Shown here one piece after another: positions 1 to 64,000 of a stretch of DNA of 64,000 nucleotides. Numbering within the stretch: the stretch's first letter is position 1; each line of letters opens with the position of its first letter. The notes beneath the pieces were generated by a model. The model was not told the DNA's origin. It searched no databases and worked only from the letters and a program-made list of their open reading frames with translations. The position numbers and the translations under genes were made by a program. Location of the stretch: positions 14,318 to 78,317 of the forward strand of contig JBCCFB010000002.1 of assembly GCA_039029995.1 (NCBI GenBank), read 5' to 3'. Source of the DNA: Planctomycetota bacterium (GTDB lineage Bacteria > Planctomycetota > Planctomycetia > Pirellulales > Pirellulaceae).

Positions 1-332
1 TACGGCAGAATCTGAGCCTGTACACTCCAACCATCAACGGACCCCGCTGACGAAATGGTCGCCCCGTTAGGCAGACGCCATGTCGATGGCATCGCTTGAA
101 AGGCCGACTCGTAGCTCAATGTCGCCAGGCCCATCTGTCGCAGGTTATTTGCGCAAGATGTTCGGCGGGCTGCCTCACGGACTTGCTGAACCGCGGGCAG
201 CAGCATACCGATCAGAATCCCGATAATTGCGATGACAACCAGCAATTCAACGAGAGTAAATCCCGTTCTGGCGCCTGTTCTCTTCTGCTTTTGCGCTCCG
301 GTAGCGCAGAATTTTTCTAACTCAAATCTCAT
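1..332 (-). CDS. DUF1559-family prepilin-type N-terminal cleavage/methylation protein (partial, runs off window start)
   Basis: Not in the ORF track; translated by hand from ATG at 332 (AGGAG RBS just upstream): [70 protein letters not shown]... This is the typical [34 protein letters not shown] motif. Confidence 0.93.
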
Positions 333-449
333 GGGTGCTCCTGAAAGAAACCACTTAAGGAAAAACGTCCCGACTGTGGCTGGCTGTCAGACGGTTTAAA
401 TAACCGGAAAAAGATGGCTTGCTGCAGCGTCGGTAATGACTAAATTTAA

Positions 450-466
450 TTGAGAATCAATCTCAA
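450..466. promoter_or_regulatory. Putative Fur-type iron box (7-1-7 imperfect palindrome)
   Basis: TTGAGAATCAATCTCAA; core TGAGAAT-C-AATCTCA matches TGATAAT-N-ATTATCA at 11 of 14 positions. It lies in an AT-rich gap directly upstream of hemP. Confidence 0.7.
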
Positions 467-519
467 CTGCGAAATTTAATAGCCCCACGCCCTTGCGCCT
501 AGGCGACGTGAACAAATTC

Positions 520-720
520 ATGAATAAAGAGAATCCGGAATCCGGCCCGCAGCCGTCGGCAACCAACGCGGACGAGATAGAAGCTGCAAAAGCTCAGATG
601 CCGAAAATAATCAGTTTCGAGTCACTGGCCCGATGTGGAGACGAAATCTGGATCGAGAACAACGGGCAGATCTATCGCCTCAGAAGAACACGTCAGGGAA
701 AACTGATCCTTACGAAGTAG
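520..720 (+). CDS. hemP: Hemin uptake protein HemP family
   Basis: C-terminal EIWIENNGQIYRLRRTRQGKLILTK is the HemP signature; ATG at 520 preferred over TTG at 493. Confidence 0.88.
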   Translation: MNKENPESGPQPSATNADEIEAAKAQMPKIISFESLARCGDEIWIENNGQIYRLRRTRQGKLILTK

Positions 721-738
721 GCGTAAACTCATGGCCGG

Positions 739-1860
739 TCATTCACCGGACTCGTCAGCGCTTTCTTCCTCGCCGGACTCGTCGTCATCAAATTTGAAAC
801 TCGCGAGGAAAACCGCGAAATCCTCTTCAGACTCAACGACTAACTGTTTCTCACCGTGCAGTTTGAAGAACCAGTTGATGTCGCCACGATTGAGCATCGC
901 GCCAATCACGCCCGTTACGACTTCTTCATCATCGCTTACAAGCCTGATTTGTCTTACAGCCTCTCCTGCGATTGCCACTTCGCTGACTCTTTCGGCTACA
1001 CCGTCTTCGTCGAGTGCGGTAAAGCCTGCCTGAGAAGACCACTGCCCTACAACATCGTCCCATCCATTCTGGGTCGACATCTCGCTGACGGTGATCTTCA
1101 CTTCGCGTTCACCATCTTTTCGTGCCAGCCGTGTTCGAATGAATGACATCGAACTCTCTTCCGCTTCCCATCCATCGGGAATATCGAAAGTGATCTGCTG
1201 CTCCGGTTGCGATGCTTCAACGGACTCACCACTTACGACGGGAGCACCTGTTGGATCATTCATTTCTCCTGTCTCATCAAACAGAACAAAATCGAATCCG
1301 CTTCCAGGAATCGTTGGAAGTTCGCTTTCCAGTTCCGGGAGCGGCGGCAGCATGATCTGGCCTCTCCAGCGGTTTACATTCATCAACGGTGCAAACCGCA
1401 TCGCAAAAACGGTTACCGCCATCTCCAACGGTGGCTCGGCATCGTTCATCGCGATCGTGGCGAAACGATCCTGAGCCTCTGTGTCAGCAGACCATCCATC
1501 GGGCAACGTCCAGACCGGTTCGTTGTTTTCGAAAGCAAGGGTGCCGAAGAACTCCCGCCAGACAGGCTCTGTTTCTGCAACTTGATCGGCCGCTCCCTGA
1601 ATCTTGAAGAACCATACATCGTCACCCCGTTCGGTAATGGCAACGACCATTCGTGCTGGAACGGTGGGTCCTTCAGTACCTCTACCACCGCCGTCCATTA
1701 TCTCCTGTAGAAACGGCGGCGGTTCGTTGAGTAAATCCAGCCCGGATTCCGATTTGGGCATCTCGTGAGTGACGATCTCTTCGACAGGACGGTTACATCC
1801 AACAACCACAAGGGCTGCGCTGATCCAGATCAGCAGGACCGTATATTTGTTTGCGAGCAT
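739..1860 (-). CDS. Putative lipoprotein, conserved-hypothetical type, with an internal duplication
   Basis: From ATG 1860: MLANKYTVLLIWISAALVVVGC (lipobox-like); repeated WFFK(I/L)xG and (L/I)PDGW motifs; acidic tail. Confidence 0.7.
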   Translation of the reverse strand: MLANKYTVLLIWISAALVVVGCNRPVEEIVTHEMPKSESGLDLLNEPPPFLQEIMDGGGRGTEGPTVPARMVVAITERGDDVWFFKIQGAADQVAETEPVWREFFGTLAFENNEPVWTLPDGWSADTEAQDRFATIAMNDAEPPLEMAVTVFAMRFAPLMNVNRWRGQIMLPPLPELESELPTIPGSGFDFVLFDETGEMNDPTGAPVVSGESVEASQPEQQITFDIPDGWEAEESSMSFIRTRLARKDGEREVKITVSEMSTQNGWDDVVGQWSSQAGFTALDEDGVAERVSEVAIAGEAVRQIRLVSDDEEVVTGVIGAMLNRGDINWFFKLHGEKQLVVESEEDFAVFLASFKFDDDESGEEESADESGE

Positions 1861-2049
1861 TGTTTCTGCTGCTGTGAGTCTGACGGCGAAATTCGATAAC
1901 GAAATTATAGGGGCCTTCAAAAGCCACACCTACATCAACGCGATTGCCGGCACACGATGCCAACAGGAATAAACACGCCGATTCGTCTTCTGCGGCCCGG
2001 ACAAATTGTCGCAAAGCCGCCATTCGGTAACTTATGAGCCGCCTGATTC

Positions 2050-3375
2050 TCAGTTCGCAGGCAGAATCACGCCGGCACACTGACCGAATCCGATTCGCCG
2101 ATGCGAGCCGTCGTCGCAATACCCGCGAATGATCAACTCGTCACCATCAGCAAGGAATTTCCGTTCCTCCCCCGTCGGAAGCTCGATAGGTGTTCGCTGC
2201 GATCCGGGAACCGGATTGTCTTTGTCTCCATCCCATGTCAATTCAAGCAGACAACCACGGGAATCACGCTCCGGACCGCTTACGGTACCACTGGCCATCA
2301 GATCGCCCGGCTGAAGGTTGCAACCATTGCTGCTGTGATGCGTCAGCATCTGCGCAACCGTCCAGTACATGTTGGTGAAATTCCCGCGGCTCAGGCAGAT
2401 TGCATCTTTGCCTTCGTTCCGCATCTGCTCGGACGCCAGCCAGACTTCCAGCTTGATATCCACGCCGCCGTGCGAATCATTCCTGTCGTTCGCAAGGTAG
2501 TCCAGCGGCGACGGGTCGCCGGCCGCTCGCTCCAGAGCAGGTGCCCGGAACGGAGCCAGTGCTTCCATCGTCACCACCCAGGGAGAAATCGAAGTCGCGA
2601 ACGACTTTGCCAGAAACGGCCCGAGCGGCTGGTACTCCCATTTCTGAATATCCCTCGCCGACCAGTCGTTGACCAGGGTCATTCCGAACAAGTACTCCTC
2701 CGCCCGGTCGATTGGAATTGTCGATCCCAGTTTGTTGCCTTCGGCGACAAAGAACCCGACTTCCAGTTCATAGTCGAGCAGCTTGCATGGCTCGCGGAAC
2801 GGTCCGCTGTTCTCATCGGCCGGTGCTTTCTGACCCACAGGACGTCGCACCTCTGTACCACTGACGACAACGCTCGATGCACGGCCGTGATAGCCGATCG
2901 GAATGTGTTTGTAGTTAGGCAGCAGCGGATTGTTCGGCCTGAACATAGACCCGACATTGGTGGCGTGAAAAACGGATGCGTAAAAATCCGTGTAATCGCC
3001 GATGCGGCAAGGTAGCCGGAACGTAGCATCCGACTGCGCAATCAGAGCATCTTCCAGGACAGCCCTGTCCGCTGCCGTATCCTCCAGCAGAAGGCCTCCG
3101 ATCGCTTCTCTCAATGCATTGCGCTCTGCGAACGGCAGAGCCATAATTCCACTCAGTGTCTTCTGTGAAACAGCGCGAAAACGACTGTCCAGCAACGAAG
3201 CGCAACGGCTTAGATTGAGGATTCTGTCACCAATCCCGACTCCGACCGATGAAGATTCTCCATCTTCGAAGACGCAGTATGGAAGATTCTGGACAGGAAA
3301 ATCAGACGACGGGTCGTTGGCGGATTCCACCCACGACTTCAATTCGGGGTTGTGGGTTTCGTTAACTGGATACAT
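2050..3375 (-). CDS. fahA: Fumarylacetoacetase
   Basis: DFPVQNLPY, IGDYTDFYAS..HATNVG, PIGYHGRASS, DYELE, NDWSARDIQKWEYQPLGPFLAKSF, ASGTVSG motifs. Confidence 0.96.
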   Translation of the reverse strand: MYPVNETHNPELKSWVESANDPSSDFPVQNLPYCVFEDGESSSVGVGIGDRILNLSRCASLLDSRFRAVSQKTLSGIMALPFAERNALREAIGGLLLEDTAADRAVLEDALIAQSDATFRLPCRIGDYTDFYASVFHATNVGSMFRPNNPLLPNYKHIPIGYHGRASSVVVSGTEVRRPVGQKAPADENSGPFREPCKLLDYELEVGFFVAEGNKLGSTIPIDRAEEYLFGMTLVNDWSARDIQKWEYQPLGPFLAKSFATSISPWVVTMEALAPFRAPALERAAGDPSPLDYLANDRNDSHGGVDIKLEVWLASEQMRNEGKDAICLSRGNFTNMYWTVAQMLTHHSSNGCNLQPGDLMASGTVSGPERDSRGCLLELTWDGDKDNPVPGSQRTPIELPTGEERKFLADGDELIIRGYCDDGSHRRIGFGQCAGVILPAN

Positions 3376-3517
3376 TGATGCTCCGACAAAAACGGGAAAG
3401 GATGCCTTGTTATAAACCTCGTCCTTGTCGCCTCCCAGTGGGATAACGCAAATTCAGACTGGTGCCGAAACAAGGCTTGAGCGCATCAAAGTTCCGAAGG
3501 GCGCGGAAGGGTAACGA

Positions 3518-4501
3518 TCAATCGCCAAAGACGATCTGACACAGCTCATCCTTTGGCTCATCGAAAGAGCAGGAACCGAACGAGATTGCGTATTTGTCAC
3601 GAATAGCAGCGATCTTTCTCGCGCTGAGGTTGAACGGTCCTGCGACCAACCGTTCCTGTTCAAATTCAAACGCGCCCGCAGAGTCTTCTTTCAACAAGGC
3701 CGACAGTTCGTCTGTTCGGGCCCCAAGCCCGTATGCGGCGCACATTGCAGAAAAGACATTGAGAAAACCGTGCATCGTGCCTCTTGGAGCGTCTTCCTCA
3801 TAGGTCAGGTTGAATTCGCTTCTGACGGGATGATGCAGTCCGGCGGTCGCCTTCATCCCCAGCATGTTCTCAGCACAACAGAAAATAAAACGAGCCACTT
3901 CTTCCGGAGCAGGTATCAATTCCTGAGTAACGCCGCCGGTACGGATCTTGGCAAAGAACCTGCCTGAGGAATTCAAGCGGGCCAGTTCGTTGATCATGTC
4001 CACCGGATCTTCCCGGTGCGGAATCTCGACGAACGACTGGAAAGCCTCGTTGCCAAGTTGCTTCGTGGTCTCTCGCAACGATTCCATTGTCGGCGCTTTG
4101 ATTTCAATAGCATCAACGACTGCTGATCCGTTTTCAGGAACCAGATGCCGCTCATTGAACTGGCGGATCCCGGAAACCGCAAACTGAAATGCACCATCAG
4201 CCGCATCAACCGACGGCAATAGCGCACTGATTCGCCAGGGCTCCGTGTCCGGCTCTTTTGGCAGAACTTCACCGGCAAGCTTTTCGAACTCTGCCAGCCT
4301 CGACGCCGGCACGACCAGCCGTCTCAACATAAAGGCATGATCGCCGCTGCGGTATTTCGCGTAGTTCCTGATGACGCTTTCCAACGGCAGGCCTGCCGGA
4401 GGAAACAATCCGGCATAGTCAACGAGCCCGCTGCAAAACTCGCGGATTGCGGTCCCCGAAGTAGTTGATGCCAGTGAACGGCCGGATAACGTATCAGACA
4501 T
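3518..4501 (-). CDS. Conserved hypothetical protein of the type found beside aromatic amino-acid catabolism genes
   Basis: LVDYAGLFPPA, KIRTGG, KATAGLHHP, MHGFLNV and FGSCSFDEP motifs; directly upstream of fahA on the same strand. Confidence 0.75.
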   Translation of the reverse strand: MSDTLSGRSLASTTSGTAIREFCSGLVDYAGLFPPAGLPLESVIRNYAKYRSGDHAFMLRRLVVPASRLAEFEKLAGEVLPKEPDTEPWRISALLPSVDAADGAFQFAVSGIRQFNERHLVPENGSAVVDAIEIKAPTMESLRETTKQLGNEAFQSFVEIPHREDPVDMINELARLNSSGRFFAKIRTGGVTQELIPAPEEVARFIFCCAENMLGMKATAGLHHPVRSEFNLTYEEDAPRGTMHGFLNVFSAMCAAYGLGARTDELSALLKEDSAGAFEFEQERLVAGPFNLSARKIAAIRDKYAISFGSCSFDEPKDELCQIVFGD

Positions 4502-4737
4502 GGCTGGTCCGTGAGCAATGGTTCGTGGACAAGATAGAAACGCAGAAGAAAAACAAAGCAGACATAACGAATCGCCGCCGCCATCGTTTTTTCAGTGTTT
4601 AGGCATCGTATCGGTGTCCGCGTCAGGCGGCAATGACTTGATTTTGCGTCCGCTTTAATTCAATGAACAAACAACACTACCTCACCGATGATTTGATGGT
4701 CGGCAAATAGCGATTACTGGAATCGTAGTCAGCGCAT

Positions 4738-4766
4738 AAAAAAAGCAGAGCCAGTTGGGCTCTGCT
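4738..4766 (-). terminator. Rho-independent terminator downstream of 4792-6189
   Basis: A-run followed by AGCAGAGCC-agttg-GGCTCTGCT hairpin (hairpin then U-tract on minus strand). Confidence 0.75.
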
Positions 4767-4791
4767 CCTTGAATCGTTTTTCAGCGACTTC

Positions 4792-6189
4792 CTAGTTCCC
4801 GATATTGAACAGGTCGAGGAAGAATGGCAGGATTCCGCTGCTGATCACAGAGTCCTCAGGCATCCACATATTCCGGCATATGTCGTAGGCGATCATGCCG
4901 CCAAGAACCAGCAATGATGCAACCAGTCCAAGGCTCAGCACCTGCCAGATGCTGTAGGGAGCCTCAGGAACTGCTGGTGCAGCAGTCGCGCCGACCATTC
5001 CAGCCGGAGCAAGCGCCGGCGCCATTGGATCGGCACCGTAGGCAGCATTGGGATCGTACATCCCGGCGTCGTCCAGCATCCCCGCTGGCTCAAGCATGTC
5101 ACTGTCGCCAAGCACCGTTGCGGATGACTCGTCGGCGTAAATCTCTGAGTCTTCCAGAGCAATAATCTGCGAACCACTGGTGTCGTCATCCATCGCTTCC
5201 TCAAGCGGAGTCAGATTGAAATCGTCCTCCTGCATCAAGGTGGCAGCGTCCGGATCTGCTGAATCTTCGAGGACGATCATGTCGTCGTCATCCGGCAGTT
5301 CAAGAGAGTCGATGTCCGATCCACTCAACTCGAGTGGCTCATCGTCCAGCGAGATTCCACTTTCATTGGCAGAAAGGTTTACACCACTTCCTGATGCTTC
5401 GAATACCAGTTCACTGTCTGAATCACTATCTTCCATGACGATATCGCTGTCCTCAAAATCGCTGCTGAGTTCGGCACTGTCTTCAAATACGGCTTCTTCA
5501 GAAAGTGAGAGTTCATCCGAGAACAAATCATCTTCAGAAAGAAGCATGTCATCGTCGGCGGCCAGCATCTTACCGGTGTCAGACGGGCTTCCACCGCCGC
5601 CTTCTACGTCGTCCAGCAGATCGCCGGTATCTTCGGCTGACGGATCTTTCTTGCTGCCGGCCAGCTCGAGAGAACTGCTTCCGAACGAAAGTGCGTCGTC
5701 GGCTTCATCGATCACATCGCCGGTTCCTGAATCGTCGCGTAGATTCAACTCACCGCTGTCCTGCAGGTTCAGCTCCGGTTCAGCCAGCGTCAGCTCATCG
5801 CCATCGAGATCCAGTGCGTCACTGACGGCGTCGATAGGTCGGGAAAGAATCTCGATGGATGATTCCTCTTCGACGTAACCACCTGACGAATCATCATCCA
5901 GCAGGGATGGAACGTCATCGTCGTCCAGCCCGAGAATCGAATCGCCAAGACCGGATCCGATTCCTGAATCGCCGGCAAGGTCTACGACCGAATCCGCTAC
6001 GTCAGGAGCTGAACCGAGAGAGACGCCGAGATCATCGGCGACGCGCTGCAATTCCGACATCTTGAATTTCCACGACGAGCCATCGCGGTATCCGAAGATC
6101 TCATTGTTCGAGCGCAGCTCAGTCAGTTTCTCCACAGACATGCCTAGCATGGCTGCAGCTTCTTCCATCGGGATCAGTGGGTTTGCCAT
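4792..6189 (-). CDS. Excisionase-like HTH domain + long acidic low-complexity region + C-terminal TM helix
   Basis: N-terminus IPMEEAAAMLGMS...IFGYRDGSSWKFKMSEL (HTH_17/MerR-like); about 340 aa rich in D/E/S/L/G; WQVLSLGLVASLLVLGGMIAY hydrophobic segment. Confidence 0.85.
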   Translation of the reverse strand: MANPLIPMEEAAAMLGMSVEKLTELRSNNEIFGYRDGSSWKFKMSELQRVADDLGVSLGSAPDVADSVVDLAGDSGIGSGLGDSILGLDDDDVPSLLDDDSSGGYVEEESSIEILSRPIDAVSDALDLDGDELTLAEPELNLQDSGELNLRDDSGTGDVIDEADDALSFGSSSLELAGSKKDPSAEDTGDLLDDVEGGGGSPSDTGKMLAADDDMLLSEDDLFSDELSLSEEAVFEDSAELSSDFEDSDIVMEDSDSDSELVFEASGSGVNLSANESGISLDDEPLELSGSDIDSLELPDDDDMIVLEDSADPDAATLMQEDDFNLTPLEEAMDDDTSGSQIIALEDSEIYADESSATVLGDSDMLEPAGMLDDAGMYDPNAAYGADPMAPALAPAGMVGATAAPAVPEAPYSIWQVLSLGLVASLLVLGGMIAYDICRNMWMPEDSVISSGILPFFLDLFNIGN

Positions 6190-6706
6190 CGGGAATCGGC
6201 TCCGTCGTTAATGCATTGCCAGTCGCTTTCGCGCGACCGCTTATCTTGATGCTGGTCTTGTTGCAGTTCTGATTGAGTTCTTCCGGTTGAGACCGCAGAT
6301 AAAAAATGTACCTTGCCCCACATCACGATGCCGCTTTTTTCTCGCGGACTTTCCGGGCAGGATCTGATCATCTAACGGTCGGAGCCAGGTCGCCCCAGAC
6401 CACTGAAATCCCTCATTTTCAATTCTAAAAGCGGGAAATCGGGATTCAAGGCGCGCCTTCGGACACCGTCTGAAAATCGGCAAAGTAGCCGCTTTTGTAG
6501 AGCCAGCTGTCAGTCGAATCGATATTTACCGCAGCTAACCGGCACAATCGTCACCACAAACATGGATTAACCGACCCCGGGGGCCGCCTGGAACCGATTT
6601 GAAGGTTGTGACGATTCAAGCCGGAATCGGACTCAACTGCACCTCAGCACACATTGCGCGGAAGGCTGAAGACCGAGTCAGGCCCACGGAAGATACACGC
6701 CACGCT

Positions 6707-6747
6707 GATAAACGTCGCCCTGATGCAGATAAACGTCGCCCTGATGC
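6707..6747. repeat. Tandem direct repeat, 2 x 20 bp (21-bp period)
   Basis: GATAAACGTCGCCCTGATGC at 6707-6726 and 6728-6747. Confidence 0.9.
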
Positions 6748-6765
6748 CGACCGGCCAAAGCCGGT

Positions 6766-7650
6766 CTAACTGCTGGCGCTGCGGTAACTCTTGAGCGCGA
6801 GCTTGAAAATCTGGCGACTCACAAGCAGGCTCGTGATGCTGATGAAAATCGTGAATACTCCCAGCTGGATCTCCCACGCCTTAAACGGTGTACCCAGCGG
6901 TTGCGCAAGAACACGTGCGGGAATGTTTGAGACCACCAGAATCGGTACCACAAAAGTGAACACTCCCCAGAGAGCCCACCCGAGCGCGCTGCGCTGGTAG
7001 ATCTCCATCGGATAGCGGTAGAAGTTGGTGATGTAGAACCAGAAGTTGTTCAGATGCTGGTTCCGGCCGAGCCAGATACTGGTTGAGGCAAGTACGATCA
7101 TCACGCTGTACATGATCATCGCCCCGCAGAACAGGAATCCCGCAAAAGCCAGAATGCCCCAGATCGTGACCTGCAGCTCCGGATCCTTGCCCGGATCAAG
7201 CGCAAGCCGGCGTGAATAGTAGATGATCAAAGCCAGTCCCAGCAGGCCATTGGGAACCGCCGCCCAGTTCACACGTGGAAACGATATCAGGAACTGCGTA
7301 TCGATGGGCTTGAGCAATGCGAAATCAAGATTCCCCGTCCGGATCAATTCGCTGAATTGCTGAGCGTTGGCCATCACAAAAGTCTGAATCAGGGAATTAA
7401 TGATCCAGACGGTTCCGAGAAAGACGAAAAACTCGTTCTCGCCCCACCCGGTTCCACGACCGATCGACGCAGTATGCCCGTAGATAATTTTGAAAAGGCC
7501 GAAGTTCATCGCAGCCCACGACATCGAAGTTATCGATTGCAATATGAAGTTCGTCCGGAACGACATATCGCGCACGAGTGAGTTTCGCGCGAAAGTCAGG
7601 AATACTTTGACATACGAAGGATGCACAGCGCAGAAAACCGTTGGCCGCAT
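6766..7650 (-). CDS. ABC-2 family transporter permease (second permease of the ATPase/permease/permease set)
   Basis: Multi-TM; FRTNF, LIRTGNLDFALLKPID, FYRYPMEIY, NIPARVL and YRSASS C-terminus typical of this family. Confidence 0.9.
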   Translation of the reverse strand: MRPTVFCAVHPSYVKVFLTFARNSLVRDMSFRTNFILQSITSMSWAAMNFGLFKIIYGHTASIGRGTGWGENEFFVFLGTVWIINSLIQTFVMANAQQFSELIRTGNLDFALLKPIDTQFLISFPRVNWAAVPNGLLGLALIIYYSRRLALDPGKDPELQVTIWGILAFAGFLFCGAMIMYSVMIVLASTSIWLGRNQHLNNFWFYITNFYRYPMEIYQRSALGWALWGVFTFVVPILVVSNIPARVLAQPLGTPFKAWEIQLGVFTIFISITSLLVSRQIFKLALKSYRSASS

Positions 7651-10600
7651 TTCTGGATAACCCGATCTCCCCGGGTCTTTGGTGAGACATTCGAAATGCC
7701 ACTCGTGCTCCCGTCAATGCCCTTGCGTTCTGACAGTACGGTTCCACTCCTTCCCGCCGCAGGAGCAGTCAGAAAATCAGTTTCAAAATCCAGCTCAAAT
7801 ACTGCATCAAGATCAGCTTTGACCGCGCCGCCTCCTGTCAGGAACTGGCGACCGGGATCGACCGGCGATTCAAATTCGATCACTCCTGCCACAGGGGTTA
7901 CAGCCCTTTGATCGCGAATCGTCTGGCCGATGACACTGTTCGCATCAGACTGGAAAAACGCGCGGCGGGATACAGGAACTCCTCGCTGCCCTGTCCCTGC
8001 CTGCCCTGTCCATGGACGACCTTCAAAGGAAACACCGATTCCTGATCGAGGACCGTATTCTGATGTGTTGTTCGAAGCGTCCGTAGCCGTAGCGACAACG
8101 AAATCCACTCCGGCAACGACATTGATTGCGGAAACGTCCAAAGTTGTACTGGCCATTCCCGCGGCAAAATCAAGCGGCGTGAACTGATGTGTTCCGATAA
8201 ACACACGCCCCTCTCCTGCTCCATCATCGATGAAAAACTCGATCGTCAGTGGATACGAAGCCGCCGAGGGGTCTGAGTCAACGCGGTAATCAACCGTCAA
8301 CAGGTTTCCACTGAGCAACGCCGAAAAGACAACAGGTGAATTTTGAATTCTATTCGGTCCTTCGTCGAAATCGCCGGTGTCGTTCCGGTCACGACCGAAC
8401 AAGCCCCAGTCGATCCCGATTCCAGCATTGTTGAACATCGAGTTGACGGAAACGAGATTCCCCTGACCGCCGTTGATGTTTCTGATACCGCTTCGATTGA
8501 AGCCGATTACATTGTCGACGATTTCGTTGTCATCGGTACGGAATGCGAGGTGTATTCCGTTGAGCGAATTGCCGCGGTCAGCGTTGCCGGCCGGATCCGT
8601 TCCAATCCGGTTTCCTGAAATGATATTGCCCGTGGTTTGACCACCGCTTATCAGCACACCGTGCTGCCCGTTGGCGCTGATTGTGTTACCCGAAACATCG
8701 ACTCCGGTACTTTGCTGGATGCGGACGCCGCTACGTTGATTTCCGGATGCCGACCCATCACTCAGGATTCCGATGAAGTTATCGCGGATGACTACGTTGT
8801 CAGCGTTTTGAATATCCACGCCGTTGCCGCTGAATCCAGTGATTGCAAGCCCGCGAAGTTCGGATCCGTCAGCCTCGAATACGAGTCCGTTTGCCAGATT
8901 CGAAGTGATGGCCGAGCCATCAATTGAGACGACAGGAATTCCCGAATATCCTGCCTGCGTTGTAGCGTCGATAACGATCTGGTCAGTGACCGGCGGCAGT
9001 GCAGAAGCCAGCTGAATTGTTTGTGGTCCGCTGCCTGAGATGTCAAACGTGATCGTTTGAACTCCCGGTGTCTGGTTGGCGGAAAGGATCGCACTGCGTA
9101 GCGAACCGGCGCCCGAGTCAAGCAGATTGGTTACGACTGTCGGCACGTCCACTGGTATCTCAAGTAACGTGATCGAATAAGCATCAAGTTCAATTGTGGC
9201 TTCACCGTCTACGAACTGCAGGTCGGAAGCGCGCACAATGGATGACAGATCCGACGAACTGTACGTGTACACTTCGGCGTTGAAATCGCCGGGCAGATCG
9301 ATGTCCAGAGGCGTCTGCCGTCCGTCGGTTGACTTGTTGACCAGGACAAGGGTCAGCTTCCCGTCGCTTGTGCGTGTTGAGCCATAGACCGATACCTGTC
9401 CCTGGTCTGCCGACTCCGCCATCACGCTGTTGTCGCCGAACCGGCTCCCGGCGAGGCCGAGACCGTCATAGTTGCGGAACATTCTGAAGGCGTAGCCGGT
9501 CGGATCATCAGCGTCCGGCGGATCCCACATCGTTGCCAGATCGACGCCTTCGCGGCCGAAGATCCCGAGGATATCAGCCTGAGTCACCGCTCCGTTGATA
9601 TGTTCATTGGCCCCCCAGTTGTACTCCGTAATGGCGAGTTTTGTGCCCGGGTAATGGGTATCTATCCAGGCACGCATCCTCGGAATCAGATTGACTTCCT
9701 CGTTGATCCAGGATGTATCAACGTAGGTGGGATCCCAGAGTGATCGTGTGGATTCCAGCCGTGTTTGTTGTGTTGCCGAGTCACCTGCCGGCTGCAATGC
9801 GACTCCCGGTTGCTGCGGGTAATAGTGAATGTCCAGATAATCCAGAAGTCGCGTACCCGATGCGGCTTCCGCGTCAGCCATTTCGCTGAGATACCACGGT
9901 AGAAACGCCTGGCCCCCATGGGCGTTTCGATCCTGAGGATTCTCCCACCATGCACCTCCGGCCGCAGCATCCAGCGCCGAATAGAAATAAGCAGTCCATC
10001 CCCAGACAGTAGGACCAAGCACCTGCGCGTCAGGATCAACGGCTTTGATCGCCGAAGCGTAGGACACTCCTTTATCACGGACCTCATCGTACGAAGCCGG
10101 ATCAGGGTGGACGTCCCGATGAGTCGAATTCCACAACATCGGTTCATTATCCAGAGCGTAGTATCTCACTCCGCCGTCGTCAGCCGATCCGAAATTCCCG
10201 ATGAGGTGATTCACCCACCCCTGAACGAACGACTCGTCAACAGAAATACTCGTATCCAACGGGTCATTTCCCGTGATGAGTGTGCCATCAAGCAACACTC
10301 CGTTCCCGTTGTCCGGGCGATACGGGTCTACGTCCTGTTGCGCACCGTATTTGGCAACGCTGAATCCACCCTGGATATCACGACTCTTTGCTGCCCAGCC
10401 GAGTGTATTAACGGTAAAGATCGTGTCCGCGCCGACTCTGCGATCTTTCTCAACAAACAGGTCGCTGGTCGAGCCATTGGGCAGAGTCGAAACGTCAGGA
10501 GTTTCATTCGGATAGTTTTCGAAATACCAGTCGCTGGCAAGGTTGACCGCGTCGATCTCCCAGTTGAAACGTGTCGTTGAGTTGCCGCCCCAACGATCAA

Positions 10601-11300
10601 CTGGCAGTCCGATGTCATTGGCCAACTGTTCATCAGCGAAATTGAGCCCGTAGATGTCTTCGTTGATTGAACGGAGGACCAGCGAAGGATCAACGGTAAT
10701 CACCGGGCCTGGAAGAGTGCTGCCGCCATCTTCAGGTAGAAAATCTCCGATTTCGACTTCGTCAACGTAGTAGGTATTTTGAGCTGCACCGGTGAACTCC
10801 TGCAGGATTATCGATGAAACCGGCGACGGTACAGTAAACCTTTCAAAATCGACTACAACCTCCGTCCACTGTCCGGCCACCGGCGCAACATCATCTATTT
10901 CAATCCATGTTCCGCCTTGATCGGCGACGTAGAACTTCAGTTGTTGTCCGCCGGCGCCTCCGTGAATCTGAAACCTGATTTCCTCGTCGACAGCAATGTT
11001 CTCGCCGAGATAGTTTCCAAGGGTGAGTGCAGACCATGGATCGTCATGCGTGACCGCAATCGAGCTTGAACCGGAGTAAACCGTCCCCGCATGGTCAAGT
11101 TCCACGGTCGTTCCAAACGACCAGTTCTGCCACACGCCCTGCAAAGCATCGTTGTAGACTACCGACGCCATCAGACAGCGATCTTCCAGCCTTTTGAAAT
11201 CAAAGGACTGCACACTCGACTTACGACTAGCCGCGCCTTGTCTTCTTCGCCGCGTTTTTTCGCGCGAACTTGATGAGTTGCCAGTTCGTTTCGTCTTCAT
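7596..11300 (-). CDS. Secreted glycoside hydrolase family 44 protein with N-terminal planctomycete extracellular motif, CBM-like domain and C-terminal beta-helix
   Basis: RLEDRCLMA; EDIYGLN, RWGGNSTTRFNW, YALDNEPMLWNSTHRDVHP, DYLDIHYYP, LAITEYNWG, GIFGREGV (GH44 core); VVTNLLDSGAGSLRSAI followed by parallel beta-helix repeats. Confidence 0.88.
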   Translation of the reverse strand: MKTKRTGNSSSSREKTRRRRQGAASRKSSVQSFDFKRLEDRCLMASVVYNDALQGVWQNWSFGTTVELDHAGTVYSGSSSIAVTHDDPWSALTLGNYLGENIAVDEEIRFQIHGGAGGQQLKFYVADQGGTWIEIDDVAPVAGQWTEVVVDFERFTVPSPVSSIILQEFTGAAQNTYYVDEVEIGDFLPEDGGSTLPGPVITVDPSLVLRSINEDIYGLNFADEQLANDIGLPVDRWGGNSTTRFNWEIDAVNLASDWYFENYPNETPDVSTLPNGSTSDLFVEKDRRVGADTIFTVNTLGWAAKSRDIQGGFSVAKYGAQQDVDPYRPDNGNGVLLDGTLITGNDPLDTSISVDESFVQGWVNHLIGNFGSADDGGVRYYALDNEPMLWNSTHRDVHPDPASYDEVRDKGVSYASAIKAVDPDAQVLGPTVWGWTAYFYSALDAAAGGAWWENPQDRNAHGGQAFLPWYLSEMADAEAASGTRLLDYLDIHYYPQQPGVALQPAGDSATQQTRLESTRSLWDPTYVDTSWINEEVNLIPRMRAWIDTHYPGTKLAITEYNWGANEHINGAVTQADILGIFGREGVDLATMWDPPDADDPTGYAFRMFRNYDGLGLAGSRFGDNSVMAESADQGQVSVYGSTRTSDGKLTLVLVNKSTDGRQTPLDIDLPGDFNAEVYTYSSSDLSSIVRASDLQFVDGEATIELDAYSITLLEIPVDVPTVVTNLLDSGAGSLRSAILSANQTPGVQTITFDISGSGPQTIQLASALPPVTDQIVIDATTQAGYSGIPVVSIDGSAITSNLANGLVFEADGSELRGLAITGFSGNGVDIQNADNVVIRDNFIGILSDGSASGNQRSGVRIQQSTGVDVSGNTISANGQHGVLISGGQTTGNIISGNRIGTDPAGNADRGNSLNGIHLAFRTDDNEIVDNVIGFNRSGIRNINGGQGNLVSVNSMFNNAGIGIDWGLFGRDRNDTGDFDEGPNRIQNSPVVFSALLSGNLLTVDYRVDSDPSAASYPLTIEFFIDDGAGEGRVFIGTHQFTPLDFAAGMASTTLDVSAINVVAGVDFVVATATDASNNTSEYGPRSGIGVSFEGRPWTGQAGTGQRGVPVSRRAFFQSDANSVIGQTIRDQRAVTPVAGVIEFESPVDPGRQFLTGGGAVKADLDAVFELDFETDFLTAPAAGRSGTVLSERKGIDGSTSGISNVSPKTRGDRVIQKCGQRFSALCILRMSKYS

Positions 11301-11407
11301 CCTCTGTCCTCCACGCGAATATCACCTGATTACGGCCGTCTTCGCAGGTTTCCCACGAACACGGACCGGCGTCTGTAGTGATTCGCGAAATTCAGACCGC
11401 GGAAGCG

Positions 11408-11424
11408 TCACGAATTTCGAAAAA
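11408..11424 (-). promoter_or_regulatory. Candidate ECF-dependent promoter element upstream of GH44 gene
   Basis: Minus strand TTTTTCGAAATTCGTGA followed 20 nt later by CGC; nearly identical to the motif at 28536-28554. Confidence 0.45.
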
Positions 11425-11500
11425 TTTCTGACGTAATTGCGATGATTCGACGCCCCGACTTGCGGGGATATAATCGGAACGGAACTGAGAAGGACACGGC

Positions 11501-12100
11501 ATGACAACCGACTACCCCTCACAATCTCATTCCCGCCAACCGCGATCTAGCGAAATGCAAGCACCTGCGACGTCGACGGATGGCCGGGACAATTGGCCGG
11601 ACCTTTATAACCGGCTTCGGGAGATTGCGTCGCGACAAATGAATCGGGAGAAGAAGGGACACCTTCTGCAAACGACAGCAGTTGTTCACGAAGCATGGCT
11701 TCGCCTGTCTCAAAACCGGAGTTCACCGGCATCCGATCGGGAGAGTTTTGTCAGCGCGGCCGCGGTCGTGATGCGCAGAGTCCTGGTTGACTTTGCTCGA
11801 AGTGAGAACGCAGCAAAACGGGGTGGGGGCCGCCAGAGAACAGCCCTCGCCAACTCGCACATCGCGGTCGGAAATCAGGGCTACCATGCCGTCGAGATCA
11901 ATGACGCTCTCGAACAGCTCGCAGCGTTCGCGCCTGAGCAGGCCAGGGCGCTGGAGTTGATGATTTTCGGCGGAATGACCGGTGAAGAAGTCGCCAGCAC
12001 AATGGACATCTCGGCATCAACCATCGACAGGAGAGTCCGCGCTGCGAAAGCGTGGCTAAGACGTGAACTAAGCGACCCCATCAACGGCGGCGGCGAATGA
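11501..12100 (+). CDS. ECF sigma factor, TIGR02999 type (kinase-associated)
   Basis: LYNRLREIASRQM...HLLQTTAVVHEAWLRL, VMRRVLVDFAR...AAKRGGG, IFGGMTGEEVA...RAAKAWL; ATGA overlap with the kinase. Confidence 0.93.
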   Translation: MTTDYPSQSHSRQPRSSEMQAPATSTDGRDNWPDLYNRLREIASRQMNREKKGHLLQTTAVVHEAWLRLSQNRSSPASDRESFVSAAAVVMRRVLVDFARSENAAKRGGGRQRTALANSHIAVGNQGYHAVEINDALEQLAAFAPEQARALELMIFGGMTGEEVASTMDISASTIDRRVRAAKAWLRRELSDPINGGGE

Positions 12101-15100
12101 AGAAGCAGACCACGTCGGAAGACTGGCAGAAAATTGACGCGATTTTCCAGCAAGTTGTTGATCTCCCTGCGGCGGAACAGGCTGAAACGATCTCTCGACT
12201 CGCTGCCGGGAACGAGCGACTATCTGACGAAGTAAAGTCGCTACTGGAATTCGACGAAACTGAATCGAGTGACCAGATTGCTGCGCTCCGTTCATCCGGA
12301 TCGGCCTCTGGCAACAATCCTCCCGGAAATCCCTCGGTAAAAGCTGGTGATCTGATCGGAGAGTTCCGCCTGCTTTTCCCTGTCTCCATCAGTTCCGCAT
12401 CGGAAGTCTGGTGCGCCGAAGCTGTAGATAGTTCCGCGATACCGAATCAGCATGTAGCAATCAAATTGCTTAGAACGAAGGTGGAAGCAGGTTCCAAAGA
12501 CCGTCATGTATTGCGATTTGTCAATGAAGCTCGATTGATGAGTCGATTCCGTCATCCCTCGATTGCCTCGTTCATTCAGGCGGGGCAAACCGAATCCGGA
12601 TTCCCGTACATTGTAATGAACTACGTCGATGGCAAATCGATTACGCGCTATTCGGATGACCAGCGACTGACGATCGCAGAGCGAATCGAGTTGGTCATCC
12701 AGGTTTGTCAGGCGGTTGCCTATGCCCATCGTTTTCTCGTCGTTCATCGTGATTTAAAACCGGAAAACATACTGGTTACCGCTGACGGAAATCCGGTCGT
12801 ACTCGATTTCGGCATCTCCAAGCAACTCGATTCGAACAGCCAGTTCAACAACGAAAACCGTTCATTGATCGTCACATCAGCTGATGAGCGACCGATGACG
12901 CCGGCCTATGCCAGTCCGGAACAACTTCAGGGCGACGAGATCACGACATCAACCGATGTGCACGCGCTTGGGCTGATCCTTTATGAACTGCTTTGCGGGC
13001 ACCATCCCTTCAGTTCAGCTTGCCACAATGGCGAAGCCACTTTTTTCGATCGCGCTGCCAGGCTTGTTCCAATCCCGCCTTCGGAAGCCGTCTCGTTTGC
13101 TGCCCAACCGCTTGAAGACGCCGGTCAACCAGCCAATGACGCGCAGATGATTGCGGCGCTCAGGAGAGCTTCAACCAGCCAGCTCAAACGACAATTGAAG
13201 CCCGGTCCGGACGCTGTCGTTCTGAAAGCGATTGCCAGAAATCCCGACCAGCGATACGGCTCAGTTGACGAGCTGCGGAACGACCTGGTCCGCGCGCTCG
13301 AGGGAAGACCGGTCAAAGCAGCGCGACAATCAGCATCAGTTGCACAAATGATCCGCAAGCGGCCGCTGGTTGCCATTGTATCGGCGTCTATTGCTACCGC
13401 TGCAATGGTGCTGGTCGGTGCCTTTCTATTCTGGTCCGGAAGAATTGCCGGTCTGAAGCAGCGGGCCGATCAGGCAATCGACCGCATGGATGAACGTAAT
13501 TCCGCGCTTGAGCAAGTCACCCAGGAACTGGAGGAATCCCGCGCCCGGTTCGCAGACTTTGAAAGCGTTGTTGCAACTGCGCTCGGGCAGAACGTTGAAG
13601 ATCTTTCGAGCGGCAGGTTGACGATCTCTGCACCCATGAAAGCCGCGCTTGCGCGGCAGGCAGCAAGAGAAGGTCGCTGGCCCGCGGCACGGGAATTGAT
13701 TGCTCAACTGGACGAAGCAACCGGCATGACCAGCTCTGCAGAAGACCTCGACATCAACTCGAGACTTGCGCTGGCCGAAGCTCTGCAGATACTCGGCCGT
13801 CCCGGACAGGCAATGCGTCTTCTGGATGACGTTCCTGTTTCTGAAGACCCGGTGGAATGGTTCAAACAGAACTGTGATGACCCTGTTGCGGCTGAGACGC
13901 TTCTGGTGCGCCTTCTTCTCGATACCAACCGCTTGTCCCAGGCTAACGATGTATGTGTTCGCAGCACCCTGATTGATGACGTCGCCGGTCACGAATCAGC
14001 AATCGACCTGCTTCTAGCCGCCGCCGAAGCGCGCTTTAAAATCGCCTGGCAGGACGGAGCTATAACAGTAGTCGATCATCTGAATCCGCAGGAAACGGGC
14101 CGGCTTACTGACGCGCAACAACTCCGGCTCAATTGCATCAAAGCGCGGATCGATGGGCGATCATTAATTCCGGTACTCAAAAAAATCCCGGATGCTCCGG
14201 CTACGGCGACCGCAGTTGTTGCAATTGAGTATCTTCATGAACAAGCCTCCCGGGCAATTGAAGATAATCAGATTGAGGCGGCCCGTGAATGTGTGAACCT
14301 TTCGAAAACGTGGCTTGAGATGCTGCCGATCGAAGATCACTATCTCCATGCTGCCAACGAACATCGGAAAATCATGCTGCTCGAAGCCACGGGAGATGAA
14401 GATTCGGCCGACCGGCTACGTGAACAGTTGTGGCAAACGGTCAAACAAACTCAGGCCTTCGGCACCGAGGAAGGTATCTGGACCGGCATCACACTTATGA
14501 TCCGTAACGAAGATTCAAGGCTCCGTTCGGAAATTCTATCCGCACTGGCTGACTTTCGACCAGCTATCGTCGCGGACCCGTATCGTGAGCGATGGATTGA
14601 ACGCTTCGACTATGAAACGGCTGCTGAGCGGGAGGAATGGGCAAGCGCAGTGATGCATGTTCAACAACTGATGGAACTTGAATCCAGGCTTTGGGGCCGC
14701 GTCTCATTTCCGGCTGCTTATGCCCGTGCTGCCCTTGCCCATGCCCTGGTAAAAGTAGGACGCAGGACTGAGGCTGGAGTCGTCTACGCTGAGACGAAAG
14801 CCGTCGTTGAAGAACTCGCCGAAGACAATCCGAGTGTCCCGTCTGTTGCCTATCTCAACACCGCAATTGCGATTTCGGAGTCGGAACACAGCCATCCGGT
14901 CCATCCGTGGATACAACGATTTACCATGCACTCATCGAATCCTGAAACGGATCAGCTGGAGATGCTTCGCTATTACGTGATTGAAAGCGAAATCGCGGCC
15001 GGGATCCGGCGCTTGCTATTTGTTGAATCGCTTGCCTACGTTGATCTGATCAGAACTGAAGCAACCACCGCAAATGAAGGCTCAATGATTCAGGATGAAT

Positions 15101-15381
15101 ATGCAATCCGGCTTTGCCGCGTGGCCAACGAACTCGGCGAATTCAGCAGGGCTTCGACTTTTCTTCTGCTTCGCAAATCCGATTCGAACCCCGATGTCGC
15201 CGATCGAGCTGCAGCCTGCCTGATCCAACTGCATGTAGATCGTGACGAAGTTGACGAGGGCCACGAGATTGCGAGAGAGTTTGCGCTCGGGCCGCATACT
15301 CGTGAGGTCATTTCGGAAACGATTGATCGACTCGGTGATCGCCCGGAGGAGCGGGGCCGCTGGCAGGAACTGCTGAATTAA
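12097..15381 (+). CDS. Membrane-anchored Ser/Thr protein kinase with C-terminal helical/TPR-like region
   Basis: VAIK, HRDLKPENIL, DFG, MTPAYASPEQ; TM segment PLVAIVSASIATAAMVLVGAFLFW; glycine-rich loop is degenerate. Confidence 0.92.
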   Translation: MKKQTTSEDWQKIDAIFQQVVDLPAAEQAETISRLAAGNERLSDEVKSLLEFDETESSDQIAALRSSGSASGNNPPGNPSVKAGDLIGEFRLLFPVSISSASEVWCAEAVDSSAIPNQHVAIKLLRTKVEAGSKDRHVLRFVNEARLMSRFRHPSIASFIQAGQTESGFPYIVMNYVDGKSITRYSDDQRLTIAERIELVIQVCQAVAYAHRFLVVHRDLKPENILVTADGNPVVLDFGISKQLDSNSQFNNENRSLIVTSADERPMTPAYASPEQLQGDEITTSTDVHALGLILYELLCGHHPFSSACHNGEATFFDRAARLVPIPPSEAVSFAAQPLEDAGQPANDAQMIAALRRASTSQLKRQLKPGPDAVVLKAIARNPDQRYGSVDELRNDLVRALEGRPVKAARQSASVAQMIRKRPLVAIVSASIATAAMVLVGAFLFWSGRIAGLKQRADQAIDRMDERNSALEQVTQELEESRARFADFESVVATALGQNVEDLSSGRLTISAPMKAALARQAAREGRWPAARELIAQLDEATGMTSSAEDLDINSRLALAEALQILGRPGQAMRLLDDVPVSEDPVEWFKQNCDDPVAAETLLVRLLLDTNRLSQANDVCVRSTLIDDVAGHESAIDLLLAAAEARFKIAWQDGAITVVDHLNPQETGRLTDAQQLRLNCIKARIDGRSLIPVLKKIPDAPATATAVVAIEYLHEQASRAIEDNQIEAARECVNLSKTWLEMLPIEDHYLHAANEHRKIMLLEATGDEDSADRLREQLWQTVKQTQAFGTEEGIWTGITLMIRNEDSRLRSEILSALADFRPAIVADPYRERWIERFDYETAAEREEWASAVMHVQQLMELESRLWGRVSFPAAYARAALAHALVKVGRRTEAGVVYAETKAVVEELAEDNPSVPSVAYLNTAIAISESEHSHPVHPWIQRFTMHSSNPETDQLEMLRYYVIESEIAAGIRRLLFVESLAYVDLIRTEATTANEGSMIQDEYAIRLCRVANELGEFSRASTFLLLRKSDSNPDVADRAAACLIQLHVDRDEVDEGHEIAREFALGPHTREVISETIDRLGDRPEERGRWQELLN

Positions 15382-15390
15382 CTTCCTGCC

Positions 15391-16245
15391 CTAGCCGCCG
15401 AATCCGCTGTATCTTTTCACGCCGCGCCACCACAGAACGCGTGATAGAACGATAAAGAAAATCACCCAGAAAAGTTCTACTGCAAGCCCCTGATACATTT
15501 CCGGGCCGCTTACCTTGCCGAGAAACACTGCGGCAGGAAAGTATGCCAGAAACTTGAACGGTAGAAATCCGACTGCTGACTCGACTCCATCAGGCAGCAG
15601 TTCAAGTGGAAACATGTGCCCCGAAAGGAAAAAGTTCAGCAGCATATAGATAAACGCCAGTGACGTGACTTCCAGAAACCAGAAGGAAATCAAACCGATG
15701 CAGGCCTCGAGAAAATACCCGAGCAGGAAACTCAGAACCAGCGAGAGGTAGAAGACAATCTGGACATCAGCGGGTGGCCATCCATCACGGAAAAACCCGC
15801 CACACAGATAGAACACCAGTGCGAATGGAATCGTGGCGACGAAATAGTAGACCAGCTTGTGCGCAATTCGCTGCATCAACAGACATCCAAGCATGTCCAC
15901 CGGTTGGATCAGGAACTTTTTGACTTCGCCCTCACGAACCTGATTGGCGATTCCTGTCGTCAGCCCGGGCATGCTCGAAAAAGCGCGACTGATGATTACC
16001 AGAAGATTATACGCCACCATATCGCCGAACCGGTAACCTGCGATTTCACCGTCCGGCCCGCCCGTCGAATCAGCCGATCCGTTTGACGACATAACGTCAT
16101 AGATCGCCCACCATAGAAATATCTGGGTCAACGTCGGCAGAAAGCGCAACAGCGTACCCAGCATAAAATCGCCGCGGTAAACCAGTCGCTCATTGACTGA
16201 AACGCGGAAAAACATCCACCATGTGAATATGCTTGTCTCAAGCAC
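15391..16245 (-). CDS. ABC-2 family transporter permease
   Basis: LVYRGDF, GYRFGDMVAYNLL, GEVKKFLIQPVD, FLSGHMFPLELLP, YFPAAVFLG, RYSGFGG end. Confidence 0.92.
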   Translation of the reverse strand: MLETSIFTWWMFFRVSVNERLVYRGDFMLGTLLRFLPTLTQIFLWWAIYDVMSSNGSADSTGGPDGEIAGYRFGDMVAYNLLVIISRAFSSMPGLTTGIANQVREGEVKKFLIQPVDMLGCLLMQRIAHKLVYYFVATIPFALVFYLCGGFFRDGWPPADVQIVFYLSLVLSFLLGYFLEACIGLISFWFLEVTSLAFIYMLLNFFLSGHMFPLELLPDGVESAVGFLPFKFLAYFPAAVFLGKVSGPEMYQGLAVELFWVIFFIVLSRVLWWRGVKRYSGFGG

Positions 16246-17236
16246 TGTTGCTCATCTCCTGAGCGCTGGTAAATGCTTCGGCGATCACTTCCTCAAGTGG
16301 AGGATCTTCTACGGCAACATCGCTAACTCGATAGTTGGTCAGAATCCGGCTGAGCGTTACTCCGACTTCGTCGCGGTTGACATGAAATTTGAGACGAGGT
16401 GGATCAATGCTGACCACCTGACTGAGTGAAGCGGCAACTTCTTTGATTTCATTTTCGTCCGGCATTTGTAACGTCACAATCTTGTCGCTGCCGAAACGGT
16501 CCACGATGTCATCGAGTGAACCATCGTGGTAGATCGCCCCGTTTGCGATGATGACGACACGCTTGCAAAGCGCGGCAATATCTTTCATGTAATGACTGGT
16601 CAGCAGAATCGTATTCCTGCGCTGCTGCTGGTACTCTCGCAGAAACTCCTGGATGCGGTGCTGGGCAATCACGTCGAGTCCGATCGTCGGTTCATCCAGA
16701 AACAGAACATCAGGCGAATGCAGCAGAGCCGCGATCAGTTCCATCTTCATCCGCTCGCCGAGCGAAAGTTCACGCACCGGCTGTTTCAGCAGGTGAGCGC
16801 AGTCCAGCATCTCAGCAAGCTCGTCGCGGGTGCGATTGAACTCGACAGGATCAATCCGGTAGATGTGCTGATGCAACCGGAACGACTCCAGTGCGGGAAG
16901 ATCCCACCACAACTGATTCTTCTGCCCCATCACCAGTGCGAATCGTCGCCGGTATTCGTTCCTGCGCTCCCAGGGCGTAAAACCCATCACGCTGCATGAG
17001 CCTGAATCGGGATTGATGACCCCTGACAACAGTTTCAAGGTTGTCGTTTTTCCAGCACCGTTGGGCCCCAGAAAGGCAACGAATTCGCCTTCTTCGACCT
17101 GCAAGTCAATTCCGCGGACCGCTTCGACGGTCCTGTACTCGCGCTTGAACAAACCCGTAATGGATGCGGTTACGCCTTCGCGCTTCTGGTAAACGCGATA
17201 GGTTTTGACAAGATTCTCGATCTCAATAATGGCCAT
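16238..17236 (-). CDS. ABC transporter ATP-binding protein
   Basis: Walker A GPNGAGKTT, LSLGERMK signature, Walker B VLFLDEPT, LTSH; start taken at ATG 17236 (MAIIEIENL). Confidence 0.95.
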   Translation of the reverse strand: MAIIEIENLVKTYRVYQKREGVTASITGLFKREYRTVEAVRGIDLQVEEGEFVAFLGPNGAGKTTTLKLLSGVINPDSGSCSVMGFTPWERRNEYRRRFALVMGQKNQLWWDLPALESFRLHQHIYRIDPVEFNRTRDELAEMLDCAHLLKQPVRELSLGERMKMELIAALLHSPDVLFLDEPTIGLDVIAQHRIQEFLREYQQQRRNTILLTSHYMKDIAALCKRVVIIANGAIYHDGSLDDIVDRFGSDKIVTLQMPDENEIKEVAASLSQVVSIDPPRLKFHVNRDEVGVTLSRILTNYRVSDVAVEDPPLEEVIAEAFTSAQEMSNSA

Positions 17237-17458
17237 GCGGCGATTATAGGACTGCTGATTCAAATCAAACAGGTGCGGCACAAACGGACAGCATCCCTCA
17301 CCGAATCCCGCTTGATCGTATGGGATTCATCACAGGAGCTTCATCGGGGCTTCGCGGGCGGTAAGGACAGGGCGACGTGGACCACGGATGTGTCGGCGCC
17401 TCAATCCTGTTGTGCGCCACCGCTGCGCGACGTTAGGATTTCAGCATCACAATTGAGC

Positions 17459-17959
17459 ATGGATAAGACTGTGAATCCTGACACACGAATCGGAATCGGG
17501 CACGACACGCATCGGCTCAAGGATGGCGGACCGTTGCGATTGGGCGGAATCGACATCCCCTTTGAGCGCTCGCTTGACGGTCATAGCGATGCAGATGTTC
17601 TACTTCACGCGGTTACTGACGCGATTCTCGGCGCCGCGGCTCTTGGCGACATCGGCGAGTTGTTTCCTGATACAGACGCGGAAAACATAGGTCGCGACTC
17701 CGCCGACATGCTTCAAATCGCGGCGGCAACGGTCCGCGAATCCGGATTCGAGATCGGCAATCTCGACTGTATTGTCTTTGCTGAGAAGCCCAAGCTGTCG
17801 CCCCACAAACGTCCGATTGCCCGGCGTATCGCGGAAATCCTCGGCATTTCGGCCGATCAAGTCGGCGTAAAAGCCAAAACGGGCGAAGGCGTCGGACAAG
17901 TCGGCAACGGAGAGGTGATGTTGGCTCAATGCATCGCGCTGCTATATCGTACCGCCTGA
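17459..17959 (+). CDS. ispF: 2-C-methyl-D-erythritol 2,4-cyclodiphosphate synthase
   Basis: RIGIGHDTH, GHSDADVLLHAVTDAILGAAALGDIGELFPD, VGVKAKTGEG; start moved to ATG 17459. Confidence 0.95.
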   Translation: MDKTVNPDTRIGIGHDTHRLKDGGPLRLGGIDIPFERSLDGHSDADVLLHAVTDAILGAAALGDIGELFPDTDAENIGRDSADMLQIAAATVRESGFEIGNLDCIVFAEKPKLSPHKRPIARRIAEILGISADQVGVKAKTGEGVGQVGNGEVMLAQCIALLYRTA

Positions 17960-18101
17960 GGAGATCGTACCGCCTGCCGGACTGACAGCTGTCCGCTTCA
18001 ACCGCGAGGACAGCCGTCGATTCGTTTCCGACCGATGCTTACCAAGCCTCCCCTTCTGTTAATCAGCCCGGTTCATAAATCCCGCACTCCGGTATTCATT
18101 C

Positions 18102-18614
18102 ATGAGCTCTTCGGAAAAAACCCGCGTCCTTGGAATCGACCCCGGATTGAACATTACCGGCTACGGAGTCGTTGACTTCGAAAACAATATTCCAACGGTA
18201 GTGGAGGCAGGCGTCGTACGCAGCAAACGGAAAAACGAACTCCCCGTCCGCCTCACCGCATTGCATGAAGGAATTGTTGATGTCCTTCAGTCTCTCAAGC
18301 CTGACATCGTTGCGATGGAACAGCTGTACAGCCATTACGAGCGTCCGCAAACTGCAATCATCATGGGCCATGCGCGCGGAGTGATCTGTCTGGCAGTTGG
18401 ACAAAGCGGGATTCCACTTGTCAGCTACGCTGCTACTCAGATCAAAAAAGTTCTGACCGGTAATGGTCGTGCTCCCAAGAGTCAGGTACAACTCGCCGTC
18501 GAAAGACAATTGCAACTGGATTCGACGCCCGAGCCGCCTGACGTCGCCGATGCACTTGCGGTCGCGGTGTGCCACTGTTTCCTTGCCGAAAACAACTTGA
18601 CGAGACTCACGTGA
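18102..18614 (+). CDS. ruvC: Holliday junction resolvase RuvC
   Basis: VLGIDPGLNITGYGVV, AMEQLY, GHARGV, IKKVLTGNGRAPKSQV, DVADALAVA. Confidence 0.96.
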   Translation: MSSSEKTRVLGIDPGLNITGYGVVDFENNIPTVVEAGVVRSKRKNELPVRLTALHEGIVDVLQSLKPDIVAMEQLYSHYERPQTAIIMGHARGVICLAVGQSGIPLVSYAATQIKKVLTGNGRAPKSQVQLAVERQLQLDSTPEPPDVADALAVAVCHCFLAENNLTRLT

Positions 18615-19243
18615 TTACAAAACTGACTGGCAAACTGCTGGAACTGGACGACGAAGCCGCAACGATTTCTGTCGCCCCGTTCGAATATCAGGTTCTCGTA
18701 CCCGATTTTACGAGACGCGCGCTGCAACTGCAGATGGGTGAGGATGTCAGCCTGTTTACGATTCAGTACATCGACGGCAACGTTCAAAAAGGCGGACGTA
18801 TGACGCCACGTTTGATCGGATTCAACACACGCATCGAGCGCGAATTCTTCGAACTCTTTTGCAGCGTGGACGGAGTCGGAGTCAAAAAAGCGTTGCGGGC
18901 CATGGTCAGACCTGTGCAAGACGTCGCTCGCGCTATTGAGCAGCAGGACATCAAGTCGATGTCCACATTGCCCGGCATCGGAGCGGCAACGGCAGAACGG
19001 ATCGCGGCCAAACTACGACGTAAGATGGCCAAGTTCGCTCTCATCGTGCCGCGCGAGACCGGCGATGGTGAACCCGAAACGGTCCTCGAACAGAACATCG
19101 TCGAGGAGACCTACCAGATTCTTCTTGAGCTGGGACACAGTGAAGTGGACGCGCGGCGGAGGCTTGAGATGCCTCTTGCCTCCAGGAAGAAATACAAGGA
19201 TGTCCAGGCACTCTTGCAAGCGGTGTATGAAACAAGCGAATAG
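18611..19243 (+). CDS. ruvA: Holliday junction branch migration protein RuvA
   Basis: GTG overlapping ruvC stop (GTGA); [12 protein letters not shown]....[38 protein letters not shown]. Confidence 0.93.
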
Positions 19244-19453
19244 CTGCGTTGTTTTTTTGGCTTCGACCGGCTCTCTTTCTGGCATCCTGCTCTCTATCTG
19301 GAATACCGTGCCTGCTGGAATACCATGCCTGGACCCGGCTGCTCCTCTGCAAATAAAAACCCCGCGTCATGCAGCGCGGGTACTGCAAGCGCGGGGTCGA
19401 TAGCGATCGGGATTTGTCAGGAGCCGTGCGGGTACCGGCTCTGAAATCCGTGT

Positions 19454-19780
19454 TTAGAACACGTCAAGAATGAAGTGGTGGCCCCAGTGGTACCGGCGGC
19501 TTTCCGGATAGTAGTTGTGCCAGTGGCGGTTGTAGACCGGAATCCGCATTTCCTGCGGATAGCGGTAGTACATGCTGTCAGCACTCTTGAAGTATTCGTT
19601 ACCCCAGTAGTTCTGCGGGTAATAGACATACGGATAGTGGTAGAAGCGATCCATGTTGGTCGCGTTTCTTCCACCCCACGTCTGGCCAAAAGCACGTTCC
19701 TGAGCCTGAGACTCAGCTGCCTGATTGGCAATTGCAAATACAGCAACGCAAAGCGCTGCGAGCATCAGTCGACGAATCAT
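19454..19780 (-). CDS. Small secreted Tyr/His/Trp-rich protein
   Basis: Signal peptide MIRRLMLAALCVAVFAIANQAAESQA; mature part FYHYPYVYYPQNYWG...RRYHWGHHFILDVF; GGAGG RBS upstream. Confidence 0.8.
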   Translation of the reverse strand: MIRRLMLAALCVAVFAIANQAAESQAQERAFGQTWGGRNATNMDRFYHYPYVYYPQNYWGNEYFKSADSMYYRYPQEMRIPVYNRHWHNYYPESRRYHWGHHFILDVF

Positions 19781-20082
19781 GGGAGACCTTCCTCCTGCGT
19801 TTCAGCCGCCCACATGCTCGTGGCAGCTTTCGGGTCATTGAGTTGAACATCGCAAGTGCGCCGAATCAGCAGACGCACATCTGTTCTTACCGCCGCAGCG
19901 GCTCGTGTGGTGAAAGGATCGTCTGATACAGCGATCGTCATTCAACGAATATCCCGCAGGAAGCGGATATTTGTGGAAACCGGTACAACAGCTACACAAG
20001 GGTGTGAAGATATTCCGGTTGGTGAAATTCACAGGGTGGAGGCGGGCCGGGACGCTATCAACTATCTGTCTGAAGGGGCCAG

Positions 20083-20865
20083 CTAACCGGGCATTTTGCC
20101 GTCGGCGATGTCCTTCTCGAATTGATCCATCATCGGCCAGTCGATTGCGCAGGTTCCAAAATCCGCCATATGCAAATAGCCATCGATCCGTTTGATTGCG
20201 GCGTCTATCAGGGCATCATCTTTGCGAAAAATGGGGCCATGACTGGGAAGCAGCCATTCGACGTCGCTGTTCCGGATTCTTGTGAGTGAATCCTTGAACG
20301 CAACCAGGTCGCTGCCGTGGTGGGCGTCAATCGCTCCGATGCAGCCGTCCTGATAGATATTGTCGCCACTGAACAGGTATTTTCCGAGGCGGAACGAAAG
20401 CTGGCTGTCAGTATGCCCGGGCGTCAGCCAGACTTCGATTTCCAGGTCTCCGACCTCGATGGTATCCCCCTCGTCAATCAGCCTGTCCACTTCAACAGCC
20501 GGCATTGCCATGTCGATGCCCTGGGCCTCAATGAGTGCAAAGGTGCGGATTCGGTCCCCGGTCTTCAGTGGCTCCGCCGCTTTGGGGTGCGCGGCTACGT
20601 TCGCTCTCAGGATCTGTTTCGCCTTTGCCAGTCCCTGGATGTGATCCACATCCGCATGAGTAGCGATCAGCGATTTGCATTTCGAAAATGAAAATCCGAG
20701 TTCACGAATCAATTCGATAATCTCATCAACGACATCTTCGTAACCGACGTCGATCATTACCCATTCGTCGCCATCGAAGATCAGATAAACGTTGCAGCCG
20801 AGCACGTGTCTGAGTTGATGATTAACTTCAATGATATTGGGGAAGACAGGTTTTCGAGTTTGCAT
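20083..20865 (-). CDS. MBL-fold metallo-hydrolase
   Basis: THADVDH, TPGHT, FSGD, PSHG motifs; start taken at ATG 20865. Confidence 0.9.
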   Translation of the reverse strand: MQTRKPVFPNIIEVNHQLRHVLGCNVYLIFDGDEWVMIDVGYEDVVDEIIELIRELGFSFSKCKSLIATHADVDHIQGLAKAKQILRANVAAHPKAAEPLKTGDRIRTFALIEAQGIDMAMPAVEVDRLIDEGDTIEVGDLEIEVWLTPGHTDSQLSFRLGKYLFSGDNIYQDGCIGAIDAHHGSDLVAFKDSLTRIRNSDVEWLLPSHGPIFRKDDALIDAAIKRIDGYLHMADFGTCAIDWPMMDQFEKDIADGKMPG

Positions 20866-21061
20866 TCGACTGGCAGTTGGCTTGTCAGAATTGCGGATGG
20901 CGGGAAATTGATCCGGTATTTTACGAATGGCCTGTTCGTCGGGCAACTGCTTATGCTTTCTAAGAATTCATCCCGAAAACGATGTGTCATACGACTCAGA
21001 TTGACAATTTAGAACCTGCTGCCAGGTGCCGCAAAAAATATCAGATCTGTCTTAGCAAAAC

Positions 21062-21949
21062 TCAGCCTTGCTGCCCCTCCAACCCGATCGCATTGCGAAT
21101 TCCGGCCTCAAGATCACTCCAAAGGGGTTCAAACTGCAAAAGAGACTTCATCCTCTCGTTGCGAATTCTTTTTCCCTTACCTGCGCTTCGAGCGGAGCTT
21201 TGTGATTCCTGTTGACCGGCCGACAAGGACGCTGGCCATTCGATCGGACCAAGATCATACAAATTTGCAAGGATCTGATAGTAGTCGCGCCGTAGAGGAG
21301 CATTTCCATCACTAACCAGAATCGTTTCGCCCATTACCCCGAGCGCGGCCGTATTCAGAATTGCCGTAACGGCGTCATCACGATGGATCAGGTTGATATG
21401 TCCGTCCGGATTCAAGCTGGAAACGTTCCGGCTTCTGATTTTCTCTGCCGAGGGGACACGGCCCGGACCGTAGATTCCAGCAAGACGCAGGATCGTCGCA
21501 TGTCGAGCAAAACGGCTTTTTGTGAGAAGCCGCTCAGCTTCGAGACAGGCGATCCCGCCCTCACGTACTGGTTCGGCCGTTGAAGTCTCGGTGATTTCTT
21601 CACCGCCGGTCTGTCCGTAAACACCCGTCGAACTCACGTAGATGATCTGGCCAGTCCCATCAGGAAGCCAACTCAGAATATTGGCTAATCCGTTTACGTA
21701 GACGCTTCGAATACTGTCATAGCGAGAGCGGTCCATTCCAACTGCGATGAGTACGGTATCGACGACAGGAACCTTCCCCGGGGGCTCTTCGTCCGTGATA
21801 TCGGTAACAATGGGCAGGAAACCCATGTCCTGAAACACACGAGCGCGATCTGGAGATCTAGTCGTAACGTAGACAATATCACCTTGCTCCAACCAGGCTT
21901 GCGCAACTTCCTGCCCTAAATATCCGCACCCTATTACCAGACGTCGCAT
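21062..21949 (-). CDS. NAD-dependent epimerase/dehydratase (atypical SDR, YeeZ-like)
   Basis: VIGCGYLG, YVSSTGVYG, LRLAGIYGPGR, NLIHRDD. Confidence 0.9.
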   Translation of the reverse strand: MRRLVIGCGYLGQEVAQAWLEQGDIVYVTTRSPDRARVFQDMGFLPIVTDITDEEPPGKVPVVDTVLIAVGMDRSRYDSIRSVYVNGLANILSWLPDGTGQIIYVSSTGVYGQTGGEEITETSTAEPVREGGIACLEAERLLTKSRFARHATILRLAGIYGPGRVPSAEKIRSRNVSSLNPDGHINLIHRDDAVTAILNTAALGVMGETILVSDGNAPLRRDYYQILANLYDLGPIEWPASLSAGQQESQSSARSAGKGKRIRNERMKSLLQFEPLWSDLEAGIRNAIGLEGQQG

Positions 21950-22137
21950 GCAATACCCGCAAATTCGTGAGTGTAACTTCAGTTCTAGATTGCAAAACCG
22001 GCCACAATCACGGGGAAATCGATTTCGTGCCCTTGTTCTCGTTCTCTTAATATCCCGGTGAATGGTACAATATTGTCACGGTAATTTGCGGTAATTCGGC
22101 AAAACCGATACGTCCGACGCGACAAGAGGAATTCTAA

Positions 22138-23334
22138 ATGACCCGACTCAGCACTCTCGCCGTTTTCGCGGCACTGCTTTTGATTATCCAGCCTCTTACC
22201 GGTCAGGAGACCGTACCCGGAAATATCGTGCCGGACGAACCTGCATCGCAGGAAGCCGAAGTTCAGGAAGAGACTGATCTCGAGGAAGAGTCCACCTCAC
22301 TCGAGCAGGAAGACGCAGAATCCGAAGAAGACGCTGCTGCTTCTGAAGCTGATGCCCAAGCGGAGGAAAGCAACCAGGAAGAAGATTCCTCAGCTGAGGA
22401 AAACGGTGATCCGGAAGACGATCAGGAGATGGTCAATTCCAGCGTGAACATGGATTTCCTGTATGACGGCTCGCTGCCGGCATCAATTTCCCAAATGCGT
22501 GCAATGGAAAACCATATTGCCGAGTTGGCTGAGCAGTGCAAACTCGCCACGGTCAATATTCAGTGTGCCGGAGCTCAAGGCAGCGGAGTCGTTGTTTCCC
22601 GGGACGGTTATATCCTGACGGCAGCACACGTCATTTCTCGACCTCGACTTCCGGCAACAATCACATTCCCCGACGGCTCAACAGTCAAAGCGCAGACTCT
22701 TGGAGTCCATCACAGCAACATCGATTCGGGAATGCTCAAGATCACAGATGAAGGCCGCTGGCCGTATCTCGACATCGGCGAATCCGAGTCTCTTGAGCCT
22801 GGTCAGTGGGTCATGGCGATTGGACACCCGGGTGGGATGGACGAGGATCGTGGACTGGTCGTTCGAGTCGGGCGAATCATCGACAACGAAACAACTGTCC
22901 TGCGAACCGACTGCACGCTGGTCGGTGGTGATTCCGGCGGACCGCTGTTTGATATGGACGGAAACGTCATCGGAATCCACAGTCGCATCGGTGGATCATT
23001 GCAAGACAACTTTCACGTGCCCATCGATATCTTCTCGGAGGAATGGGACGATCTGGCCGCTGGCAAGCGAATCGGTGTTCGTGCCCGACCATGGCTGGGA
23101 CTGCGTGTTGTAGACGAAACGAATGAGATTGAATTCATTGATGAAAACGGTCCGGCGGGAGAAGCTGGACTCGAGGTCGGTGACTTCATCATCAAGATCG
23201 ACGATCGAGATATTGAAGATCAGTCGGACATTGCCACCGCGATGCGTAATGTCAAACCGGGCGACACGATCAAGGTCGTCGTAACGCGTGAGGAAGAGGA
23301 AATGGAATTCGAGTTTGAAACCGCAGAACGCTAA
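22138..23334 (+). CDS. S1C (HtrA-like) serine protease with PDZ domain
   Basis: Signal peptide, acidic linker, triad LTAAHV / IDSG / GGDSGGP, C-terminal PDZ (PWLGL...AGEAGLEVGDFI). Confidence 0.93.
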   Translation: MTRLSTLAVFAALLLIIQPLTGQETVPGNIVPDEPASQEAEVQEETDLEEESTSLEQEDAESEEDAAASEADAQAEESNQEEDSSAEENGDPEDDQEMVNSSVNMDFLYDGSLPASISQMRAMENHIAELAEQCKLATVNIQCAGAQGSGVVVSRDGYILTAAHVISRPRLPATITFPDGSTVKAQTLGVHHSNIDSGMLKITDEGRWPYLDIGESESLEPGQWVMAIGHPGGMDEDRGLVVRVGRIIDNETTVLRTDCTLVGGDSGGPLFDMDGNVIGIHSRIGGSLQDNFHVPIDIFSEEWDDLAAGKRIGVRARPWLGLRVVDETNEIEFIDENGPAGEAGLEVGDFIIKIDDRDIEDQSDIATAMRNVKPGDTIKVVVTREEEEMEFEFETAER

Positions 23335-23389
23335 TTCCACTTCCGTCCGAACTTCTGATCCCGAAATCCAGACCCGAAACAACACTGAC

Positions 23390-24799
23390 ATGAAAACAAC
23401 TCAAATCAATTTTGAACGACTTTGCGTACTGGTGGCATTCTGCATTGCCTTCTGCCTGCCGGTAGCTGTGCTTTCTCAGGAATCCGCATTCGCTTCGCCT
23501 GTGTCTTCATGGCAGGAAGAAGACGACACAATCGATCTGGAAGAAGATGAGGATGACGACCGCCGGCGTAGTGTTGTCGATCGTTACTCGAAAGAAGCAC
23601 CGGAGTTTGCTGAACTAGTCCGCCCAGTCGTCGGCTCCGTAACCGATTCGACCGTGGCAATCATGGATGGCCGCAAACGGGTAGCTCTCGGGACGATCGT
23701 CGATTCAAACGGTTTCATCCTGACCAAGGCCAGCGAGATGTCCGGCTCAATCGAGTGCAGACTCTCAAATGGTGACTCGTTCAACGCGACGGTATACGGT
23801 GTAGATCCTGAAACTGATCTGGCCCTCTTGAAGATTGATGCTGACGGTCTGCCTGCGATTCAGTGGAGCGAATCACAGCCGCCGGTCACGGGTCAGTGGC
23901 TCGTTTCTCCCAACAATGAAGGCGAACCGGTCGGTATCGGGGTCGTCAGCGTTGACGCCCGGTTGATCCCGCCAACCCGCGCATTCCTGGGAATCCGGCC
24001 TGTTCCAACGGACGGTGACAAAGGCGTGCTGATTACAGAAGTCATCGATGGAACACCGGCTGATCGAGCTGGCCTGGAACCCGAAGACATCATTATCAAA
24101 ATCGACGAGGTCGAAATTCCCAACCCTGAGAAGCTCCGCGAGACACTTGCTCAGTTTGACCCGAACGACCTTATCAAGTTGACGATTCTGCGTGACGAGG
24201 AGGAGAAGGAAATGTCTCTCAGCCTTGCCAACGAAGTTGACGTCAACCCGGACTTTGATCGCAGCAATACTCAGAATTCGATGGGAAGCCGTTTGAGCCA
24301 GCGACGCCGCGATTTCCCGATGGCGGTACAACACGACTCGCAACTCCAGGCCAACCAGTGTGGCGGTCCTATCGTTGATCTTTCGGGTCAGGTAGTCGGA
24401 CTCAACATTGCCAGAGGTGGTCGCGTGTTCAGCCTTTTCCTGCCGGTAGACATTATTGAGCCGGTCGTAGATCGCTTGAAGACCGGTGAGTACTCCCCGA
24501 CCGTTGTTAACGCTGATCAAATCACACGTGTTGAAGATGAATTGAAGGAAATCGGGCGACTGGTGCGAACTCTGCCGGACGACCGAAACCGTCTTGAAGA
24601 CAAGATGGAGGGTGACGAGGCCCGCGAAGATGAGATCAAAGCCCTGATCGCATCTCTGCAGGAACGGCTTGAGGAACTCGAAGAGGAACGCAAGTCAGAC
24701 CGCGCCGAACTAAGCGCTCTCGGTCGTCGGATTCGCACAGCGGAGAAAGACGAAGAGCGCTTGAGAGAGAACCTCGAACGCCTTCAAAACGGTTCCTGA
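23390..24799 (+). CDS. HtrA-like protein with PDZ inserted into a degenerate protease domain and a C-terminal coiled coil
   Basis: LTKASE (no His), DLALLK, then PDZ (AFLGI...TPADRAGLEPED), then NQCGGP...VVGLNIAR; heptad-rich C-terminus. Confidence 0.88.
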   Translation: MKTTQINFERLCVLVAFCIAFCLPVAVLSQESAFASPVSSWQEEDDTIDLEEDEDDDRRRSVVDRYSKEAPEFAELVRPVVGSVTDSTVAIMDGRKRVALGTIVDSNGFILTKASEMSGSIECRLSNGDSFNATVYGVDPETDLALLKIDADGLPAIQWSESQPPVTGQWLVSPNNEGEPVGIGVVSVDARLIPPTRAFLGIRPVPTDGDKGVLITEVIDGTPADRAGLEPEDIIIKIDEVEIPNPEKLRETLAQFDPNDLIKLTILRDEEEKEMSLSLANEVDVNPDFDRSNTQNSMGSRLSQRRRDFPMAVQHDSQLQANQCGGPIVDLSGQVVGLNIARGGRVFSLFLPVDIIEPVVDRLKTGEYSPTVVNADQITRVEDELKEIGRLVRTLPDDRNRLEDKMEGDEAREDEIKALIASLQERLEELEEERKSDRAELSALGRRIRTAEKDEERLRENLERLQNGS

Positions 24800-24822
24800 A
24801 TCACTCAGACCAGATCAGAATT

Positions 24823-24860
24823 AAATCGCCGGTCAGTCGCTATTGACCGGCGATTTTTTT
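24823..24860. terminator. Rho-independent terminator between convergent genes
   Basis: AAATCGCCGGTCA-gtcgctat-TGACCGGCGATTT followed by T-run; overlaps the end of the convergent kinase gene. Confidence 0.85.
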
Positions 24861-27800
24861 CGTACAGGCCCGAGACGAACATCGTCAATTCGAGGGCGAG
24901 TGAATCCGCTGAACCGTCCCGACAGCATCTCCCACCGCTCCAGCGCAGCCGGCTCTGCAGCCGCCAGAAACGAGTTAACGGCCTCAGCAACTTGCGCTGC
25001 AGACAGCTCGTCTTGCCGTTCTTCGACGATGTCTATCATCCGGCAGATTGCAAACAACTGGTGGCGGCAGGACATTCCTGACAAAGGCGGCTCAAACAAT
25101 CCGTCCGACGCAACCTGAAGTGCGTCAATCAACTGGTGCTCGGCTGCCGGTGAATCCACGAACCTGAGCAGTTCGACCAACGGCAGGTACGCCGATTCCG
25201 GTACTTGAAAATCGCCGGTAATCTCATTCGCGTCCGTCACTTTCAAAAGACGGACTTGCGCTGCCGCGTCATCATGGCGACCCGTTTCTGCATAACAAAC
25301 GGCAAGTATCAACATGTCAGCAGGAGTCACTTTCTGCTCCAGTTCGTCGAACCTGTCGAACTGAGCGATTGCTTTGTCAAAGTCCTGCAATGAGAAGTAG
25401 GCACGGCTGAGTTGGAAATTGATCCCTTTCCGCAAATTCCGGACATGGTCCGATTCGTAGCCTTCGGGGATTCTGTCAATGAGTTCGAGTGCGGAATGCA
25501 GTCTTCGGATTTCCGATTCAGAATTGTCGCGTCTACGATCACGGTCGGCCGCAGAAAGAAATAATCTCACCTGAAGCAGCATCTCGTCCGGCCGGCTCCG
25601 GCCGCTGGCAATCTGTTCGCTTAGCTGACGCGCCTGCTCAGCTGCGACAGTCGCTTCTTCCGGATCTGTACTCCAGCGCGCAAGCAACTCGTACAGGGAA
25701 ACCAGTTGCAAAGTGAAATCCTCGACGTCGGGATTCTCAATCGTCAGCCGGGTCTGCAATACAACGGCGAGCTCCAGGTCGCTGATCGCGTCTTCGGTCC
25801 GCCCCGCTTCAGCCTTCAGCTCACACACCTCCAGCAGACACTCAACACGTTTCTGAACGTACCGCGGCAGCGTCGGGATGCAACGGATGCAAACCTGCTC
25901 AATCGTCCCGAGCGCGTTTTCCGAAGCTTCTTGAGCACTAACTACATTGCCGGTTGCACGGTGGAAGCGCGCAAGGTGAAGCCAGCTGTTGGCATGCGTC
26001 AACTGGAAGTCATGAATGTTCGAAAGCACTGAGGATAATTCGAGCGCCGTTTCAAACGACTCCATTGCATCATCACGTTTGCTCTGATGCATCTGGACTT
26101 CGCCCAGCCGCTGCCATGCAGTGGCAAGAAACCAGGCACGGTATTCTGCATTGCCACCTTCGTCATCGATTCTCTCAAGACTGTTGATTGCCCGAACGCA
26201 AGATTCCGCAGCGGCGTCAAAGCGGTTCGATTCGATCAACGTGCGTGCCATGGAAATGCATGTACTGCCCAGCTTGATGTCGATTTTCTCGGTATCGTCT
26301 GCAGCAGCGCGCACGTTCTCAAGCATTGAGACGGCGCGGCCGAATACCTCGACCGAACCACCCAGGTCCCGCGCGATCAAAAGAACTTTTCCGTACTCCA
26401 TCGTCAGATTGATCTGTTCCAGGCGGATTTCGTGACGACTGCTGATTCCCGCGACCTGCTCAGCATCGCGAACCGGCCTGCTCAGCAGCTCGTCGTAGAA
26501 CTCAAGTCCGTTTTCGATCAGGTCCTGCTGGAAGAGCAGATCGCGAGATGAGCCCAGCGGCGTATGAGTCTGAACAGCGTCAAGGTACTGGCGAATTGCT
26601 TTGTGAGCCTGGACAAAATTGTCATTGGCAATATTCCGTTCCGATTCGAGTTGTCTTGCGGTTTCACGAATGGCATCGCGTTGATCCCTGAGCTCAAGGG
26701 TCAACGATGCCCACAGCGCAACGAAAGCCAGTACAGCAAAGCAGGAAACGGCCGCGAGTCCCGCTGCAGCCGGCGATCGCCGGGCCCACATCAGAGTTCG
26801 ATCAATCAGGCCTGCTTTTCTTGCACGAACGGGGCGGCCATCGAGGAAACTCACCAGGTCATCTTTGAGCTGTTCGACAGACGCGTAGCGCTTGTCGGGG
26901 TCTTTGCGTAGACAACACAGGCAGATCGTCTCCAGATCAGGTCCGATTGCCCGGTTAAGTCTGGTGGGAGCAACCGGATCACGATTCAGAATTCGTTCCA
27001 ATGTTCCGGCAAGCGTGTCAGCTTTAAGCGGTGGCTCGCCCGTAATCAGCTCATAAAGCACTGCTCCGAGTGCATAGACATCTGAACGCGTGTCTATGTT
27101 CTCAGCCCTTCCGACAGCCTGCTCGGGGCTCATGTATCGGGGCGTTCCGACGATCTGGCCGGTCAGCGTCTGAGTTTCAGAATGCTCCCCGGCAAGAAGC
27201 ATTTTCGCGATCCCGAAATCGATTACTTTCGCAACAGGCCGGCCTTCCAGTTCCGTTACCAGAATGTTGGAAGGTTTCAAATCGCGGTGAATGACTCCGC
27301 GGCGATGAGCGTGTTGCACCGCCTGGCAGACATCAATGAAGATGGCTGTTGTCTGCCGTAGATCGAGGCCGTTTGATTCACAGTATCGGGAGATGGAGAT
27401 TCCTTCGACAAACTCCATGACGAAGTACGGTCTACCTCTCGGGGTAATTCCTGCGTCATAGATTGTTGCGATATTCGGATGATTCATCAGAGCGAGCGTC
27501 TGACGTTCGAGGTCCATCCGGGCAATCACCTGCTCTGTTTCAAGGCCGGGCTTGATGATCTTGACAGCAACTTCTCTTTCGATCGGTGCACTCTGGCGGG
27601 CCCGATAGACGATTGCCATCCCGCCACGACCGATTTCCTCGATAAGTTCGCAATCACCGATCGTGTCACCGGGCTTCTCCACAACCAGCGGGGAGTTCAA
27701 AGTATCGATCCGGCCCGAACGCGGCGTCAGAAGATCGGATGCCGCTTCGCTCATAAACTCGCCACAGGACAAGTGGGATTCGACCAGCCGGGTGATGAGA

Positions 27801-27907
27801 TTGATCCTGCCGGTGTCCTGATCACACTCTTCGCGGATATACGCGTTGCGCTCGCCGGTATCGGAGATCTCAACAGCCCGTTCGAAAATCAGATCATCCT
27901 GCATCAT
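24833..27907 (-). CDS. Membrane-anchored Ser/Thr protein kinase with TPR-like C-terminus
   Basis: IGRGGMAIVY, VAVK, HRDLKPSN, DFG, GTPRYMSPEQ; TM AAGLAAVSCFAVLAFVALWASL; helical repeats. Confidence 0.94.
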   Translation of the reverse strand: MMQDDLIFERAVEISDTGERNAYIREECDQDTGRINLITRLVESHLSCGEFMSEAASDLLTPRSGRIDTLNSPLVVEKPGDTIGDCELIEEIGRGGMAIVYRARQSAPIEREVAVKIIKPGLETEQVIARMDLERQTLALMNHPNIATIYDAGITPRGRPYFVMEFVEGISISRYCESNGLDLRQTTAIFIDVCQAVQHAHRRGVIHRDLKPSNILVTELEGRPVAKVIDFGIAKMLLAGEHSETQTLTGQIVGTPRYMSPEQAVGRAENIDTRSDVYALGAVLYELITGEPPLKADTLAGTLERILNRDPVAPTRLNRAIGPDLETICLCCLRKDPDKRYASVEQLKDDLVSFLDGRPVRARKAGLIDRTLMWARRSPAAAGLAAVSCFAVLAFVALWASLTLELRDQRDAIRETARQLESERNIANDNFVQAHKAIRQYLDAVQTHTPLGSSRDLLFQQDLIENGLEFYDELLSRPVRDAEQVAGISSRHEIRLEQINLTMEYGKVLLIARDLGGSVEVFGRAVSMLENVRAAADDTEKIDIKLGSTCISMARTLIESNRFDAAAESCVRAINSLERIDDEGGNAEYRAWFLATAWQRLGEVQMHQSKRDDAMESFETALELSSVLSNIHDFQLTHANSWLHLARFHRATGNVVSAQEASENALGTIEQVCIRCIPTLPRYVQKRVECLLEVCELKAEAGRTEDAISDLELAVVLQTRLTIENPDVEDFTLQLVSLYELLARWSTDPEEATVAAEQARQLSEQIASGRSRPDEMLLQVRLFLSAADRDRRRDNSESEIRRLHSALELIDRIPEGYESDHVRNLRKGINFQLSRAYFSLQDFDKAIAQFDRFDELEQKVTPADMLILAVCYAETGRHDDAAAQVRLLKVTDANEITGDFQVPESAYLPLVELLRFVDSPAAEHQLIDALQVASDGLFEPPLSGMSCRHQLFAICRMIDIVEERQDELSAAQVAEAVNSFLAAAEPAALERWEMLSGRFSGFTRPRIDDVRLGPVRKKSPVNSD

Positions 27908-28470
27908 TCGTTTCGCATATGGTCGAACAGCCAGGCCCGTGCAAATGCCCAGTAGCGGTTGGCGGTCGGAACTGAAATCTGCAATGCCTCGGCGGCCTGA
28001 GCAATTGAGAGCCCGGCAAAGTATCTGTACTTCACGACTTCTGCTTTGTCGGGATAACGTTTCGCGAATTCGTCCAGAGCTTCGTTCACTTCGATGACTT
28101 CTGACAGAACCGGCTGGGGAATATTGTCTTCAAAAAAACCTTCGCGTTGTTTTCCGCTACCGCGCTTCAAGGTCTGCTTCTTCCTTGCATGGTCGACGAG
28201 GATCCTTCTCATCGCTTCTGCCGCTGCACCGAAGAAATGCGCGCGATTCTGCCAGTCGGGATTTGAGTTGCTGCCGAACAGGCGCAGAAAGGCTTCATTG
28301 ACCAGAGCGGTGGTCTGCAGTGTATGCCCTGCGCGATCGTCAGAAAACTGCCGGCCCGCAAGCGCATACAGTTCCCCGTAGACCGCCTCAAGTAATGAAG
28401 CCGATGCACCGTCCTCGCCGCGCCGGACCGAGTCGATCAGTTGTGTAATTTCTGGAGCGTGATTTCCCAT
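27904..28470 (-). CDS. ECF sigma factor, TIGR02999 type
   Basis: LLEAVYGELYALA...HTLQTTALVNEAFLRL, AAAEAMRRILVDHARKK...KRG, YFAGLS...WAFARAWL; start ATG 28470. Confidence 0.94.
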   Translation of the reverse strand: MGNHAPEITQLIDSVRRGEDGASASLLEAVYGELYALAGRQFSDDRAGHTLQTTALVNEAFLRLFGSNSNPDWQNRAHFFGAAAEAMRRILVDHARKKQTLKRGSGKQREGFFEDNIPQPVLSEVIEVNEALDEFAKRYPDKAEVVKYRYFAGLSIAQAAEALQISVPTANRYWAFARAWLFDHMRNE

Positions 28471-28535
28471 AAACTTCCGCGCCGAAGATGTCCGTCGAAA
28501 CACTCATTTTGCGCACGAAAGGTTCGCGGGCAAAC

Positions 28536-28554
28536 TTTTTTGAAAATTTCGTGA
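28536..28554 (+). promoter_or_regulatory. Candidate ECF-dependent promoter element upstream of PEP-CTERM gene
   Basis: TTTTTTGAAAATTTCGTGA followed 20 nt later by CGC(ATG); mirrors 11408-11424 (minus). Confidence 0.45.
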
Positions 28555-28615
28555 TACAAACTCAAGTCGTTTCACGCATGTCTCCCCTGCAGATTTTCAT
28601 CACGGGAGATACAAC

Positions 28616-31600
28616 GTGTCGTTTCGCAAAAACTCTTTCCCCACTGCGCGTGCGCGCTTTGTGGCCTGCTTCTCTTTTACACTTCTGGCAGTCCTTTTTG
28701 CCCTGCCGGTTGAAACCGATGCACAGGTCCGCACCTGGTCTTCTGCGACCAGCGGCGACTGGGATCTTGCTGGAAACTGGACCGGCGGCACTCCGGACAC
28801 GCCGACGGAATCAGCAGTCCTCGGCGGATCAACAACGTATACCGTCGCCTATCGAAATCTGTCCCTTACGATCGATTCATTGTCAATCGACAACTCGCTG
28901 GCGACACTGCTGATCGAAACTGACACCGGCAACACCAATTTGACGGTAGAAAACGACGTCACCAACAACGGCACCATCCGGATCGACAGCGACTCCGGCT
29001 TTGATCCCTCGTTGACTGTCAACAGCGGGACTTTGACCAACAACGGCACGGTCAGTTTCGGAGGGACATCAACCAGCGGGACCACGCTCCGCTCCCTGAG
29101 CGCGGACGTCGTGAACAACGGACTATTCAGAGTCGATCAGAATGCGCGACTGACTAGAAACAACGGTGTTTTCACCAATAACAGCCTGGTCGATATCGCC
29201 ACAGGAAAAACACTTGATTTCGGTGCTGCGACGGCAACGTTCAACATGAACGGAGGAACAGTCAAGAACTCAGGCGCGTTCAACTTTTCCGGTGACACAC
29301 TCAATTTCAATGCCGGCAACTTCACTGACAACGCGATCAGCCTCAATAATTCGACGCTGAACATCGGCACCGGTAGTACGGGCACAGGCGTGTTCAACAT
29401 GACCGGCCTGGGTAATTACAACGGAGACCTTGCGGCCGCCCAGACGATCAATATCACTCCCGGCTCAGGCAACACGACGATCACCGCCACGAGTGACTTC
29501 GATAACAATGGAACGATCAACCTCGACAGCGACAACGGTTTCGACGTACTGCTGACCCGCGATGGAAGCATCACCAACAACGCCACGATCAATTTCGGTG
29601 GCACATCGGATGACGGAGTTACGCTCCGCCGGCTCAGCGCCGATGTCACCAACAACGGAACGGTCAACGTTAATCAGAACGGGCGGCTTACACGGAACGG
29701 CGGGACATTCAACAATGACGGTACGGTAAACATCGCTACCGACCGGTTCCTCGATTTTGAATCGGCAACCGGAACATTCGTTCAGGACAGCGGCAGTGTG
29801 AACAATCTCGGCTCGTTCAACTTTCTGGGAGACACACTGAACTTCAATGGCGGCAATTTCAGCGGCAACGCCGTCAGCCTGAACAACTCGACGCTCAATA
29901 TCGGAGCAGGAAGTACGGGTACCGGTGAATTCAACATGACCGGCCTCGGCAACTACAGCGGGGATCTGGCTGCTGCCCAGACTTTGAATATCAACCCGGG
30001 CACGGGAAACACAACGATTACGGCAGCGGACGACTTCACCAACAACGGCACCATCAACCTCGACAGTGACAACGGGTTCGACGTTCTGCTGACGCGGGCA
30101 GGTTCTATTACCAATGACGCAACCGTAAATTTCGGCGGCACATCCGATGACGGATTCACCATTCGCCGGCTCAGCGCGGATGTCGTCAACAACGGAACTG
30201 TGAACGTCAATCAGAACGGACGATTGAGCCGGAACAGCGGCATCTTCACCAACAACAGTTCAGTCAACATCGCCAGTGGAAAGACGCTCGATTTCGACAC
30301 CGCTCTTGGAACTTTCAATCACGAAGCCGGCACCGTCGATAACCAGGGTTCGTTCAACTTTTCCGGAGACACACTCAACTTCAACGGTGGTGTCTTCTCT
30401 GGAAACGCGATCAGCATGAACAATTCGACTTTGAACATCGGCGCCGGCAGCACTGGTGCGGGCGTCTTTGATATGACCGGCCTGGGCAACTACAGCGGCG
30501 ATCTCGCGGTCTCGCAAACGGTGAACATTAATCCAGGCACAGGAAATACCGTCATCACTGCGGCAGCGGACTTCACAAATAATGGAACGTTCAACCTGGA
30601 TAGCGATAACGGATTCGACTCTTCGCTCACTCTGGCGGGGACCCTGACAAACGAAGGCCTGATGAACTTCGGTGGCACATCAGATTCCGGAGTAACCCTG
30701 CGGCAGCTCAGCGCCGATGTCATCAACAACGGGTCATTCAACATCAACCAGAACGCACGACTGACGCGGAATACCGGGGTCTTCACTAACAACAATGAAG
30801 TCAACATTGCCGCCGGCAGGACGCTGGATTTCGCTACTGCCACGGGTAAGTTCAACCAGGATGGCGGCAATGTGGACAACCAGGGAGCATTCAACTTTGC
30901 CGGTGACACACTCAACTTCAACGGCGGTGACTTCTCCGGAAACGCAATCAGCCTTTCGAATTCCACTTTGAATATCGGTGTCGGCAGTACAGGTACCGGG
31001 GAGTTCGACATGTCCGGCCTGGGCACCTACAGCGGCAATCTTGCTGCTGCCCAGACAGTGAACATCAATCCTGGCACAGGAAACACAGTCGTCACAGCAA
31101 CAGGCGATTTCACAAATTCGGGAACGATCAACCTCGACAGTGACAACGGTTTTGATGTGACCCTGGCCAGAGCCGGCCGGATCACCAACGACGGAACGAT
31201 CAACTACGGTGGAACGGGCACATCGGGCGTTACTTTCAGAAGGCTCTCTGCTGAGATCGACAACAACGGCCTGGTCGACTTTATTACTGAGAACACCAGT
31301 CACAAATTCGGCACCGCCGGAGCAGACCACATCAACAACGGCACTCTATTCAATCGCGAAGACGGTTCGATCGTTGAATTTCTCGGCAGTTCATTCACAA
31401 ACGATATCGGAGGATCTCTCAACGGAGTCGGCGAATATGATTTCACCCAAACCGGACTGGTCAGCAACGGAATCATCGATCCGGGCACAAGTCCCGGAAT
31501 CCTGCACCTGGACGGGACGATCAACCTGGGCACCACTTCCGAAATTGCCATCGAGATCGGCGGGCTGGCTCAGGGTTCAGAGTACGATCTGCTCAATGTC

Positions 31601-31903
31601 TATGACTTCATTTCACTCGACGGTGACCTGAACTTCGGGTTCATCAACGGGTTCGAAAACAGCGTTTCAAACTCGGATACGTTTACCGTACTGACTGCGG
31701 GAACGCTTAGTGGCACATTCGCGGGCATCGCTGACGGTGACACCGTTTTTGAACGTCACGGAAACGGTTCATTCACGCTCAACTACTCCGGCAACAGTGT
31801 TGTGCTGAGCAACTTCCAGCCGAATGCGATTCCAGAACCTGCGACGGCGGGGCTGATTGCGTGCACTCTGGGCGTGCTCATGATTCGCCGAAAAAGAGCC
31901 TGA
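28616..31903 (+). CDS. PEP-CTERM surface protein with long beta-strand tandem repeats
   Basis: Signal peptide; N/G/T-rich repeats; autotransporter-like PGTSPGIL...GSEYDLL segment; C-terminal IPEPATAGLIACTLGVLMIRRKRA. Confidence 0.9.
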   Translation: MSFRKNSFPTARARFVACFSFTLLAVLFALPVETDAQVRTWSSATSGDWDLAGNWTGGTPDTPTESAVLGGSTTYTVAYRNLSLTIDSLSIDNSLATLLIETDTGNTNLTVENDVTNNGTIRIDSDSGFDPSLTVNSGTLTNNGTVSFGGTSTSGTTLRSLSADVVNNGLFRVDQNARLTRNNGVFTNNSLVDIATGKTLDFGAATATFNMNGGTVKNSGAFNFSGDTLNFNAGNFTDNAISLNNSTLNIGTGSTGTGVFNMTGLGNYNGDLAAAQTINITPGSGNTTITATSDFDNNGTINLDSDNGFDVLLTRDGSITNNATINFGGTSDDGVTLRRLSADVTNNGTVNVNQNGRLTRNGGTFNNDGTVNIATDRFLDFESATGTFVQDSGSVNNLGSFNFLGDTLNFNGGNFSGNAVSLNNSTLNIGAGSTGTGEFNMTGLGNYSGDLAAAQTLNINPGTGNTTITAADDFTNNGTINLDSDNGFDVLLTRAGSITNDATVNFGGTSDDGFTIRRLSADVVNNGTVNVNQNGRLSRNSGIFTNNSSVNIASGKTLDFDTALGTFNHEAGTVDNQGSFNFSGDTLNFNGGVFSGNAISMNNSTLNIGAGSTGAGVFDMTGLGNYSGDLAVSQTVNINPGTGNTVITAAADFTNNGTFNLDSDNGFDSSLTLAGTLTNEGLMNFGGTSDSGVTLRQLSADVINNGSFNINQNARLTRNTGVFTNNNEVNIAAGRTLDFATATGKFNQDGGNVDNQGAFNFAGDTLNFNGGDFSGNAISLSNSTLNIGVGSTGTGEFDMSGLGTYSGNLAAAQTVNINPGTGNTVVTATGDFTNSGTINLDSDNGFDVTLARAGRITNDGTINYGGTGTSGVTFRRLSAEIDNNGLVDFITENTSHKFGTAGADHINNGTLFNREDGSIVEFLGSSFTNDIGGSLNGVGEYDFTQTGLVSNGIIDPGTSPGILHLDGTINLGTTSEIAIEIGGLAQGSEYDLLNVYDFISLDGDLNFGFINGFENSVSNSDTFTVLTAGTLSGTFAGIADGDTVFERHGNGSFTLNYSGNSVVLSNFQPNAIPEPATAGLIACTLGVLMIRRKRA
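28960..31280 (+). repeat. Intragenic tandem repeat of about 179 aa (about 4.3 units)
   Basis: Equivalent (I/L)DSD codons at 28981, 29521, 30058, 30595 and 31132: spacings 540, 537, 537 and 537 nt. Confidence 0.9.
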
Positions 31904-31924
31904 GCAGGCGCCTGCGATGCAGAA

Positions 31925-33016
31925 CTACCTCTGAGGCGCATCTGGAATCCGTATGCGCTCCTGCTCGCTGACGAAATAACCGTTGTTTAAGAAGCTAAGC
32001 GTCGCGTCCATGACTTCCGGCTGGTACATCATCGTGCTGTGCAACAGCGGCCGGACGTAAAGATCGTCAGCGCCGGCAAGCCTGGCTTCCTCTAGACTTA
32101 CCGTCAGATCATCGGGACCTCCGATTAGCGGATTGCCTCTGCGTCCATCTGGCTGGGCTCCCGCCACGATGCCGAATTCCGTATTGGGAATCGCGAGGCT
32201 TTCAGCAAGACTGTCAAACGTCTCGCCGAGTTCCGCTCCGGGAGCGCCCGTAATAACGGCATAGAGAAAACTGTTTTGCAGAATCTTTGCCATTCCCGAT
32301 CCTTGATTCGGCGGACCGAGCATAACGATCCGTCCGATCCGCGGATCACCTTGACGGCCGGTAACAGAATCCGTCGTATCTTGCAGATAGTGACGCAAAA
32401 CGATGTTACCCATCGAATGGCCGACAAAGTTGATTTCGGTTACGTCCGGCCCGAGTTCGTCAATCAATTGCCGCAGCGAAGCGGCGTGCACAGAGATCGG
32501 ATCACGGGTGCTCGCGTATTCGAAAGGAACAACCTGATAGCCGTTTTCACTAAGGAAAGCATCAAGGTCGCTCAACGACCTGCGTGATCGTAGAAGCCCA
32601 TGAAGCAACACAACGACTTTTCCGGAATAGCGGGTCACCTGACCGTTCTCGACGGCCTGGTTTAATTGGTGTTCACAATGCTCCCTTGAACCCCACGCCC
32701 TTCGTACATTTCCAGCATCGATTAACCGGTGGTGACCTGTTACCGAATTCCGCTGTACTCGCCATCCACCTGAGTTTCGAACGTCCGTCCAGAATTGCTG
32801 ACCTCCGCGCGTCGGCATCGCCAGATTCCACATACCGCCGCGAGGCTGGCGCTCAGGCTCGTTTTCCTGCGTTCCCTGGTAAGTGGAAACAAAAACGACC
32901 TGCCGGCATTCCAGACAGGTCGTATTGTGCTCTTTATTGTTGCAATGCCTGCCTGCTCCGGAAATATGACAGAGGTGACAGGCGATGACACAGATGATTA
33001 GAGGAATTGGTCCCAT
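31925..33016 (-). CDS. Alpha/beta hydrolase (lipase/esterase-like); true start probably downstream of 33016
   Basis: LHGLLRS, nucleophile GHSMG, LGPPNQGS, DDLTV, LLHS. Confidence 0.85.
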   Translation of the reverse strand: MGPIPLIICVIACHLCHISGAGRHCNNKEHNTTCLECRQVVFVSTYQGTQENEPERQPRGGMWNLAMPTRGGQQFWTDVRNSGGWRVQRNSVTGHHRLIDAGNVRRAWGSREHCEHQLNQAVENGQVTRYSGKVVVLLHGLLRSRRSLSDLDAFLSENGYQVVPFEYASTRDPISVHAASLRQLIDELGPDVTEINFVGHSMGNIVLRHYLQDTTDSVTGRQGDPRIGRIVMLGPPNQGSGMAKILQNSFLYAVITGAPGAELGETFDSLAESLAIPNTEFGIVAGAQPDGRRGNPLIGGPDDLTVSLEEARLAGADDLYVRPLLHSTMMYQPEVMDATLSFLNNGYFVSEQERIRIPDAPQR

Positions 33017-34074
33017 TGCTTCTTTTCAAGCTGTTTAACGACGTCTCGAATTGCGCCTTCGTGCTTCTTGCTTGCAACAAGCGTGGCATCCGGCGTATGG
33101 ACAACGATACAGTCTTCCAGACCGACAGTCACGATCAAGTGATCATCTGTGGATCGAATGATAGTGCCCTTGGTTTCGATCTCAAGGTGATTACCGTAAG
33201 TCGCATTGCCTGCTTCATTTACGCCGCTGAGCCGTGGGATGGCGGTCCAGTTGCCAAGATCATCCCAGGTAAATGGAGCTTCGATGACACTGACGTTGTC
33301 GTAGCGTTCCATTACGGCATAGTCGATCGACTTTCCGTTAATTGCACAGAATTCTGTTTCGAGTGTCTGCTGGAAATCATCCGTTCCGATCGAGTCGGCA
33401 ATTTTCCTGATGTGGGCGAACATCTCCGGCTCAAACTTCTCCAGAGCGTCCAGTACAGTCTTCGCCTTCCAGATAAAAATCCCTGAGTTCCAGTAGAACG
33501 TTCCGGCGTCGAGGAACTGTTTTGCTGTTTCCGCATCCGGTTTCTCGCGGAACCTTGCAACTTTGAACGTCGGCAGTGCTCCCGGGATGGTCGCTCCATT
33601 ACGTTCAATGTAACCAAAGTTCTCCGACGGATGATCGGGCTTTATTCCCAGCGTCACGATTCTTGTTGGATCTTCTTCTACAACGGCTGCCGCGTGGCGC
33701 ATCGCTTCCTGGAAGACTTCCTTCGGACCGATGACATGATCTGCCGGCATGACAACCATCGTCGCGTCCGGATCTTTGGCATACACAAGTGCAGCGGCCA
33801 GACCGACACAAGGTGCAGTGTCCCGCTTGGCCGGTTCTCCAATGATGCAATCGCGCGGAACATCAGGGAGTTGTGCCGCAATTGAATCCACCAGTGATTC
33901 ATTGGTTACGATGAGTAGTTGCTCGCTTCCACACAGGCCTTCCATCCGGTCAGCTGTCGCCTGGATCATCGACCGGTCACCAACCAGATTGAGCAATTGC
34001 TTTGGATTGTCGCGTCGGCTGGCAGGCCAGAAACGGGTGCCGGTGCCACCTGCCATAATTGTCGCATGTATCAT
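32998..34074 (-). CDS. manC: Mannose-1-phosphate guanylyltransferase (no isomerase domain)
   Basis: IMAGGTGTRFWPASR, EPAKRDTAP, PADH, FREKP, WNSGIF, WDDLG. Confidence 0.92.
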   Translation of the reverse strand: MIHATIMAGGTGTRFWPASRRDNPKQLLNLVGDRSMIQATADRMEGLCGSEQLLIVTNESLVDSIAAQLPDVPRDCIIGEPAKRDTAPCVGLAAALVYAKDPDATMVVMPADHVIGPKEVFQEAMRHAAAVVEEDPTRIVTLGIKPDHPSENFGYIERNGATIPGALPTFKVARFREKPDAETAKQFLDAGTFYWNSGIFIWKAKTVLDALEKFEPEMFAHIRKIADSIGTDDFQQTLETEFCAINGKSIDYAVMERYDNVSVIEAPFTWDDLGNWTAIPRLSGVNEAGNATYGNHLEIETKGTIIRSTDDHLIVTVGLEDCIVVHTPDATLVASKKHEGAIRDVVKQLEKKQWDQFL

Positions 34075-34257
34075 GATTACTCCGATTATCTGACGGCTCT
34101 TCTGAGGGCATCCCTCTCATCACAAGGGGTTGCGCCAGAGGAGCACAGTTTCATCGCTAAGTTAGGTCACAGGAAAAAGCGGTCTGAATCATTAGCCGGC
34201 CCCGAGGGTATTCCCCGGGCATCAGCCCTTGTATCCGGACTCATTACAACAGCCTTA

Positions 34258-35670
34258 TCATTTCAGGTAGACGGATCCGCTGAATGATTGTCCGGCCTCC
34301 AGCCGGGAAGCGACTTCAGACGGCTCAACGGCGTAGAACGGACTGATTTCGATGACCGCCCCGTCCTCGACCCGGGCTCCTGCTTCCCGTAGCCATTTGG
34401 AATGCAGCGCCGAGATCGCGGCCTTCACGTGTTCGGGCGTCTCGGACGGTGCAGGGGGCGCGTTCTTGACCGCACAGAATCCCTCGGAAGCCTCTACCTC
34501 ACATACGATGGCGTTCGCCGCATGCGGTAGCAGATCAAAGATGAATCTTTCGAATTTGATTGCGTTCGGTTCGTCCGGCTTGATCTGGTTTCCACTGGCG
34601 TCAACACATGGAACCTTCTTTCGCGCCCGGTGAAACGGAAGCGATTCATCGCTCGCGGCACTCCGCTTCAGGAATTCAATATCAAAAACATGGACCGCAA
34701 TGCTGCCTGCCCATAGTTTCAACGAACCATCGTCGTTTGTCTGCCTCGCGTGCTCTTCGGGTAGGTCGCTGTATTCGATGATCTGCACTTTGCCATCGAT
34801 ACTGACGACGTTACCGACTTTCTGCAGCGGATCTGATTTACGAACCACCTGCGATGTCATTTCCGATCCGCGATCGATGTGGTATCCGATCAGGGCGGGA
34901 TTACAGACCTGAACAAGAGGATTGTCGATCTGGGCATAAAAAATGTGCTTTACCCCCCGCTTGTCCATTTCAGACAGGCATCCGCTGCCATCGAGTGCAG
35001 CGAGCATACCTCCATGTCCGTCCGGCGACTCAAATAGTTCGCCTTCGCTGCCGAGAATCAGCTTGCCATCAAAATCGACTGCCGGCATTGTTCCCTGACA
35101 GAAAACCCGGACGTCATCACGTGCCATACCGTAGTAATCGCAGCCCTCGAGAAACCCGAGAGTCTCCTCGTGAACCGGCGGGCTTGTCATGATAAGCAAG
35201 GGAATTTTCGAATCGAACTGTGCGGCCCGGGCCATCACGTGCTGAAAGAACATTTCGAACAGTGTTCTATCGCTGACCGGACCGATGGGGAACATGCCTT
35301 TGGGATGCTCAAATCCGAGGCGACTCCCCTGCCCTCCTGCGGTAAGAATCATGGCGACCTCGCCGTTGCGCAGTGCGTCTGCACCGATTCCGTAGGCGCG
35401 TTCGTAGGAATCCGGATCATTGAAGTCAGCCGTCGTCACTGCCGGAGGTACTTCAGCGCGAGCTGCAAGCTGCTCCCATTGCTCTCCGTCATCCTGTTTC
35501 GAAAACAGTTTTCCGATCAGTTCGAAATCGATCCCTCCGATCTGTGCCACCAGCGACTTGCGAGCCGGCTCATCGAGTTTGTTCCAATGGGCGAGGAGAT
35601 GACTTTGATCGTGAGTTGCAGTCAGAGCAACGACTTCTTCAAAAGTCGGGTTCTGCGGTGTCGAGTTCAT
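34258..35670 (-). CDS. UDPGP-family (UAP1-like) UDP-sugar pyrophosphorylase
   Basis: LTAGGQGSRLGFEHPKG, SPDGHGG, QIDN, KVGNV, IIEYSD, KFERFIFD; start ATG 35670. Confidence 0.92.
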   Translation of the reverse strand: MNSTPQNPTFEEVVALTATHDQSHLLAHWNKLDEPARKSLVAQIGGIDFELIGKLFSKQDDGEQWEQLAARAEVPPAVTTADFNDPDSYERAYGIGADALRNGEVAMILTAGGQGSRLGFEHPKGMFPIGPVSDRTLFEMFFQHVMARAAQFDSKIPLLIMTSPPVHEETLGFLEGCDYYGMARDDVRVFCQGTMPAVDFDGKLILGSEGELFESPDGHGGMLAALDGSGCLSEMDKRGVKHIFYAQIDNPLVQVCNPALIGYHIDRGSEMTSQVVRKSDPLQKVGNVVSIDGKVQIIEYSDLPEEHARQTNDDGSLKLWAGSIAVHVFDIEFLKRSAASDESLPFHRARKKVPCVDASGNQIKPDEPNAIKFERFIFDLLPHAANAIVCEVEASEGFCAVKNAPPAPSETPEHVKAAISALHSKWLREAGARVEDGAVIEISPFYAVEPSEVASRLEAGQSFSGSVYLK

Positions 35671-35671
35671 T

Positions 35672-36037
35672 TCAACCTTCGTTAACTTCCGGGTAAGCGA
35701 TGATTTCCACGAGGACGCGGGTTTCAACTTCGACCGCACGCTCCATTACTATTTCGGCCCGAATACCGAACTTTCTACAGTCAGTGACCTTAATCGTTGC
35801 ACGTTCGTTGTCCATTACCATCGCCTGCACACCGGGAACCTCCTGAAACGGAGGGGTAAGGGGCACGTGAAGCGCATGGCGCTGTCTGCCCGGCTCGAAT
35901 GTACAACGATAATATCCGACCTGGGATTCCTGATCTGCAGAGCCTGAGCGGACTACGTGCTGGGTCAACCCGGGATCCGCAAGAATGCGATCCAGGAGAA
36001 GTTCGGGATCTGTGATTCCCGTTTCCGGTTCATTCAA
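35672..36037 (-). CDS. Hypothetical protein
   Basis: 121-aa ORF abutting the pyrophosphorylase start, consistent with coupling; no recognisable motif. Confidence 0.65.
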   Translation of the reverse strand: MNEPETGITDPELLLDRILADPGLTQHVVRSGSADQESQVGYYRCTFEPGRQRHALHVPLTPPFQEVPGVQAMVMDNERATIKVTDCRKFGIRAEIVMERAVEVETRVLVEIIAYPEVNEG

Positions 36038-36108
36038 TTTGACACGCGGTTTGTTAGGACTGAGGCGGGCTGCGACGAGCCTTCATCATACGGGAAAACC
36101 ACAAAACG

Positions 36109-36136
36109 AAAAAAGCGGCTCTTGCGAGCCGCTTTT
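36109..36136 (-). terminator. Rho-independent terminator downstream of metK
   Basis: AAAAGCGGCTC-ttgc-GAGCCGCTTTT hairpin flanked by A/T runs. Confidence 0.85.
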
Positions 36137-36213
36137 GAAATTCGTTTTCTGCTGTCAGCACGTTGCTGAGCTGCACAGTCTGCCGGACATGACAGAAACG
36201 GCCACAGGAAAGC

Positions 36214-37380
36214 CTAGGCGCCTGCTGAAGCAGCCGCTTTGTCAGCCAGTTCCTGAGCCTTGTCGGTGTTTTCCCAGGTGAAATCCGGATCGTTCCGCCC
36301 GAAGTGCCCGCCTGCAGCAGTTTTGCTGAAAATCGGGCGACGCAGCTGCAAGTGCTCAATGATCTTCTGAGTTGAGAGCTCAAAAGTATCACGGACCAGG
36401 TTGCAGATCGTCGCATCATCGACGGTTCCGGTTCCTTCGGTGTCAACGTGAACACTCACAGGATCGGCAACCCCGATCGCATATGCCAGTTGAACTTCGC
36501 AGCGTCTGGCGAGACCAGCGGCAACGATATTCTTAGCAACATATCGGGCCATGTAGGCTGCACTGCGGTCAACTTTCGTTGAGTCTTTTCCGCTGAATGC
36601 GCCGCCGCCATGACGACCCCAGCCGCCGTAGGTATCAACAATAATCTTGCGACCGGTCAGACCGCAGTCTCCATGCGGACCACCAATCACGAAGTTGCCC
36701 GTTGGATTGATGTGATAGGTGATGTCGCCTTTGTTCAGCTCCGCCGGCAGGCACGGGTTAATGATCTCATCTCTGATGAATGCCTTGAGCGTGTCGTTGT
36801 CGACGTCAGGACTGTGCTGCGTCGAAACGACCACTGTGTCGATCCGTACGGGAGTTGAGCCGTCGTATTCAACGGTAACCTGCGACTTGCTGTCCGGACG
36901 GAGCCAGTTGACTTCGTTATCGAATCGAGCCTTGTTGAGGCGGTCAAGGATTTTGTGCGACAGTGCAATCGGCAAGGGCATCAGCTCTTCCGTGTCATCA
37001 CACGCGTAACCGAACATGAGCCCCTGGTCACCAGCACCGTCAGCATCCACGCCCATCGCGATGTCCGGGCTTTGCTGGTCGAGCCGGACGATGACTTCGC
37101 AATCATCACATCCGATACCGGTATCAGGATCGGTGTAGCCAACTCTTCGCATTACGTCACGGACGACTTTCTCAACGTCAACTTTGTCGATACCACCCGA
37201 TGTAATTTCACCGGCGATTACTGCAAGGCCGGTTGTCACCATTGTCTCACAGGCAACACGGCTCTTTGGATCGTGTTCCAGCATCGCATCGAGAACAGCA
37301 TCTGAGATCTGGTCAGCCAGTTTGTCGGGGTGGCCCATGCTGACCGATTCGCTTGTAAATAGATATTTTCCGGAGGCCAC
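36214..37380 (-). CDS. metK: S-adenosylmethionine synthetase
   Basis: [69 protein letters not shown]. Confidence 0.98.
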
Positions 37381-37575
37381 TTTGATTCTCCCTGTATTTC
37401 AATGAACCGACCGCGCGTATTTCTACTTCTTACGCGGAAGGCAGTATTCAGTCTTAACGGACTTTGAGCCCCGAATTGTAACTTAAGCTAATCCAGATGC
37501 TCAACGGCTAGAATGTGAACAACAGCCGAATTAGCACGAATTCAAGGCCGCTTCGACCCTCGGTGCCATAAGAAC

Positions 37576-38922
37576 TCAAGCTGCGGTCGGCACGTGCTTG
37601 CGAGAATCATCAGCACTTTGAGGGATCATCTGTAGCAGTAATTCGACCGTTGCGTCTGCGGCTCCCTGCTGGGCTCGAACAACTGCATTTGCACGTTCGG
37701 CTTGTTGGCCGGTAGCAACCGGATCAGAAAGCGAACTGTCGATAAAGTCTGCCAGCTGATCCTCATTTTGCACGACAACGGCGGCGTTTGCAGAGAGAAG
37801 GCTTTCGACCACTGCTTGAAAGTTCCGGGTATTCGGACCGAATGAAATCGGAACTCCAAGTGCTGCCGGCTCAATCATATTCTGTCCGCCACGCCGTGTA
37901 CCCATGCTCCCACCGACATAACCGACATCAGCCAGCGACCACCATGCCGTCAGCTCACCGATTACGTCAACGACGATCACAGCTTTGTCAGGCGCAAAAC
38001 CAGTTTGGCCGGGTGTACAGCCTGCCATCGTCTCTGAGCGCCGAATGTAATTCAGGTTCAATGCGTTCAGAGTATCAACGGCTGTCGCCAACTTTTCGGG
38101 GTGACGGGGAACCAGCACCAGTCTCAGCTCCCGATGTTTTTGCGCAAGACGCTGATAGACGCGCAGCACAACGTCGTCTTCATCCGGCTGCGTGCTACCG
38201 GCGACGAAAACATGTTCACAATCTTCAATCCCGAAGATCTGCCTCAGTGATTCTGCATGTGGAGTGTTGCGATCTGTGCGTGCGCCGTCAAACTTCACGT
38301 TTCCAGTTACCACGACACAGTTTCGCTTACATCCAAGTTCAATAAATCTGGATTCGTAGGTCTCATTCTGAACAGCGATTAGACTGATTCGCTTAAGCAC
38401 TCCACCGACAATCCATCGCAGACGGGAATAGCCGCGATAACTTGATTCGCTCAATCTTGCGTTAGCGACCATCACAGGAACCCCCTGCTTCGAGGTTATC
38501 GTTATCAGATTCGGCCAGAGCTCCAGTTCTGTCAGTACGAGCACGTCCGGCTTGATGCGCTTGAGGACGTTTTTGACAGACCAGGTGAAGTCCATCGGAC
38601 AGAAGAAAACGCAATGTTCGCCAAACCGTTTACGCGCGAGATCGAATCCGGTTTCCGTTGAGGTTGAAATTGCGAACTCAATTGAAGGATCGCGTGCCGA
38701 GATCCGATCAACGATCGGTTTCAGCAAGTTGACTTCACCGACACTCACGGCGTGAAACCAGATTCGACGTACGCCCGCATTCTTCGCCGGCGCGGACACC
38801 AGTCCCAGAAGCTTCTGCCGCCAGCCCCGGCGGCTTTTATTCTGAAACATTGCACGCCAGGCCAGCCACGGCGTGGCCACGACCAGAGAAAACAGATAGA
38901 CGATGTTCAGTAAGTAACTCAC
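37576..38922 (-). CDS. waaA: 3-deoxy-D-manno-octulosonic acid transferase
   Basis: WFHAVSVGE, ELELWPNL, ANARLS, GNVKFD, AGST, VPRHPE, GGSM...GGQNMIEPA. Confidence 0.95.
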   Translation of the reverse strand: MSYLLNIVYLFSLVVATPWLAWRAMFQNKSRRGWRQKLLGLVSAPAKNAGVRRIWFHAVSVGEVNLLKPIVDRISARDPSIEFAISTSTETGFDLARKRFGEHCVFFCPMDFTWSVKNVLKRIKPDVLVLTELELWPNLITITSKQGVPVMVANARLSESSYRGYSRLRWIVGGVLKRISLIAVQNETYESRFIELGCKRNCVVVTGNVKFDGARTDRNTPHAESLRQIFGIEDCEHVFVAGSTQPDEDDVVLRVYQRLAQKHRELRLVLVPRHPEKLATAVDTLNALNLNYIRRSETMAGCTPGQTGFAPDKAVIVVDVIGELTAWWSLADVGYVGGSMGTRRGGQNMIEPAALGVPISFGPNTRNFQAVVESLLSANAAVVVQNEDQLADFIDSSLSDPVATGQQAERANAVVRAQQGAADATVELLLQMIPQSADDSRKHVPTAA

Positions 38923-38958
38923 GCGAATCCTTCCGCACGAATCAATCAGGCAGGCAGG

Positions 38959-41900
38959 CTATTCGCCTTTTCGCATACAACAGGATTTGTACTTCTTACC
39001 GCTGCCACATGGACACGGTTCGTTTCGACCGGTCTTTCGTCCGCGATTGCGGTAGGTATCGACCTTATTTTTGTTCTGAGATGCGTCGATTGCATCGCTC
39101 TGCTCTTTGCCGATGTCAGACTGCGGCGCGGGCTGACCCGGTAGAGCCTCATGTTTGGCACTGGTTTCGCGAAGCGTGTTGCTGACGAATCCTTCGCTCA
39201 TCTGCTCCATCCGGAATACAAGATCGGTAACGCGTTCGCCGATGGACTTCCAGAGCCCTTCGAACATCCGCATACCTTCCCGTTTGTACTCGACCTTAGG
39301 GTCAAGCTGAGCCATACCACGACTACCCACAGCACTGCGGAGGTAATCCATCGCGAGCAGGTGGTCTTTCCATGCCGAGTCCACGATCTCCAGCAGAACG
39401 ATCCGCTCCATGCGGCGAATCTCAGGGTGATAGTGATCCTCGACGATCGACTCCAGCTTTTTCTCCAGCGCCTTCCTTTCGAGCTTTTCGACTTTTTCGA
39501 GTTCGAGTTCGTGATCGAGTTCATTTTTGAACCAGCTCGTCAGTGAAGTCGCGCTTCCGTTGGCGCCCTTGAGTGGCACGTCCCCGCTGTCGGAAAGCGT
39601 GGAAACCTTCTGCTGCAAGACGGCGATCGTCTCCTGAGCCTGTTCCTGATGAGAAACACTTTTGGACACCAGCAGAGCGCGAATCTCATCACGCTGCTTG
39701 TTGCGAAGATCATCAAGCGTAACTTCCGATCCGAATCGCCGGCTGGCCCATTGGACCAGCCCTTCACGATCGATTCGTGGCTGAGCTCCTCCGCCGGTGG
39801 CCTTAACGAACTGGTACAGACCGGCCATGACCGGATATTCAGCTTCTTTCTGGTTGTATTTCTCGATCGCCAGTTCGGAAATGTGATCCTTGATCTCGTC
39901 GTCGGTGTGCATGCCTTTAAGAGTCTCAGCATCCACGTCGATTCCGAACTTGAACTTGGCCCAGCGGGTACCGGTCTTTACACCGAAGTACGGATCAAGC
40001 ATCGGGCCGCCATCGTCCAGCTCTGTTTTCTGGATCGTGGCACGGGCTTTCTGGAAGAGTGCCTCGTCGAGCATGTCGCGTCCGATGCCCTTGAGGTCTT
40101 TGGCCCTCATGCCCATGTCCCAACGGACATTGCAGAACTTCGCCAGCGCTTCCCAGTTCCAGTCGGCTTCTTCTTCACGGATGGGCAGATTCTCCTCGAT
40201 CGCACCGAGGATCTCACCCTCTGCGTTCCGTTCGGCTTCGTCGCGCGCGATCTTGATCGCTTCTCCGACGTCACGATTCTTGAAAACGCGTGATTCGAGA
40301 GTCGTGGAAAGGTGTTTTCCAGCGAACCTTGCGAACGAGTCCGGGCCGAACATCGGATCAAGGCAGGTGTTGAACTGGTGATCCACCTGTTCACGGATCA
40401 TATCGTGAACGATTTCCCGGCAGCTTACTCCATCAAGGATGTTCTGGCGGAACGTGTAGACCCGCTTTCGCTGCTCATCCATCACCTCGTCGTATTCGAG
40501 CAGGTTTTTACGAGCTTCGAAGTTGAATTCCTCCCGCTTCTTCTGAGCACCGTCAATGCGTCGCGAAACCATGCGGCTCTCGATGGGAACATCGTCGGTG
40601 AACCCGCCCATTTCCAGAATTCGCTTTACGTACGGGCCCGCGAAGATCCGCATCAGGTCATCATCCAGGGACAGGAAGAACTTGCTACTCCCCGGATCAC
40701 CCTGACGACCGCAACGACCGCGAAGCTGAAGGTCGATACGCCGCGCGTCATGTCGCTCGGTACCGATAACATGCAGGCCGCCGATATCGAGAACCTGCCT
40801 GCCCTGTTCGGACATCGAATGTTCTTTGTCTATCTCGTCAACCAGGCCGTTCCATTCATCTAAAGGTACGTCCAGCCTTGTTGCATATTTATCCTGCAGC
40901 TGAGCCCATGCCAGGTTCTCAGGGTTTCCACCCATGATAATGTCAGTACCACGACCGGCCATGTTGGTCGCGATTGTTACCGCCCCCATACGTCCAGCCT
41001 GAGCAACGATCTCGGCTTCTTTCTTGTGGAACTTCGCGTTGAGAACCTCGTGTTTGACGCCGCGCCGGTTCAGCAGGTTGCTGAGAATCTCACTCTTCTC
41101 GATCGAGACGGTACCGACCAGAACAGGACGTCCGGGAGGCTGGACCTTTTCGATCTCGCTCATCTTGAACGTAGTCGCCTTACCGTCTTCGCGACCGGAG
41201 ATGACTACTTTGCTGCTGTCCTGACTCTTGATCTTCCCGACAAAAACCTCACCATTTTTCAGGAACACCTGATCCCATTTGTGATACGCTTCGATTTCGT
41301 CAGCGACGGCGATCCATTTGAACTTCTCGGTACTGTAGATGATGTCCGGCATCTCAATACGCTGAAGCGGACGGTTGGTGGGGATCGCAATAACGTCGAG
41401 TTCATAGATCTCCCAGAACTCGTTGGCCTCGGTCATCGCTGTACCGGTCATTCCGCACAGCTTGTTGTACAGCTTGAAAAAATTCTGCAGCGTGATGGTC
41501 GCCAGCGTCTGTGTCTCTTCTTTGATCTTGACGTTTTCTTTGGCTTCAACGGCCTGATGCAAGCCGTCGCTCCATTGACGTCCTTCCATCAGACGGCCGG
41601 TGAATTCGTCAACAATCACGATCGCGCCGTCTTTGACAACGTAGTTGACGTCACGCTTGTAGAGGTGATGCGCCTTGAGCGAATTATCGATCAGGTGCGG
41701 CCACTCCATGTTTCCGGCTGTGTAAAAACTCTCCACGCCGGCCAGTTTTTCAGCGACACGTACACCCTCGTCAGTGAGCGTCGCCGTGTGGTCTTTTTCG
41801 TTGACTGTGAAGTGCTCTTCCTGCTTGAGCTGGCGGGAAATCTGATCGGCCTTGGCATACTGTGCAATATCGCGGTGAGCCGGTCCGGAAATGATCAGCG

Positions 41901-42651
41901 GAGTACGCGCTTCGTCGATAAGAATATTGTCAACTTCGTCAATAATCGCATAGGCAAGCGGACCCTGCGATTGCTGGCGCGGCTTGGGAAAGCGATCATC
42001 GCCCCGTGCTGCCGGACGCATGTTGTCGCGCAGATAGTCAAATCCGAATTCGTTGTTGGTTCCATAGGTGATGTCACAGGCGTACGCCATCTGACGATCA
42101 CGAACAGGCATGTTTGATTGAATCGCGCCGACTGTCAGTCCGAGGCCCATGTAGAGCGGAGCCATCCATTCCATATCACGACGTGCGAGATAGTCGTTGA
42201 CGGTAACAACGTGAACTCCGTTGTCCGACAGCGCGTTGAGATACGCAGGAAGTGTCGCTACGAGTGTTTTACCTTCACCGGTAACCATCTCGGCGACTGC
42301 ACCGGAGTGCAGCACCATTCCACCGATCAGCTGCACGTCGTAGTGCCGCATCTCCAGAAATCGTTTGCCGCCTTCCCGGCAAACCGCAAATGCTTCAATC
42401 AGAATGTCGTCGAGAGTCTCACCGTCTCTGATCCGCTTCCTGAAGAGCTCTGTCTGCTCGCGCAGCTCTTCCTCGGTCATCTTCTCGTAGCGCCCCTCAA
42501 GAGCATTGATCGCATCGACCCTGCCCTGCATCTTCTTGACCGTCCGCGCATTGGACGACCCGAACATGTTGGTGATCAATCGTTCAAAGCCGCGCAGCAG
42601 GCTGTTGAAGAAATAGGTTATGTTGTCCCAGAGTTGTTCCAGCTGTTCCAT
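38959..42651 (-). CDS. secA: Preprotein translocase subunit SecA, enlarged (1230 aa)
   Basis: RHYDVQLIGG, EMVTGEGKT, DEVDNILIDEARTPLIISG, ATNMAGRGTDI, RIDLQLRGRCGRQGDPG, SEC-C GRNEPCPCGSGKKYKSCC. Confidence 0.98.
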   Translation of the reverse strand: MEQLEQLWDNITYFFNSLLRGFERLITNMFGSSNARTVKKMQGRVDAINALEGRYEKMTEEELREQTELFRKRIRDGETLDDILIEAFAVCREGGKRFLEMRHYDVQLIGGMVLHSGAVAEMVTGEGKTLVATLPAYLNALSDNGVHVVTVNDYLARRDMEWMAPLYMGLGLTVGAIQSNMPVRDRQMAYACDITYGTNNEFGFDYLRDNMRPAARGDDRFPKPRQQSQGPLAYAIIDEVDNILIDEARTPLIISGPAHRDIAQYAKADQISRQLKQEEHFTVNEKDHTATLTDEGVRVAEKLAGVESFYTAGNMEWPHLIDNSLKAHHLYKRDVNYVVKDGAIVIVDEFTGRLMEGRQWSDGLHQAVEAKENVKIKEETQTLATITLQNFFKLYNKLCGMTGTAMTEANEFWEIYELDVIAIPTNRPLQRIEMPDIIYSTEKFKWIAVADEIEAYHKWDQVFLKNGEVFVGKIKSQDSSKVVISGREDGKATTFKMSEIEKVQPPGRPVLVGTVSIEKSEILSNLLNRRGVKHEVLNAKFHKKEAEIVAQAGRMGAVTIATNMAGRGTDIIMGGNPENLAWAQLQDKYATRLDVPLDEWNGLVDEIDKEHSMSEQGRQVLDIGGLHVIGTERHDARRIDLQLRGRCGRQGDPGSSKFFLSLDDDLMRIFAGPYVKRILEMGGFTDDVPIESRMVSRRIDGAQKKREEFNFEARKNLLEYDEVMDEQRKRVYTFRQNILDGVSCREIVHDMIREQVDHQFNTCLDPMFGPDSFARFAGKHLSTTLESRVFKNRDVGEAIKIARDEAERNAEGEILGAIEENLPIREEEADWNWEALAKFCNVRWDMGMRAKDLKGIGRDMLDEALFQKARATIQKTELDDGGPMLDPYFGVKTGTRWAKFKFGIDVDAETLKGMHTDDEIKDHISELAIEKYNQKEAEYPVMAGLYQFVKATGGGAQPRIDREGLVQWASRRFGSEVTLDDLRNKQRDEIRALLVSKSVSHQEQAQETIAVLQQKVSTLSDSGDVPLKGANGSATSLTSWFKNELDHELELEKVEKLERKALEKKLESIVEDHYHPEIRRMERIVLLEIVDSAWKDHLLAMDYLRSAVGSRGMAQLDPKVEYKREGMRMFEGLWKSIGERVTDLVFRMEQMSEGFVSNTLRETSAKHEALPGQPAPQSDIGKEQSDAIDASQNKNKVDTYRNRGRKTGRNEPCPCGSGKKYKSCCMRKGE

Positions 42652-43374
42652 GTTCGTGCATCACCGGTTTGTTTTTGCAACAAACGATGTTGATTGATTC
42701 GAGTCGTGCCGGGCAGGCAAGCCGCGGCTGGCGGATCCAAAAAAGGTGTCGTCGAGAGCCGATCCGGCGAAACGCGCCTATCCTGCTGATGCGCGTCCGT
42801 AACCCTGACCGCCACGGTGAGTGCGGAGACGGCGGTTCATTTTGCGGCAGAATCCCTGGGGCCGGTCAAAATGGAAAAATCAGCTTAAATCCGCTTCCGG
42901 TAACAGATTATAGTCCTCTCTGATAACGGTCAACGGAGATCATTCCGCCTGCAGGATACTTAACGGGAACCGCGCTGGATGCGTCATCCATAATACGGCC
43001 CCGGGAGTCCGTTTATGCACGTGTCAGGATGGCTTCTCATGACAGTCCCGCACTGAATTGCAATTCACATGCCGCGCCTTGCACCGTTATCCGCTGCCAA
43101 CGCTAACCTCAGGCCCCGAAACGGGCTGAATTGACTCTGTTGCGACCCAAAAACAAACGAGTTTGCTGTTTTCGCAGCAGCAACCGGTTCAAACTGCCAG
43201 ATATTGCTGCCATATTGCCAGCTTCCGGATGGGCTGGCTGCCAGCCTAGAACAGGTCCGGATCCGTTCTGTCAACGCACAATTATTTCTGCGCAGAAGCG
43301 CGATTTCGTCTTACACTCCGGACTCAAACCCTGTGGCCAGGAAACAGATCCGCACAACCGACATCTCGGGCAGA

Positions 43375-44142
43375 ATGATCCTGCTGGGTACCGGCACATC
43401 CGTCGGAGTACCGGCGATCGGGTGCAGCTGCGCTGTCTGCATCAGCGATGATCCGAAGCACAATCGGACCCGCGCCAGCGCGATTCTCGGTCTTCCGGAC
43501 GGCAACCTGCTGATCGATACATCTCCGGATCTTCGCCACCAGCTGCTGCGCGAGCAGATTGGAATTGTTGATAGCGTAATCTTCACCCATGAACACGCTG
43601 ACCACATCATGGGGTTCGATGATCTCCGTCTGTTCCAGTTTTATCTCGGCCACGCTGTTCCGGTTTACTGCACGCCGACCGTGCAGGCGCGACTGAAGAA
43701 GTCGTTTGACTATGCATTCAGCGGTGCAGAGGTGACACATACAGGCGCCGTACCTGCGATTGATCTGATGCTGTTTGACGATGAGCCTTTGGAAATTCTC
43801 GGCGCAGAAATTGTGCCGATACCACTGAAGCACGGCCCCCGGTTTGATGTGCATGGATTCCGGATCGGCAACGTCGCCTACTGCACTGACTGCAATGAGA
43901 TTCCTGATTCAAGCCGGGATCTGTTGCAGGGACTGGACACCCTTGTCCTTGACGGTCTGCGCGAAAACGAACATGCCACTCACTTCAACATTGAGCAGGC
44001 AGTCGAGGTCGCAACCGCGCTCGGTGCTGGAATGACATGGCTCACGCATTGCGCCTGCAGTGTTGACTACAAAGAGGTCAACAAGAATCTTCCCGATAAT
44101 ATCCAGATCAGCTACGACGGATTGAGTATCGATCTGACGTAG
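43375..44142 (+). CDS. MBL-fold hydrolase, PhnP-like phosphodiesterase family
   Basis: LLGTGTSVGVP..GC.C.VC, RTRASA, THEHADHIMGFDDLR, AYCTD, TH; ATG 43375 (may start slightly upstream). Confidence 0.92.
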   Translation: MILLGTGTSVGVPAIGCSCAVCISDDPKHNRTRASAILGLPDGNLLIDTSPDLRHQLLREQIGIVDSVIFTHEHADHIMGFDDLRLFQFYLGHAVPVYCTPTVQARLKKSFDYAFSGAEVTHTGAVPAIDLMLFDDEPLEILGAEIVPIPLKHGPRFDVHGFRIGNVAYCTDCNEIPDSSRDLLQGLDTLVLDGLRENEHATHFNIEQAVEVATALGAGMTWLTHCACSVDYKEVNKNLPDNIQISYDGLSIDLT

Positions 44143-44163
44143 TCCGGTACGAAGGGTACTCGC

Positions 44164-44664
44164 TTGCAAATCAAAGTATTCGTCGGAAGCGTACTGGAAG
44201 TAGCTGCTGACCTGCTCATCTGTACCGCCAATCCCTGGCTGAACATGTCCGGTGGCGTCAACGGCGTCGTCGCCGAACGCGCTCCGGAAGTGCAAATAGA
44301 GTTGAAAGACCACCTGACATCGATCGGTGCAAAATCATTTCCCGCAGGAACCGTCGTTAGAACCTCTGCGGGTAATCTGCCGTTCGATCACATTGTTCAT
44401 GCAATTGCAATCGACCCGTTTTATGACACTTCGCGTGAACTAGTCTCGAAAACACTGATGGCGGCGTTTGACATGGCCGTGTCGCTGGAGTCAAGAGTCG
44501 TCGCAATGCCAACTCTCGCTACTGGATACGGGCCGATGACGGTCGAACAATTCGCCGGCGTGTTTGCAGAGACTATCCCCGGTTGCTACGAATTGGAAGT
44601 TGTAACGCTCGCCGTTCTCACGGCTGAAAACGCACAGATCGTTCGCGAAGCGCTCGCGGATTGA
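44164..44664 (+). CDS. Macro domain protein
   Basis: GSVLEVAADLLICTAN..LNMSGGVN, TSAGNL...IVHA, VAMPTLATGYG; TTG start. Confidence 0.85.
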   Translation: MQIKVFVGSVLEVAADLLICTANPWLNMSGGVNGVVAERAPEVQIELKDHLTSIGAKSFPAGTVVRTSAGNLPFDHIVHAIAIDPFYDTSRELVSKTLMAAFDMAVSLESRVVAMPTLATGYGPMTVEQFAGVFAETIPGCYELEVVTLAVLTAENAQIVREALAD

Positions 44665-44679
44665 CTAGCGGAAGGCAAC

Positions 44680-44711
44680 AAAAAAGGCACGAAGCGATGC
44701 TTCGTGCCTTT
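44680..44711. terminator. Bidirectional Rho-independent terminator
   Basis: AAAGGCACGAAGC-gat-GCTTCGTGCCTTT between convergent genes. Confidence 0.88.
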
Positions 44712-44734
44712 GACTCGTTATTCAGCCGAATGCT

Positions 44735-46903
44735 CTAACGGCTTGCGATCGGCTTGTCCTTGATCATGTCCATGTAATCGGCTGTGATCTTGAGGACTTC
44801 CTCGAGATAGTAGGTCATCTCGATGTCACCGTCGTTATCCATCTGCTCTTCAATCGCATCCTCGTCAGCCTGTTCAGCGCTGAGTTCGGCACGACGAGCC
44901 ATGAATTCCTCTTCGTTGAGCGAAACGGACGTCCGTTCCTTCTGCTCGACGTACTGTTCGATGCGTCGCATCTCGCGTGCGAAATCGTCGGATTCGTTGA
45001 CGCGTGATTGGGAACGCTGACGAACCGAAGAAAGAACGTCTGAAGGGACCAGCGAGTATTCCTCGTGGCTGGCTTCCGGGATGCGGTCGAATTCAACGGG
45101 GTAATCCAGGTCGGATTCGCTAACATCCATATGGTCGTAGATCGAAGGCAGGATGATATCCGACAGGACGCCACGCTTCTGAGTACTGTCGCCGTTCGGA
45201 CGATAGAACTGCTGCATGGTGATTTTCAGAGCGCCGAAGTAGTTGGGCGGACGACGGACTTTGAACATCAGCTGATTAAGGTCAATCAGATTCTGGACAG
45301 TTCCTTTGCCGTGAGTCGTCGTGTCACCGACGACCAGTCCACGACCGTAGTCCTGAACAGCTCCCGCGAGAATCTCACTCGCACTGGCACTGAACCGGCT
45401 GGTGAGGACAACGAGTGGCTTGTCCCACGCCATTCCGACATCTTCATCGTTGTGCTTTTGAATCTGTCCGTAAGCGTCTTTGACCTGGACAACCGGACCT
45501 GCATCAATGAACAGCCCCGTGCAATCGATGGCTTCGCGAAGTGAACCGCCGCCATTCTTGCGAAGATCAAGCACTACTGCCTGAACGCCCTGTTCATTGA
45601 ATTCGCCGAGAATGCGAGCAACATCGCGGGTCGTACTGCGGGCACCACCGTCGCGTCCGCCCATGTCGGCATAGAAGCTCGGCAGTTCGATGATTCCGAT
45701 CGAATAGACTTCGCCATCAGCGCCTTCCTGTTCGAACACTCTGCCTTTGGCAGCACTCTCTTCGAGGTCGATCTGTTCGCGAACGATTTCGATCGTTTTT
45801 GTCACGTCGTCCGAAACGACGCGAAGCCGTACAACAGTCCCGGCGCTTCCGCGGATCATTGCAACGACGTCGTCCAGCTTCATTCCGGTGACGTCATTGA
45901 AGTCGTTGCCGTACTTGTCTACGAGTTTGCGATCGGCCAGGGTGCCGTCTTCCATTGCCTGGGCAACGGCGATGATCTTGTCGTCGACTTTGAGCTCACC
46001 CTGCTTGTCCGCGGCACCGCCGGTGACAATGCGTTTAATAACGGTGAATCCGTCGTCGGTCGCCTGCAATGTGGCGCCGATACCTTCAAGCTGCAGACGC
46101 ATGTCGATAAGAAAGTTCTCAAAGCGACTGGCGTGCATGTACTCGGTATGTGGATCAAAGCTGTTGGTGATCGCCGAGACGTACATCTGGATGACGTCCT
46201 GGTTGTCCAGTTGATGCATCCGTTGTGCAAACCCTGTGTATCGCTTGCGCAGCAGTTCTTTCGGATCGTCCTGGACATCAGAGGCTTCTTCGCCATCTTC
46301 TTCGCTTTCTTCGCCATCTTCATCGTTCTTGAGAACGAGAAGGTTGTACTTGATACGTTTACGCCAGACTTCGTGAGCTTCCTCATCGGTGACGGGGAAG
46401 TCGATGGCGTCACGATCGGTGACGAGTTCTTCATCGATCGTAAAATCGTGTTCTGCATCGATCAGCTCGATTGCAGCTTCCACCCGCTGGTCAACGCGTT
46501 CGAGGAAACGATTGAACACCATAAAGCAGATTTCGTAATCGCCGTTCTTCATGCGATCATCGAGTTCGTCTTTCCATTGGGAAAACTCTTCAATATCGCT
46601 CTTAAGGAAGTAGGTCTTCATCGGGTCAAGCGACTTGATGAAAAGGTCGAAGGCACGTTCGGAAATCGTGTCGTCAAGCTCGCGTGCGCTGAGGTGATCA
46701 CGCTGCATCAACGTGGCCACAAGCTTCGATACCTGCCGGTCGATGGTTGAGGTTTCGCCAAGTTCGTCAGCCGGACAGGTCGATGTCATTAACCAACCGG
46801 AAGACACTGCAACCGCAACTAACAGGGCGATCTGTCTTATGGGGAGGCATCGAATATTTACACGCATATGTGGATCCTTTTCTGGTGGTATCCGGAAGGT
46901 CAT
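44735..46903 (-). CDS. prc: Carboxy-terminal processing protease (S41, Tsp/Prc type)
   Basis: DPHTEY, LEGIGA, PDZ, DLRKNGGGSL, SASASEILAGAVQDYGR, GKGTVQ, QFYRPNGDSTQKRGV.SDI. Confidence 0.94.
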   Translation of the reverse strand: MTFRIPPEKDPHMRVNIRCLPIRQIALLVAVAVSSGWLMTSTCPADELGETSTIDRQVSKLVATLMQRDHLSARELDDTISERAFDLFIKSLDPMKTYFLKSDIEEFSQWKDELDDRMKNGDYEICFMVFNRFLERVDQRVEAAIELIDAEHDFTIDEELVTDRDAIDFPVTDEEAHEVWRKRIKYNLLVLKNDEDGEESEEDGEEASDVQDDPKELLRKRYTGFAQRMHQLDNQDVIQMYVSAITNSFDPHTEYMHASRFENFLIDMRLQLEGIGATLQATDDGFTVIKRIVTGGAADKQGELKVDDKIIAVAQAMEDGTLADRKLVDKYGNDFNDVTGMKLDDVVAMIRGSAGTVVRLRVVSDDVTKTIEIVREQIDLEESAAKGRVFEQEGADGEVYSIGIIELPSFYADMGGRDGGARSTTRDVARILGEFNEQGVQAVVLDLRKNGGGSLREAIDCTGLFIDAGPVVQVKDAYGQIQKHNDEDVGMAWDKPLVVLTSRFSASASEILAGAVQDYGRGLVVGDTTTHGKGTVQNLIDLNQLMFKVRRPPNYFGALKITMQQFYRPNGDSTQKRGVLSDIILPSIYDHMDVSESDLDYPVEFDRIPEASHEEYSLVPSDVLSSVRQRSQSRVNESDDFAREMRRIEQYVEQKERTSVSLNEEEFMARRAELSAEQADEDAIEEQMDNDGDIEMTYYLEEVLKITADYMDMIKDKPIASR

Positions 46904-47181
46904 AGACCTCGTATCTTAACAATTCGTGGCGCCGGAATCCTAGGCATTGGGTCTGACACCGGCAATATCGATTTACGTTTGAAATCGCCCCGTAGTGTCA
47001 CCAATCCCGTTGTTTTCCGGGAATTCCCATCAGATAAACCCCATATCGACAATTCGGCTCCGCTTGCGTTCGGGAAATTACATACGGAATCGTTCAGGTC
47101 ATCAATTAACGGGTCTCAAATTGCTGTTAGCGGGCCACGCGCAACATTTCACCGGCCCGCCCCATAGCAATTGCATCCCGT

Positions 47182-48681
47182 TTACCTGCCGGGAATAGCA
47201 ACCTCTAGATAACCGACAACGGTCTCCGGAGATTCACTCTGGCCGTCGGTCACGAACCCCGGACTGACGCGAATCTCATACATGCCATTGACGGGAACGT
47301 TGTCAGGGAAGTTCCAGTCGGCATAGATCAGTTCCCAGAGGCCGTCCCCCCGCGGCCCGCCGGTGATATAGCTGATTCCGAACGAGCCAGCCGGGCCGGT
47401 GACCGTAACGTCGCCGCCGGCTCCAAACTGAGGAAAGCTAACCGGCGACCCTGCCTGGCCGAAAATTGCAATTCCCACAGGTCCTGTCGGTACGCTCGTA
47501 ATCGCCGGAGGTTGAGAAAGCAGCCTGACTTTCGGTGCAAAATCTGCGTCTTCAAATTTCTTGATTTCAATCTCGCGCAAATCGAGATCCGTGTACTGCC
47601 CTGACCTAGCCGGTGGCGTCCAGACCCAGACGGTGGCAAAGCGGGTTTCTTCGGGAACGACGAAGTCAGTCAGCCGCGGACCGTTTGCATCAAGCCTGAC
47701 ATCTGTGATTTCATTCCAGCTCGAATCGAAAAAGTCGATACCGATTGTTCCGTAGTGATTTTGAACGGAATTGAAACCGCCAAAGACCGGAATGTTGTCT
47801 ACAAGAGTCCGGAAGCTGTAGCGTTCGCCGGGCTGAACGTTGATCTGCTGCCACATGACGGCGGCTTCCGAGTAGTTACCGACGCGAACGCTACCGGTCG
47901 GTTGAAACGGCCTGACGGAGTCATTGAACGGATTGAGCACACGCCAGAAGTCGTCGCCTGAAAACTCCGGGAACAACTCGTCAGCACCATAGGGGCGGTC
48001 CGGATAGAAATCCTGACCAGCCAGATCTGCAATCCCGCGGAAGTCTGTCGTGCCGTTGAACAACAAGTTTCGAAATTCGCTTTCAGCAGCGCGATACCTG
48101 AGCCCGACCGGACGACGCACGTCGTAGGAAAACTGTCCGAATTGAAAGTAGTTGTAGATGCCAAAGTTGTCTGCATACGTGACATCGTTCGCTCCGACGT
48201 TCCAGACCCAGATCACGGCAAACCTCGCGCCCGCTGGAATGCGCGCTCCAAGGGTGGTCGGCCGGACATCATCAAAATCCGGAGGCTGAACGACCGGTGA
48301 GCTAACCGTCACCGGAATCTTTTTTTCTTCACGTCGGAGAAAGTTGAAGTTGACGTCGTAGTAGTTGATCCCGAACCCTGCATAGCCATCTGTGGAACCA
48401 TCCAGCGATTGATGCACCGCTTTGATACTAAGCAGGTGATGGTTGGAATTCCGGAAAATCGGCACGATCTGATAGGCGCCGCTGTCGGCACCTGTCAGTT
48501 CAAGTGAACCGGCTTCCGCCAGTGATTGACCGGAATTAGACCTCCAGTTGCGCGCCTCTTCCGGATTCCAGAAACCGGGGTTGTTCGATTGGAGTTCAAG
48601 TTGCTGGGCGTTTACCTGAACAACAAGAAGGGAAAGGACAATTAGAACCGGCGCAGAAATTGCGCGAAAAATTTGTGTCAT
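47182..48681 (-). CDS. Secreted hypothetical protein with two CBM-like beta-sandwich modules
   Basis: From ATG 48681 a signal peptide; repeated GY(A)GFGINYYD...IPAGARFAVIWVW and HYGTIGIDFFD...VPEETRFATVWVW. Confidence 0.7.
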   Translation of the reverse strand: MTQIFRAISAPVLIVLSLLVVQVNAQQLELQSNNPGFWNPEEARNWRSNSGQSLAEAGSLELTGADSGAYQIVPIFRNSNHHLLSIKAVHQSLDGSTDGYAGFGINYYDVNFNFLRREEKKIPVTVSSPVVQPPDFDDVRPTTLGARIPAGARFAVIWVWNVGANDVTYADNFGIYNYFQFGQFSYDVRRPVGLRYRAAESEFRNLLFNGTTDFRGIADLAGQDFYPDRPYGADELFPEFSGDDFWRVLNPFNDSVRPFQPTGSVRVGNYSEAAVMWQQINVQPGERYSFRTLVDNIPVFGGFNSVQNHYGTIGIDFFDSSWNEITDVRLDANGPRLTDFVVPEETRFATVWVWTPPARSGQYTDLDLREIEIKKFEDADFAPKVRLLSQPPAITSVPTGPVGIAIFGQAGSPVSFPQFGAGGDVTVTGPAGSFGISYITGGPRGDGLWELIYADWNFPDNVPVNGMYEIRVSPGFVTDGQSESPETVVGYLEVAIPGR

Positions 48682-48974
48682 GGTGACTATCTCGAATGCA
48701 TGAGGGTGCCCTGATGCGATATCAGGGAGAGTCAATGCTGCGGCCAGGAGGTACCGCTTGTCTAAGTAGAACCGGTATTCTAGTAAGAACGCATAGTCTG
48801 TGCGCACCAATTCGAACGGGAGAAGAAATTTCAACCAGAGAGTCAGGCGACATGAATACCGGATGATCGACGGACATGCCCCGGGAAACTATACTGACCG
48901 TCTGACGAGGCACGGTAGACCTGCCAGCTATCCACAAGGTTCCACACCTATCTTTTCCTACTCGTGGGCCGGGG

Positions 48975-50840
48975 TTGTCCACAGTTTCGAAACAAATTCA
49001 AAAGAGTGCTGCGGTGTCAGTTTTTCTCATGATGAACGCGGGCGCCAATTCAGGTGCACGCTTCGAACTCAAACGAGACGAAAAAAATCTCCTCGGTCGC
49101 GACTGGGATTGCAGAGTTGTTCTGAACGATCCGCAATGCTCACGCGTTCACGCCGAAATCTATCACGACGAAGACGGCTGGTGGGTGCGCGACAATGGCA
49201 GCAGCAATGGCACGTTTGTCAACGGCCAGACGATAGACAACGCAAGACTTACCGATGGAACAGAACTGCGCATCGGGAGCTGCCAGTTCACCTTCACCGA
49301 GAAATTTGACACCGCACCGGAACCCGAGGAAGACCCTGAATCACGTTCGACAAACATGACCGTGGTCCTCGACGAGTCAATGGACCCGTCAGAAACCGGC
49401 CAGTACACGTTGAACTTTTTGAAAGGTCACAACTGGGGCAAGGACTTCTTCTTTCTGTTTCAGCTGAGCGTAAAGCTGCTGGGCATCGATGACCCTGATG
49501 CCGTTGTCAGGATCTGCATGGGCAGATTGTTCGAGCGCATCGACGCATCGGCCGCCGGATTCCTCTGGTTATCTGATGATGGAAAGCTGAAACCGAAACT
49601 GGTCTTTCCCGATGACCAGCTGACCAGCGAGCTCGACATTAACGAGGACTTGACCCGTCGCGTCGTAAATCAGAAACGTGCGCTGAGGCTGGAAACAGAA
49701 ACCAAGGAAGGCTACGCAGATGCGATCTGTGTGCCCCTGATTTCCGAAGGCGAAGTCCAGGGCGCTATTCATCTGTATCGTTCGAGTCGTCCATTCCACG
49801 ACTCCCACTTTCAGCTGGCCTGCGCAATGGCGAACATCATGGTGCGTTCGCTGGCTAACGCGAACAAGCACACCTCACTCGCCGCAAAACATGACCGGCT
49901 GGTGCAAAAATCGGCTCAGTCCGATGAGCTGCTGGGCGAGAGCAAGGCAATGCTCGAACTGAAATCAAAAATCGTTCGCGTCGCCAAGGCATCGGGATGC
50001 GTGCTTATCCGGGGTGAGAGTGGAGCTGGAAAAGAACTTGTCGCACGTGCTATCCACCAGTCCAGTCCGCGTCGCGATCGCCCGATGTTGAGCGTCAACT
50101 GCGCGGCAATTCCGCGTGACCTGATGGAAAGCCAGCTATTCGGCCACAAAAAAGGCGCGTTCACAAGCGCCGACCGCGACCACATCGGCTGGTTCCAGCA
50201 GGCTGATCTGGGAACCCTGTTCCTTGATGAAATCGGTGAGCTGACGCTCGAAGGGCAGGCAAAACTGCTGAGAACGCTCGAAGGTCACCCATTTCTCCCG
50301 GTCGGCGGAACTGAAGAAGTTCAAGTTGACGTTCGTGTGATCTGCGCGACCAACCGTGACCTCAAAGAATTCGTCGCCGAAAAACAATTCCGCGAAGACC
50401 TGTTCTATCGCCTCAGCGTCTACGAACTTTATATTCCGCCGCTTCGCGACCGTGAGAGCGATATCCAGATGTTGATCAATCACTTTCTGGATCATTTCCG
50501 TAATCACCACGGCAAGTTCGATTTGTCGCTATCCAAAGAAGCCAACGACAGGCTTCTTGCCTATCAATGGCCCGGCAATGTCCGTCAACTGCGAAACGTG
50601 ATTGACAGCGCCGTCGTCATGGCTGATGACGCCGAGATACAGGTCGACGACATTGGAATCCGGGATGCGGCCGATGCCGGCGAATTCGAGACTCTTCGTA
50701 TTGATCACTGGGAACGCAAGCTGATCGTTGATGCTTTGAAACGGACCAGCAACAGCGTTCCCAAAGCGGCAGGCTTGCTCGGAATCAGCCGCGCGACTCT
50801 ATATCGCAAGATCGACGAATACGGAGTCGAACGGAAATAG
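48975..50840 (+). CDS. Sigma-54 enhancer-binding protein, FHA-GAF-AAA-HTH
   Basis: FHA (LGR...SRVHA...DNGSSNGTFVNG), GAF-like region, GESGAGKE, GAFTSA, FLDEIGE, RVICATN, WPGNVRQL, Fis HTH (LGISRATLYRK). Confidence 0.94.
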   Translation: MSTVSKQIQKSAAVSVFLMMNAGANSGARFELKRDEKNLLGRDWDCRVVLNDPQCSRVHAEIYHDEDGWWVRDNGSSNGTFVNGQTIDNARLTDGTELRIGSCQFTFTEKFDTAPEPEEDPESRSTNMTVVLDESMDPSETGQYTLNFLKGHNWGKDFFFLFQLSVKLLGIDDPDAVVRICMGRLFERIDASAAGFLWLSDDGKLKPKLVFPDDQLTSELDINEDLTRRVVNQKRALRLETETKEGYADAICVPLISEGEVQGAIHLYRSSRPFHDSHFQLACAMANIMVRSLANANKHTSLAAKHDRLVQKSAQSDELLGESKAMLELKSKIVRVAKASGCVLIRGESGAGKELVARAIHQSSPRRDRPMLSVNCAAIPRDLMESQLFGHKKGAFTSADRDHIGWFQQADLGTLFLDEIGELTLEGQAKLLRTLEGHPFLPVGGTEEVQVDVRVICATNRDLKEFVAEKQFREDLFYRLSVYELYIPPLRDRESDIQMLINHFLDHFRNHHGKFDLSLSKEANDRLLAYQWPGNVRQLRNVIDSAVVMADDAEIQVDDIGIRDAADAGEFETLRIDHWERKLIVDALKRTSNSVPKAAGLLGISRATLYRKIDEYGVERK

Positions 50841-50910
50841 GAAGTGCCAACGTCGCACACACTGATTGTTTCCTCGACTCAATACACTGAAACTTCGGCC
50901 GGGAAAGCAA

Positions 50911-51483
50911 GTGAACACACCCTCCCACTGGCTGATTACGGTTGCAGGTGCAAAGCTGCTTCGCCGTGTTCCACCTCGACTGGCGTGTGGACTCGGTTCT
51001 ATAGCTCCTGATCTTGCGCTCTATGTGCTGACCTTCGGCGGCGCGCTTTACTTTACACAGATTCAAGGGTGGACCACCGGAGATACTTTCCGCCACATCT
51101 TCGACAACCTCTACTTCTCCGATCCCGTCTGGATCACGCTGCACAATCTGCTGCATGCACCGATTCCAATCGCGATCTTTTTTCTCATTTCATGGACCTG
51201 GTGGCGCGCCGGCAACTCGTCGATCGCCCGCTGGTTGATGTATTTTCTGGCCGCCTGCGCGCTACATTCGGTGATTGATATCTTCACCCACTTCGACGAT
51301 GGGCCCCTGCTGCTCTTTCCATTTGACTGGACGTACCGGTTTTCAAGTCCGGTCAGCTACTGGGACCCGGCCCATTACGGGAAAGTCTTCATGCCCTTTG
51401 AAGCAGCACTCGATACTGCGCTGACAATCTTATTGATTCGCTGGTCGTGGAAGGACCGAGTGGTTTCGGATCAACCGGCTTGA
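50911..51483 (+). CDS. Membrane-bound metal-dependent hydrolase-like protein
   Basis: MNTPSH, GSIAPD, HNLLH, LHSVIDIFTHFDD...LFPF, PVSYWD; GTG 50911. Confidence 0.75.
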   Translation: MNTPSHWLITVAGAKLLRRVPPRLACGLGSIAPDLALYVLTFGGALYFTQIQGWTTGDTFRHIFDNLYFSDPVWITLHNLLHAPIPIAIFFLISWTWWRAGNSSIARWLMYFLAACALHSVIDIFTHFDDGPLLLFPFDWTYRFSSPVSYWDPAHYGKVFMPFEAALDTALTILLIRWSWKDRVVSDQPA

Positions 51484-51490
51484 ACGTCGA

Positions 51491-52918
51491 CTAATGATCC
51501 GCCCCCGCTTCAACTTCTTCTTCCAATGGTCTCACGGTCTGTGGCACCTCAGGTTCGATTTCAACTAACCGGTTGATGTCGTCTTCCTGTTTGTGCAGTT
51601 CGAAGGCGTCGTAAAGTTCCCCCAGCGCAGTCCGTGCCTCGAACCGCAGAGTTGAACCATCAATATGGATGATCTGATAAAGCTGAGTATCTTCTGCAAT
51701 CCTCTCCATGAACTCGTACCGCGTGTTGTTGTACATCTTCGGTCCGCTGACTGAAACGACATACACCGTGCCGGTTTCGGGATCAGCAAACTGCTTGCCG
51801 GTGGAGACATTTGTCAGCCCGACAATCGATTCTTCAATTTCGAGGTCAGCAAACTCATCGGGAGAAGCATCCGCGTCGGGTACATCGAATCCGGTCCGAC
51901 CGTAAGTGTGATCATGTCCCTGCAGGACGAGGTCGACTTTGTATTTGTCCAGAACGGGTTTCCATAAGGATCGGAGCCTCGCATTGTCACGGTCTCGACC
52001 CGTGGAAAATACCGGATGGTGGAATGTGCAGATCGTCCATTCCGATTCATTTTCGGCCAATACTTCGTCCAGCCATTCTGCCTGCTCGGCCTGCATCGTC
52101 ATTGAGTTGAGGCCGACAATCCGGAGGTTGTGGTAGGTCATCGTAAAACATGTTTCCTCCAGTCCGCGCGGGCCGTTTTCCGGAAACGTGAAAACGCTGC
52201 GCCAGTGTCGTGACAGTCTCGTGCGGTCGTCTATTCTCACATGTTCATGGTTCCCGGGAACAGCAACAGAAGGGACCATCCCGTTAAGCCACCCACCCGC
52301 TCCAAACCACTCTCCCCATTGGGCGTCGGACGCCGCGTTATCGACAAGGTCTCCGGCATGCAGCAGAAAAGCTGACTTCGGAGCATCCTGGTATGCCTGT
52401 CGAACGACGCGCGACCACATTGATCGAACATTATTCTGAGCGTCACCGAAGTAAACGAATGAGAACGGCGAATCTTCAGCTGCAGCCGTTCGGAAGTGGA
52501 ACCACTCGCTCCAGTTGGTTCCGTCTCCAACTCGATACGCGTAGACAGTTCCAGGCTCAAGTTCGCGAAACGTACAGCTATGGTAATGCGCTGTATTGAG
52601 ATCCGTCATCAACGCCTGGCTGAACGCAGTATGCTGTTTCGCTTTTTCCGCAAAGTACGGTCCTGCCTCCGCGGGTGCGATCTCCGCGAGCGCAGTGGAA
52701 ACGTCTACGGATGTCCGCCAGTTCACGGTTTGAGTCGTGCGCGGATCTTCATTAAGCGTGAGGATGATTCGGTCAGGCATCGCCGTTGGTGCGTACATCT
52801 CTGCCGGCCGAACTGCAATCACATGATCGTGGTCGTGATCCTGAGCCATGCCCGAAGCGCAACAGCACAAAACAACTGCAAAAATGATAGGAAGCCTTGT
52901 CATCGTCTCGATTCTCAT
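51491..52918 (-). CDS. Purple acid phosphatase-family metallophosphoesterase with FN3-like N-domain
   Basis: Signal peptide; FGDAQ, HAGDLVD, PGNHE, HH, QGHDH motifs. Confidence 0.92.
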   Translation of the reverse strand: MRIETMTRLPIIFAVVLCCCASGMAQDHDHDHVIAVRPAEMYAPTAMPDRIILTLNEDPRTTQTVNWRTSVDVSTALAEIAPAEAGPYFAEKAKQHTAFSQALMTDLNTAHYHSCTFRELEPGTVYAYRVGDGTNWSEWFHFRTAAAEDSPFSFVYFGDAQNNVRSMWSRVVRQAYQDAPKSAFLLHAGDLVDNAASDAQWGEWFGAGGWLNGMVPSVAVPGNHEHVRIDDRTRLSRHWRSVFTFPENGPRGLEETCFTMTYHNLRIVGLNSMTMQAEQAEWLDEVLAENESEWTICTFHHPVFSTGRDRDNARLRSLWKPVLDKYKVDLVLQGHDHTYGRTGFDVPDADASPDEFADLEIEESIVGLTNVSTGKQFADPETGTVYVVSVSGPKMYNNTRYEFMERIAEDTQLYQIIHIDGSTLRFEARTALGELYDAFELHKQEDDINRLVEIEPEVPQTVRPLEEEVEAGADH

Positions 52919-53114
52919 GCTCGGAGTACTTTGTTCACCGATTGGACGGTGGCTGAATTCGCCTAATCAATCGTCATATCAGGAATCGGCACCACCGGCC
53001 AGCTTTGAAACATCTGGCACCTCTATGATATCTGTTCGTCTTGAGGAAATCGGGCAAGGTTCCAGCGAAAAACTCGAACCTTCTTCTTTACTGATACGAC
53101 TAGAGGGAAACCAG

Positions 53115-53702
53115 ATGGGAAACTCAGAACTCTCGCTCGACGAACAACTTCAGCAGTTTAGAGACAGCCGGTTCATTGCCATGCCGATTGCCGGTGTACT
53201 GGCGTGGACGTGCATTGGTCTTCTGGGATTCTTCAGCAGTATTTTCGTATCCGTGTGGTCGATTTTTATCGGCACCGGAGTGATCTTCTATCTTGGAATC
53301 GCCGTTGGAAGGCTGGTCGGCGAAGACGTCCTTGGCTCAAAAAAGAAAGGGAACTTTTTTGACCGGGTGTTTCTGCTGACCGTGGTTCAAGCGATAGCCG
53401 TCTACGCGATCGCTATTCCGTTTTTCCAGCTCGATGTGTTTTCACTGCCAGTGAGTGTCGGAATCCTAACGGGACTGATGTGGATTCCGTTCTCCGCGCT
53501 TCTGGGGCATTGGGTCGGCCTGTTCCACGGTCTTTCGCGCACGGCTCTACTTGTACTGATTTACTACAGGTTCCCCGATACCTCGTTTGTGACTGTTCCA
53601 GCTGCGATCGTCGCAATCTATGTCATCACCATAGTCGTCCTGGAATTGCGTTACCGTTCGATCGTAATTGCGCGAAATGCGAGAGCGTTAGAGGCCGCAT
53701 AG
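53115..53702 (+). CDS. Multi-pass membrane protein of unknown function
   Basis: ATG 53115 with GAGGG RBS; about six hydrophobic segments; GILTGLMWIPFS..LGHWVGLFH. Confidence 0.75.
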   Translation: MGNSELSLDEQLQQFRDSRFIAMPIAGVLAWTCIGLLGFFSSIFVSVWSIFIGTGVIFYLGIAVGRLVGEDVLGSKKKGNFFDRVFLLTVVQAIAVYAIAIPFFQLDVFSLPVSVGILTGLMWIPFSALLGHWVGLFHGLSRTALLVLIYYRFPDTSFVTVPAAIVAIYVITIVVLELRYRSIVIARNARALEAA

Positions 53703-53744
53703 GCATCGGGCTCTATTGAAATAAAATGGACGACACAGCCGTAG

Positions 53745-54569
53745 TTACGAAACCCGTTCGAGCTTTGACCGGTTATGTTTGCGATACAGCGTCTTCGCTT
53801 TCTTCTTCTGCCGGTTTGCGAGCTTCACATCTGCACCGTTATCCAGCAGTAGATCAACACCTGCTCCGTATGTGTCCAGCGCGCCCATGTGAAGCGCCGT
53901 GTATCCGTCCACCAGTTGGTTGACATCGGCACCCGACTCGATCAGCAATTCGACGATCTGGCAGTTGCCGATTGATACTGCCGCCATTAAAGGCGTACCC
54001 AGAATTGCGGAGACTGAGTCCGGGTCAACGCCGGAGCTCAGCAGAAAGCGCAGGATCTTCTCAAGCGACCCGCGGCTGTTGTCTCCCATGTGGCAAAGTC
54101 GCGCCAAAAGATCGCCGGAACAGTTGGCTCCGTTGGCGACCAGCAACTCGACCATCTTGAATTGCAGATTCTGCGCAGCGTCGTTGAGGCAATGGTCCAG
54201 TTCCTCCTGAGTCGCACTCGGAAATAGCAGTCTCACGAGAGGTGTTCTATTCAAGCGGACCGCCCAGAAAAGCGCAGAATCTCCACACGCATCACAGGAT
54301 TGCGCCGTACCACCGAGCTGGACGAGCAAGCGAACTTTTCCCCGCTCATTCATTCGAACCGCCCAGACCAGTTCTTCACAAGCACCCTGACTGAGCTCAC
54401 CGTCGACCAGAAGTCCTTCCTCCCGAAAAGCTTCCTTTAGATTTTCAAAACCCCTGGCGCTGAGTTTACCTTGGCTTGCCTTTTCAAACTGTTTGAGCAA
54501 AGATCCACCAATAGGGCTTCGATCTCGAAACTTCCGGTAAACAGCAGCTGGTATTTTTTTTGATGGCAT
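53745..54569 (-). CDS. Ankyrin repeat protein
   Basis: GDSALFWAV, GTPLMAAV...LLIESGADVN, GYTALHMGA...LLLDNGADV. Confidence 0.9.
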   Translation of the reverse strand: MPSKKIPAAVYRKFRDRSPIGGSLLKQFEKASQGKLSARGFENLKEAFREEGLLVDGELSQGACEELVWAVRMNERGKVRLLVQLGGTAQSCDACGDSALFWAVRLNRTPLVRLLFPSATQEELDHCLNDAAQNLQFKMVELLVANGANCSGDLLARLCHMGDNSRGSLEKILRFLLSSGVDPDSVSAILGTPLMAAVSIGNCQIVELLIESGADVNQLVDGYTALHMGALDTYGAGVDLLLDNGADVKLANRQKKKAKTLYRKHNRSKLERVS

Positions 54570-54593
54570 AAGCGTATCCGCGTATTCGGGAGG

Positions 54594-56078
54594 CTACTTC
54601 TTTCCACGCCGAGTCTTGAAGCCTTTTGTCCGTTCAACGAGCTGGTTGAAGGCTCGTTTTCCGGTCGGCGGTCTTGTTCCGGACGCTTGCCTTTCCCACT
54701 GGGCTGCCTTGGTCGGGCCGAGCTTTCCATCTTCAACAGCGGCAATCAATAGAATCAGCAAATGTTTGCAGGTTCCTCTGGTCAAGGACATGCAGTGACT
54801 ACCACTTGCGGTGAAGCATGCGATCTCACCGTCGGAACTAAGCCGGCATCTGTTGCCGTCCACGACTGCGACCGCTTCATCGCGTGAGACTTCGTAAGCA
54901 AGTTTTTCAAGATGACCTTCGCGGATCATCCAGTCCACCAGCACTTGTCTCTGCGGGAAAATGTCTTTGGTGATAAACTCGCGGAACCCGGCTCTGGTAA
55001 CTCTCGTGCGTCTGGCTTTACCTTCGTCCAGAAACGGATTGGGCCCTTTGCCCGACCACGACAACAGGCTGTCACGAAAAGCGCGAGGCCAGCGTGTGGA
55101 TTCATTAAAGATTGCTTTTTTGAAAGCAACAGATTCGAACTTTGCTGATCGAAAATCTGCACCTCTTAAATCTGCGCCGCTGAGATCTACATTTTTCAAT
55201 CGCGCATTTTTGAAGGTTGCCCCCTTCAATGAAGCCTTTCTCATAGTCAGCGGCTTTTTCGGGTCCCCCTGCAGTCGCGCTGACGCAAAGCTTGCGCGGG
55301 TCAATGTGGCATGATCAAGCGAGCCGCCCTCAAAAACCGTCCTCGAAAATGTTGCTTCAGAAAGTTTTGATTTGGAAAAGTCAGGGCGTACCAGCCTTGC
55401 CTTTTCAAAATTGCACTGTGAGAGATCGACTTCTGAGAAGTTCACAGAAACCAATTCGGCTCCCGAAAGATCAATTTCATTCAGACGCGGACGACCATCG
55501 GATTTCTTGAAGTGGCTTCTCCAGTTACGTGTTTTCCCATTGCGAAGATCTGCTGCTACGAGTGCAGCCTGTTTGCGGCTCGAAGCCCGCCTGCTGGCTT
55601 TTGCCCGAGCTATTTCCTTGTCGCCGGCGGTATCAACTCCGAGTGACTTGCAAAGCCCTCGCACAACAAGTGCTTTCAATTTGCGACCGGAAACAGGGCT
55701 CTTCTCCGACTTGACCTTGATCGTGTCGAGTTGCAGCTCGCTCATCGGGAAGAGGCGGCCCATTTCCCGCATAGCTTCGCCAAACTTGTACATACGTATG
55801 CGAAAGTACTCGAACTTCCGATGGTTCTCGAACAAATCGAGGCTGCCGGTAGATCCGTTGAAGCTGGGATCGTCGTAGGTAATGCCGGTTTCAAGATGCG
55901 TACCCCAACGGTATGAACCGCCCATGGGATAGGCGCGGATTTCAAAGCTACCACCGAACGCGCCTGCTTCGATCGTCATCTTTGCGCCGGTGGCGGTAGT
56001 CAGTGATGCTTCGAACGTCAGCTTTGCTGCCTGACCTACAACGTCATCAAGTTCGTCAAATACTTCTGGTACAGGCAT
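54594..56078 (-). CDS. Pentapeptide repeat protein with C-terminal SWIM-like Cys/His motif
   Basis: DLSGAEL..., ASLKGATFKNARLKNVDLSGADLRGADFRSAKF; CFTASGSHCMSLTRGTCKHL. Confidence 0.85.
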   Translation of the reverse strand: MPVPEVFDELDDVVGQAAKLTFEASLTTATGAKMTIEAGAFGGSFEIRAYPMGGSYRWGTHLETGITYDDPSFNGSTGSLDLFENHRKFEYFRIRMYKFGEAMREMGRLFPMSELQLDTIKVKSEKSPVSGRKLKALVVRGLCKSLGVDTAGDKEIARAKASRRASSRKQAALVAADLRNGKTRNWRSHFKKSDGRPRLNEIDLSGAELVSVNFSEVDLSQCNFEKARLVRPDFSKSKLSEATFSRTVFEGGSLDHATLTRASFASARLQGDPKKPLTMRKASLKGATFKNARLKNVDLSGADLRGADFRSAKFESVAFKKAIFNESTRWPRAFRDSLLSWSGKGPNPFLDEGKARRTRVTRAGFREFITKDIFPQRQVLVDWMIREGHLEKLAYEVSRDEAVAVVDGNRCRLSSDGEIACFTASGSHCMSLTRGTCKHLLILLIAAVEDGKLGPTKAAQWERQASGTRPPTGKRAFNQLVERTKGFKTRRGKK

Positions 56079-56134
56079 CTACTTTTGGCGACCTGATGAA
56101 CACACCGCATGAAACGAATACCGGTCCAACGCGG

Positions 56135-58528
56135 CTAGATGACGTACCCTGGATCAGCATACTCAGGTTCCTGACGTGAAGATCCAATGGCGATTCCACC
56201 GGCGATATGCCAGATATTGGACAGCCCCACCCGCCTTGCGACACTTGCAGCGCGCCCGCTGCGCCGACCACTTCGACAAAGGAAAACAATCTGCCGTCCG
56301 GACTTGCTGATAGCGATCAGCTCAGGCAGGCAGCCGGTCAGTCGAGTGAGTGGAATGTTTCGTGGAGGCTGGTCGAGCCCCATTTTGTGCCAGTCACCCG
56401 CGAACGAGAATTCATGAGGCTCCCGCACATCGATGATCAAAGAATCGTTGTGAGAAGCGAAAAACTCTTTGAGACCATCCGGAGGAATATCCACGGACGT
56501 TCCGGTTGAGACTGCATCGGGATCTTTGATCAGTCCGCAAACCAGTTCAGAATTCGATTCGTCCTGTATACCCTGATCGACCCCGGGCTTGGCAGCAACA
56601 AAATCCTCACGGCGCATCGGCACGACTGGATCCAGAATTGAAGCAAGAAATTCGTTTGTTTTAACTTCACATCCGAGCGTCGTTGCAAACTCGTTGTTGT
56701 AGTCGTGCGTCGGGCAGATGACTGTAGCGTCTGATGAGATGATATTCGATAAACGATGAAGCGAATCGAACATCCCTTCGACTGAACTCGATTCGAAATC
56801 AGTCCGGCCGATTCCGCCCATCAGAACCGTGTCTCCGCAGAACGCAAACAGAATGTTTGCAGCATCGAGTTTTCCATCTACCGGTTTGCCGACAAGATAG
56901 GCATTGCTGATAACCGTATGGCCGGGCAGTTTGACAGCCGCAAGTACCAGACCGTTGAAAAGATTGATGCATTCAGCCGACTCGCCGTTTGCAAGAGTCA
57001 CTGAGCCATCGGGCTCATGTGGCCAGCCCAGCAGATCTCCGCTGTTGGCACGCGGCTGGATGTACTGGCCAAGCACTTTCAACTGCATCGACCTGCAGGA
57101 TTCATGGTCAACATGATTGTGGCTGTCCAGAATCGCAATGACCCGACTGCCCTGACAGCGTACGAGTGTCTCTACCCGCTCCGAGAGCTCTTCGAAAGGA
57201 TCGATAATCACACACTGACTGGATTCAGAATCCATCAGCAGCCACGTACACATCGAGCCTTTCTTGAGCTGAACCAGTCCGTCAACGCGACCGCCGGTTT
57301 GCGTAACCGGATCGTTTGAAACCATCAGGCAACTGTCGCACAGCGCGCGGCCTACCTGCCGGATCCGGTCGCAGGCCATTTCGATTTCCTTCTCCGTATT
57401 CATCGGGCCGAAGGACATGCGGATGGCACCTTCACTACGCCACTTTTCGATGCCCATTGCATCGAGCACATAAGACGCGACGGCCCCCGAACCGCACGCC
57501 GATCCGGAACTGACACGGATGCCCGCGGCATCAAAAAGATCCAGAAGCTCTTTACTGGAAAATCCACGTACCGCAAAGTTGATAGTTGTCGCGACCGAAG
57601 TCTCAAACGGAGTGTTGAAAACGATCGTCGGAAATGCCTCCGTCAAACTCTGCACGATCCGGTCTCGAAAGTTCTCCAGAGAATCGTGACTGGCAAACTC
57701 TGCGTTGGGAGAGATGTCGAGCATCTTCAATACAGCAGCAATTGCAGCAACGCCCGGCAGGTTCTCTGTTCCGCCGCGCGCTCCATGTTCCTGGCCGCCG
57801 CCGGCCATCAGAGGAACGACTGATGCGCCCTTTCGTACATAAAGCAGGCCGATGCCTTTCGGGGCGTAGATCTTATGCCCGCTGGCAGAAGCGTAGTCGA
57901 TTGTTGTTGTGGCCAGATCGAGCTTCATTTTTCCAACCGCCTGCACCGAGTCGACAAGCCACTTGCAATGTTCATTGACCGATCGCAGGACATTTTCAAT
58001 CGCCCTCAGGTCGTGAATGACTCCGGTTTCGTTATTCACCGCCATCGTGCAGACCATCGCTGCATGGGGAGCGTGTTCTTTCAGAAATTCCAGATCAAGC
58101 GCGCCCCTGGAGTCCACTGGAATCTCAAGAATCTCGCAACCTGCGTCCAGAACTTCATTCCAGTGTTCAAGTGCTTTTGGAACCGCCTTGTGTTCAGTGG
58201 CTCCGTAAAGCAACTTGCAAGCCTTGCCGGCGATATCGCATTGCTGCTTCCGTTTCCGGAAGTCACACAACGTCGAAAGAATTGCCATCTGGATCGCTTC
58301 GGTCGCACCACTCGTAAAAACGATTTCGCCTTCGCCCGCACCAAGTACAGACCTTGCCAGATCACGTGTCGACTCAAGCAGATATCGCGCGCGGAGTCCC
58401 GAAGTGTGTACGCTGCTCGGATTGCCGAACAGATCCTCCATTGCATCAAATGCGGCGTGTGCAGCTTGCGGAAGCACAGGCGTAGTCGCATTAACATCGA
58501 GGTAGATTTCTTTGTTTGCCTTGATCAT
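56135..58528 (-). CDS. Cysteine desulfurase - persulfide dioxygenase (MBL) - rhodanese three-domain fusion
   Basis: IYLDVNATT, FTSGATE, ASGHKIYAPKG (PLP Lys), SSGSAC (catalytic Cys); SHNHVDH, PGHT, GDT, GRTDF, PTHDY; DVREPHEF, CRSGRRS. Start ATG 58528. Confidence 0.93.
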   Translation of the reverse strand: MIKANKEIYLDVNATTPVLPQAAHAAFDAMEDLFGNPSSVHTSGLRARYLLESTRDLARSVLGAGEGEIVFTSGATEAIQMAILSTLCDFRKRKQQCDIAGKACKLLYGATEHKAVPKALEHWNEVLDAGCEILEIPVDSRGALDLEFLKEHAPHAAMVCTMAVNNETGVIHDLRAIENVLRSVNEHCKWLVDSVQAVGKMKLDLATTTIDYASASGHKIYAPKGIGLLYVRKGASVVPLMAGGGQEHGARGGTENLPGVAAIAAVLKMLDISPNAEFASHDSLENFRDRIVQSLTEAFPTIVFNTPFETSVATTINFAVRGFSSKELLDLFDAAGIRVSSGSACGSGAVASYVLDAMGIEKWRSEGAIRMSFGPMNTEKEIEMACDRIRQVGRALCDSCLMVSNDPVTQTGGRVDGLVQLKKGSMCTWLLMDSESSQCVIIDPFEELSERVETLVRCQGSRVIAILDSHNHVDHESCRSMQLKVLGQYIQPRANSGDLLGWPHEPDGSVTLANGESAECINLFNGLVLAAVKLPGHTVISNAYLVGKPVDGKLDAANILFAFCGDTVLMGGIGRTDFESSSVEGMFDSLHRLSNIISSDATVICPTHDYNNEFATTLGCEVKTNEFLASILDPVVPMRREDFVAAKPGVDQGIQDESNSELVCGLIKDPDAVSTGTSVDIPPDGLKEFFASHNDSLIIDVREPHEFSFAGDWHKMGLDQPPRNIPLTRLTGCLPELIAISKSGRQIVFLCRSGRRSGRAASVARRVGLSNIWHIAGGIAIGSSRQEPEYADPGYVI

Positions 58529-58696
58529 ATATCCGTAGGCGCCGATCGGCCCTGAAGGTGGTTTGAGCATCTATACCTACAGTATATGCGAAGATGCCCT
58601 TCCTGCTGCCGGGAACCGGTGGGATTGAGCGGGAAGCTTTGACGGATTGTCAGAAGAGACCGGCGCGGCAGACTTTGACGTCAGGGCCGGTGCAAC

Positions 58697-60535
58697 CTAG
58701 CCGGCTTTGCGCTTTTCGGTGGCAGCTACAGAGCTGCTGTTGTCGCCGATTTTGACCGCGACGCCGTCAAGGCTGCGGACATGTAGATCCTGTTGCGGGA
58801 ACGCGATCTCAATGTTCTTCTCACGGAATGCGCGGTCAATGATCATGTTCAATTCGTGCTGTACATCAGCAAAATTATCCCGCGATGGAATCACCACTCG
58901 CAGCTCAAAGTCGAGAGTGCTCGATCCAAAGCACTGGAAAACCACCTGTGGAGGCGGATCATTCAGTACCAGCGGGCTTTGACGAGCGACGTCGAGCAGT
59001 GTTGACTGGACCAATTCTGTATCCGAGCCGTAGGCCACGCCAATCTGGAAGGTGAGCCGCGAAAGGCGATCGGACAACGTCCAGTTCATCACGTCTTCGG
59101 TGATGAATTTCTTGTTGGGCACAATCAGTTCCCGATGGTCAAGATCACGAATGGTTGTAGCCCTCAATTCCATCCGGGTAACAGTTCCCGTCACATTGTT
59201 GACCGTAACTACATCACCCACACGAACCGGCCGTTCGATCAGGATGATGATCCCGGAAATCAGGTTGGCGAAGATTTCCTGAAGACCGAAACCGAGCCCG
59301 ACACTTAGACCTGCTGCAAGCCACTGCACGCTGGTCCACGAAAACCCGAGCAGATGAAAAGTCGTCAACAGTCCGGCGACGCCGACCATATATCTGACCA
59401 CAAATGAAATGGCGTATCGCCCGCCACGATCAAGCGGAAGACGATCCAGCAAAGTGATTTCCAGCAGACCGGGAAGATTACGACTGAGAACGAAAGTGAT
59501 CACCAGTAGCCCCGCTGCCATCAACAAGTGCCGGATCGTGACCCAGGCATATTCACCACCGGAATCTGTAAGTGCCGTTGCCGAACGCCAGAGGCCGGTT
59601 TCAAAAAGACCCGAAGACGGTATGACGCTGCCCCAGACGTACCATGCTGCGACAACCATACTGACAATCGCCGTCACGCGAAGCAGACGGTTGACCTGAC
59701 TTGAAATCTCCAGAATGTCGATCGATTCGCCACTGTCGATTCGACCTTCGTCATCACGGGTCAGCTGCCGGAGCTTGATACGGAATTGTGTGATCAACAG
59801 TAGACGGCTTGCCAGTGCAGCGGCCATTGCGATGCCGATCGAAAAGAGTACGGTCCAGAACATTCGCCAGCTGAGCCTGACAGCCGTGAAGTAGTAACCA
59901 GTGCAGGCCATCAACGCGAGCGCGGTCGGAATTCCAATGGAAAGACGCAGAAACATCAATCGCCAGAATCCGGCGCTTGAGGGGGTGTTGGAGGAGGCAG
60001 TATCACCTTCCATCCAAGTGGAAATCTGAATCGATGCGAACCACAGGCCCGTCGCAAAAACGGCCATAGACGCCACAAAGAAAAACCTGCCCAGCGTGTC
60101 GAAGTAGACACCGGAATCAAACGTCTCCAGCGACGTGTATAAGAACTGAAGCGGAATACACAACAGCACCATCCATCCGATCGCCCGACGGAGGCCGCAA
60201 CAAAGTTTCGGTGACCAGTTGTAATGCGTCTCCGCTACGCCACCCTGTTTCAATGCTTTCAACAGCACCAGGCCACTGAATAACATCGGGAGGCAAAGCC
60301 ACATCGAGCGCATCACGCTTCCTCGAAGTGAACTGGCCTCGTAGTTGGGTGACAGTTGCCACAGAATCAGCCAGAAGATAAGCGGCACAAAAAGCGCCGC
60401 AAAAACGGCGTGAGTCGTTGCGCGAACGGTGGGGCCGAATCGTGAAAACGACTCGATGTGATTCAGCAGAGTTTCGTTAGGACCTGCTGAAACCGCTTCG
60501 TTGACTACGTGGTCGGTCACGGTGTTCTCCGTCAC
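58697..60535 (-). CDS. MscS-family mechanosensitive channel, membrane/C-terminal half of MscK-like protein
   Basis: Multiple TMs; GLGFGLQEIFANLISGIIILIERPVRVGD, IVPNKKFIT, VGVAYG-like IGVAYGSD, IEIAFPQQDLH. Confidence 0.92.
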   Translation of the reverse strand: MTENTVTDHVVNEAVSAGPNETLLNHIESFSRFGPTVRATTHAVFAALFVPLIFWLILWQLSPNYEASSLRGSVMRSMWLCLPMLFSGLVLLKALKQGGVAETHYNWSPKLCCGLRRAIGWMVLLCIPLQFLYTSLETFDSGVYFDTLGRFFFVASMAVFATGLWFASIQISTWMEGDTASSNTPSSAGFWRLMFLRLSIGIPTALALMACTGYYFTAVRLSWRMFWTVLFSIGIAMAAALASRLLLITQFRIKLRQLTRDDEGRIDSGESIDILEISSQVNRLLRVTAIVSMVVAAWYVWGSVIPSSGLFETGLWRSATALTDSGGEYAWVTIRHLLMAAGLLVITFVLSRNLPGLLEITLLDRLPLDRGGRYAISFVVRYMVGVAGLLTTFHLLGFSWTSVQWLAAGLSVGLGFGLQEIFANLISGIIILIERPVRVGDVVTVNNVTGTVTRMELRATTIRDLDHRELIVPNKKFITEDVMNWTLSDRLSRLTFQIGVAYGSDTELVQSTLLDVARQSPLVLNDPPPQVVFQCFGSSTLDFELRVVIPSRDNFADVQHELNMIIDRAFREKNIEIAFPQQDLHVRSLDGVAVKIGDNSSSVAATEKRKAG

Positions 60536-60561
60536 GGGAAATTCCTCTAGCTGTGCATGTT

Positions 60562-62709
60562 TCAGGAGGCATCGGGGCGCTGCCTGATCGTTCGATGTGA
60601 TCTGGGCTTAATGCGATTGGTAAATAACGCCAGGCCGAGCAGGGACACGACCCATAGCGCGGTTCTCTGCGGTTTGTGCAGCAGGCTATCGGTCAGCTCA
60701 AGCCCCAGCTTTGACCATTCGGCGGGCGCAAAAAACGCAGCCACTCCACGCATGGCCGGCTGAACATCATTCAGGCTCACTGGACTTGAACTCTGGATCC
60801 AGAGTGCGTGCTGGTCGATATACTCTCTCGCTTCCCATGTTCGTGCCGCGAGTGTTTCGTGGTTGTTCGCGACATCACTGAGCAGTCCACGATACGTATC
60901 AAAATCGGCAATGAGATCGTTCAAGTAGTTGCGTTTCGCTTCGGTCATCCGCTGCGCTTCTTCGGAAAACTGCTGCTGAGAAAGTCCGTTTGCCTGTTGG
61001 CCGCGAATCAGTTCCTCCACGAATTCCCGAGTATGGGCCAGCGGCTCACGTTCCTCCTGAAGATGGAGAACGTCGAGATTGAGAGCCTGAAGCTCATCTT
61101 TGATTTCGCGAACGCGGGCGAGTGATTCATAGGGAGGCAATAGTTCGCGACGGTTCTCAACCAGCAGCGCGCCGCTGCCGATCGTTGCGCCTTCGGTTGC
61201 CTCAATTCGAGTCCGCATTGTCGTCAGACGTTCCTCAACATCATCGATACCGTTCAACACACGGTTCACTTCCAGCTCGACATCTCGAATCTTCTGTGTG
61301 ATATCGATTCGTTGCTGAGTCAATTCGTGATTGCGCTCCGCGATCGCCTTCAGCGCCGGAAGTGCTGCAATGGCTTCCTGCCTTGCCTGCTCGGCTTGCC
61401 TGCGGATTTCCTCTTCTTTGATATTCGCAATAGCCTGTTGCCACGTGTTGACTTCCTCCTCAATGACTTTGACTCGCCGCAGTAGCGCGTCTCTTCGCAT
61501 AGGCAGGACTTTCCCCGCCCATTCCTGCCACTTGACTTCGCTGTCCAGCATCTCAAGCCGGTTTGCCAATGCCAGTCGTCTGGCCGCGAGGAGAATATGG
61601 TTGATCGTTGAAACTTCATCATCATGAGTGGCCGTCGCGAGCCGCTCTTCGACTTCACGTAGTTGATCTAGTGTGTCTGATCGGATTGACGGAATCTCCG
61701 TAATGCGATCGCGCTGAATGTCGATGTCATGACGAACCATATTCAGCTTGGAACGCTCATCGTGCAGGCGTTGCCTGTGGTCTTCCAGCAGGATTTGCAA
61801 TGAAGCGGCGGCGTTATCGTCATCCTCTGGAATCTGCAGAGGGCGGGCTGAAATCTCGGTCGCCAGTTGAACTTCAAGGTCTTCGTACTCTGAAGGGAAC
61901 TCAGCCAGTTCAAGCTTGTACTTCTGGCTGTTCTCTACATAGGTTTCATTCTTCTGCAGCTCGTTCGATGCGCGTGCAAGTAGTTCAAGCCGACTCTGTC
62001 TTTCCGCATCTGTGATCTGCGCGTCGTTGCGCGCGATCTCCTCATGTACGGAGATTTCACGCCGGACGACGCTCTCGTTCATTTCCCCGTCAAAGTCGTT
62101 GCCGTCTTCGATCTCATTGGCGTGAGGCAACAGTGACAACGGAATCACGGTTCCTGACGGGAGGATGATGAACGGTTGCTGTGGCAACTGGACATCATTG
62201 TCAGTGACCTCATCTGAGACGGATTCGTCTTGTAGATTTAGGCCACCGATCCGCGCAAGGCTGAGCGTAAATGGCTGCTGATACGAAGCCGGTTCAACTG
62301 ATTGATCACTGAATGGTTGCAGTTGGCCAACCACGGTTCCAATCTCGGCAGGCACATTGGCGACAGGTAACGGAGCAGCGCCGTCCATTGGAATGTGCCG
62401 CTCGGGTTCTCTGCGAGCAGCCGGAACGTCCCCGTCGTCGCCGCCTAGAATCGCTTTCAACTCCGAATCGCTGTACACCTGTTCAACGATCACCGCCTGT
62501 TGTTCGAAAACCGGCTTCAGCGGGTTTCCTGACAGTACCGCTTCGACCTGCTGCGCCCGCGACTCCGCAGACTGCGCTGGAATGGGCTGCAGAGGCCCGG
62601 ACTGTGCCAACCCCTCAACCACTGGAAGAGTCGTTACAACGATAATCGCAAACCGGATGAATGCGCGTTCAGCCGCGTTCATGTCTGATGCTCTCAAATA
62701 AACTGACAC
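60562..62709 (-). CDS. Periplasmic coiled-coil N-terminal half of MscK-like channel
   Basis: Signal-like N-terminus, long heptad-rich region, LWIQSSSP followed by one TM, as in MscK N-termini; directly upstream of the MscS half. Confidence 0.8.
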   Translation of the reverse strand: MSVYLRASDMNAAERAFIRFAIIVVTTLPVVEGLAQSGPLQPIPAQSAESRAQQVEAVLSGNPLKPVFEQQAVIVEQVYSDSELKAILGGDDGDVPAARREPERHIPMDGAAPLPVANVPAEIGTVVGQLQPFSDQSVEPASYQQPFTLSLARIGGLNLQDESVSDEVTDNDVQLPQQPFIILPSGTVIPLSLLPHANEIEDGNDFDGEMNESVVRREISVHEEIARNDAQITDAERQSRLELLARASNELQKNETYVENSQKYKLELAEFPSEYEDLEVQLATEISARPLQIPEDDDNAAASLQILLEDHRQRLHDERSKLNMVRHDIDIQRDRITEIPSIRSDTLDQLREVEERLATATHDDEVSTINHILLAARRLALANRLEMLDSEVKWQEWAGKVLPMRRDALLRRVKVIEEEVNTWQQAIANIKEEEIRRQAEQARQEAIAALPALKAIAERNHELTQQRIDITQKIRDVELEVNRVLNGIDDVEERLTTMRTRIEATEGATIGSGALLVENRRELLPPYESLARVREIKDELQALNLDVLHLQEEREPLAHTREFVEELIRGQQANGLSQQQFSEEAQRMTEAKRNYLNDLIADFDTYRGLLSDVANNHETLAARTWEAREYIDQHALWIQSSSPVSLNDVQPAMRGVAAFFAPAEWSKLGLELTDSLLHKPQRTALWVVSLLGLALFTNRIKPRSHRTIRQRPDAS

Positions 62710-62842
62710 CCGCGCCCGACAGCGCGCAAGAAGGCGGAGGAGTTTAGAAAAGCGTCAAAACTGCAACAAGGTCAGCTGATACACGGCTTTTGCAAGGCAT
62801 ACGTCGATTTCAGCCATTTGAAACAATTGAATTTGATGATGT

Positions 62843-62882
62843 AAAAAAAATAGACGCCGCGCGGCAGGTGCCGCGCGGCGTC
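62843..62882 (-). terminator. Rho-independent terminator downstream of RTX-like gene
   Basis: A8 run then GACGCCGCGCGGC-aggt-GCCGCGCGGCGTC hairpin. Confidence 0.88.
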
Positions 62883-62970
62883 CGTTCCAAGCTTGCCGCT
62901 CGTGAGCGACCGCTAAAAGAATCCAGTTGTCTGGAGTTATCTGATGAGCGGGTTCATTGAATCGCCGACA

Positions 62971-64000
62971 TCAAAACAAATTGTTTACGTTCAAGATCGC
63001 GTCATTGAACTGAAGGAATTCGACGTTGCTGAGAGTATCATCTCCGTCAGGACCGACAACTTGAATCTGTCCGTTACCAAGATTGATCATCTGGTAGTCG
63101 TTGACTGAACCGAAGAAGACAGCAGTGTCCTCTCCTTCGCCACCGTCAATCTGGTCGTTGCCACTGCCACCGGTAAGAATATCGTTGCCGGAATCTCCGA
63201 AGATCAGATCGTTACCAGCCTGACCTTCAACACGGTCGTCGCCTTCGCCACCGGTCAGGAAATCGACACCGTCGTTGCCTGCCAACCGGTCATTTCCGAA
63301 GCCACCGACGAGGCGGTCATTACCTGTTCCACCGATCAAAACATCACTACCGGCACCACCATTGATTTGATCGTTTCCAGCCGCGCCGCGAATGTCATCG
63401 TCGCCAGCGTTTCCAAGCAGCACGTCGCCGGCACCAGTGCCTTGCAGCTGATCATTGCCGCTGGTTCCTTCGACAGGAGCAGTAAACTGGAGGTCGTTCA
63501 AGCCGATTGTGGTGTTATTGAACTGGAAGTTCTCGACATTCCGGACCAGGTCGGTACCGTCGCGACCGATGACGGTGATCGAACCATCACCGTTTTCAAC
63601 GAATCGATATTCTTCCAGCCGCCCGGTGAATACTGCTATGTCGTTTCCGGCACCCCCGTCAAGTACATCCTGATCCGGGCCACCGTTGAGGATATCATCG
63701 CCGGCCTGGCCGAAGATGCGGTCATTACCGCGGATACCCAGAATTGTGTCATTACCGGCTCCGCCGAATGCTACATCCTCCCCCTTTTTGGCTTCAATGA
63801 AGTCGTCTCCATCACCGCCATCGAGGAAGTCATCACCGGCTCCGGCATCGAGGAAGTCATCACCGTCGTTACCGATCAATCTGTCGTTGCCGTCCTGTCC
63901 GCGGATGAAGTCATCTCCGCCACCACCGAACAGGCTGTCGTTTCCTGCGTTGCCTTGCAAGTCATCGTCGCCAGCTCCACCTGAAACGAAATCGTTATCC
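62971..64000 (-). CDS. Calcium-binding RTX/hemolysin-type repeat protein (C-terminal part; starts beyond window)
   Basis: Many GGxGxDxLx nonapeptides; frame is open to the window edge (DNDFVSGGAGDDDLQGNAG...). Confidence 0.92.
   Translation of the reverse strand, partial: DNDFVSGGAGDDDLQGNAGNDSLFGGGGDDFIRGQDGNDRLIGNDGDDFLDAGAGDDFLDGGDGDDFIEAKKGEDVAFGGAGNDTILGIRGNDRIFGQAGDDILNGGPDQDVLDGGAGNDIAVFTGRLEEYRFVENGDGSITVIGRDGTDLVRNVENFQFNNTTIGLNDLQFTAPVEGTSGNDQLQGTGAGDVLLGNAGDDDIRGAAGNDQINGGAGSDVLIGGTGNDRLVGGFGNDRLAGNDGVDFLTGGEGDDRVEGQAGNDLIFGDSGNDILTGGSGNDQIDGGEGEDTAVFFGSVNDYQMINLGNGQIQVVGPDGDDTLSNVEFLQFNDAILNVNNLF

Follow-up and report, generated by a model that had tools for sequence, protein, structure and literature searches.

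Two ECF43 sigma factor/kinase modules in a planctomycete and the predicted promoters that link each to a divergent secreted-protein gene

In planctomycetes and several soil phyla, single genomes encode at least a dozen ECF43 sigma factor/kinase pairs, and to our knowledge hardly any of the genes controlled by such pairs are known. The closest described system is EcfP/PknT of Vibrio parahaemolyticus, an ECF43 pair in which, as summarized in PMC8999054 and PMC8103513, the sigma factor lacks the acidic DAED and has an xTTA with a phospho-acceptor Thr. The hallmark of the group is the replacement of the region 2.2 DAED by uncharged residues and a conserved Thr, with a QTTA consensus (PMC13147305; also PMC8999054). 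Earlier ECF motif prediction was built on autoregulation of ECF genes (PMC7826278), and we found no published ECF43 promoter consensus in the literature searched.

The DNA analysed here, a 64,000-nucleotide stretch from an uncultured marine-type Pirellulaceae planctomycete (the window), contains two gene pairs encoding an ECF sigma factor and a membrane kinase, each placed back-to-back with a secreted-protein gene (Table 1). A first-pass annotation had described this arrangement as occurring twice, GH44/ECF1-STK1 and STK2-ECF2/PEP-CTERM, and the gene layout bears it out. Its statement that TIGR02999 sigma factors are coupled to Ser/Thr kinases is likewise right, both in the literature (PMC13147305, PMC8999054) and in this genome, where eight of the 12 TIGR02999 genes have a co-directional kinase gene directly downstream. 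ECF1 and ECF2 score 163.2 and 200.4 bits, respectively, against the curated TIGR02999 cut-off of 126.15 bits (Sig-70_X6, PF07638; group ECF43). Region 2.2 of ECF1 reads GHLLQTTAVVHEAW, with GHLLQTTAVV in ECF1 and GHTLQTTALV in ECF2; Q-T-T is invariant in orthologue alignment A3 and the second T in alignment A4. By score, QTTA and an adjoining kinase without an anti-sigma factor, both proteins are members of group ECF43.

The kinase genes of both pairs overlap the sigma stop codons, with a 4-nt overlap between ECF1 and STK1. STK1 keeps the HRDLKPEN and DFG motifs and has one transmembrane helix (about residues 424-450), followed by a helical sensor domain of ~640 aa to which no family was assigned; STK2 also keeps its catalytic motifs, with one transmembrane helix at about residues 380-398 and a TPR-rich sensor domain of ~620 aa. 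The public gene call for ECF1 (P0121) starts at 11555 and gives 181 aa. For ECF2, translation probably begins with the ATG at 28470 rather than the GTG at 28503, since orthologues have 185-190 aa and the GTG lies directly after the predicted -10 element of ECF2's own promoter. The first target protein matches GH44 (PF12891; E=1.5e-77, 261 bits against a gathering cut-off of 25.1) and has a right-handed beta-helix in its C-terminal region, with a PF13229 (Beta_helix) match; an identity as EpsB was rejected because the equivalog NF041873 gave 393 bits, far under its cut-off of 1250. The second has repeats of ~190 aa each and the C-terminal end IPEPATAGLIACTLGVLMIRRKRA. Its tail alone scores 20.6 bits with the TIGR02595 PEP_CTERM model (cut-off 16) and the full-length protein 15.7, just under the cut-off; the genome has two exosortase genes (PF09721), and we class the protein as a PEP-CTERM/exosortase substrate. 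An Rfam scan of positions 6000-33000 detected no RNA family.

Table 1. Genes and predicted regulatory features of the two modules (window positions; minus-strand boxes read from high to low).
Feature	Positions	Strand	Details
GH44 and beta-helix protein gene	7596-11300	-	Target gene 1; 1234 aa; secreted
Predicted ECF1-dependent promoter of GH44 gene	11381-11410	-	-35 TGACGC (11410-11405), 17-nt spacer, -10 CGCGAAT (11387-11381)
Motif copy 1, TTTTTCGAAATTCGTGA	11424->11408	-	CGC at 11387-11385
A/T-rich UP-like tract, ECF1 side	11411-11432	-	Abuts -35 upstream; TTTTTCGAAATTCG of the first-pass annotation
Predicted housekeeping (sigma-70-type) promoter, ECF1-STK1 operon	11447-11474	+	TCGACG-16-TATAAT; 10/12 consensus matches
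ECF1	11501-12100	+	TIGR02999 sigma; QTTA in region 2.2
STK1	12097-15381	+	Hanks-type receptor kinase; PF00069 E=1.7e-38
STK2	24833-27907	-	Hanks-type receptor kinase; PF00069 E=5.4e-46, plus TPR families
ECF2	27904-28470 (or to 28503)	-	TIGR02999 sigma with QTTA
Predicted sigma-70-like promoter, ECF2-STK2 operon	28506-28534	-	TTTGCC (28534-28529), 17-nt spacer, CAAAAT (28511-28506)
A/T-rich tract, ECF2 side	28535-28551		17 bp common to two back-to-back -35 elements; TTTTTTGAAAATTTCG of the first-pass annotation
Motif copy 2, TTTTTTGAAAATTTCGTGA	28536-28554	+	CGC at 28575-28577
Predicted ECF2-dependent promoter of PEP-CTERM gene	28552-28582	+	-35 TGATAC (28552-28557), 17-nt spacer, -10 CGCATGTC (28575-28582)
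PEP-CTERM repeat protein gene	28616-31903	+	Target gene 2; 1095 aa; secreted; GTG start

Nearly the same sequence had been noted in both divergent gaps and read as the -35/-10 promoter of this ECF group. Both copies are present, and in each the CGC follows GTGA by exactly 20 nt; the two gaps share this skeleton. The alignment first proposed takes two gap positions rather than one (17 versus 19 nt). A strict joint pattern occurs at these two places only in the ~6.65-Mb genome, although it was formulated post hoc. The best local alignment of the gaps scored 23, against a mean of 17.6 for 3000 random pairs of this genome's divergent intergenic regions, of which 3.7% equalled that score; by itself, the similarity of the two gaps is therefore weak and marginal. 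The TTCG just before the TGA varies in orthologues, so that share of the identity is coincidence. Both results fit a chance likeness of A/T-rich promoter DNA with no specific function. Conservation argues strongly against it: TGATAC-N17-CGCATG was found in all eight independent loci with an ECF2 orthologue (61-70% identity between sigmas), where chance would give one exact match of all 12 bases near a gene at a rate of ~7e-5 per locus, and TGACGC-N17-CGCCA(A), or a near variant, in 12 loci with an ECF1 orthologue, the spacer always being 17 nt. Nor are these loci near-identical recent copies, as their sigmas are 54-70% identical and their spacers unconserved. Within the genome, the strict ECF2-type motif and TGACGC-N17-CGC[CG]AA each have one intergenic copy, the latter in the GH44 gap. 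We consider a chance likeness extremely improbable; judged by its conservation in orthologous loci, the TGA-N20-CGC skeleton is non-random.

The orthologues also define the boxes of each subfamily. Among ECF2-family gaps (alignment A2), TGATAC and CGCATGT are invariant around a variable 17-nt spacer, and in four loci (L047, L048, L049 and L051) the gene divergent from the ECF2 orthologue encodes a homologue of the PEP-CTERM protein. Among ECF1-family gaps (alignment A1), TG..GC-N17-CGC.AA is invariant, further copies being found in L069, L070, L071, L073, L074 and L076; the family also includes the -35 variants TGGTGC, TGAGGC and TGACAG, with CGCC/G-A on the -10 side. In each of the 10 loci where a GH44 gene is divergent, the element faces that gene. 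In the window, the predicted promoters stop 33 nt before the GTG start of the PEP-CTERM gene and ~80 nt before the ATG of the GH44 gene. We rejected a leader peptide initiated at the ATG within CGCATGTC, as the corresponding orthologue frames vary in sequence and in length (3 to ~39 codons). On comparative evidence, the promoter interpretation holds in its essentials, the element being bipartite, of fixed spacing, directed at the gene and co-inherited, but the motif as first delineated holds only the first three bases of the -35 element, because that element is TGAYRC. A single motif common to both pairs could not be upheld, since the two families have distinct cognate sequences (TGACGC/CGCCAA versus TGATAC/CGCATG). 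The TGAnnC-17-CGC element in each gap is very probably the promoter by which each pair switches on its neighbor.

The long A/T-rich part of the motif had been taken for the -35 element, upstream of which it in fact lies. The 22 nt preceding the -35 are 50-86% A+T in 17 loci, versus 46% in the genome, and TTTTTGA(A/G)AAT-like runs recur. As read from these sequences, the A/T-rich half is an UP-like tract between back-to-back promoters, not the -35. On the other side of the tract, nine of 12 orthologous ECF1 loci have a perfect TATAAT 45-93 nt ahead of the ECF start, and TTG...-16/18-CA(A/G)AAT occurs in six orthologous ECF2 gaps, with TAAAAT in L051. The predicted promoter of the ECF2-STK2 operon fell under the threshold of a consensus scan and is therefore the weaker prediction. 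The sigma-kinase operons, each with its own predicted housekeeping-type promoter, seem to be expressed constitutively.

These boxes also bear on whether the conserved element might itself be a promoter of the housekeeping sigma-70 type, or one through which the sigma gene regulates itself. Autoregulation is common among ECF sigma factors (PMC7826278), and two loci, L053 and L054, have the element within the sigma-kinase unit. Where the gene upstream is divergent, however, both in the window and among the orthologous loci, the element faces away from the sigma gene, which has its own conserved TATAAT- or CAAAAT-type -10 box. Read as sigma-70 hexamers, the element would give xTGATA and ACGCAT, a poor -10, and the consensus scan found no sigma-70-like promoter facing either target gene, whereas one faces ECF1. 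Both versions are highly unlikely.

If the element is instead a promoter read by the adjacent sigma, it should be inherited with the sigma subfamily. It tracks the sigma gene, not the target: in orthologous loci it faces a PEP-CTERM protein gene, an HpiC1-like gene (L056) or, where it lies between the sigma and kinase genes, the kinase (L053 and L054). Among 60 relatives without an ECF2 orthologue, we found 20 pattern matches, compared with 10 for a reversed-pattern control, which is near chance, and none of the 20 adjoins an ECF homologue. The TGA-N20-CGC skeleton showed no enrichment in intergenic DNA genome-wide. Species representatives of the same genus have no ECF2 orthologue (best match 49%, the same as paralogues), and a search of metagenome contigs with ECF2 returned one irrelevant locus at 26% identity. 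PEP-CTERM homologues in three genomes (G011, G023 and G025) lie behind a co-directional kinase gene without an ECF match, and these loci are unusable as footprints because of that orientation and the absent ECF.

The same data speak to the possibility that the element is the site of another DNA-binding regulator or of a different alternative sigma factor. Its tie to the adjacent sigma is drawn from sequence, and the conserved downstream box spans 7-8 nt (CGCATGTC), longer than a minimal -10 needs to be, which counts in favor of such a site. Yet the element goes with the sigma subfamily whichever of three different genes lies downstream, is not found beside ECF genes in relatives without the orthologue, and is non-palindromic and directional, its boxes lying 17 nt apart as is typical of sigma-70-family promoters. 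The orthologous loci conserve no other regulator gene, and the same skeleton occurs beside distant TIGR02999 genes. We regard a site for another factor as unlikely, and infer, on co-occurrence only, that the adjacent sigma reads the element. The proposal that each pair drives its divergent secreted neighbor is favored by an invariant element that in every case faces a gene, by a fixed but unconserved 17-nt spacer and by co-inheritance with the sigma subfamily.

We think it likely that both modules are ECF43 sigma switches gated by phosphorylation, each acting through a single dedicated output promoter. The sigma-kinase operon would be read from its own housekeeping-type promoter, so that the sigma is present, but it would be inert because region 2.2 has an uncharged QTTA instead of the acidic DAED. 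The single-pass Hanks kinase would sense an extracytoplasmic cue, itself presumed, through its C-terminal domain of ~600 aa and phosphorylate the conserved Thr of the sigma; that phosphorylation gates these sigmas is suggested by analogy with EcfP/PknT and EcfK/PknS. Once phosphorylated, the sigma could associate with core RNA polymerase and initiate transcription at a cognate ECF-type promoter back-to-back with its own gene. The parts of this promoter would be an UP-like A/T tract, the -35 TGAYRC and, after a spacer of exactly 17 nt, the -10 CGCnnnn, with transcription presumably beginning a few bases after the -10. ECF1/STK1 would act through TGACGC-N17-CGCGAAT on the secreted GH44 glycoside hydrolase, and ECF2/STK2 through TGATAC-N17-CGCATGTC on the PEP-CTERM surface repeat protein.

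The motif had also been expected beside other TIGR02999 genes. This failed for the exact pattern within the genome, which in that orientation is absent beside the other 10 TIGR02999 genes, a relaxed version showing no excess there either, but held for the loose TGA-N20-CGC in distant phyla: in the direction leading away from the sigma gene, it occurs 61 times, versus ~29 expected, beside 134 distant TIGR02999 genes from other phyla. The count of TGA...-Nd-CGC peaks at d=17 in both cross-phylum sets (33 versus 12.9 for 54 genes, and 28 versus 16.5 for 80 genes; combined Poisson p = 2e-7), the peak in the second set being modest (z about 2.5). For a third subfamily, with its ECF on contig C27 divergent from a TolC-like gene, a bipartite-word search gave nothing above noise; its putative orthologues are without synteny. 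Tentatively, A/T tract-TGAnnn-17 nt-CGC, back-to-back with the sigma gene, might be a general ECF43 promoter code in Planctomycetota, Acidobacteriota, Verrucomicrobiota and others, in which subfamily-specific letters in both boxes insulate paralogues and the sigma and its promoter move jointly as a cassette that captures various outputs, such as a hydrolase, a surface protein or the kinase of the pair. In that case, sequence would suffice to read the outputs of orphan sigma/kinase pairs, which number in the thousands, and the pairs would make up a naturally occurring collection of orthogonal switches gated by phosphorylation.

For the two subfamilies studied, the predicted cognate promoter lies on the opposite strand of the gap upstream of the sigma gene and its boxes are given, which would make a secreted GH44 glycan hydrolase the output of one pair and an exosortase-sorted surface protein that of the other. 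Targets of related pairs could be sought with a simple recipe, TGA-N20-CGC in the direction leading away from the sigma gene.

Classical ECF promoters of the sigma-E/sigma-W type have AAC in the -35 and CGT in the -10, with 16-17 nt between the two. Like them, the elements described here are bipartite and directional, keep a fixed spacing of ~17 nt across an unconserved spacer and have G/C in the -10 core, but they differ in the -35 (TGAYRC versus GGAAC/TGAAAC), in the -10 core (CGC versus CGT) and in driving a divergent gene rather than autoregulating the sigma operon. CGC is an unusual -10 core next to the CGT common to many ECF promoters, which counts against a promoter reading.

As with EcfP/PknT, a TIGR02999-type xTTA sigma stands beside a Hanks-type membrane kinase without an anti-sigma factor. 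EcfP belongs to another phylum, and its output there is polymyxin-resistance genes, in contrast to the GH44 hydrolase and PEP-CTERM protein here; phosphorylation, regulon and promoter are reported as tested for EcfP/PknT, whereas the present modules are known from sequence. EcfK/PknS of Xanthomonas citri, also ECF43, similarly combines a sigma with a single-pass receptor kinase that has a large extracytoplasmic domain, and controls an envelope or secretion function encoded next to it (PMC13147305). EcfK differs in having QATE, with one acidic residue kept, and additional phospho-sites in its linker, and it acts on a type VI secretion cluster (PMC13147305). The sigmas here have QTTA and appear to drive single genes. 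The modules are an ordinary kind of switch, and the finding is of practical use more than it is a surprise: their promoter code is now readable.

The gene map of the first-pass annotation, in which a GH44 gene diverges from the sigma factor and kinase pair ECF1/STK1 and a PEP-CTERM protein gene diverges from the pair STK2/ECF2, holds in both coordinates and identities (see table). The genome comprises 6.65 Mb in 466 contigs at 53.7% G+C and encodes two exosortases; the PEP-CTERM sorting tail forms the end of the 1095-aa repeat protein. This protein contains approximately four to five tandem repeats of ~190 amino acids each, has many N, G, T and S residues, and matches no Pfam family; its last ~190 amino acids are found again in many proteins of related genomes. 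Homologs with 45-50% identity (loci L041, L043 and L044 of genomes G023, G011 and G025) have a co-directional Ser/Thr kinase gene ahead, and the surrounding sequence that was retrieved has no ECF match at E<1e-10, a different wiring between a kinase and this kind of surface protein. The final 55 nt of the GH44 frame overlap an ABC-2 family permease gene (PF06182; 6766-7650, minus strand), and the final ~40 amino acids of the GH44 protein are odd-looking; the gene may be shorter at its 3' end, or it may be co-transcribed with the permease gene. The start codons of both sigma genes in the mechanical ORF list look too far upstream. For ECF1, the public gene call starts at 11555 (181 aa) and the list has 11501. 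For ECF2, a GTG at 28503 sits immediately 3' of the predicted -10 of the gene's own promoter; thus, the ATG at 28470 (188 aa, orthologue-like) is the likely start.

Features of the two sigma factor/kinase modules (window positions)
Feature	Position	Strand	Remarks
GH44 hydrolase, 1234 aa, with beta-helix region	7596-11300	-	divergent from ECF1
ECF1 operon housekeeping-type promoter, TCGACG-16-TATAAT	11447-11474	opposite to the GH44-facing element	sequence scan
ECF1	11501-12100	+ (divergent from minus-strand GH44)	TIGR02999 cut-off passed
STK1	12097-15381	+	Hanks kinase, paired with ECF1
STK2	24833-27907	-	Hanks kinase, paired with ECF2
ECF2	27904-28470	-	TIGR02999 cut-off passed
ECF2 operon promoter candidate, TTTGCC-17-CAAAAT	28534-28506	-	TTG...-16/18-CA(A/G)AAT recurs in orthologues
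Repeat protein, 1095 aa, PEP-CTERM tail	28616-31903		divergent from STK2/ECF2

Both copies of the motif that had been proposed as a shared -35/-10 promoter were found where they had been placed, with CGC 20 nt past GTGA in each. A strict joint pattern, composed after seeing both copies, occurs at only these two places genome-wide. However, when divergent gaps of this genome are paired at random, 3.7% of the pairs reach an alignment as good as that of the two gaps of the window; thus, the pair by itself proves little.

We looked in a large protein collection for proteins more closely related to each sigma factor and retrieved the corresponding contigs. The ECF2 family set consisted of the window, L047, L048, L049, L051, L053, L054 and L056, with sigma factors 61-70% identical. 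In all eight loci, the element, a predicted -35 and -10 separated by a 17-nt spacer, takes the form TGATAC, exactly 17 unconserved bases, and CGCATG. It faces a homolog of the PEP-CTERM protein in four loci plus the window, and an unrelated HpiC1-like gene in L056. The ECF1 family shares TGACGC-N17-CGCCA(A) across 12 loci (-35 variants TGGTGC, TGAGGC and TGACAG; the window has CGCGAA), and the element faces GH44 wherever a divergent GH44 gene is present (10/10 loci). The element is thus directional and tied to the sigma subfamily rather than to the downstream gene. Its spacing is fixed and is that of a sigma-70-family promoter. The orthologous loci thus support the promoter interpretation of the first-pass annotation, although its box boundaries needed correction: the A/T-rich stretch adjoins the -35 on its upstream side. 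In 17 loci, a comparable tract of 50-86% A+T, in many cases similar to TTTTTGA(A/G)AAT, lies ahead of the -35; it can be read as a putative UP-like element. In L053 (2839-2866) and L054 (3639-3666), which have no divergent gene, TGATAC-N17-CGCATG occupies the space between sigma gene and kinase gene and faces the latter; this arrangement would make kinase expression dependent on the sigma factor, i.e. positive feedback.

TGATAC-N17-CGCATG has a single copy in the genome of the window, and the only intergenic copy among four of TGACGC-N17-CGC[CG]AA is that of GH44. Among 60 related genomes, there is no ECF2 orthologue, and the ECF2-type motif gives 20 matches versus 10 for a reversed-pattern control, none of the 20 adjoining an ECF homolog. 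The loose skeleton at 17-nt spacing is not enriched in intergenic DNA genome-wide, so this organism does not use it as a general type of promoter. For each pair, the predicted target promoter is well supported, and the regulon looks like that single promoter. Further sites in genome G000 resemble parts of the pattern. On contig C10 (21365-21390, minus strand), which has no TIGR02999 gene, an intergenic TGATAC-N17-CGC precedes a 1363-aa gene by 37 nt and may be another ECF-type promoter or chance. On C81, ~240 nt 5' of an ECF gene at 21471, TTTTTCGAAAAT TGAGTC-N17-CGTC is oriented toward the sigma gene. The A/T tract of this site nearly matches the first-pass motif, but the orientation is opposite and the -10 is of CGT type. 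On C322, two GAAA(A)TT(T)CGTGA words (3511 and 6356) lie ~2.8 kb apart in ORF-free DNA.

To assess generality, we tallied, in other phyla, occurrences of TGA...-Nd-CGC that point away from the sigma gene, for d = 10-25. Beside 54 distant ECF1 relatives, d = 17 gives the highest number (33 versus a mean of 12.9 for other spacings); 80 distant ECF2 relatives also have their maximum there (28 versus 16.5), whereas the orientation toward the sigma gene has its minimum at d = 17. The combined Poisson p for the two excesses is 2e-7. Both sets contain recognizable sub-motifs (L102, L105, L109, L110, L114, L116, L125, L127; L149, L158, L168, L172), conserved versions from other ECF43 subfamilies that keep the 17-nt spacing: Acidobacteriota, Bryobacterales among them, have TGAGCTA...GCGCTAAGC or TGAGCTA...GCGCTA(A/G)GC, and Pyrinomonadaceae have TGAACACTTT...TCTCGCT. 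Given this recurrence across phyla, GTGA-N20-CGC is real as a family-wide skeleton, but the other letters of both boxes are subfamily-specific. A third sigma subfamily showed no motif, and the exact pattern reading away from the sigma gene is absent from the other 10 TIGR02999 loci of the genome. A divergent upstream gene is present at 5/12 TIGR02999 loci; beyond the two targets in the window, the products are diverse (PSD4/PA14, TolC-like and PSCyt/PSD1 proteins). A Pirellulaceae MAG (L167) carries, 5' of an ECF gene at 2501, a hybrid TGACGC-N17-CGCATGTC with a TTTTTT tract ahead, joining an ECF1-family -35 to an ECF2-family -10. The literature searched yielded no published promoter consensus for ECF43.

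The sigma operons appear to have promoters of their own. A perfect TATAAT lies upstream of ECF1 orthologues in 9/12 loci; the ECF2 candidate did not pass the consensus scan and is less certain. Between ECF2 and its predicted target, just 17 bp separate the two -35 boxes, an interval taken up by the A/T tract of the first-pass motif. A scan of the gaps revealed no sigma-70-like promoter facing either target gene. Together with the housekeeping-type sigma promoters, this layout fits a sigma factor that would be made constitutively from its own promoter and gated after translation.

Of 12 TIGR02999 sigma genes in the genome, eight have a co-directional kinase directly 3'. STK1 and STK2 keep the catalytic motifs, and each has a single membrane helix followed by ~600 amino acids of helical/TPR-like sequence, making them receptor kinases. 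The hallmark of ECF43 is replacement of the acidic DAED motif of ordinary sigma factors by uncharged residues including Thr, whose phosphorylation by the neighboring Hanks kinase provides the charge required for RNA polymerase binding (PMC13147305, PMC8999054, PMC8103513). Both ECF1 and ECF2 have QTTA at this position. Co-inheritance and analogy with two studied ECF43 systems suggest that the adjacent sigma factor would read the element and that phosphorylation would gate it. ECF1/STK1 and ECF2/STK2 are two additions to the known ECF43 sigma/Hanks-kinase pairs.

What the first reader, a model, noticed from the sequence alone, without database searches (positions are those of the whole stretch)
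56135..58528. Single-polypeptide cysteine desulfurase + persulfide dioxygenase + rhodanese: possible self-contained cysteine-sulfur oxidation machine
Seen: one uninterrupted ORF carries three enzyme domains with catalytic residues intact: NifS/IscS-type desulfurase (SGHK PLP lysine, SSGSAC cysteine), an MBL domain with ETHE1-type persulfide dioxygenase signatures (HxHxDH, PGHT, GD, GRTDF, PxHDY) and a rhodanese (CRSGRR). No isc, suf, thi or moa genes flank it. Established: desulfurases form an enzyme persulfide, rhodaneses transfer sulfane sulfur, and PDOs oxidise glutathione persulfide to sulfite; two-function PDO-rhodanese fusions (Burkholderia PRF, S. aureus CstB) are characterised. Inference: adding the desulfurase would channel Cys -> persulfide -> rhodanese -> GSSH -> sulfite/thiosulfate, i.e. 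cysteine catabolism or detoxification rather than Fe-S biogenesis. I know of no characterised three-domain example.
Basis: partly seen in the sequence, partly recalled or inferred. Interest (0 to 1): 0.82.

Follow-up and report, generated by a model that had tools for sequence, protein, structure and literature searches.

The report
Three-enzyme cysteine-sulfur oxidation fusion protein
One 797-residue protein of a marine planctomycete joins a cysteine desulfurase, an iron-dependent persulfide dioxygenase and a rhodanese, all apparently active; it belongs to a large, uncharacterised family that probably turns cysteine sulfur into sulfite or thiosulfate without free intermediates.

Summary
A minus-strand ORF (56135-58528, 797 aa) encodes a NifS/IscS-type cysteine desulfurase, an ETHE1-type persulfide dioxygenase (PDO) and a rhodanese. 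Every catalytic residue is invariant in more than 120 homologue clusters. By sequence and by fold, the middle domain groups with PDOs and PDO-rhodanese fusions, not with glyoxalase II.

- **Supporting sulfite or thiosulfate output:** in 8 of 17 loci of close relatives that are not suf-linked, a TauE/SafE-type sulfite-exporter gene lies directly next to the fusion gene.
- **Complicating it:**
  - In 25 related Mariniblastus loci the gene lies inside the suf operon (sufR-C-B-D-fusion-Rieske-sufT), though not in this genome.
  - The gene is accessory. It occurs in 22 of 36 congeners, and SufS is found in all 41 genus genomes searched.
  - This genome and most carriers lack recognisable glutathione synthesis, so the proposed GSSH step is doubtful.
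- **Family history:** the fused desulfurase domains form one clade in which PDO ligands were lost repeatedly, while the desulfurase and rhodanese sites persist.

A two-domain CD-Rhd fusion and PDO-rhodanese fusions have been characterised. No paper describing the three-domain form was found. Verdict: real, conserved, and a new variant of known kinds; the function is inferred, not shown.

The parts
56135..58528 (-). Whole gene: 797-aa desulfurase-PDO-rhodanese fusion (stop codon 56135-56137). An alternative upstream ATG at 58570 would give 811 aa.
57329..58528 (-). Residues 1-400: type I (NifS/IscS-like) PLP cysteine desulfurase domain. H113, D193, Q196, K219 (57872-57874), R370 and the mobile-loop Cys345 in SSGSAC (57494-57511) are all invariant in the family.
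56525..57286 (-). Residues 415-668: ETHE1-type persulfide dioxygenase (MBL fold). Motifs: HNHVDH 57104-57121, PGHT 56915-56926, GD..GRTDF 56795-56836, CPTHDY 56699-56716, and C664-G665 at 56534-56539 in a low-confidence linker.
56159..56506 (-). Residues 675-790: single rhodanese domain with the active-site loop C751-RSGRRS (56258-56278).
56138..56188 (-). Residues 781-797: predicted disordered C-terminal tail ending in a conserved [YF]-x-I-COOH. Its function is unknown.
58529..58696 (-). 168-bp upstream intergenic region. It holds no sigma-70-like promoter match and no copy of the conserved suf-promoter motif. No terminator-like site lies here either, so the gene may be co-transcribed with the upstream MscK-like genes.

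Best explanation
The gene encodes a cytoplasmic, accessory enzyme that strips sulfur from L-cysteine and oxidises it within one polypeptide.

**Step 1 (inferred from invariant residues and fold).** The PLP-dependent NifS/IscS-type domain converts cysteine to alanine and leaves a persulfide on the mobile-loop Cys345.

**Step 2 (shown for a two-domain CD-Rhd fusion from Pseudorhodoferax, inferred here).** The persulfide passes to the rhodanese Cys751, which speeds desulfurase turnover.

**Step 3 (inferred).** The sulfane sulfur is presented to the mononuclear Fe(II) site of the ETHE1-type domain (His472/His537/Asp566, with Arg575 and Tyr610). There O2 oxidises it to sulfite. Sulfite can react with a second rhodanese persulfide to give thiosulfate.

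**Carrier.** This genome lacks recognisable glutathione synthesis. The carrier is therefore probably not GSSH but another small thiol or a protein cysteine. Candidates are C605 of CPTHDY, C664-G665 in the flexible linker, or the C345-G346 loop itself.

**Product fate and role.** In many relatives a neighbouring TauE/SafE permease would export the anion. The likely role is O2-dependent disposal or turnover of cysteine-derived sulfane sulfur. In one Mariniblastus subclade this is placed under the suf (Fe-S stress) operon.
For: - The three domains and all catalytic residues are present and invariant.
- The middle domain ranks with PDOs and PDO-rhodanese fusions, by sequence and by fold, well above glyoxalase II.
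- The full-length AF2 model is confident (pLDDT 86, pTM 0.84). Its mobile segments fall exactly at the Cys345 loop and at the PDO-rhodanese linker.
- A CD to Rhd persulfide relay, with about 10-fold activation, was shown biochemically for a natural CD-Rhd fusion (PMC8931425).
- PDO-rhodanese fusions make sulfite or thiosulfate (PMC12934615).
- A Pfam-confirmed TauE/SafE gene is directly adjacent in 8 of 17 non-suf loci. These include loci labelled Verrucomicrobiales and Fuerstiella, where a sulfite reductase also lies next to the gene.
- One relative sits beside ComA, which uses sulfite.
- The gene is accessory. It is in 22 of 36 congeners, and SufS is found in all 41 genus genomes searched, above the family cut-off in 36. 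This genome also has its own SufS and SufE.
- Absence of GSH synthesis.
Against: - There is no biochemical or expression evidence for this protein or any three-domain member.
- In 25 related loci the gene lies in the suf operon, which points to Fe-S assembly rather than catabolism.
- About 28 representative clusters of the wider family have lost the PDO metal ligands but keep the desulfurase and rhodanese sites. One such degenerate member still sits next to TauE. Oxidation is therefore not the family's conserved core, and TauE linkage does not prove PDO-made sulfite.
- The window's own neighbours (MscK-like channel, pentapeptide and ankyrin proteins) say nothing about sulfur.
- All structurally characterised ETHE1-type PDOs prefer GSSH. 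A GSH-free substrate is conjecture.
Confidence: 0.5

Rival explanations
1. The protein is a sulfur-mobilising desulfurase for Fe-S cluster assembly (SUF) or another thio-cofactor pathway. The rhodanese acts as the persulfide relay to the acceptor, in the manner of SufE, TusA or ThiI. The PDO domain acts only as an O2-dependent overflow valve or sensor that destroys undelivered persulfide.
For: - In 25 related loci the gene occupies the slot between sufD and the Rieske ferredoxin/SufT genes, downstream of a SufR-like regulator.
- Type I desulfurases are known to hand sulfur to rhodanese domains (established for IscS-ThiI and NFS1-MOCS3; shown for CD-Rhd).
- The desulfurase and rhodanese sites are the conserved core of the wider clade.
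Against: - suf linkage is a derived trait of one Mariniblastus subclade. The window's copy, its 72%-identical nearest relative and the outgroup copies are not suf-linked.
- SufS is found in all 41 genus genomes searched whether or not the fusion is present, and this genome has SufE.
- 14 of 36 congeners lack the fusion altogether.
- This genome's suf operon works without it, with two unrelated genes in that slot.
- No copy of the conserved suf promoter motif lies upstream of the window's gene.
Confidence: 0.25
2. The PDO-rhodanese half works as in BpPRF or CstB. It handles persulfides or thiosulfate that arise from environmental sulfide or thiosulfate (detoxification or assimilation). The desulfurase domain is a secondary source of sulfane sulfur.
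For: - The C-terminal half aligns end to end with BpPRF and is its best structural match.
- TauE next to a PDO-rhodanese gene recalls the S. aureus cst operon (own knowledge, not tested here).
Against: - This genome already has a separate CstB/Blh-like MBL-rhodanese protein next to a molybdopterin oxidoreductase cluster, a more obvious candidate for that job.
- None of the loci examined showed an annotated SQR gene next to the fusion.
- The desulfurase domain is as strictly conserved as the rest of the protein.
Confidence: 0.1
3. The PDO domain is only a structural spacer, as in the many relatives with degenerate ligands. The working enzyme is then a CD-Rhd persulfide generator that persulfidates proteins or small thiols.
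For: - Intact and degenerate forms are interleaved in the desulfurase tree, with at least 9 changes. About 28 representative clusters lack the ligands yet keep the domain.
- The characterised CD-Rhd fusion catalyses transpersulfidation efficiently.
Against: - In this protein's own subfamily (more than 120 clusters at 55-72% identity), every metal ligand is invariant. So are Arg575, the HDY motif and C664-G665. That is hard to explain for a non-catalytic spacer.
Confidence: 0.1

Closest known systems
BpPRF, the persulfide dioxygenase-rhodanese fusion of Burkholderia (Paraburkholderia) phytofirmans (PDB 5ve3-5ve5)
   Same: The C-terminal half has the same domain order (ETHE1-type PDO, then rhodanese). 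The alignment runs end to end (E 5.6e-19), and BpPRF is the best structural match (4.7e-21). The metal ligands, GRTDF, HDY, the C-G motif and the CRxGxR loop are all shared.
   Different: BpPRF has no desulfurase domain. It prefers GSSH, whereas this genome lacks recognisable GSH synthesis. Identity is only 23-24%. The relative orientation of the two domains differs from the crystal structure (rmsd about 16 Å over both domains).
Natural CD-Rhd fusion of Pseudorhodoferax sp. Leaf274 (Selles et al., J Biol Chem 2022, PMC8931425)
   Same: Both have an N-terminal class V desulfurase and a C-terminal single rhodanese, each with a catalytic cysteine. That study demonstrated a Cys-to-Cys persulfide relay and activation of the desulfurase. 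Short CD-Rhd forms are nested inside the same desulfurase clade as this protein.
   Different: The Pseudorhodoferax enzyme is about 500 aa and has no PDO domain. It therefore releases sulfur as persulfide or H2S rather than oxidising it. Whether that particular enzyme belongs to the clade found here was not tested.
CstB of Staphylococcus aureus (PDO, pseudo-rhodanese, rhodanese)
   Same: It is a multidomain PDO-rhodanese enzyme from an organism without GSH. A Cys-Gly dipeptide on a flexible loop carries the persulfide into the iron site, and the product is handed to the rhodanese cysteine. That is a precedent for carrier-free oxidation of a protein-bound persulfide.
   Different: CstB belongs to a different PDO type, and the PDB matches to CstB-like chains (3r2u, 3tp9) are weaker. 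It has no desulfurase domain. The CstB-specific C201 loop is not present here, and the candidate cysteines in this protein are only conjecture.
Arabidopsis mitochondrial cysteine catabolism through a sulfurtransferase and ETHE1
   Same: The overall chemistry is the same: cysteine sulfur becomes a persulfide, then sulfite or thiosulfate, through a sulfurtransferase and an ETHE1-type dioxygenase (own knowledge). AtETHE1 (2gcu) is among the best matches to the PDO domain.
   Different: In the plant pathway the enzymes are separate, sulfur enters through 3-mercaptopyruvate, and GSH is the carrier. Here a desulfurase is fused to the other two activities and GSH is probably absent.
IscS/NifS/NFS1 type I cysteine desulfurases
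   Same: The fold matches (TM-score 0.8-0.9 normalised by target length), with 26-32% identity in the listed matches. The PLP lysine, the substrate arginine and the SSGSAC mobile loop are shared.
   Different: Scores fall below the NCBIfam equivalog cut-offs (NifS 290 against 531; IscS 215 against 643). The genome has no IscU/NifU_N. The fused desulfurase domains form a clade of their own, apart from stand-alone enzymes.

Membership tests
Class V / type I cysteine desulfurase (NifS/IscS group) | Aminotran_5 fold with PLP-binding Lys, His/Asp/Gln PLP contacts and a substrate Arg | tested here: met
   Pfam Aminotran_5 at 7.8e-58. Foldseek TM-score 0.8-0.9 (normalised by target) to 1ecx, NFS1 and IscS. 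H113, D193, Q196, K219 and R370 are invariant.
Class V / type I cysteine desulfurase (NifS/IscS group) | Catalytic Cys on a long mobile loop (SSGSAC) | tested here: met
   C345 in SSGSAC is invariant. The loop has low pLDDT (344-348), as expected for a mobile element.
Class V / type I cysteine desulfurase (NifS/IscS group) | Scores as an equivalog of NifS or IscS (NCBIfam curated cut-off) | tested here: not met
   TIGR03402 NifS scores 290.3 against a cut-off of 530.75. TIGR02006 IscS scores 214.7 against 643.2. The protein is a member of the superfamily, not an ortholog of either.
ETHE1-type (type I) persulfide dioxygenase | MBL fold with the 2-His-1-Asp iron site within HxHxDH / PGH / GD | tested here: met
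   H470, H472, D474, H475, H537 and D566 are invariant. Foldseek ranks 1-22 are PDOs or MBL-rhodanese fusions.
ETHE1-type (type I) persulfide dioxygenase | PDO-specific motifs GRTDF and (P/A)xHDY plus the C-terminal C-G, which separate PDOs from glyoxalase II | tested here: met
   R575, D577, F578, H608, D609, Y610, C664 and G665 are invariant. They are also kept, with a few substitutions at R575 and D577, in 14 divergent intact representative clusters.
ETHE1-type (type I) persulfide dioxygenase | GSSH-dependent O2 consumption that yields sulfite | not testable with these tools
   This needs an enzyme assay. The genomic hint runs against GSH as carrier: no GshB, GCS2 or Glu_cys_ligase in this genome.
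Glyoxalase II (hydroxyacylglutathione hydrolase) | Closest relatives by sequence and fold are GloB/GLX2 enzymes, and the NCBIfam cut-off is reached | tested here: not met
   TIGR03413 scores 58.7 bits against a cut-off of 200.8. PDB glyoxalase II hits are at 1e-6 to 4e-4, against 1e-19 to 1e-11 for PDOs. Glyoxalase II first appears at Foldseek rank 24.
PDO-rhodanese fusion (PRF) proteins | PDO followed by a catalytic rhodanese (CRxGxR loop) in one chain | tested here: met
   A single alignment to BpPRF spans both domains. C751, R752, G754, R756 and S757 are invariant.
PDO-rhodanese fusion (PRF) proteins | Two-domain architecture without further catalytic domains | tested here: not met
   A complete 400-residue desulfurase precedes the PRF-like half.
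SUF Fe-S assembly system (as its desulfurase component) | Encoded in the suf operon with sufBCD | tested here: not met
   In this genome the suf operon is on another contig (C120) and lacks the fusion gene. The feature is met in 25 loci of relatives.
SUF Fe-S assembly system (as its desulfurase component) | Type II SufS-like desulfurase working with SufE or SufU | tested here: not met
   TIGR01979 sufS scores 113.9 bits against a cut-off of 475. A genuine SufS (517 bits) and a SufE are encoded elsewhere in the genome.

The most novel reading that the evidence does not exclude
The protein may be a carrier-free, self-contained sulfur oxidiser. The persulfide made on the desulfurase's swinging loop, or relayed to the rhodanese or to a conserved PDO-domain cysteine such as C605 or C664-G665, would be inserted directly into the iron site. 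It would then be oxidised as a protein-bound persulfide, with no glutathione or other small thiol involved. In the suf-linked subclade this machine would serve as an O2-gated overflow valve for sulfur mobilised for Fe-S assembly. The three-domain form would also be the ancestor from which the simpler CD-Rhd enzymes arose by repeated decay of the dioxygenase.
Probability: 0.2. Interest if true: 0.8.

Novelty: new variant of a known kind. Interest (0 to 1): 0.6.

Why it matters
- **A new enzymatic route.** Each half of this protein has a characterised relative (CD-Rhd fusion, PDO-rhodanese fusion). Joined, they would convert cysteine sulfur to sulfite or thiosulfate in a single polypeptide, which no paper found here describes. 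That would be a new route of cysteine and sulfane-sulfur turnover in abundant marine Planctomycetota and some other bacteria.
- **A test case for PDO substrates.** An ETHE1-type dioxygenase in organisms without glutathione synthesis allows a direct test of what PDOs use as substrate outside the GSSH paradigm.
- **A possible link to Fe-S homeostasis.** Its placement in suf operons in one lineage suggests a link between Fe-S stress regulation and oxidative disposal of persulfide. No paper found in these searches describes such a link.
- **A natural experiment.** The repeated loss of the dioxygenase ligands across the family shows which parts of the sulfur relay are indispensable.

Tried and rejected
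- **Glyoxalase II reading of the MBL domain:** rejected by sequence and fold ranking and by the signature motifs.
- **'The fusion is the SUF desulfurase of these bacteria':** rejected. SufS is found in all 41 genus genomes searched, and the fusion is missing from 14 of 36 congeners.
- **'The window's copy recently moved out of the suf operon':** not supported. The window's copy and L011 form a separate, well-supported branch outside the suf-linked clade.
- **Shared regulation with suf in this genome:** the conserved suf promoter motif (TTGACATATnnGGTTGTGAAA) lies upstream of sufR on C120. It does not occur upstream of the fusion gene. Whether this motif is the SufR operator is not known.
- **'The Cys-Gly after the catalytic Cys (SSGSACG) is a glutathione mimic tied to the PDO':** weakened. 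The Gly is found in 119 of 121 close relatives, but other intact-PDO fusions have Ser or Asn there.
- **Horizontal transfer judged by base composition:** GC is uniform at 0.51-0.56 across the region.
- **Phylum-wide survey with the C-terminal half:** 0 of 400 other Planctomycetota species matched at E <= 1e-20. The family is therefore patchy. The first-look filter of that tool may also have missed some copies.
- **Taxon names of divergent representatives:** none were available.
- **Earlier notes of this scan:** none found.
- **Distances between active sites in the AF2 model:** not measurable, because model coordinates are not exposed.
- **Mapping of GSH-contact residues:** the BpPRF paper (PMC5572905) is not held in the library.
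Full report
**1. The observation**

The reported interval holds a single open frame on the minus strand. The longest ORF is 56135..58570 (811 aa). The ATG at 58528 gives 797 aa (P0001), which fits homologues of 795-801 aa that begin at the equivalent Met.

- Pfam finds Aminotran_5 (E 7.8e-58), Lactamase_B (1.7e-6) and Rhodanese (2.8e-6) in that order.
- Against PDB sequences, the N-terminal 390 residues match the Thermotoga NifS-like protein 1ecx (7.6e-62), NFS1 and IscS.
- Residues about 423-779 match the Burkholderia PDO-rhodanese fusion BpPRF in one alignment that spans both domains (5.6e-19 when searched alone). The next matches are Arabidopsis, human and Myxococcus ETHE1-type enzymes.
- In an alignment of 120 homologues, and again in a 47-sequence alignment, the following are invariant: PLP Lys219, His113, Asp193, Gln196, Arg370, loop Cys345, His470/His472/Asp474/His475, His537, Asp566, Arg575, Asp577, Phe578, His608-Asp609-Tyr610, Cys664-Gly665, and the rhodanese Cys751-Arg-x-Gly-x-Arg-Ser.

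**2. Is the middle domain a PDO or a glyoxalase II?**

- By sequence, PDOs score 1e-19 to 1e-11 and glyoxalase II enzymes 1e-6 to 4e-4.
- The NCBIfam GloB model scores 58.7 bits against a cut-off of 200.8.
- I folded the C-terminal half with an 18-sequence alignment (pLDDT 82.6, pTM 0.84) and searched the PDB with Foldseek. Ranks 1-22 are all PDOs or MBL-rhodanese fusions: BpPRF 4.7e-21, 3tp9, human ETHE1 6.8e-15, Beggiatoa PDO, AtETHE1, Myxococcus ETHE1, SdoA and PA2915. The first glyoxalase II (1qh3) is at rank 24 with 1.4e-10.

Together with GRTDF, HDY and the C-terminal C-G, the domain is an ETHE1-type PDO by every test available here. Activity itself cannot be tested with these tools.

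**3. How common is the architecture?**

- A word-indexed search found more than 120 clusters (90% identity) of about 800-aa proteins, 55-72% identical over the full length. Where named, they come from Mariniblastus, Pirellulaceae, unclassified Planctomycetota, Fuerstiella and one Verrucomicrobiales bin. The only annotations are 'aminotransferase class V-fold PLP-dependent enzyme' or 'cysteine desulfurase'.
- The window's genome belongs with Mariniblastus. Its nearest relative is 72% identical.
- Within the genus, 22 of 36 other species carry the gene. None of 24 other families of the order does, and 0 of 400 other species sampled across the phylum matched.
- The gene is therefore conserved where present but patchy overall.

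**4. The wider family**

An exhaustive profile-free search of 1.8 billion representatives was followed by domain mapping with HMMs built from the family.

- 14 representative clusters (50% identity level) have all PDO ligands intact.
- About 28 clusters have a middle domain of 170-260 residues that has lost the metal ligands, GRTDF, HDY and C-G.
- A few clusters are direct CD-Rhd fusions with a 20-40 residue linker.
- In most of these clusters the PLP lysine motif, the SSGSAC loop and the CRSGxRS loop remain.

A maximum-likelihood tree of the desulfurase domains gives two results.

- The fusion-type desulfurases fall on one side of a fully supported branch (61 rows), apart from 21 of 22 stand-alone NifS/IscS enzymes. 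Two rows classed as direct CD-Rhd fall on the stand-alone side.
- Inside that clade, intact and degenerate forms are interleaved. At least 9 changes are forced by well-supported branches, and several sister pairs are one intact and one degenerate.
- Regaining a full ligand set is implausible. The simplest reading is therefore an ancestral three-domain protein whose dioxygenase decayed many times. This is inference from a quick tree of metagenomic representatives.

**5. Genomic context**

In the window, the neighbours on the same strand are a two-gene MscK-like mechanosensitive channel upstream and pentapeptide-repeat and ankyrin proteins downstream. No isc, suf, thi or moa genes are present. 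The channel-fusion synteny is shared with the nearest relative L011. No convincing terminator separates these genes.

Elsewhere the picture differs.

- **suf operon.** In 25 distinct loci of Mariniblastus relatives the gene lies in the order sufR-like regulator, sufC, sufB, sufD, fusion, Rieske ferredoxin, SufT (FeS_assembly_P).
- **This genome's suf operon.** The same operon is on contig C120 but lacks the fusion. Two unannotated genes occupy the slot between sufD and the Rieske gene.
- **Where suf linkage arose.** The protein tree shows suf linkage confined to one derived subclade (15 suf-linked rows plus 3 that are not). The window's copy with L011, the M. fucicola branch and the outgroups lie outside it.
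- **Canonical machinery.** SufS was found in all 41 genus genomes searched, above the family cut-off in 36, whether or not the fusion is present. This genome has SufS (C23) and SufE (C241) and no IscU. The fusion is therefore an accessory gene, not the SUF desulfurase.

**6. The second recurrent neighbour**

- Among 17 loci of the close subfamily that are not suf-linked, 8 have a TauE/SafE-family gene (PF01925, 'sulfite exporter') immediately adjacent. In seven of the eight it is on the same strand. These are L036/37 (labelled Verrucomicrobiales), L038 (Fuerstiella), L025/L080, L079 and L091-L094. Six were confirmed by Pfam at 1e-25 to 1e-47.
- In the Fuerstiella locus a sulfite reductase lies convergently downstream.
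- A divergent member (P0130) sits directly after ComA, phosphosulfolactate synthase, an enzyme that uses sulfite, within a lipid/ACP gene cluster.
- These contexts fit sulfite or thiosulfate as the product.
- A caution: one member with a degenerate PDO (P0136) also has a divergent TauE neighbour. More distant members have unrelated neighbours such as MsrB, histidine/phenylalanine ammonia-lyase, alanine dehydrogenase, an extra MBL gene and a YeiH-like transporter.
- This genome has a TauE homologue, an assimilatory-type sulfite reductase and one SUOX-family gene, all unlinked to the fusion.

**7. The carrier problem**

In this genome (91.5% complete):

- the best GshB match is 62.9 bits against a cut-off of 299;
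- there is no GCS2 match and no Glu_cys_ligase match.

Across 41 genomes of the genus, only 7 have a GshB above the cut-off and none has Glu_cys_ligase. Of the 22 fusion-bearing congeners, 5 have GshB. The eukaryotic-type ligase family was not searched.

All structurally characterised ETHE1-type PDOs prefer GSSH. CstB, from a GSH-free organism, oxidises a persulfide carried on its own Cys-Gly loop and passes the S-sulfonate to its rhodanese (PMC12934615). A carrier other than GSH, or a protein-bound substrate, is therefore likely here.

Candidate cysteines are:
- C605 (CPxHDY), kept in 11 of 14 divergent intact clusters;
- C664-G665, kept in 14 of 14 and lying in a low-confidence flexible linker;
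- the loop C345-G346. The Gly there is specific to the close subfamily, which weakens that idea.

**8. Structure**

The full-length AF2 model (47-sequence alignment) has pLDDT 86 and pTM 0.84. Low confidence is confined to residues 242-252, the Cys345 loop (344-348), the PDO-rhodanese linker (660-675) and the C-terminal tail. The high pTM suggests a defined arrangement of domains. Coordinates are not exposed, so distances could not be measured, and the expected desulfurase dimer was not modelled.

**9. What is already known**

- A two-domain CD-Rhd fusion from Pseudorhodoferax has been characterised. It is a PLP homodimer with both desulfurase and thiosulfate sulfurtransferase activities. It relays a persulfide from Cys334 to Cys466, which raises desulfurase turnover about tenfold (PMC8931425).
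- PDO-rhodanese fusions (BpPRF, CstB) have also been characterised.
- Four full-text searches found no description of a desulfurase-PDO-rhodanese protein. The library does not cover most subscription journals.

**10. Verdict**

The protein is a genuine, conserved, three-domain enzyme.

- **Most likely mechanism (confidence about 0.5):** cysteine gives a Cys345 persulfide, which passes to the rhodanese Cys751. It is then oxidised with O2 at the iron site to sulfite and/or thiosulfate, probably without glutathione. In many relatives TauE exports the product.
- **Main rival (about 0.25):** the protein is a sulfur donor to SUF or another acceptor, with the PDO acting as a safety valve.

It combines two characterised kinds of fusion into an undescribed third, so I rate it a new variant of a known kind, of moderate to high interest. 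Nothing about its activity has been shown; the decisive experiments are simple enzyme assays.

Noticed in passing
window 58697-60535 and 60562-62709 (minus strand): An MscK/KefA-like mechanosensitive channel is encoded as two adjacent ORFs 26 bp apart. One (715 aa) has the MscS_porin domain; the other (612 aa) has MscS_TM plus the MS_channel domains. The same split, and the same position just upstream of the fusion gene, occur in the nearest relative L011 (48% and 69% identity), so it looks like a natural two-gene arrangement rather than a frameshift.
   Followed up: partly
window 62971-63960 (minus strand); terminator-like site at 62852-62883: An RTX-type calcium-binding repeat protein (10 HemolysinCabind stretches, E 3.1e-61) is followed by the strongest terminator-like hairpin in the region (14 pairs, 12 of them G-C, then a T-run).
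   Followed up: no
window 48975-50840 (plus strand): A sigma-54 activator has an unusual FHA + GAF + AAA+ + HTH_8 architecture.
   Followed up: no
window 53745-56078 (minus strand): A pentapeptide-repeat protein (494 aa) and an ankyrin-repeat protein (274 aa) follow the fusion gene at gaps of 56 bp and 24 bp, so they may be co-transcribed with it. This arrangement is not found in L011.
   Followed up: partly
own genome, contig C120:3497-11692 (outside the window): The suf operon of this genome runs sufR-sufC-sufB-sufD, then two genes with no NCBIfam match (245 aa and 181 aa), then the Rieske gene and HPPD. The two genes occupy exactly the slot where relatives carry the fusion gene. An ORF on the opposite strand at 4863-5270 probably overlaps an uncalled sufT.
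   Followed up: partly
own genome, contig C58:11998-19124 (outside the window): A second MBL-rhodanese protein (475 aa, CstB/Blh-like, with HxHxDY and HGAGSACG motifs) lies directly after three other genes. These encode a molybdopterin oxidoreductase (967 aa, PhsA/DMSO-reductase family), a fused 4Fe-4S/membrane subunit and a chaperone-like protein. This may be the genome's housekeeping cluster for oxidising persulfide, sulfite or thiosulfate.
   Followed up: partly
window 56138-56188 (residues 781-797), and the C-termini of homologues: A predicted disordered tail ends in [YF]-x-Ile-COOH in about 117 of 121 close homologues (YMI, YVI, FVI and similar). The same ending is found in three divergent intact-PDO representatives (P0127, P0133, P0135). 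Its purpose is unknown; it could be a docking peptide.
   Followed up: partly
L019 about 3100-3140, and C120 about 200 bp upstream of sufR: A conserved promoter-like element, TTTTTGACATAT(nn)GGTTGTGAAA(n)T(n)GT, lies upstream of the sufR-like gene in Mariniblastus suf operons, including this genome's. It may be the SufR operator. It is absent upstream of the window's fusion gene.
   Followed up: partly
L097 9350-10237 and L098 9162-9947: In two divergent metagenomic loci, a separate stand-alone MBL (PDO-like) gene lies convergently just downstream of the three-domain gene. In L098 it is followed by a PF03601 (YeiH-like) transporter gene.
   Followed up: no
locus of P0130 (no DNA was returned): A three-domain member sits in a gene cluster with ComA (phosphosulfolactate synthase), MBOAT, an AMP-binding enzyme, ACP genes and a KAS III. 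The fusion may supply sulfite there for synthesis of a sulfonated lipid.
   Followed up: no
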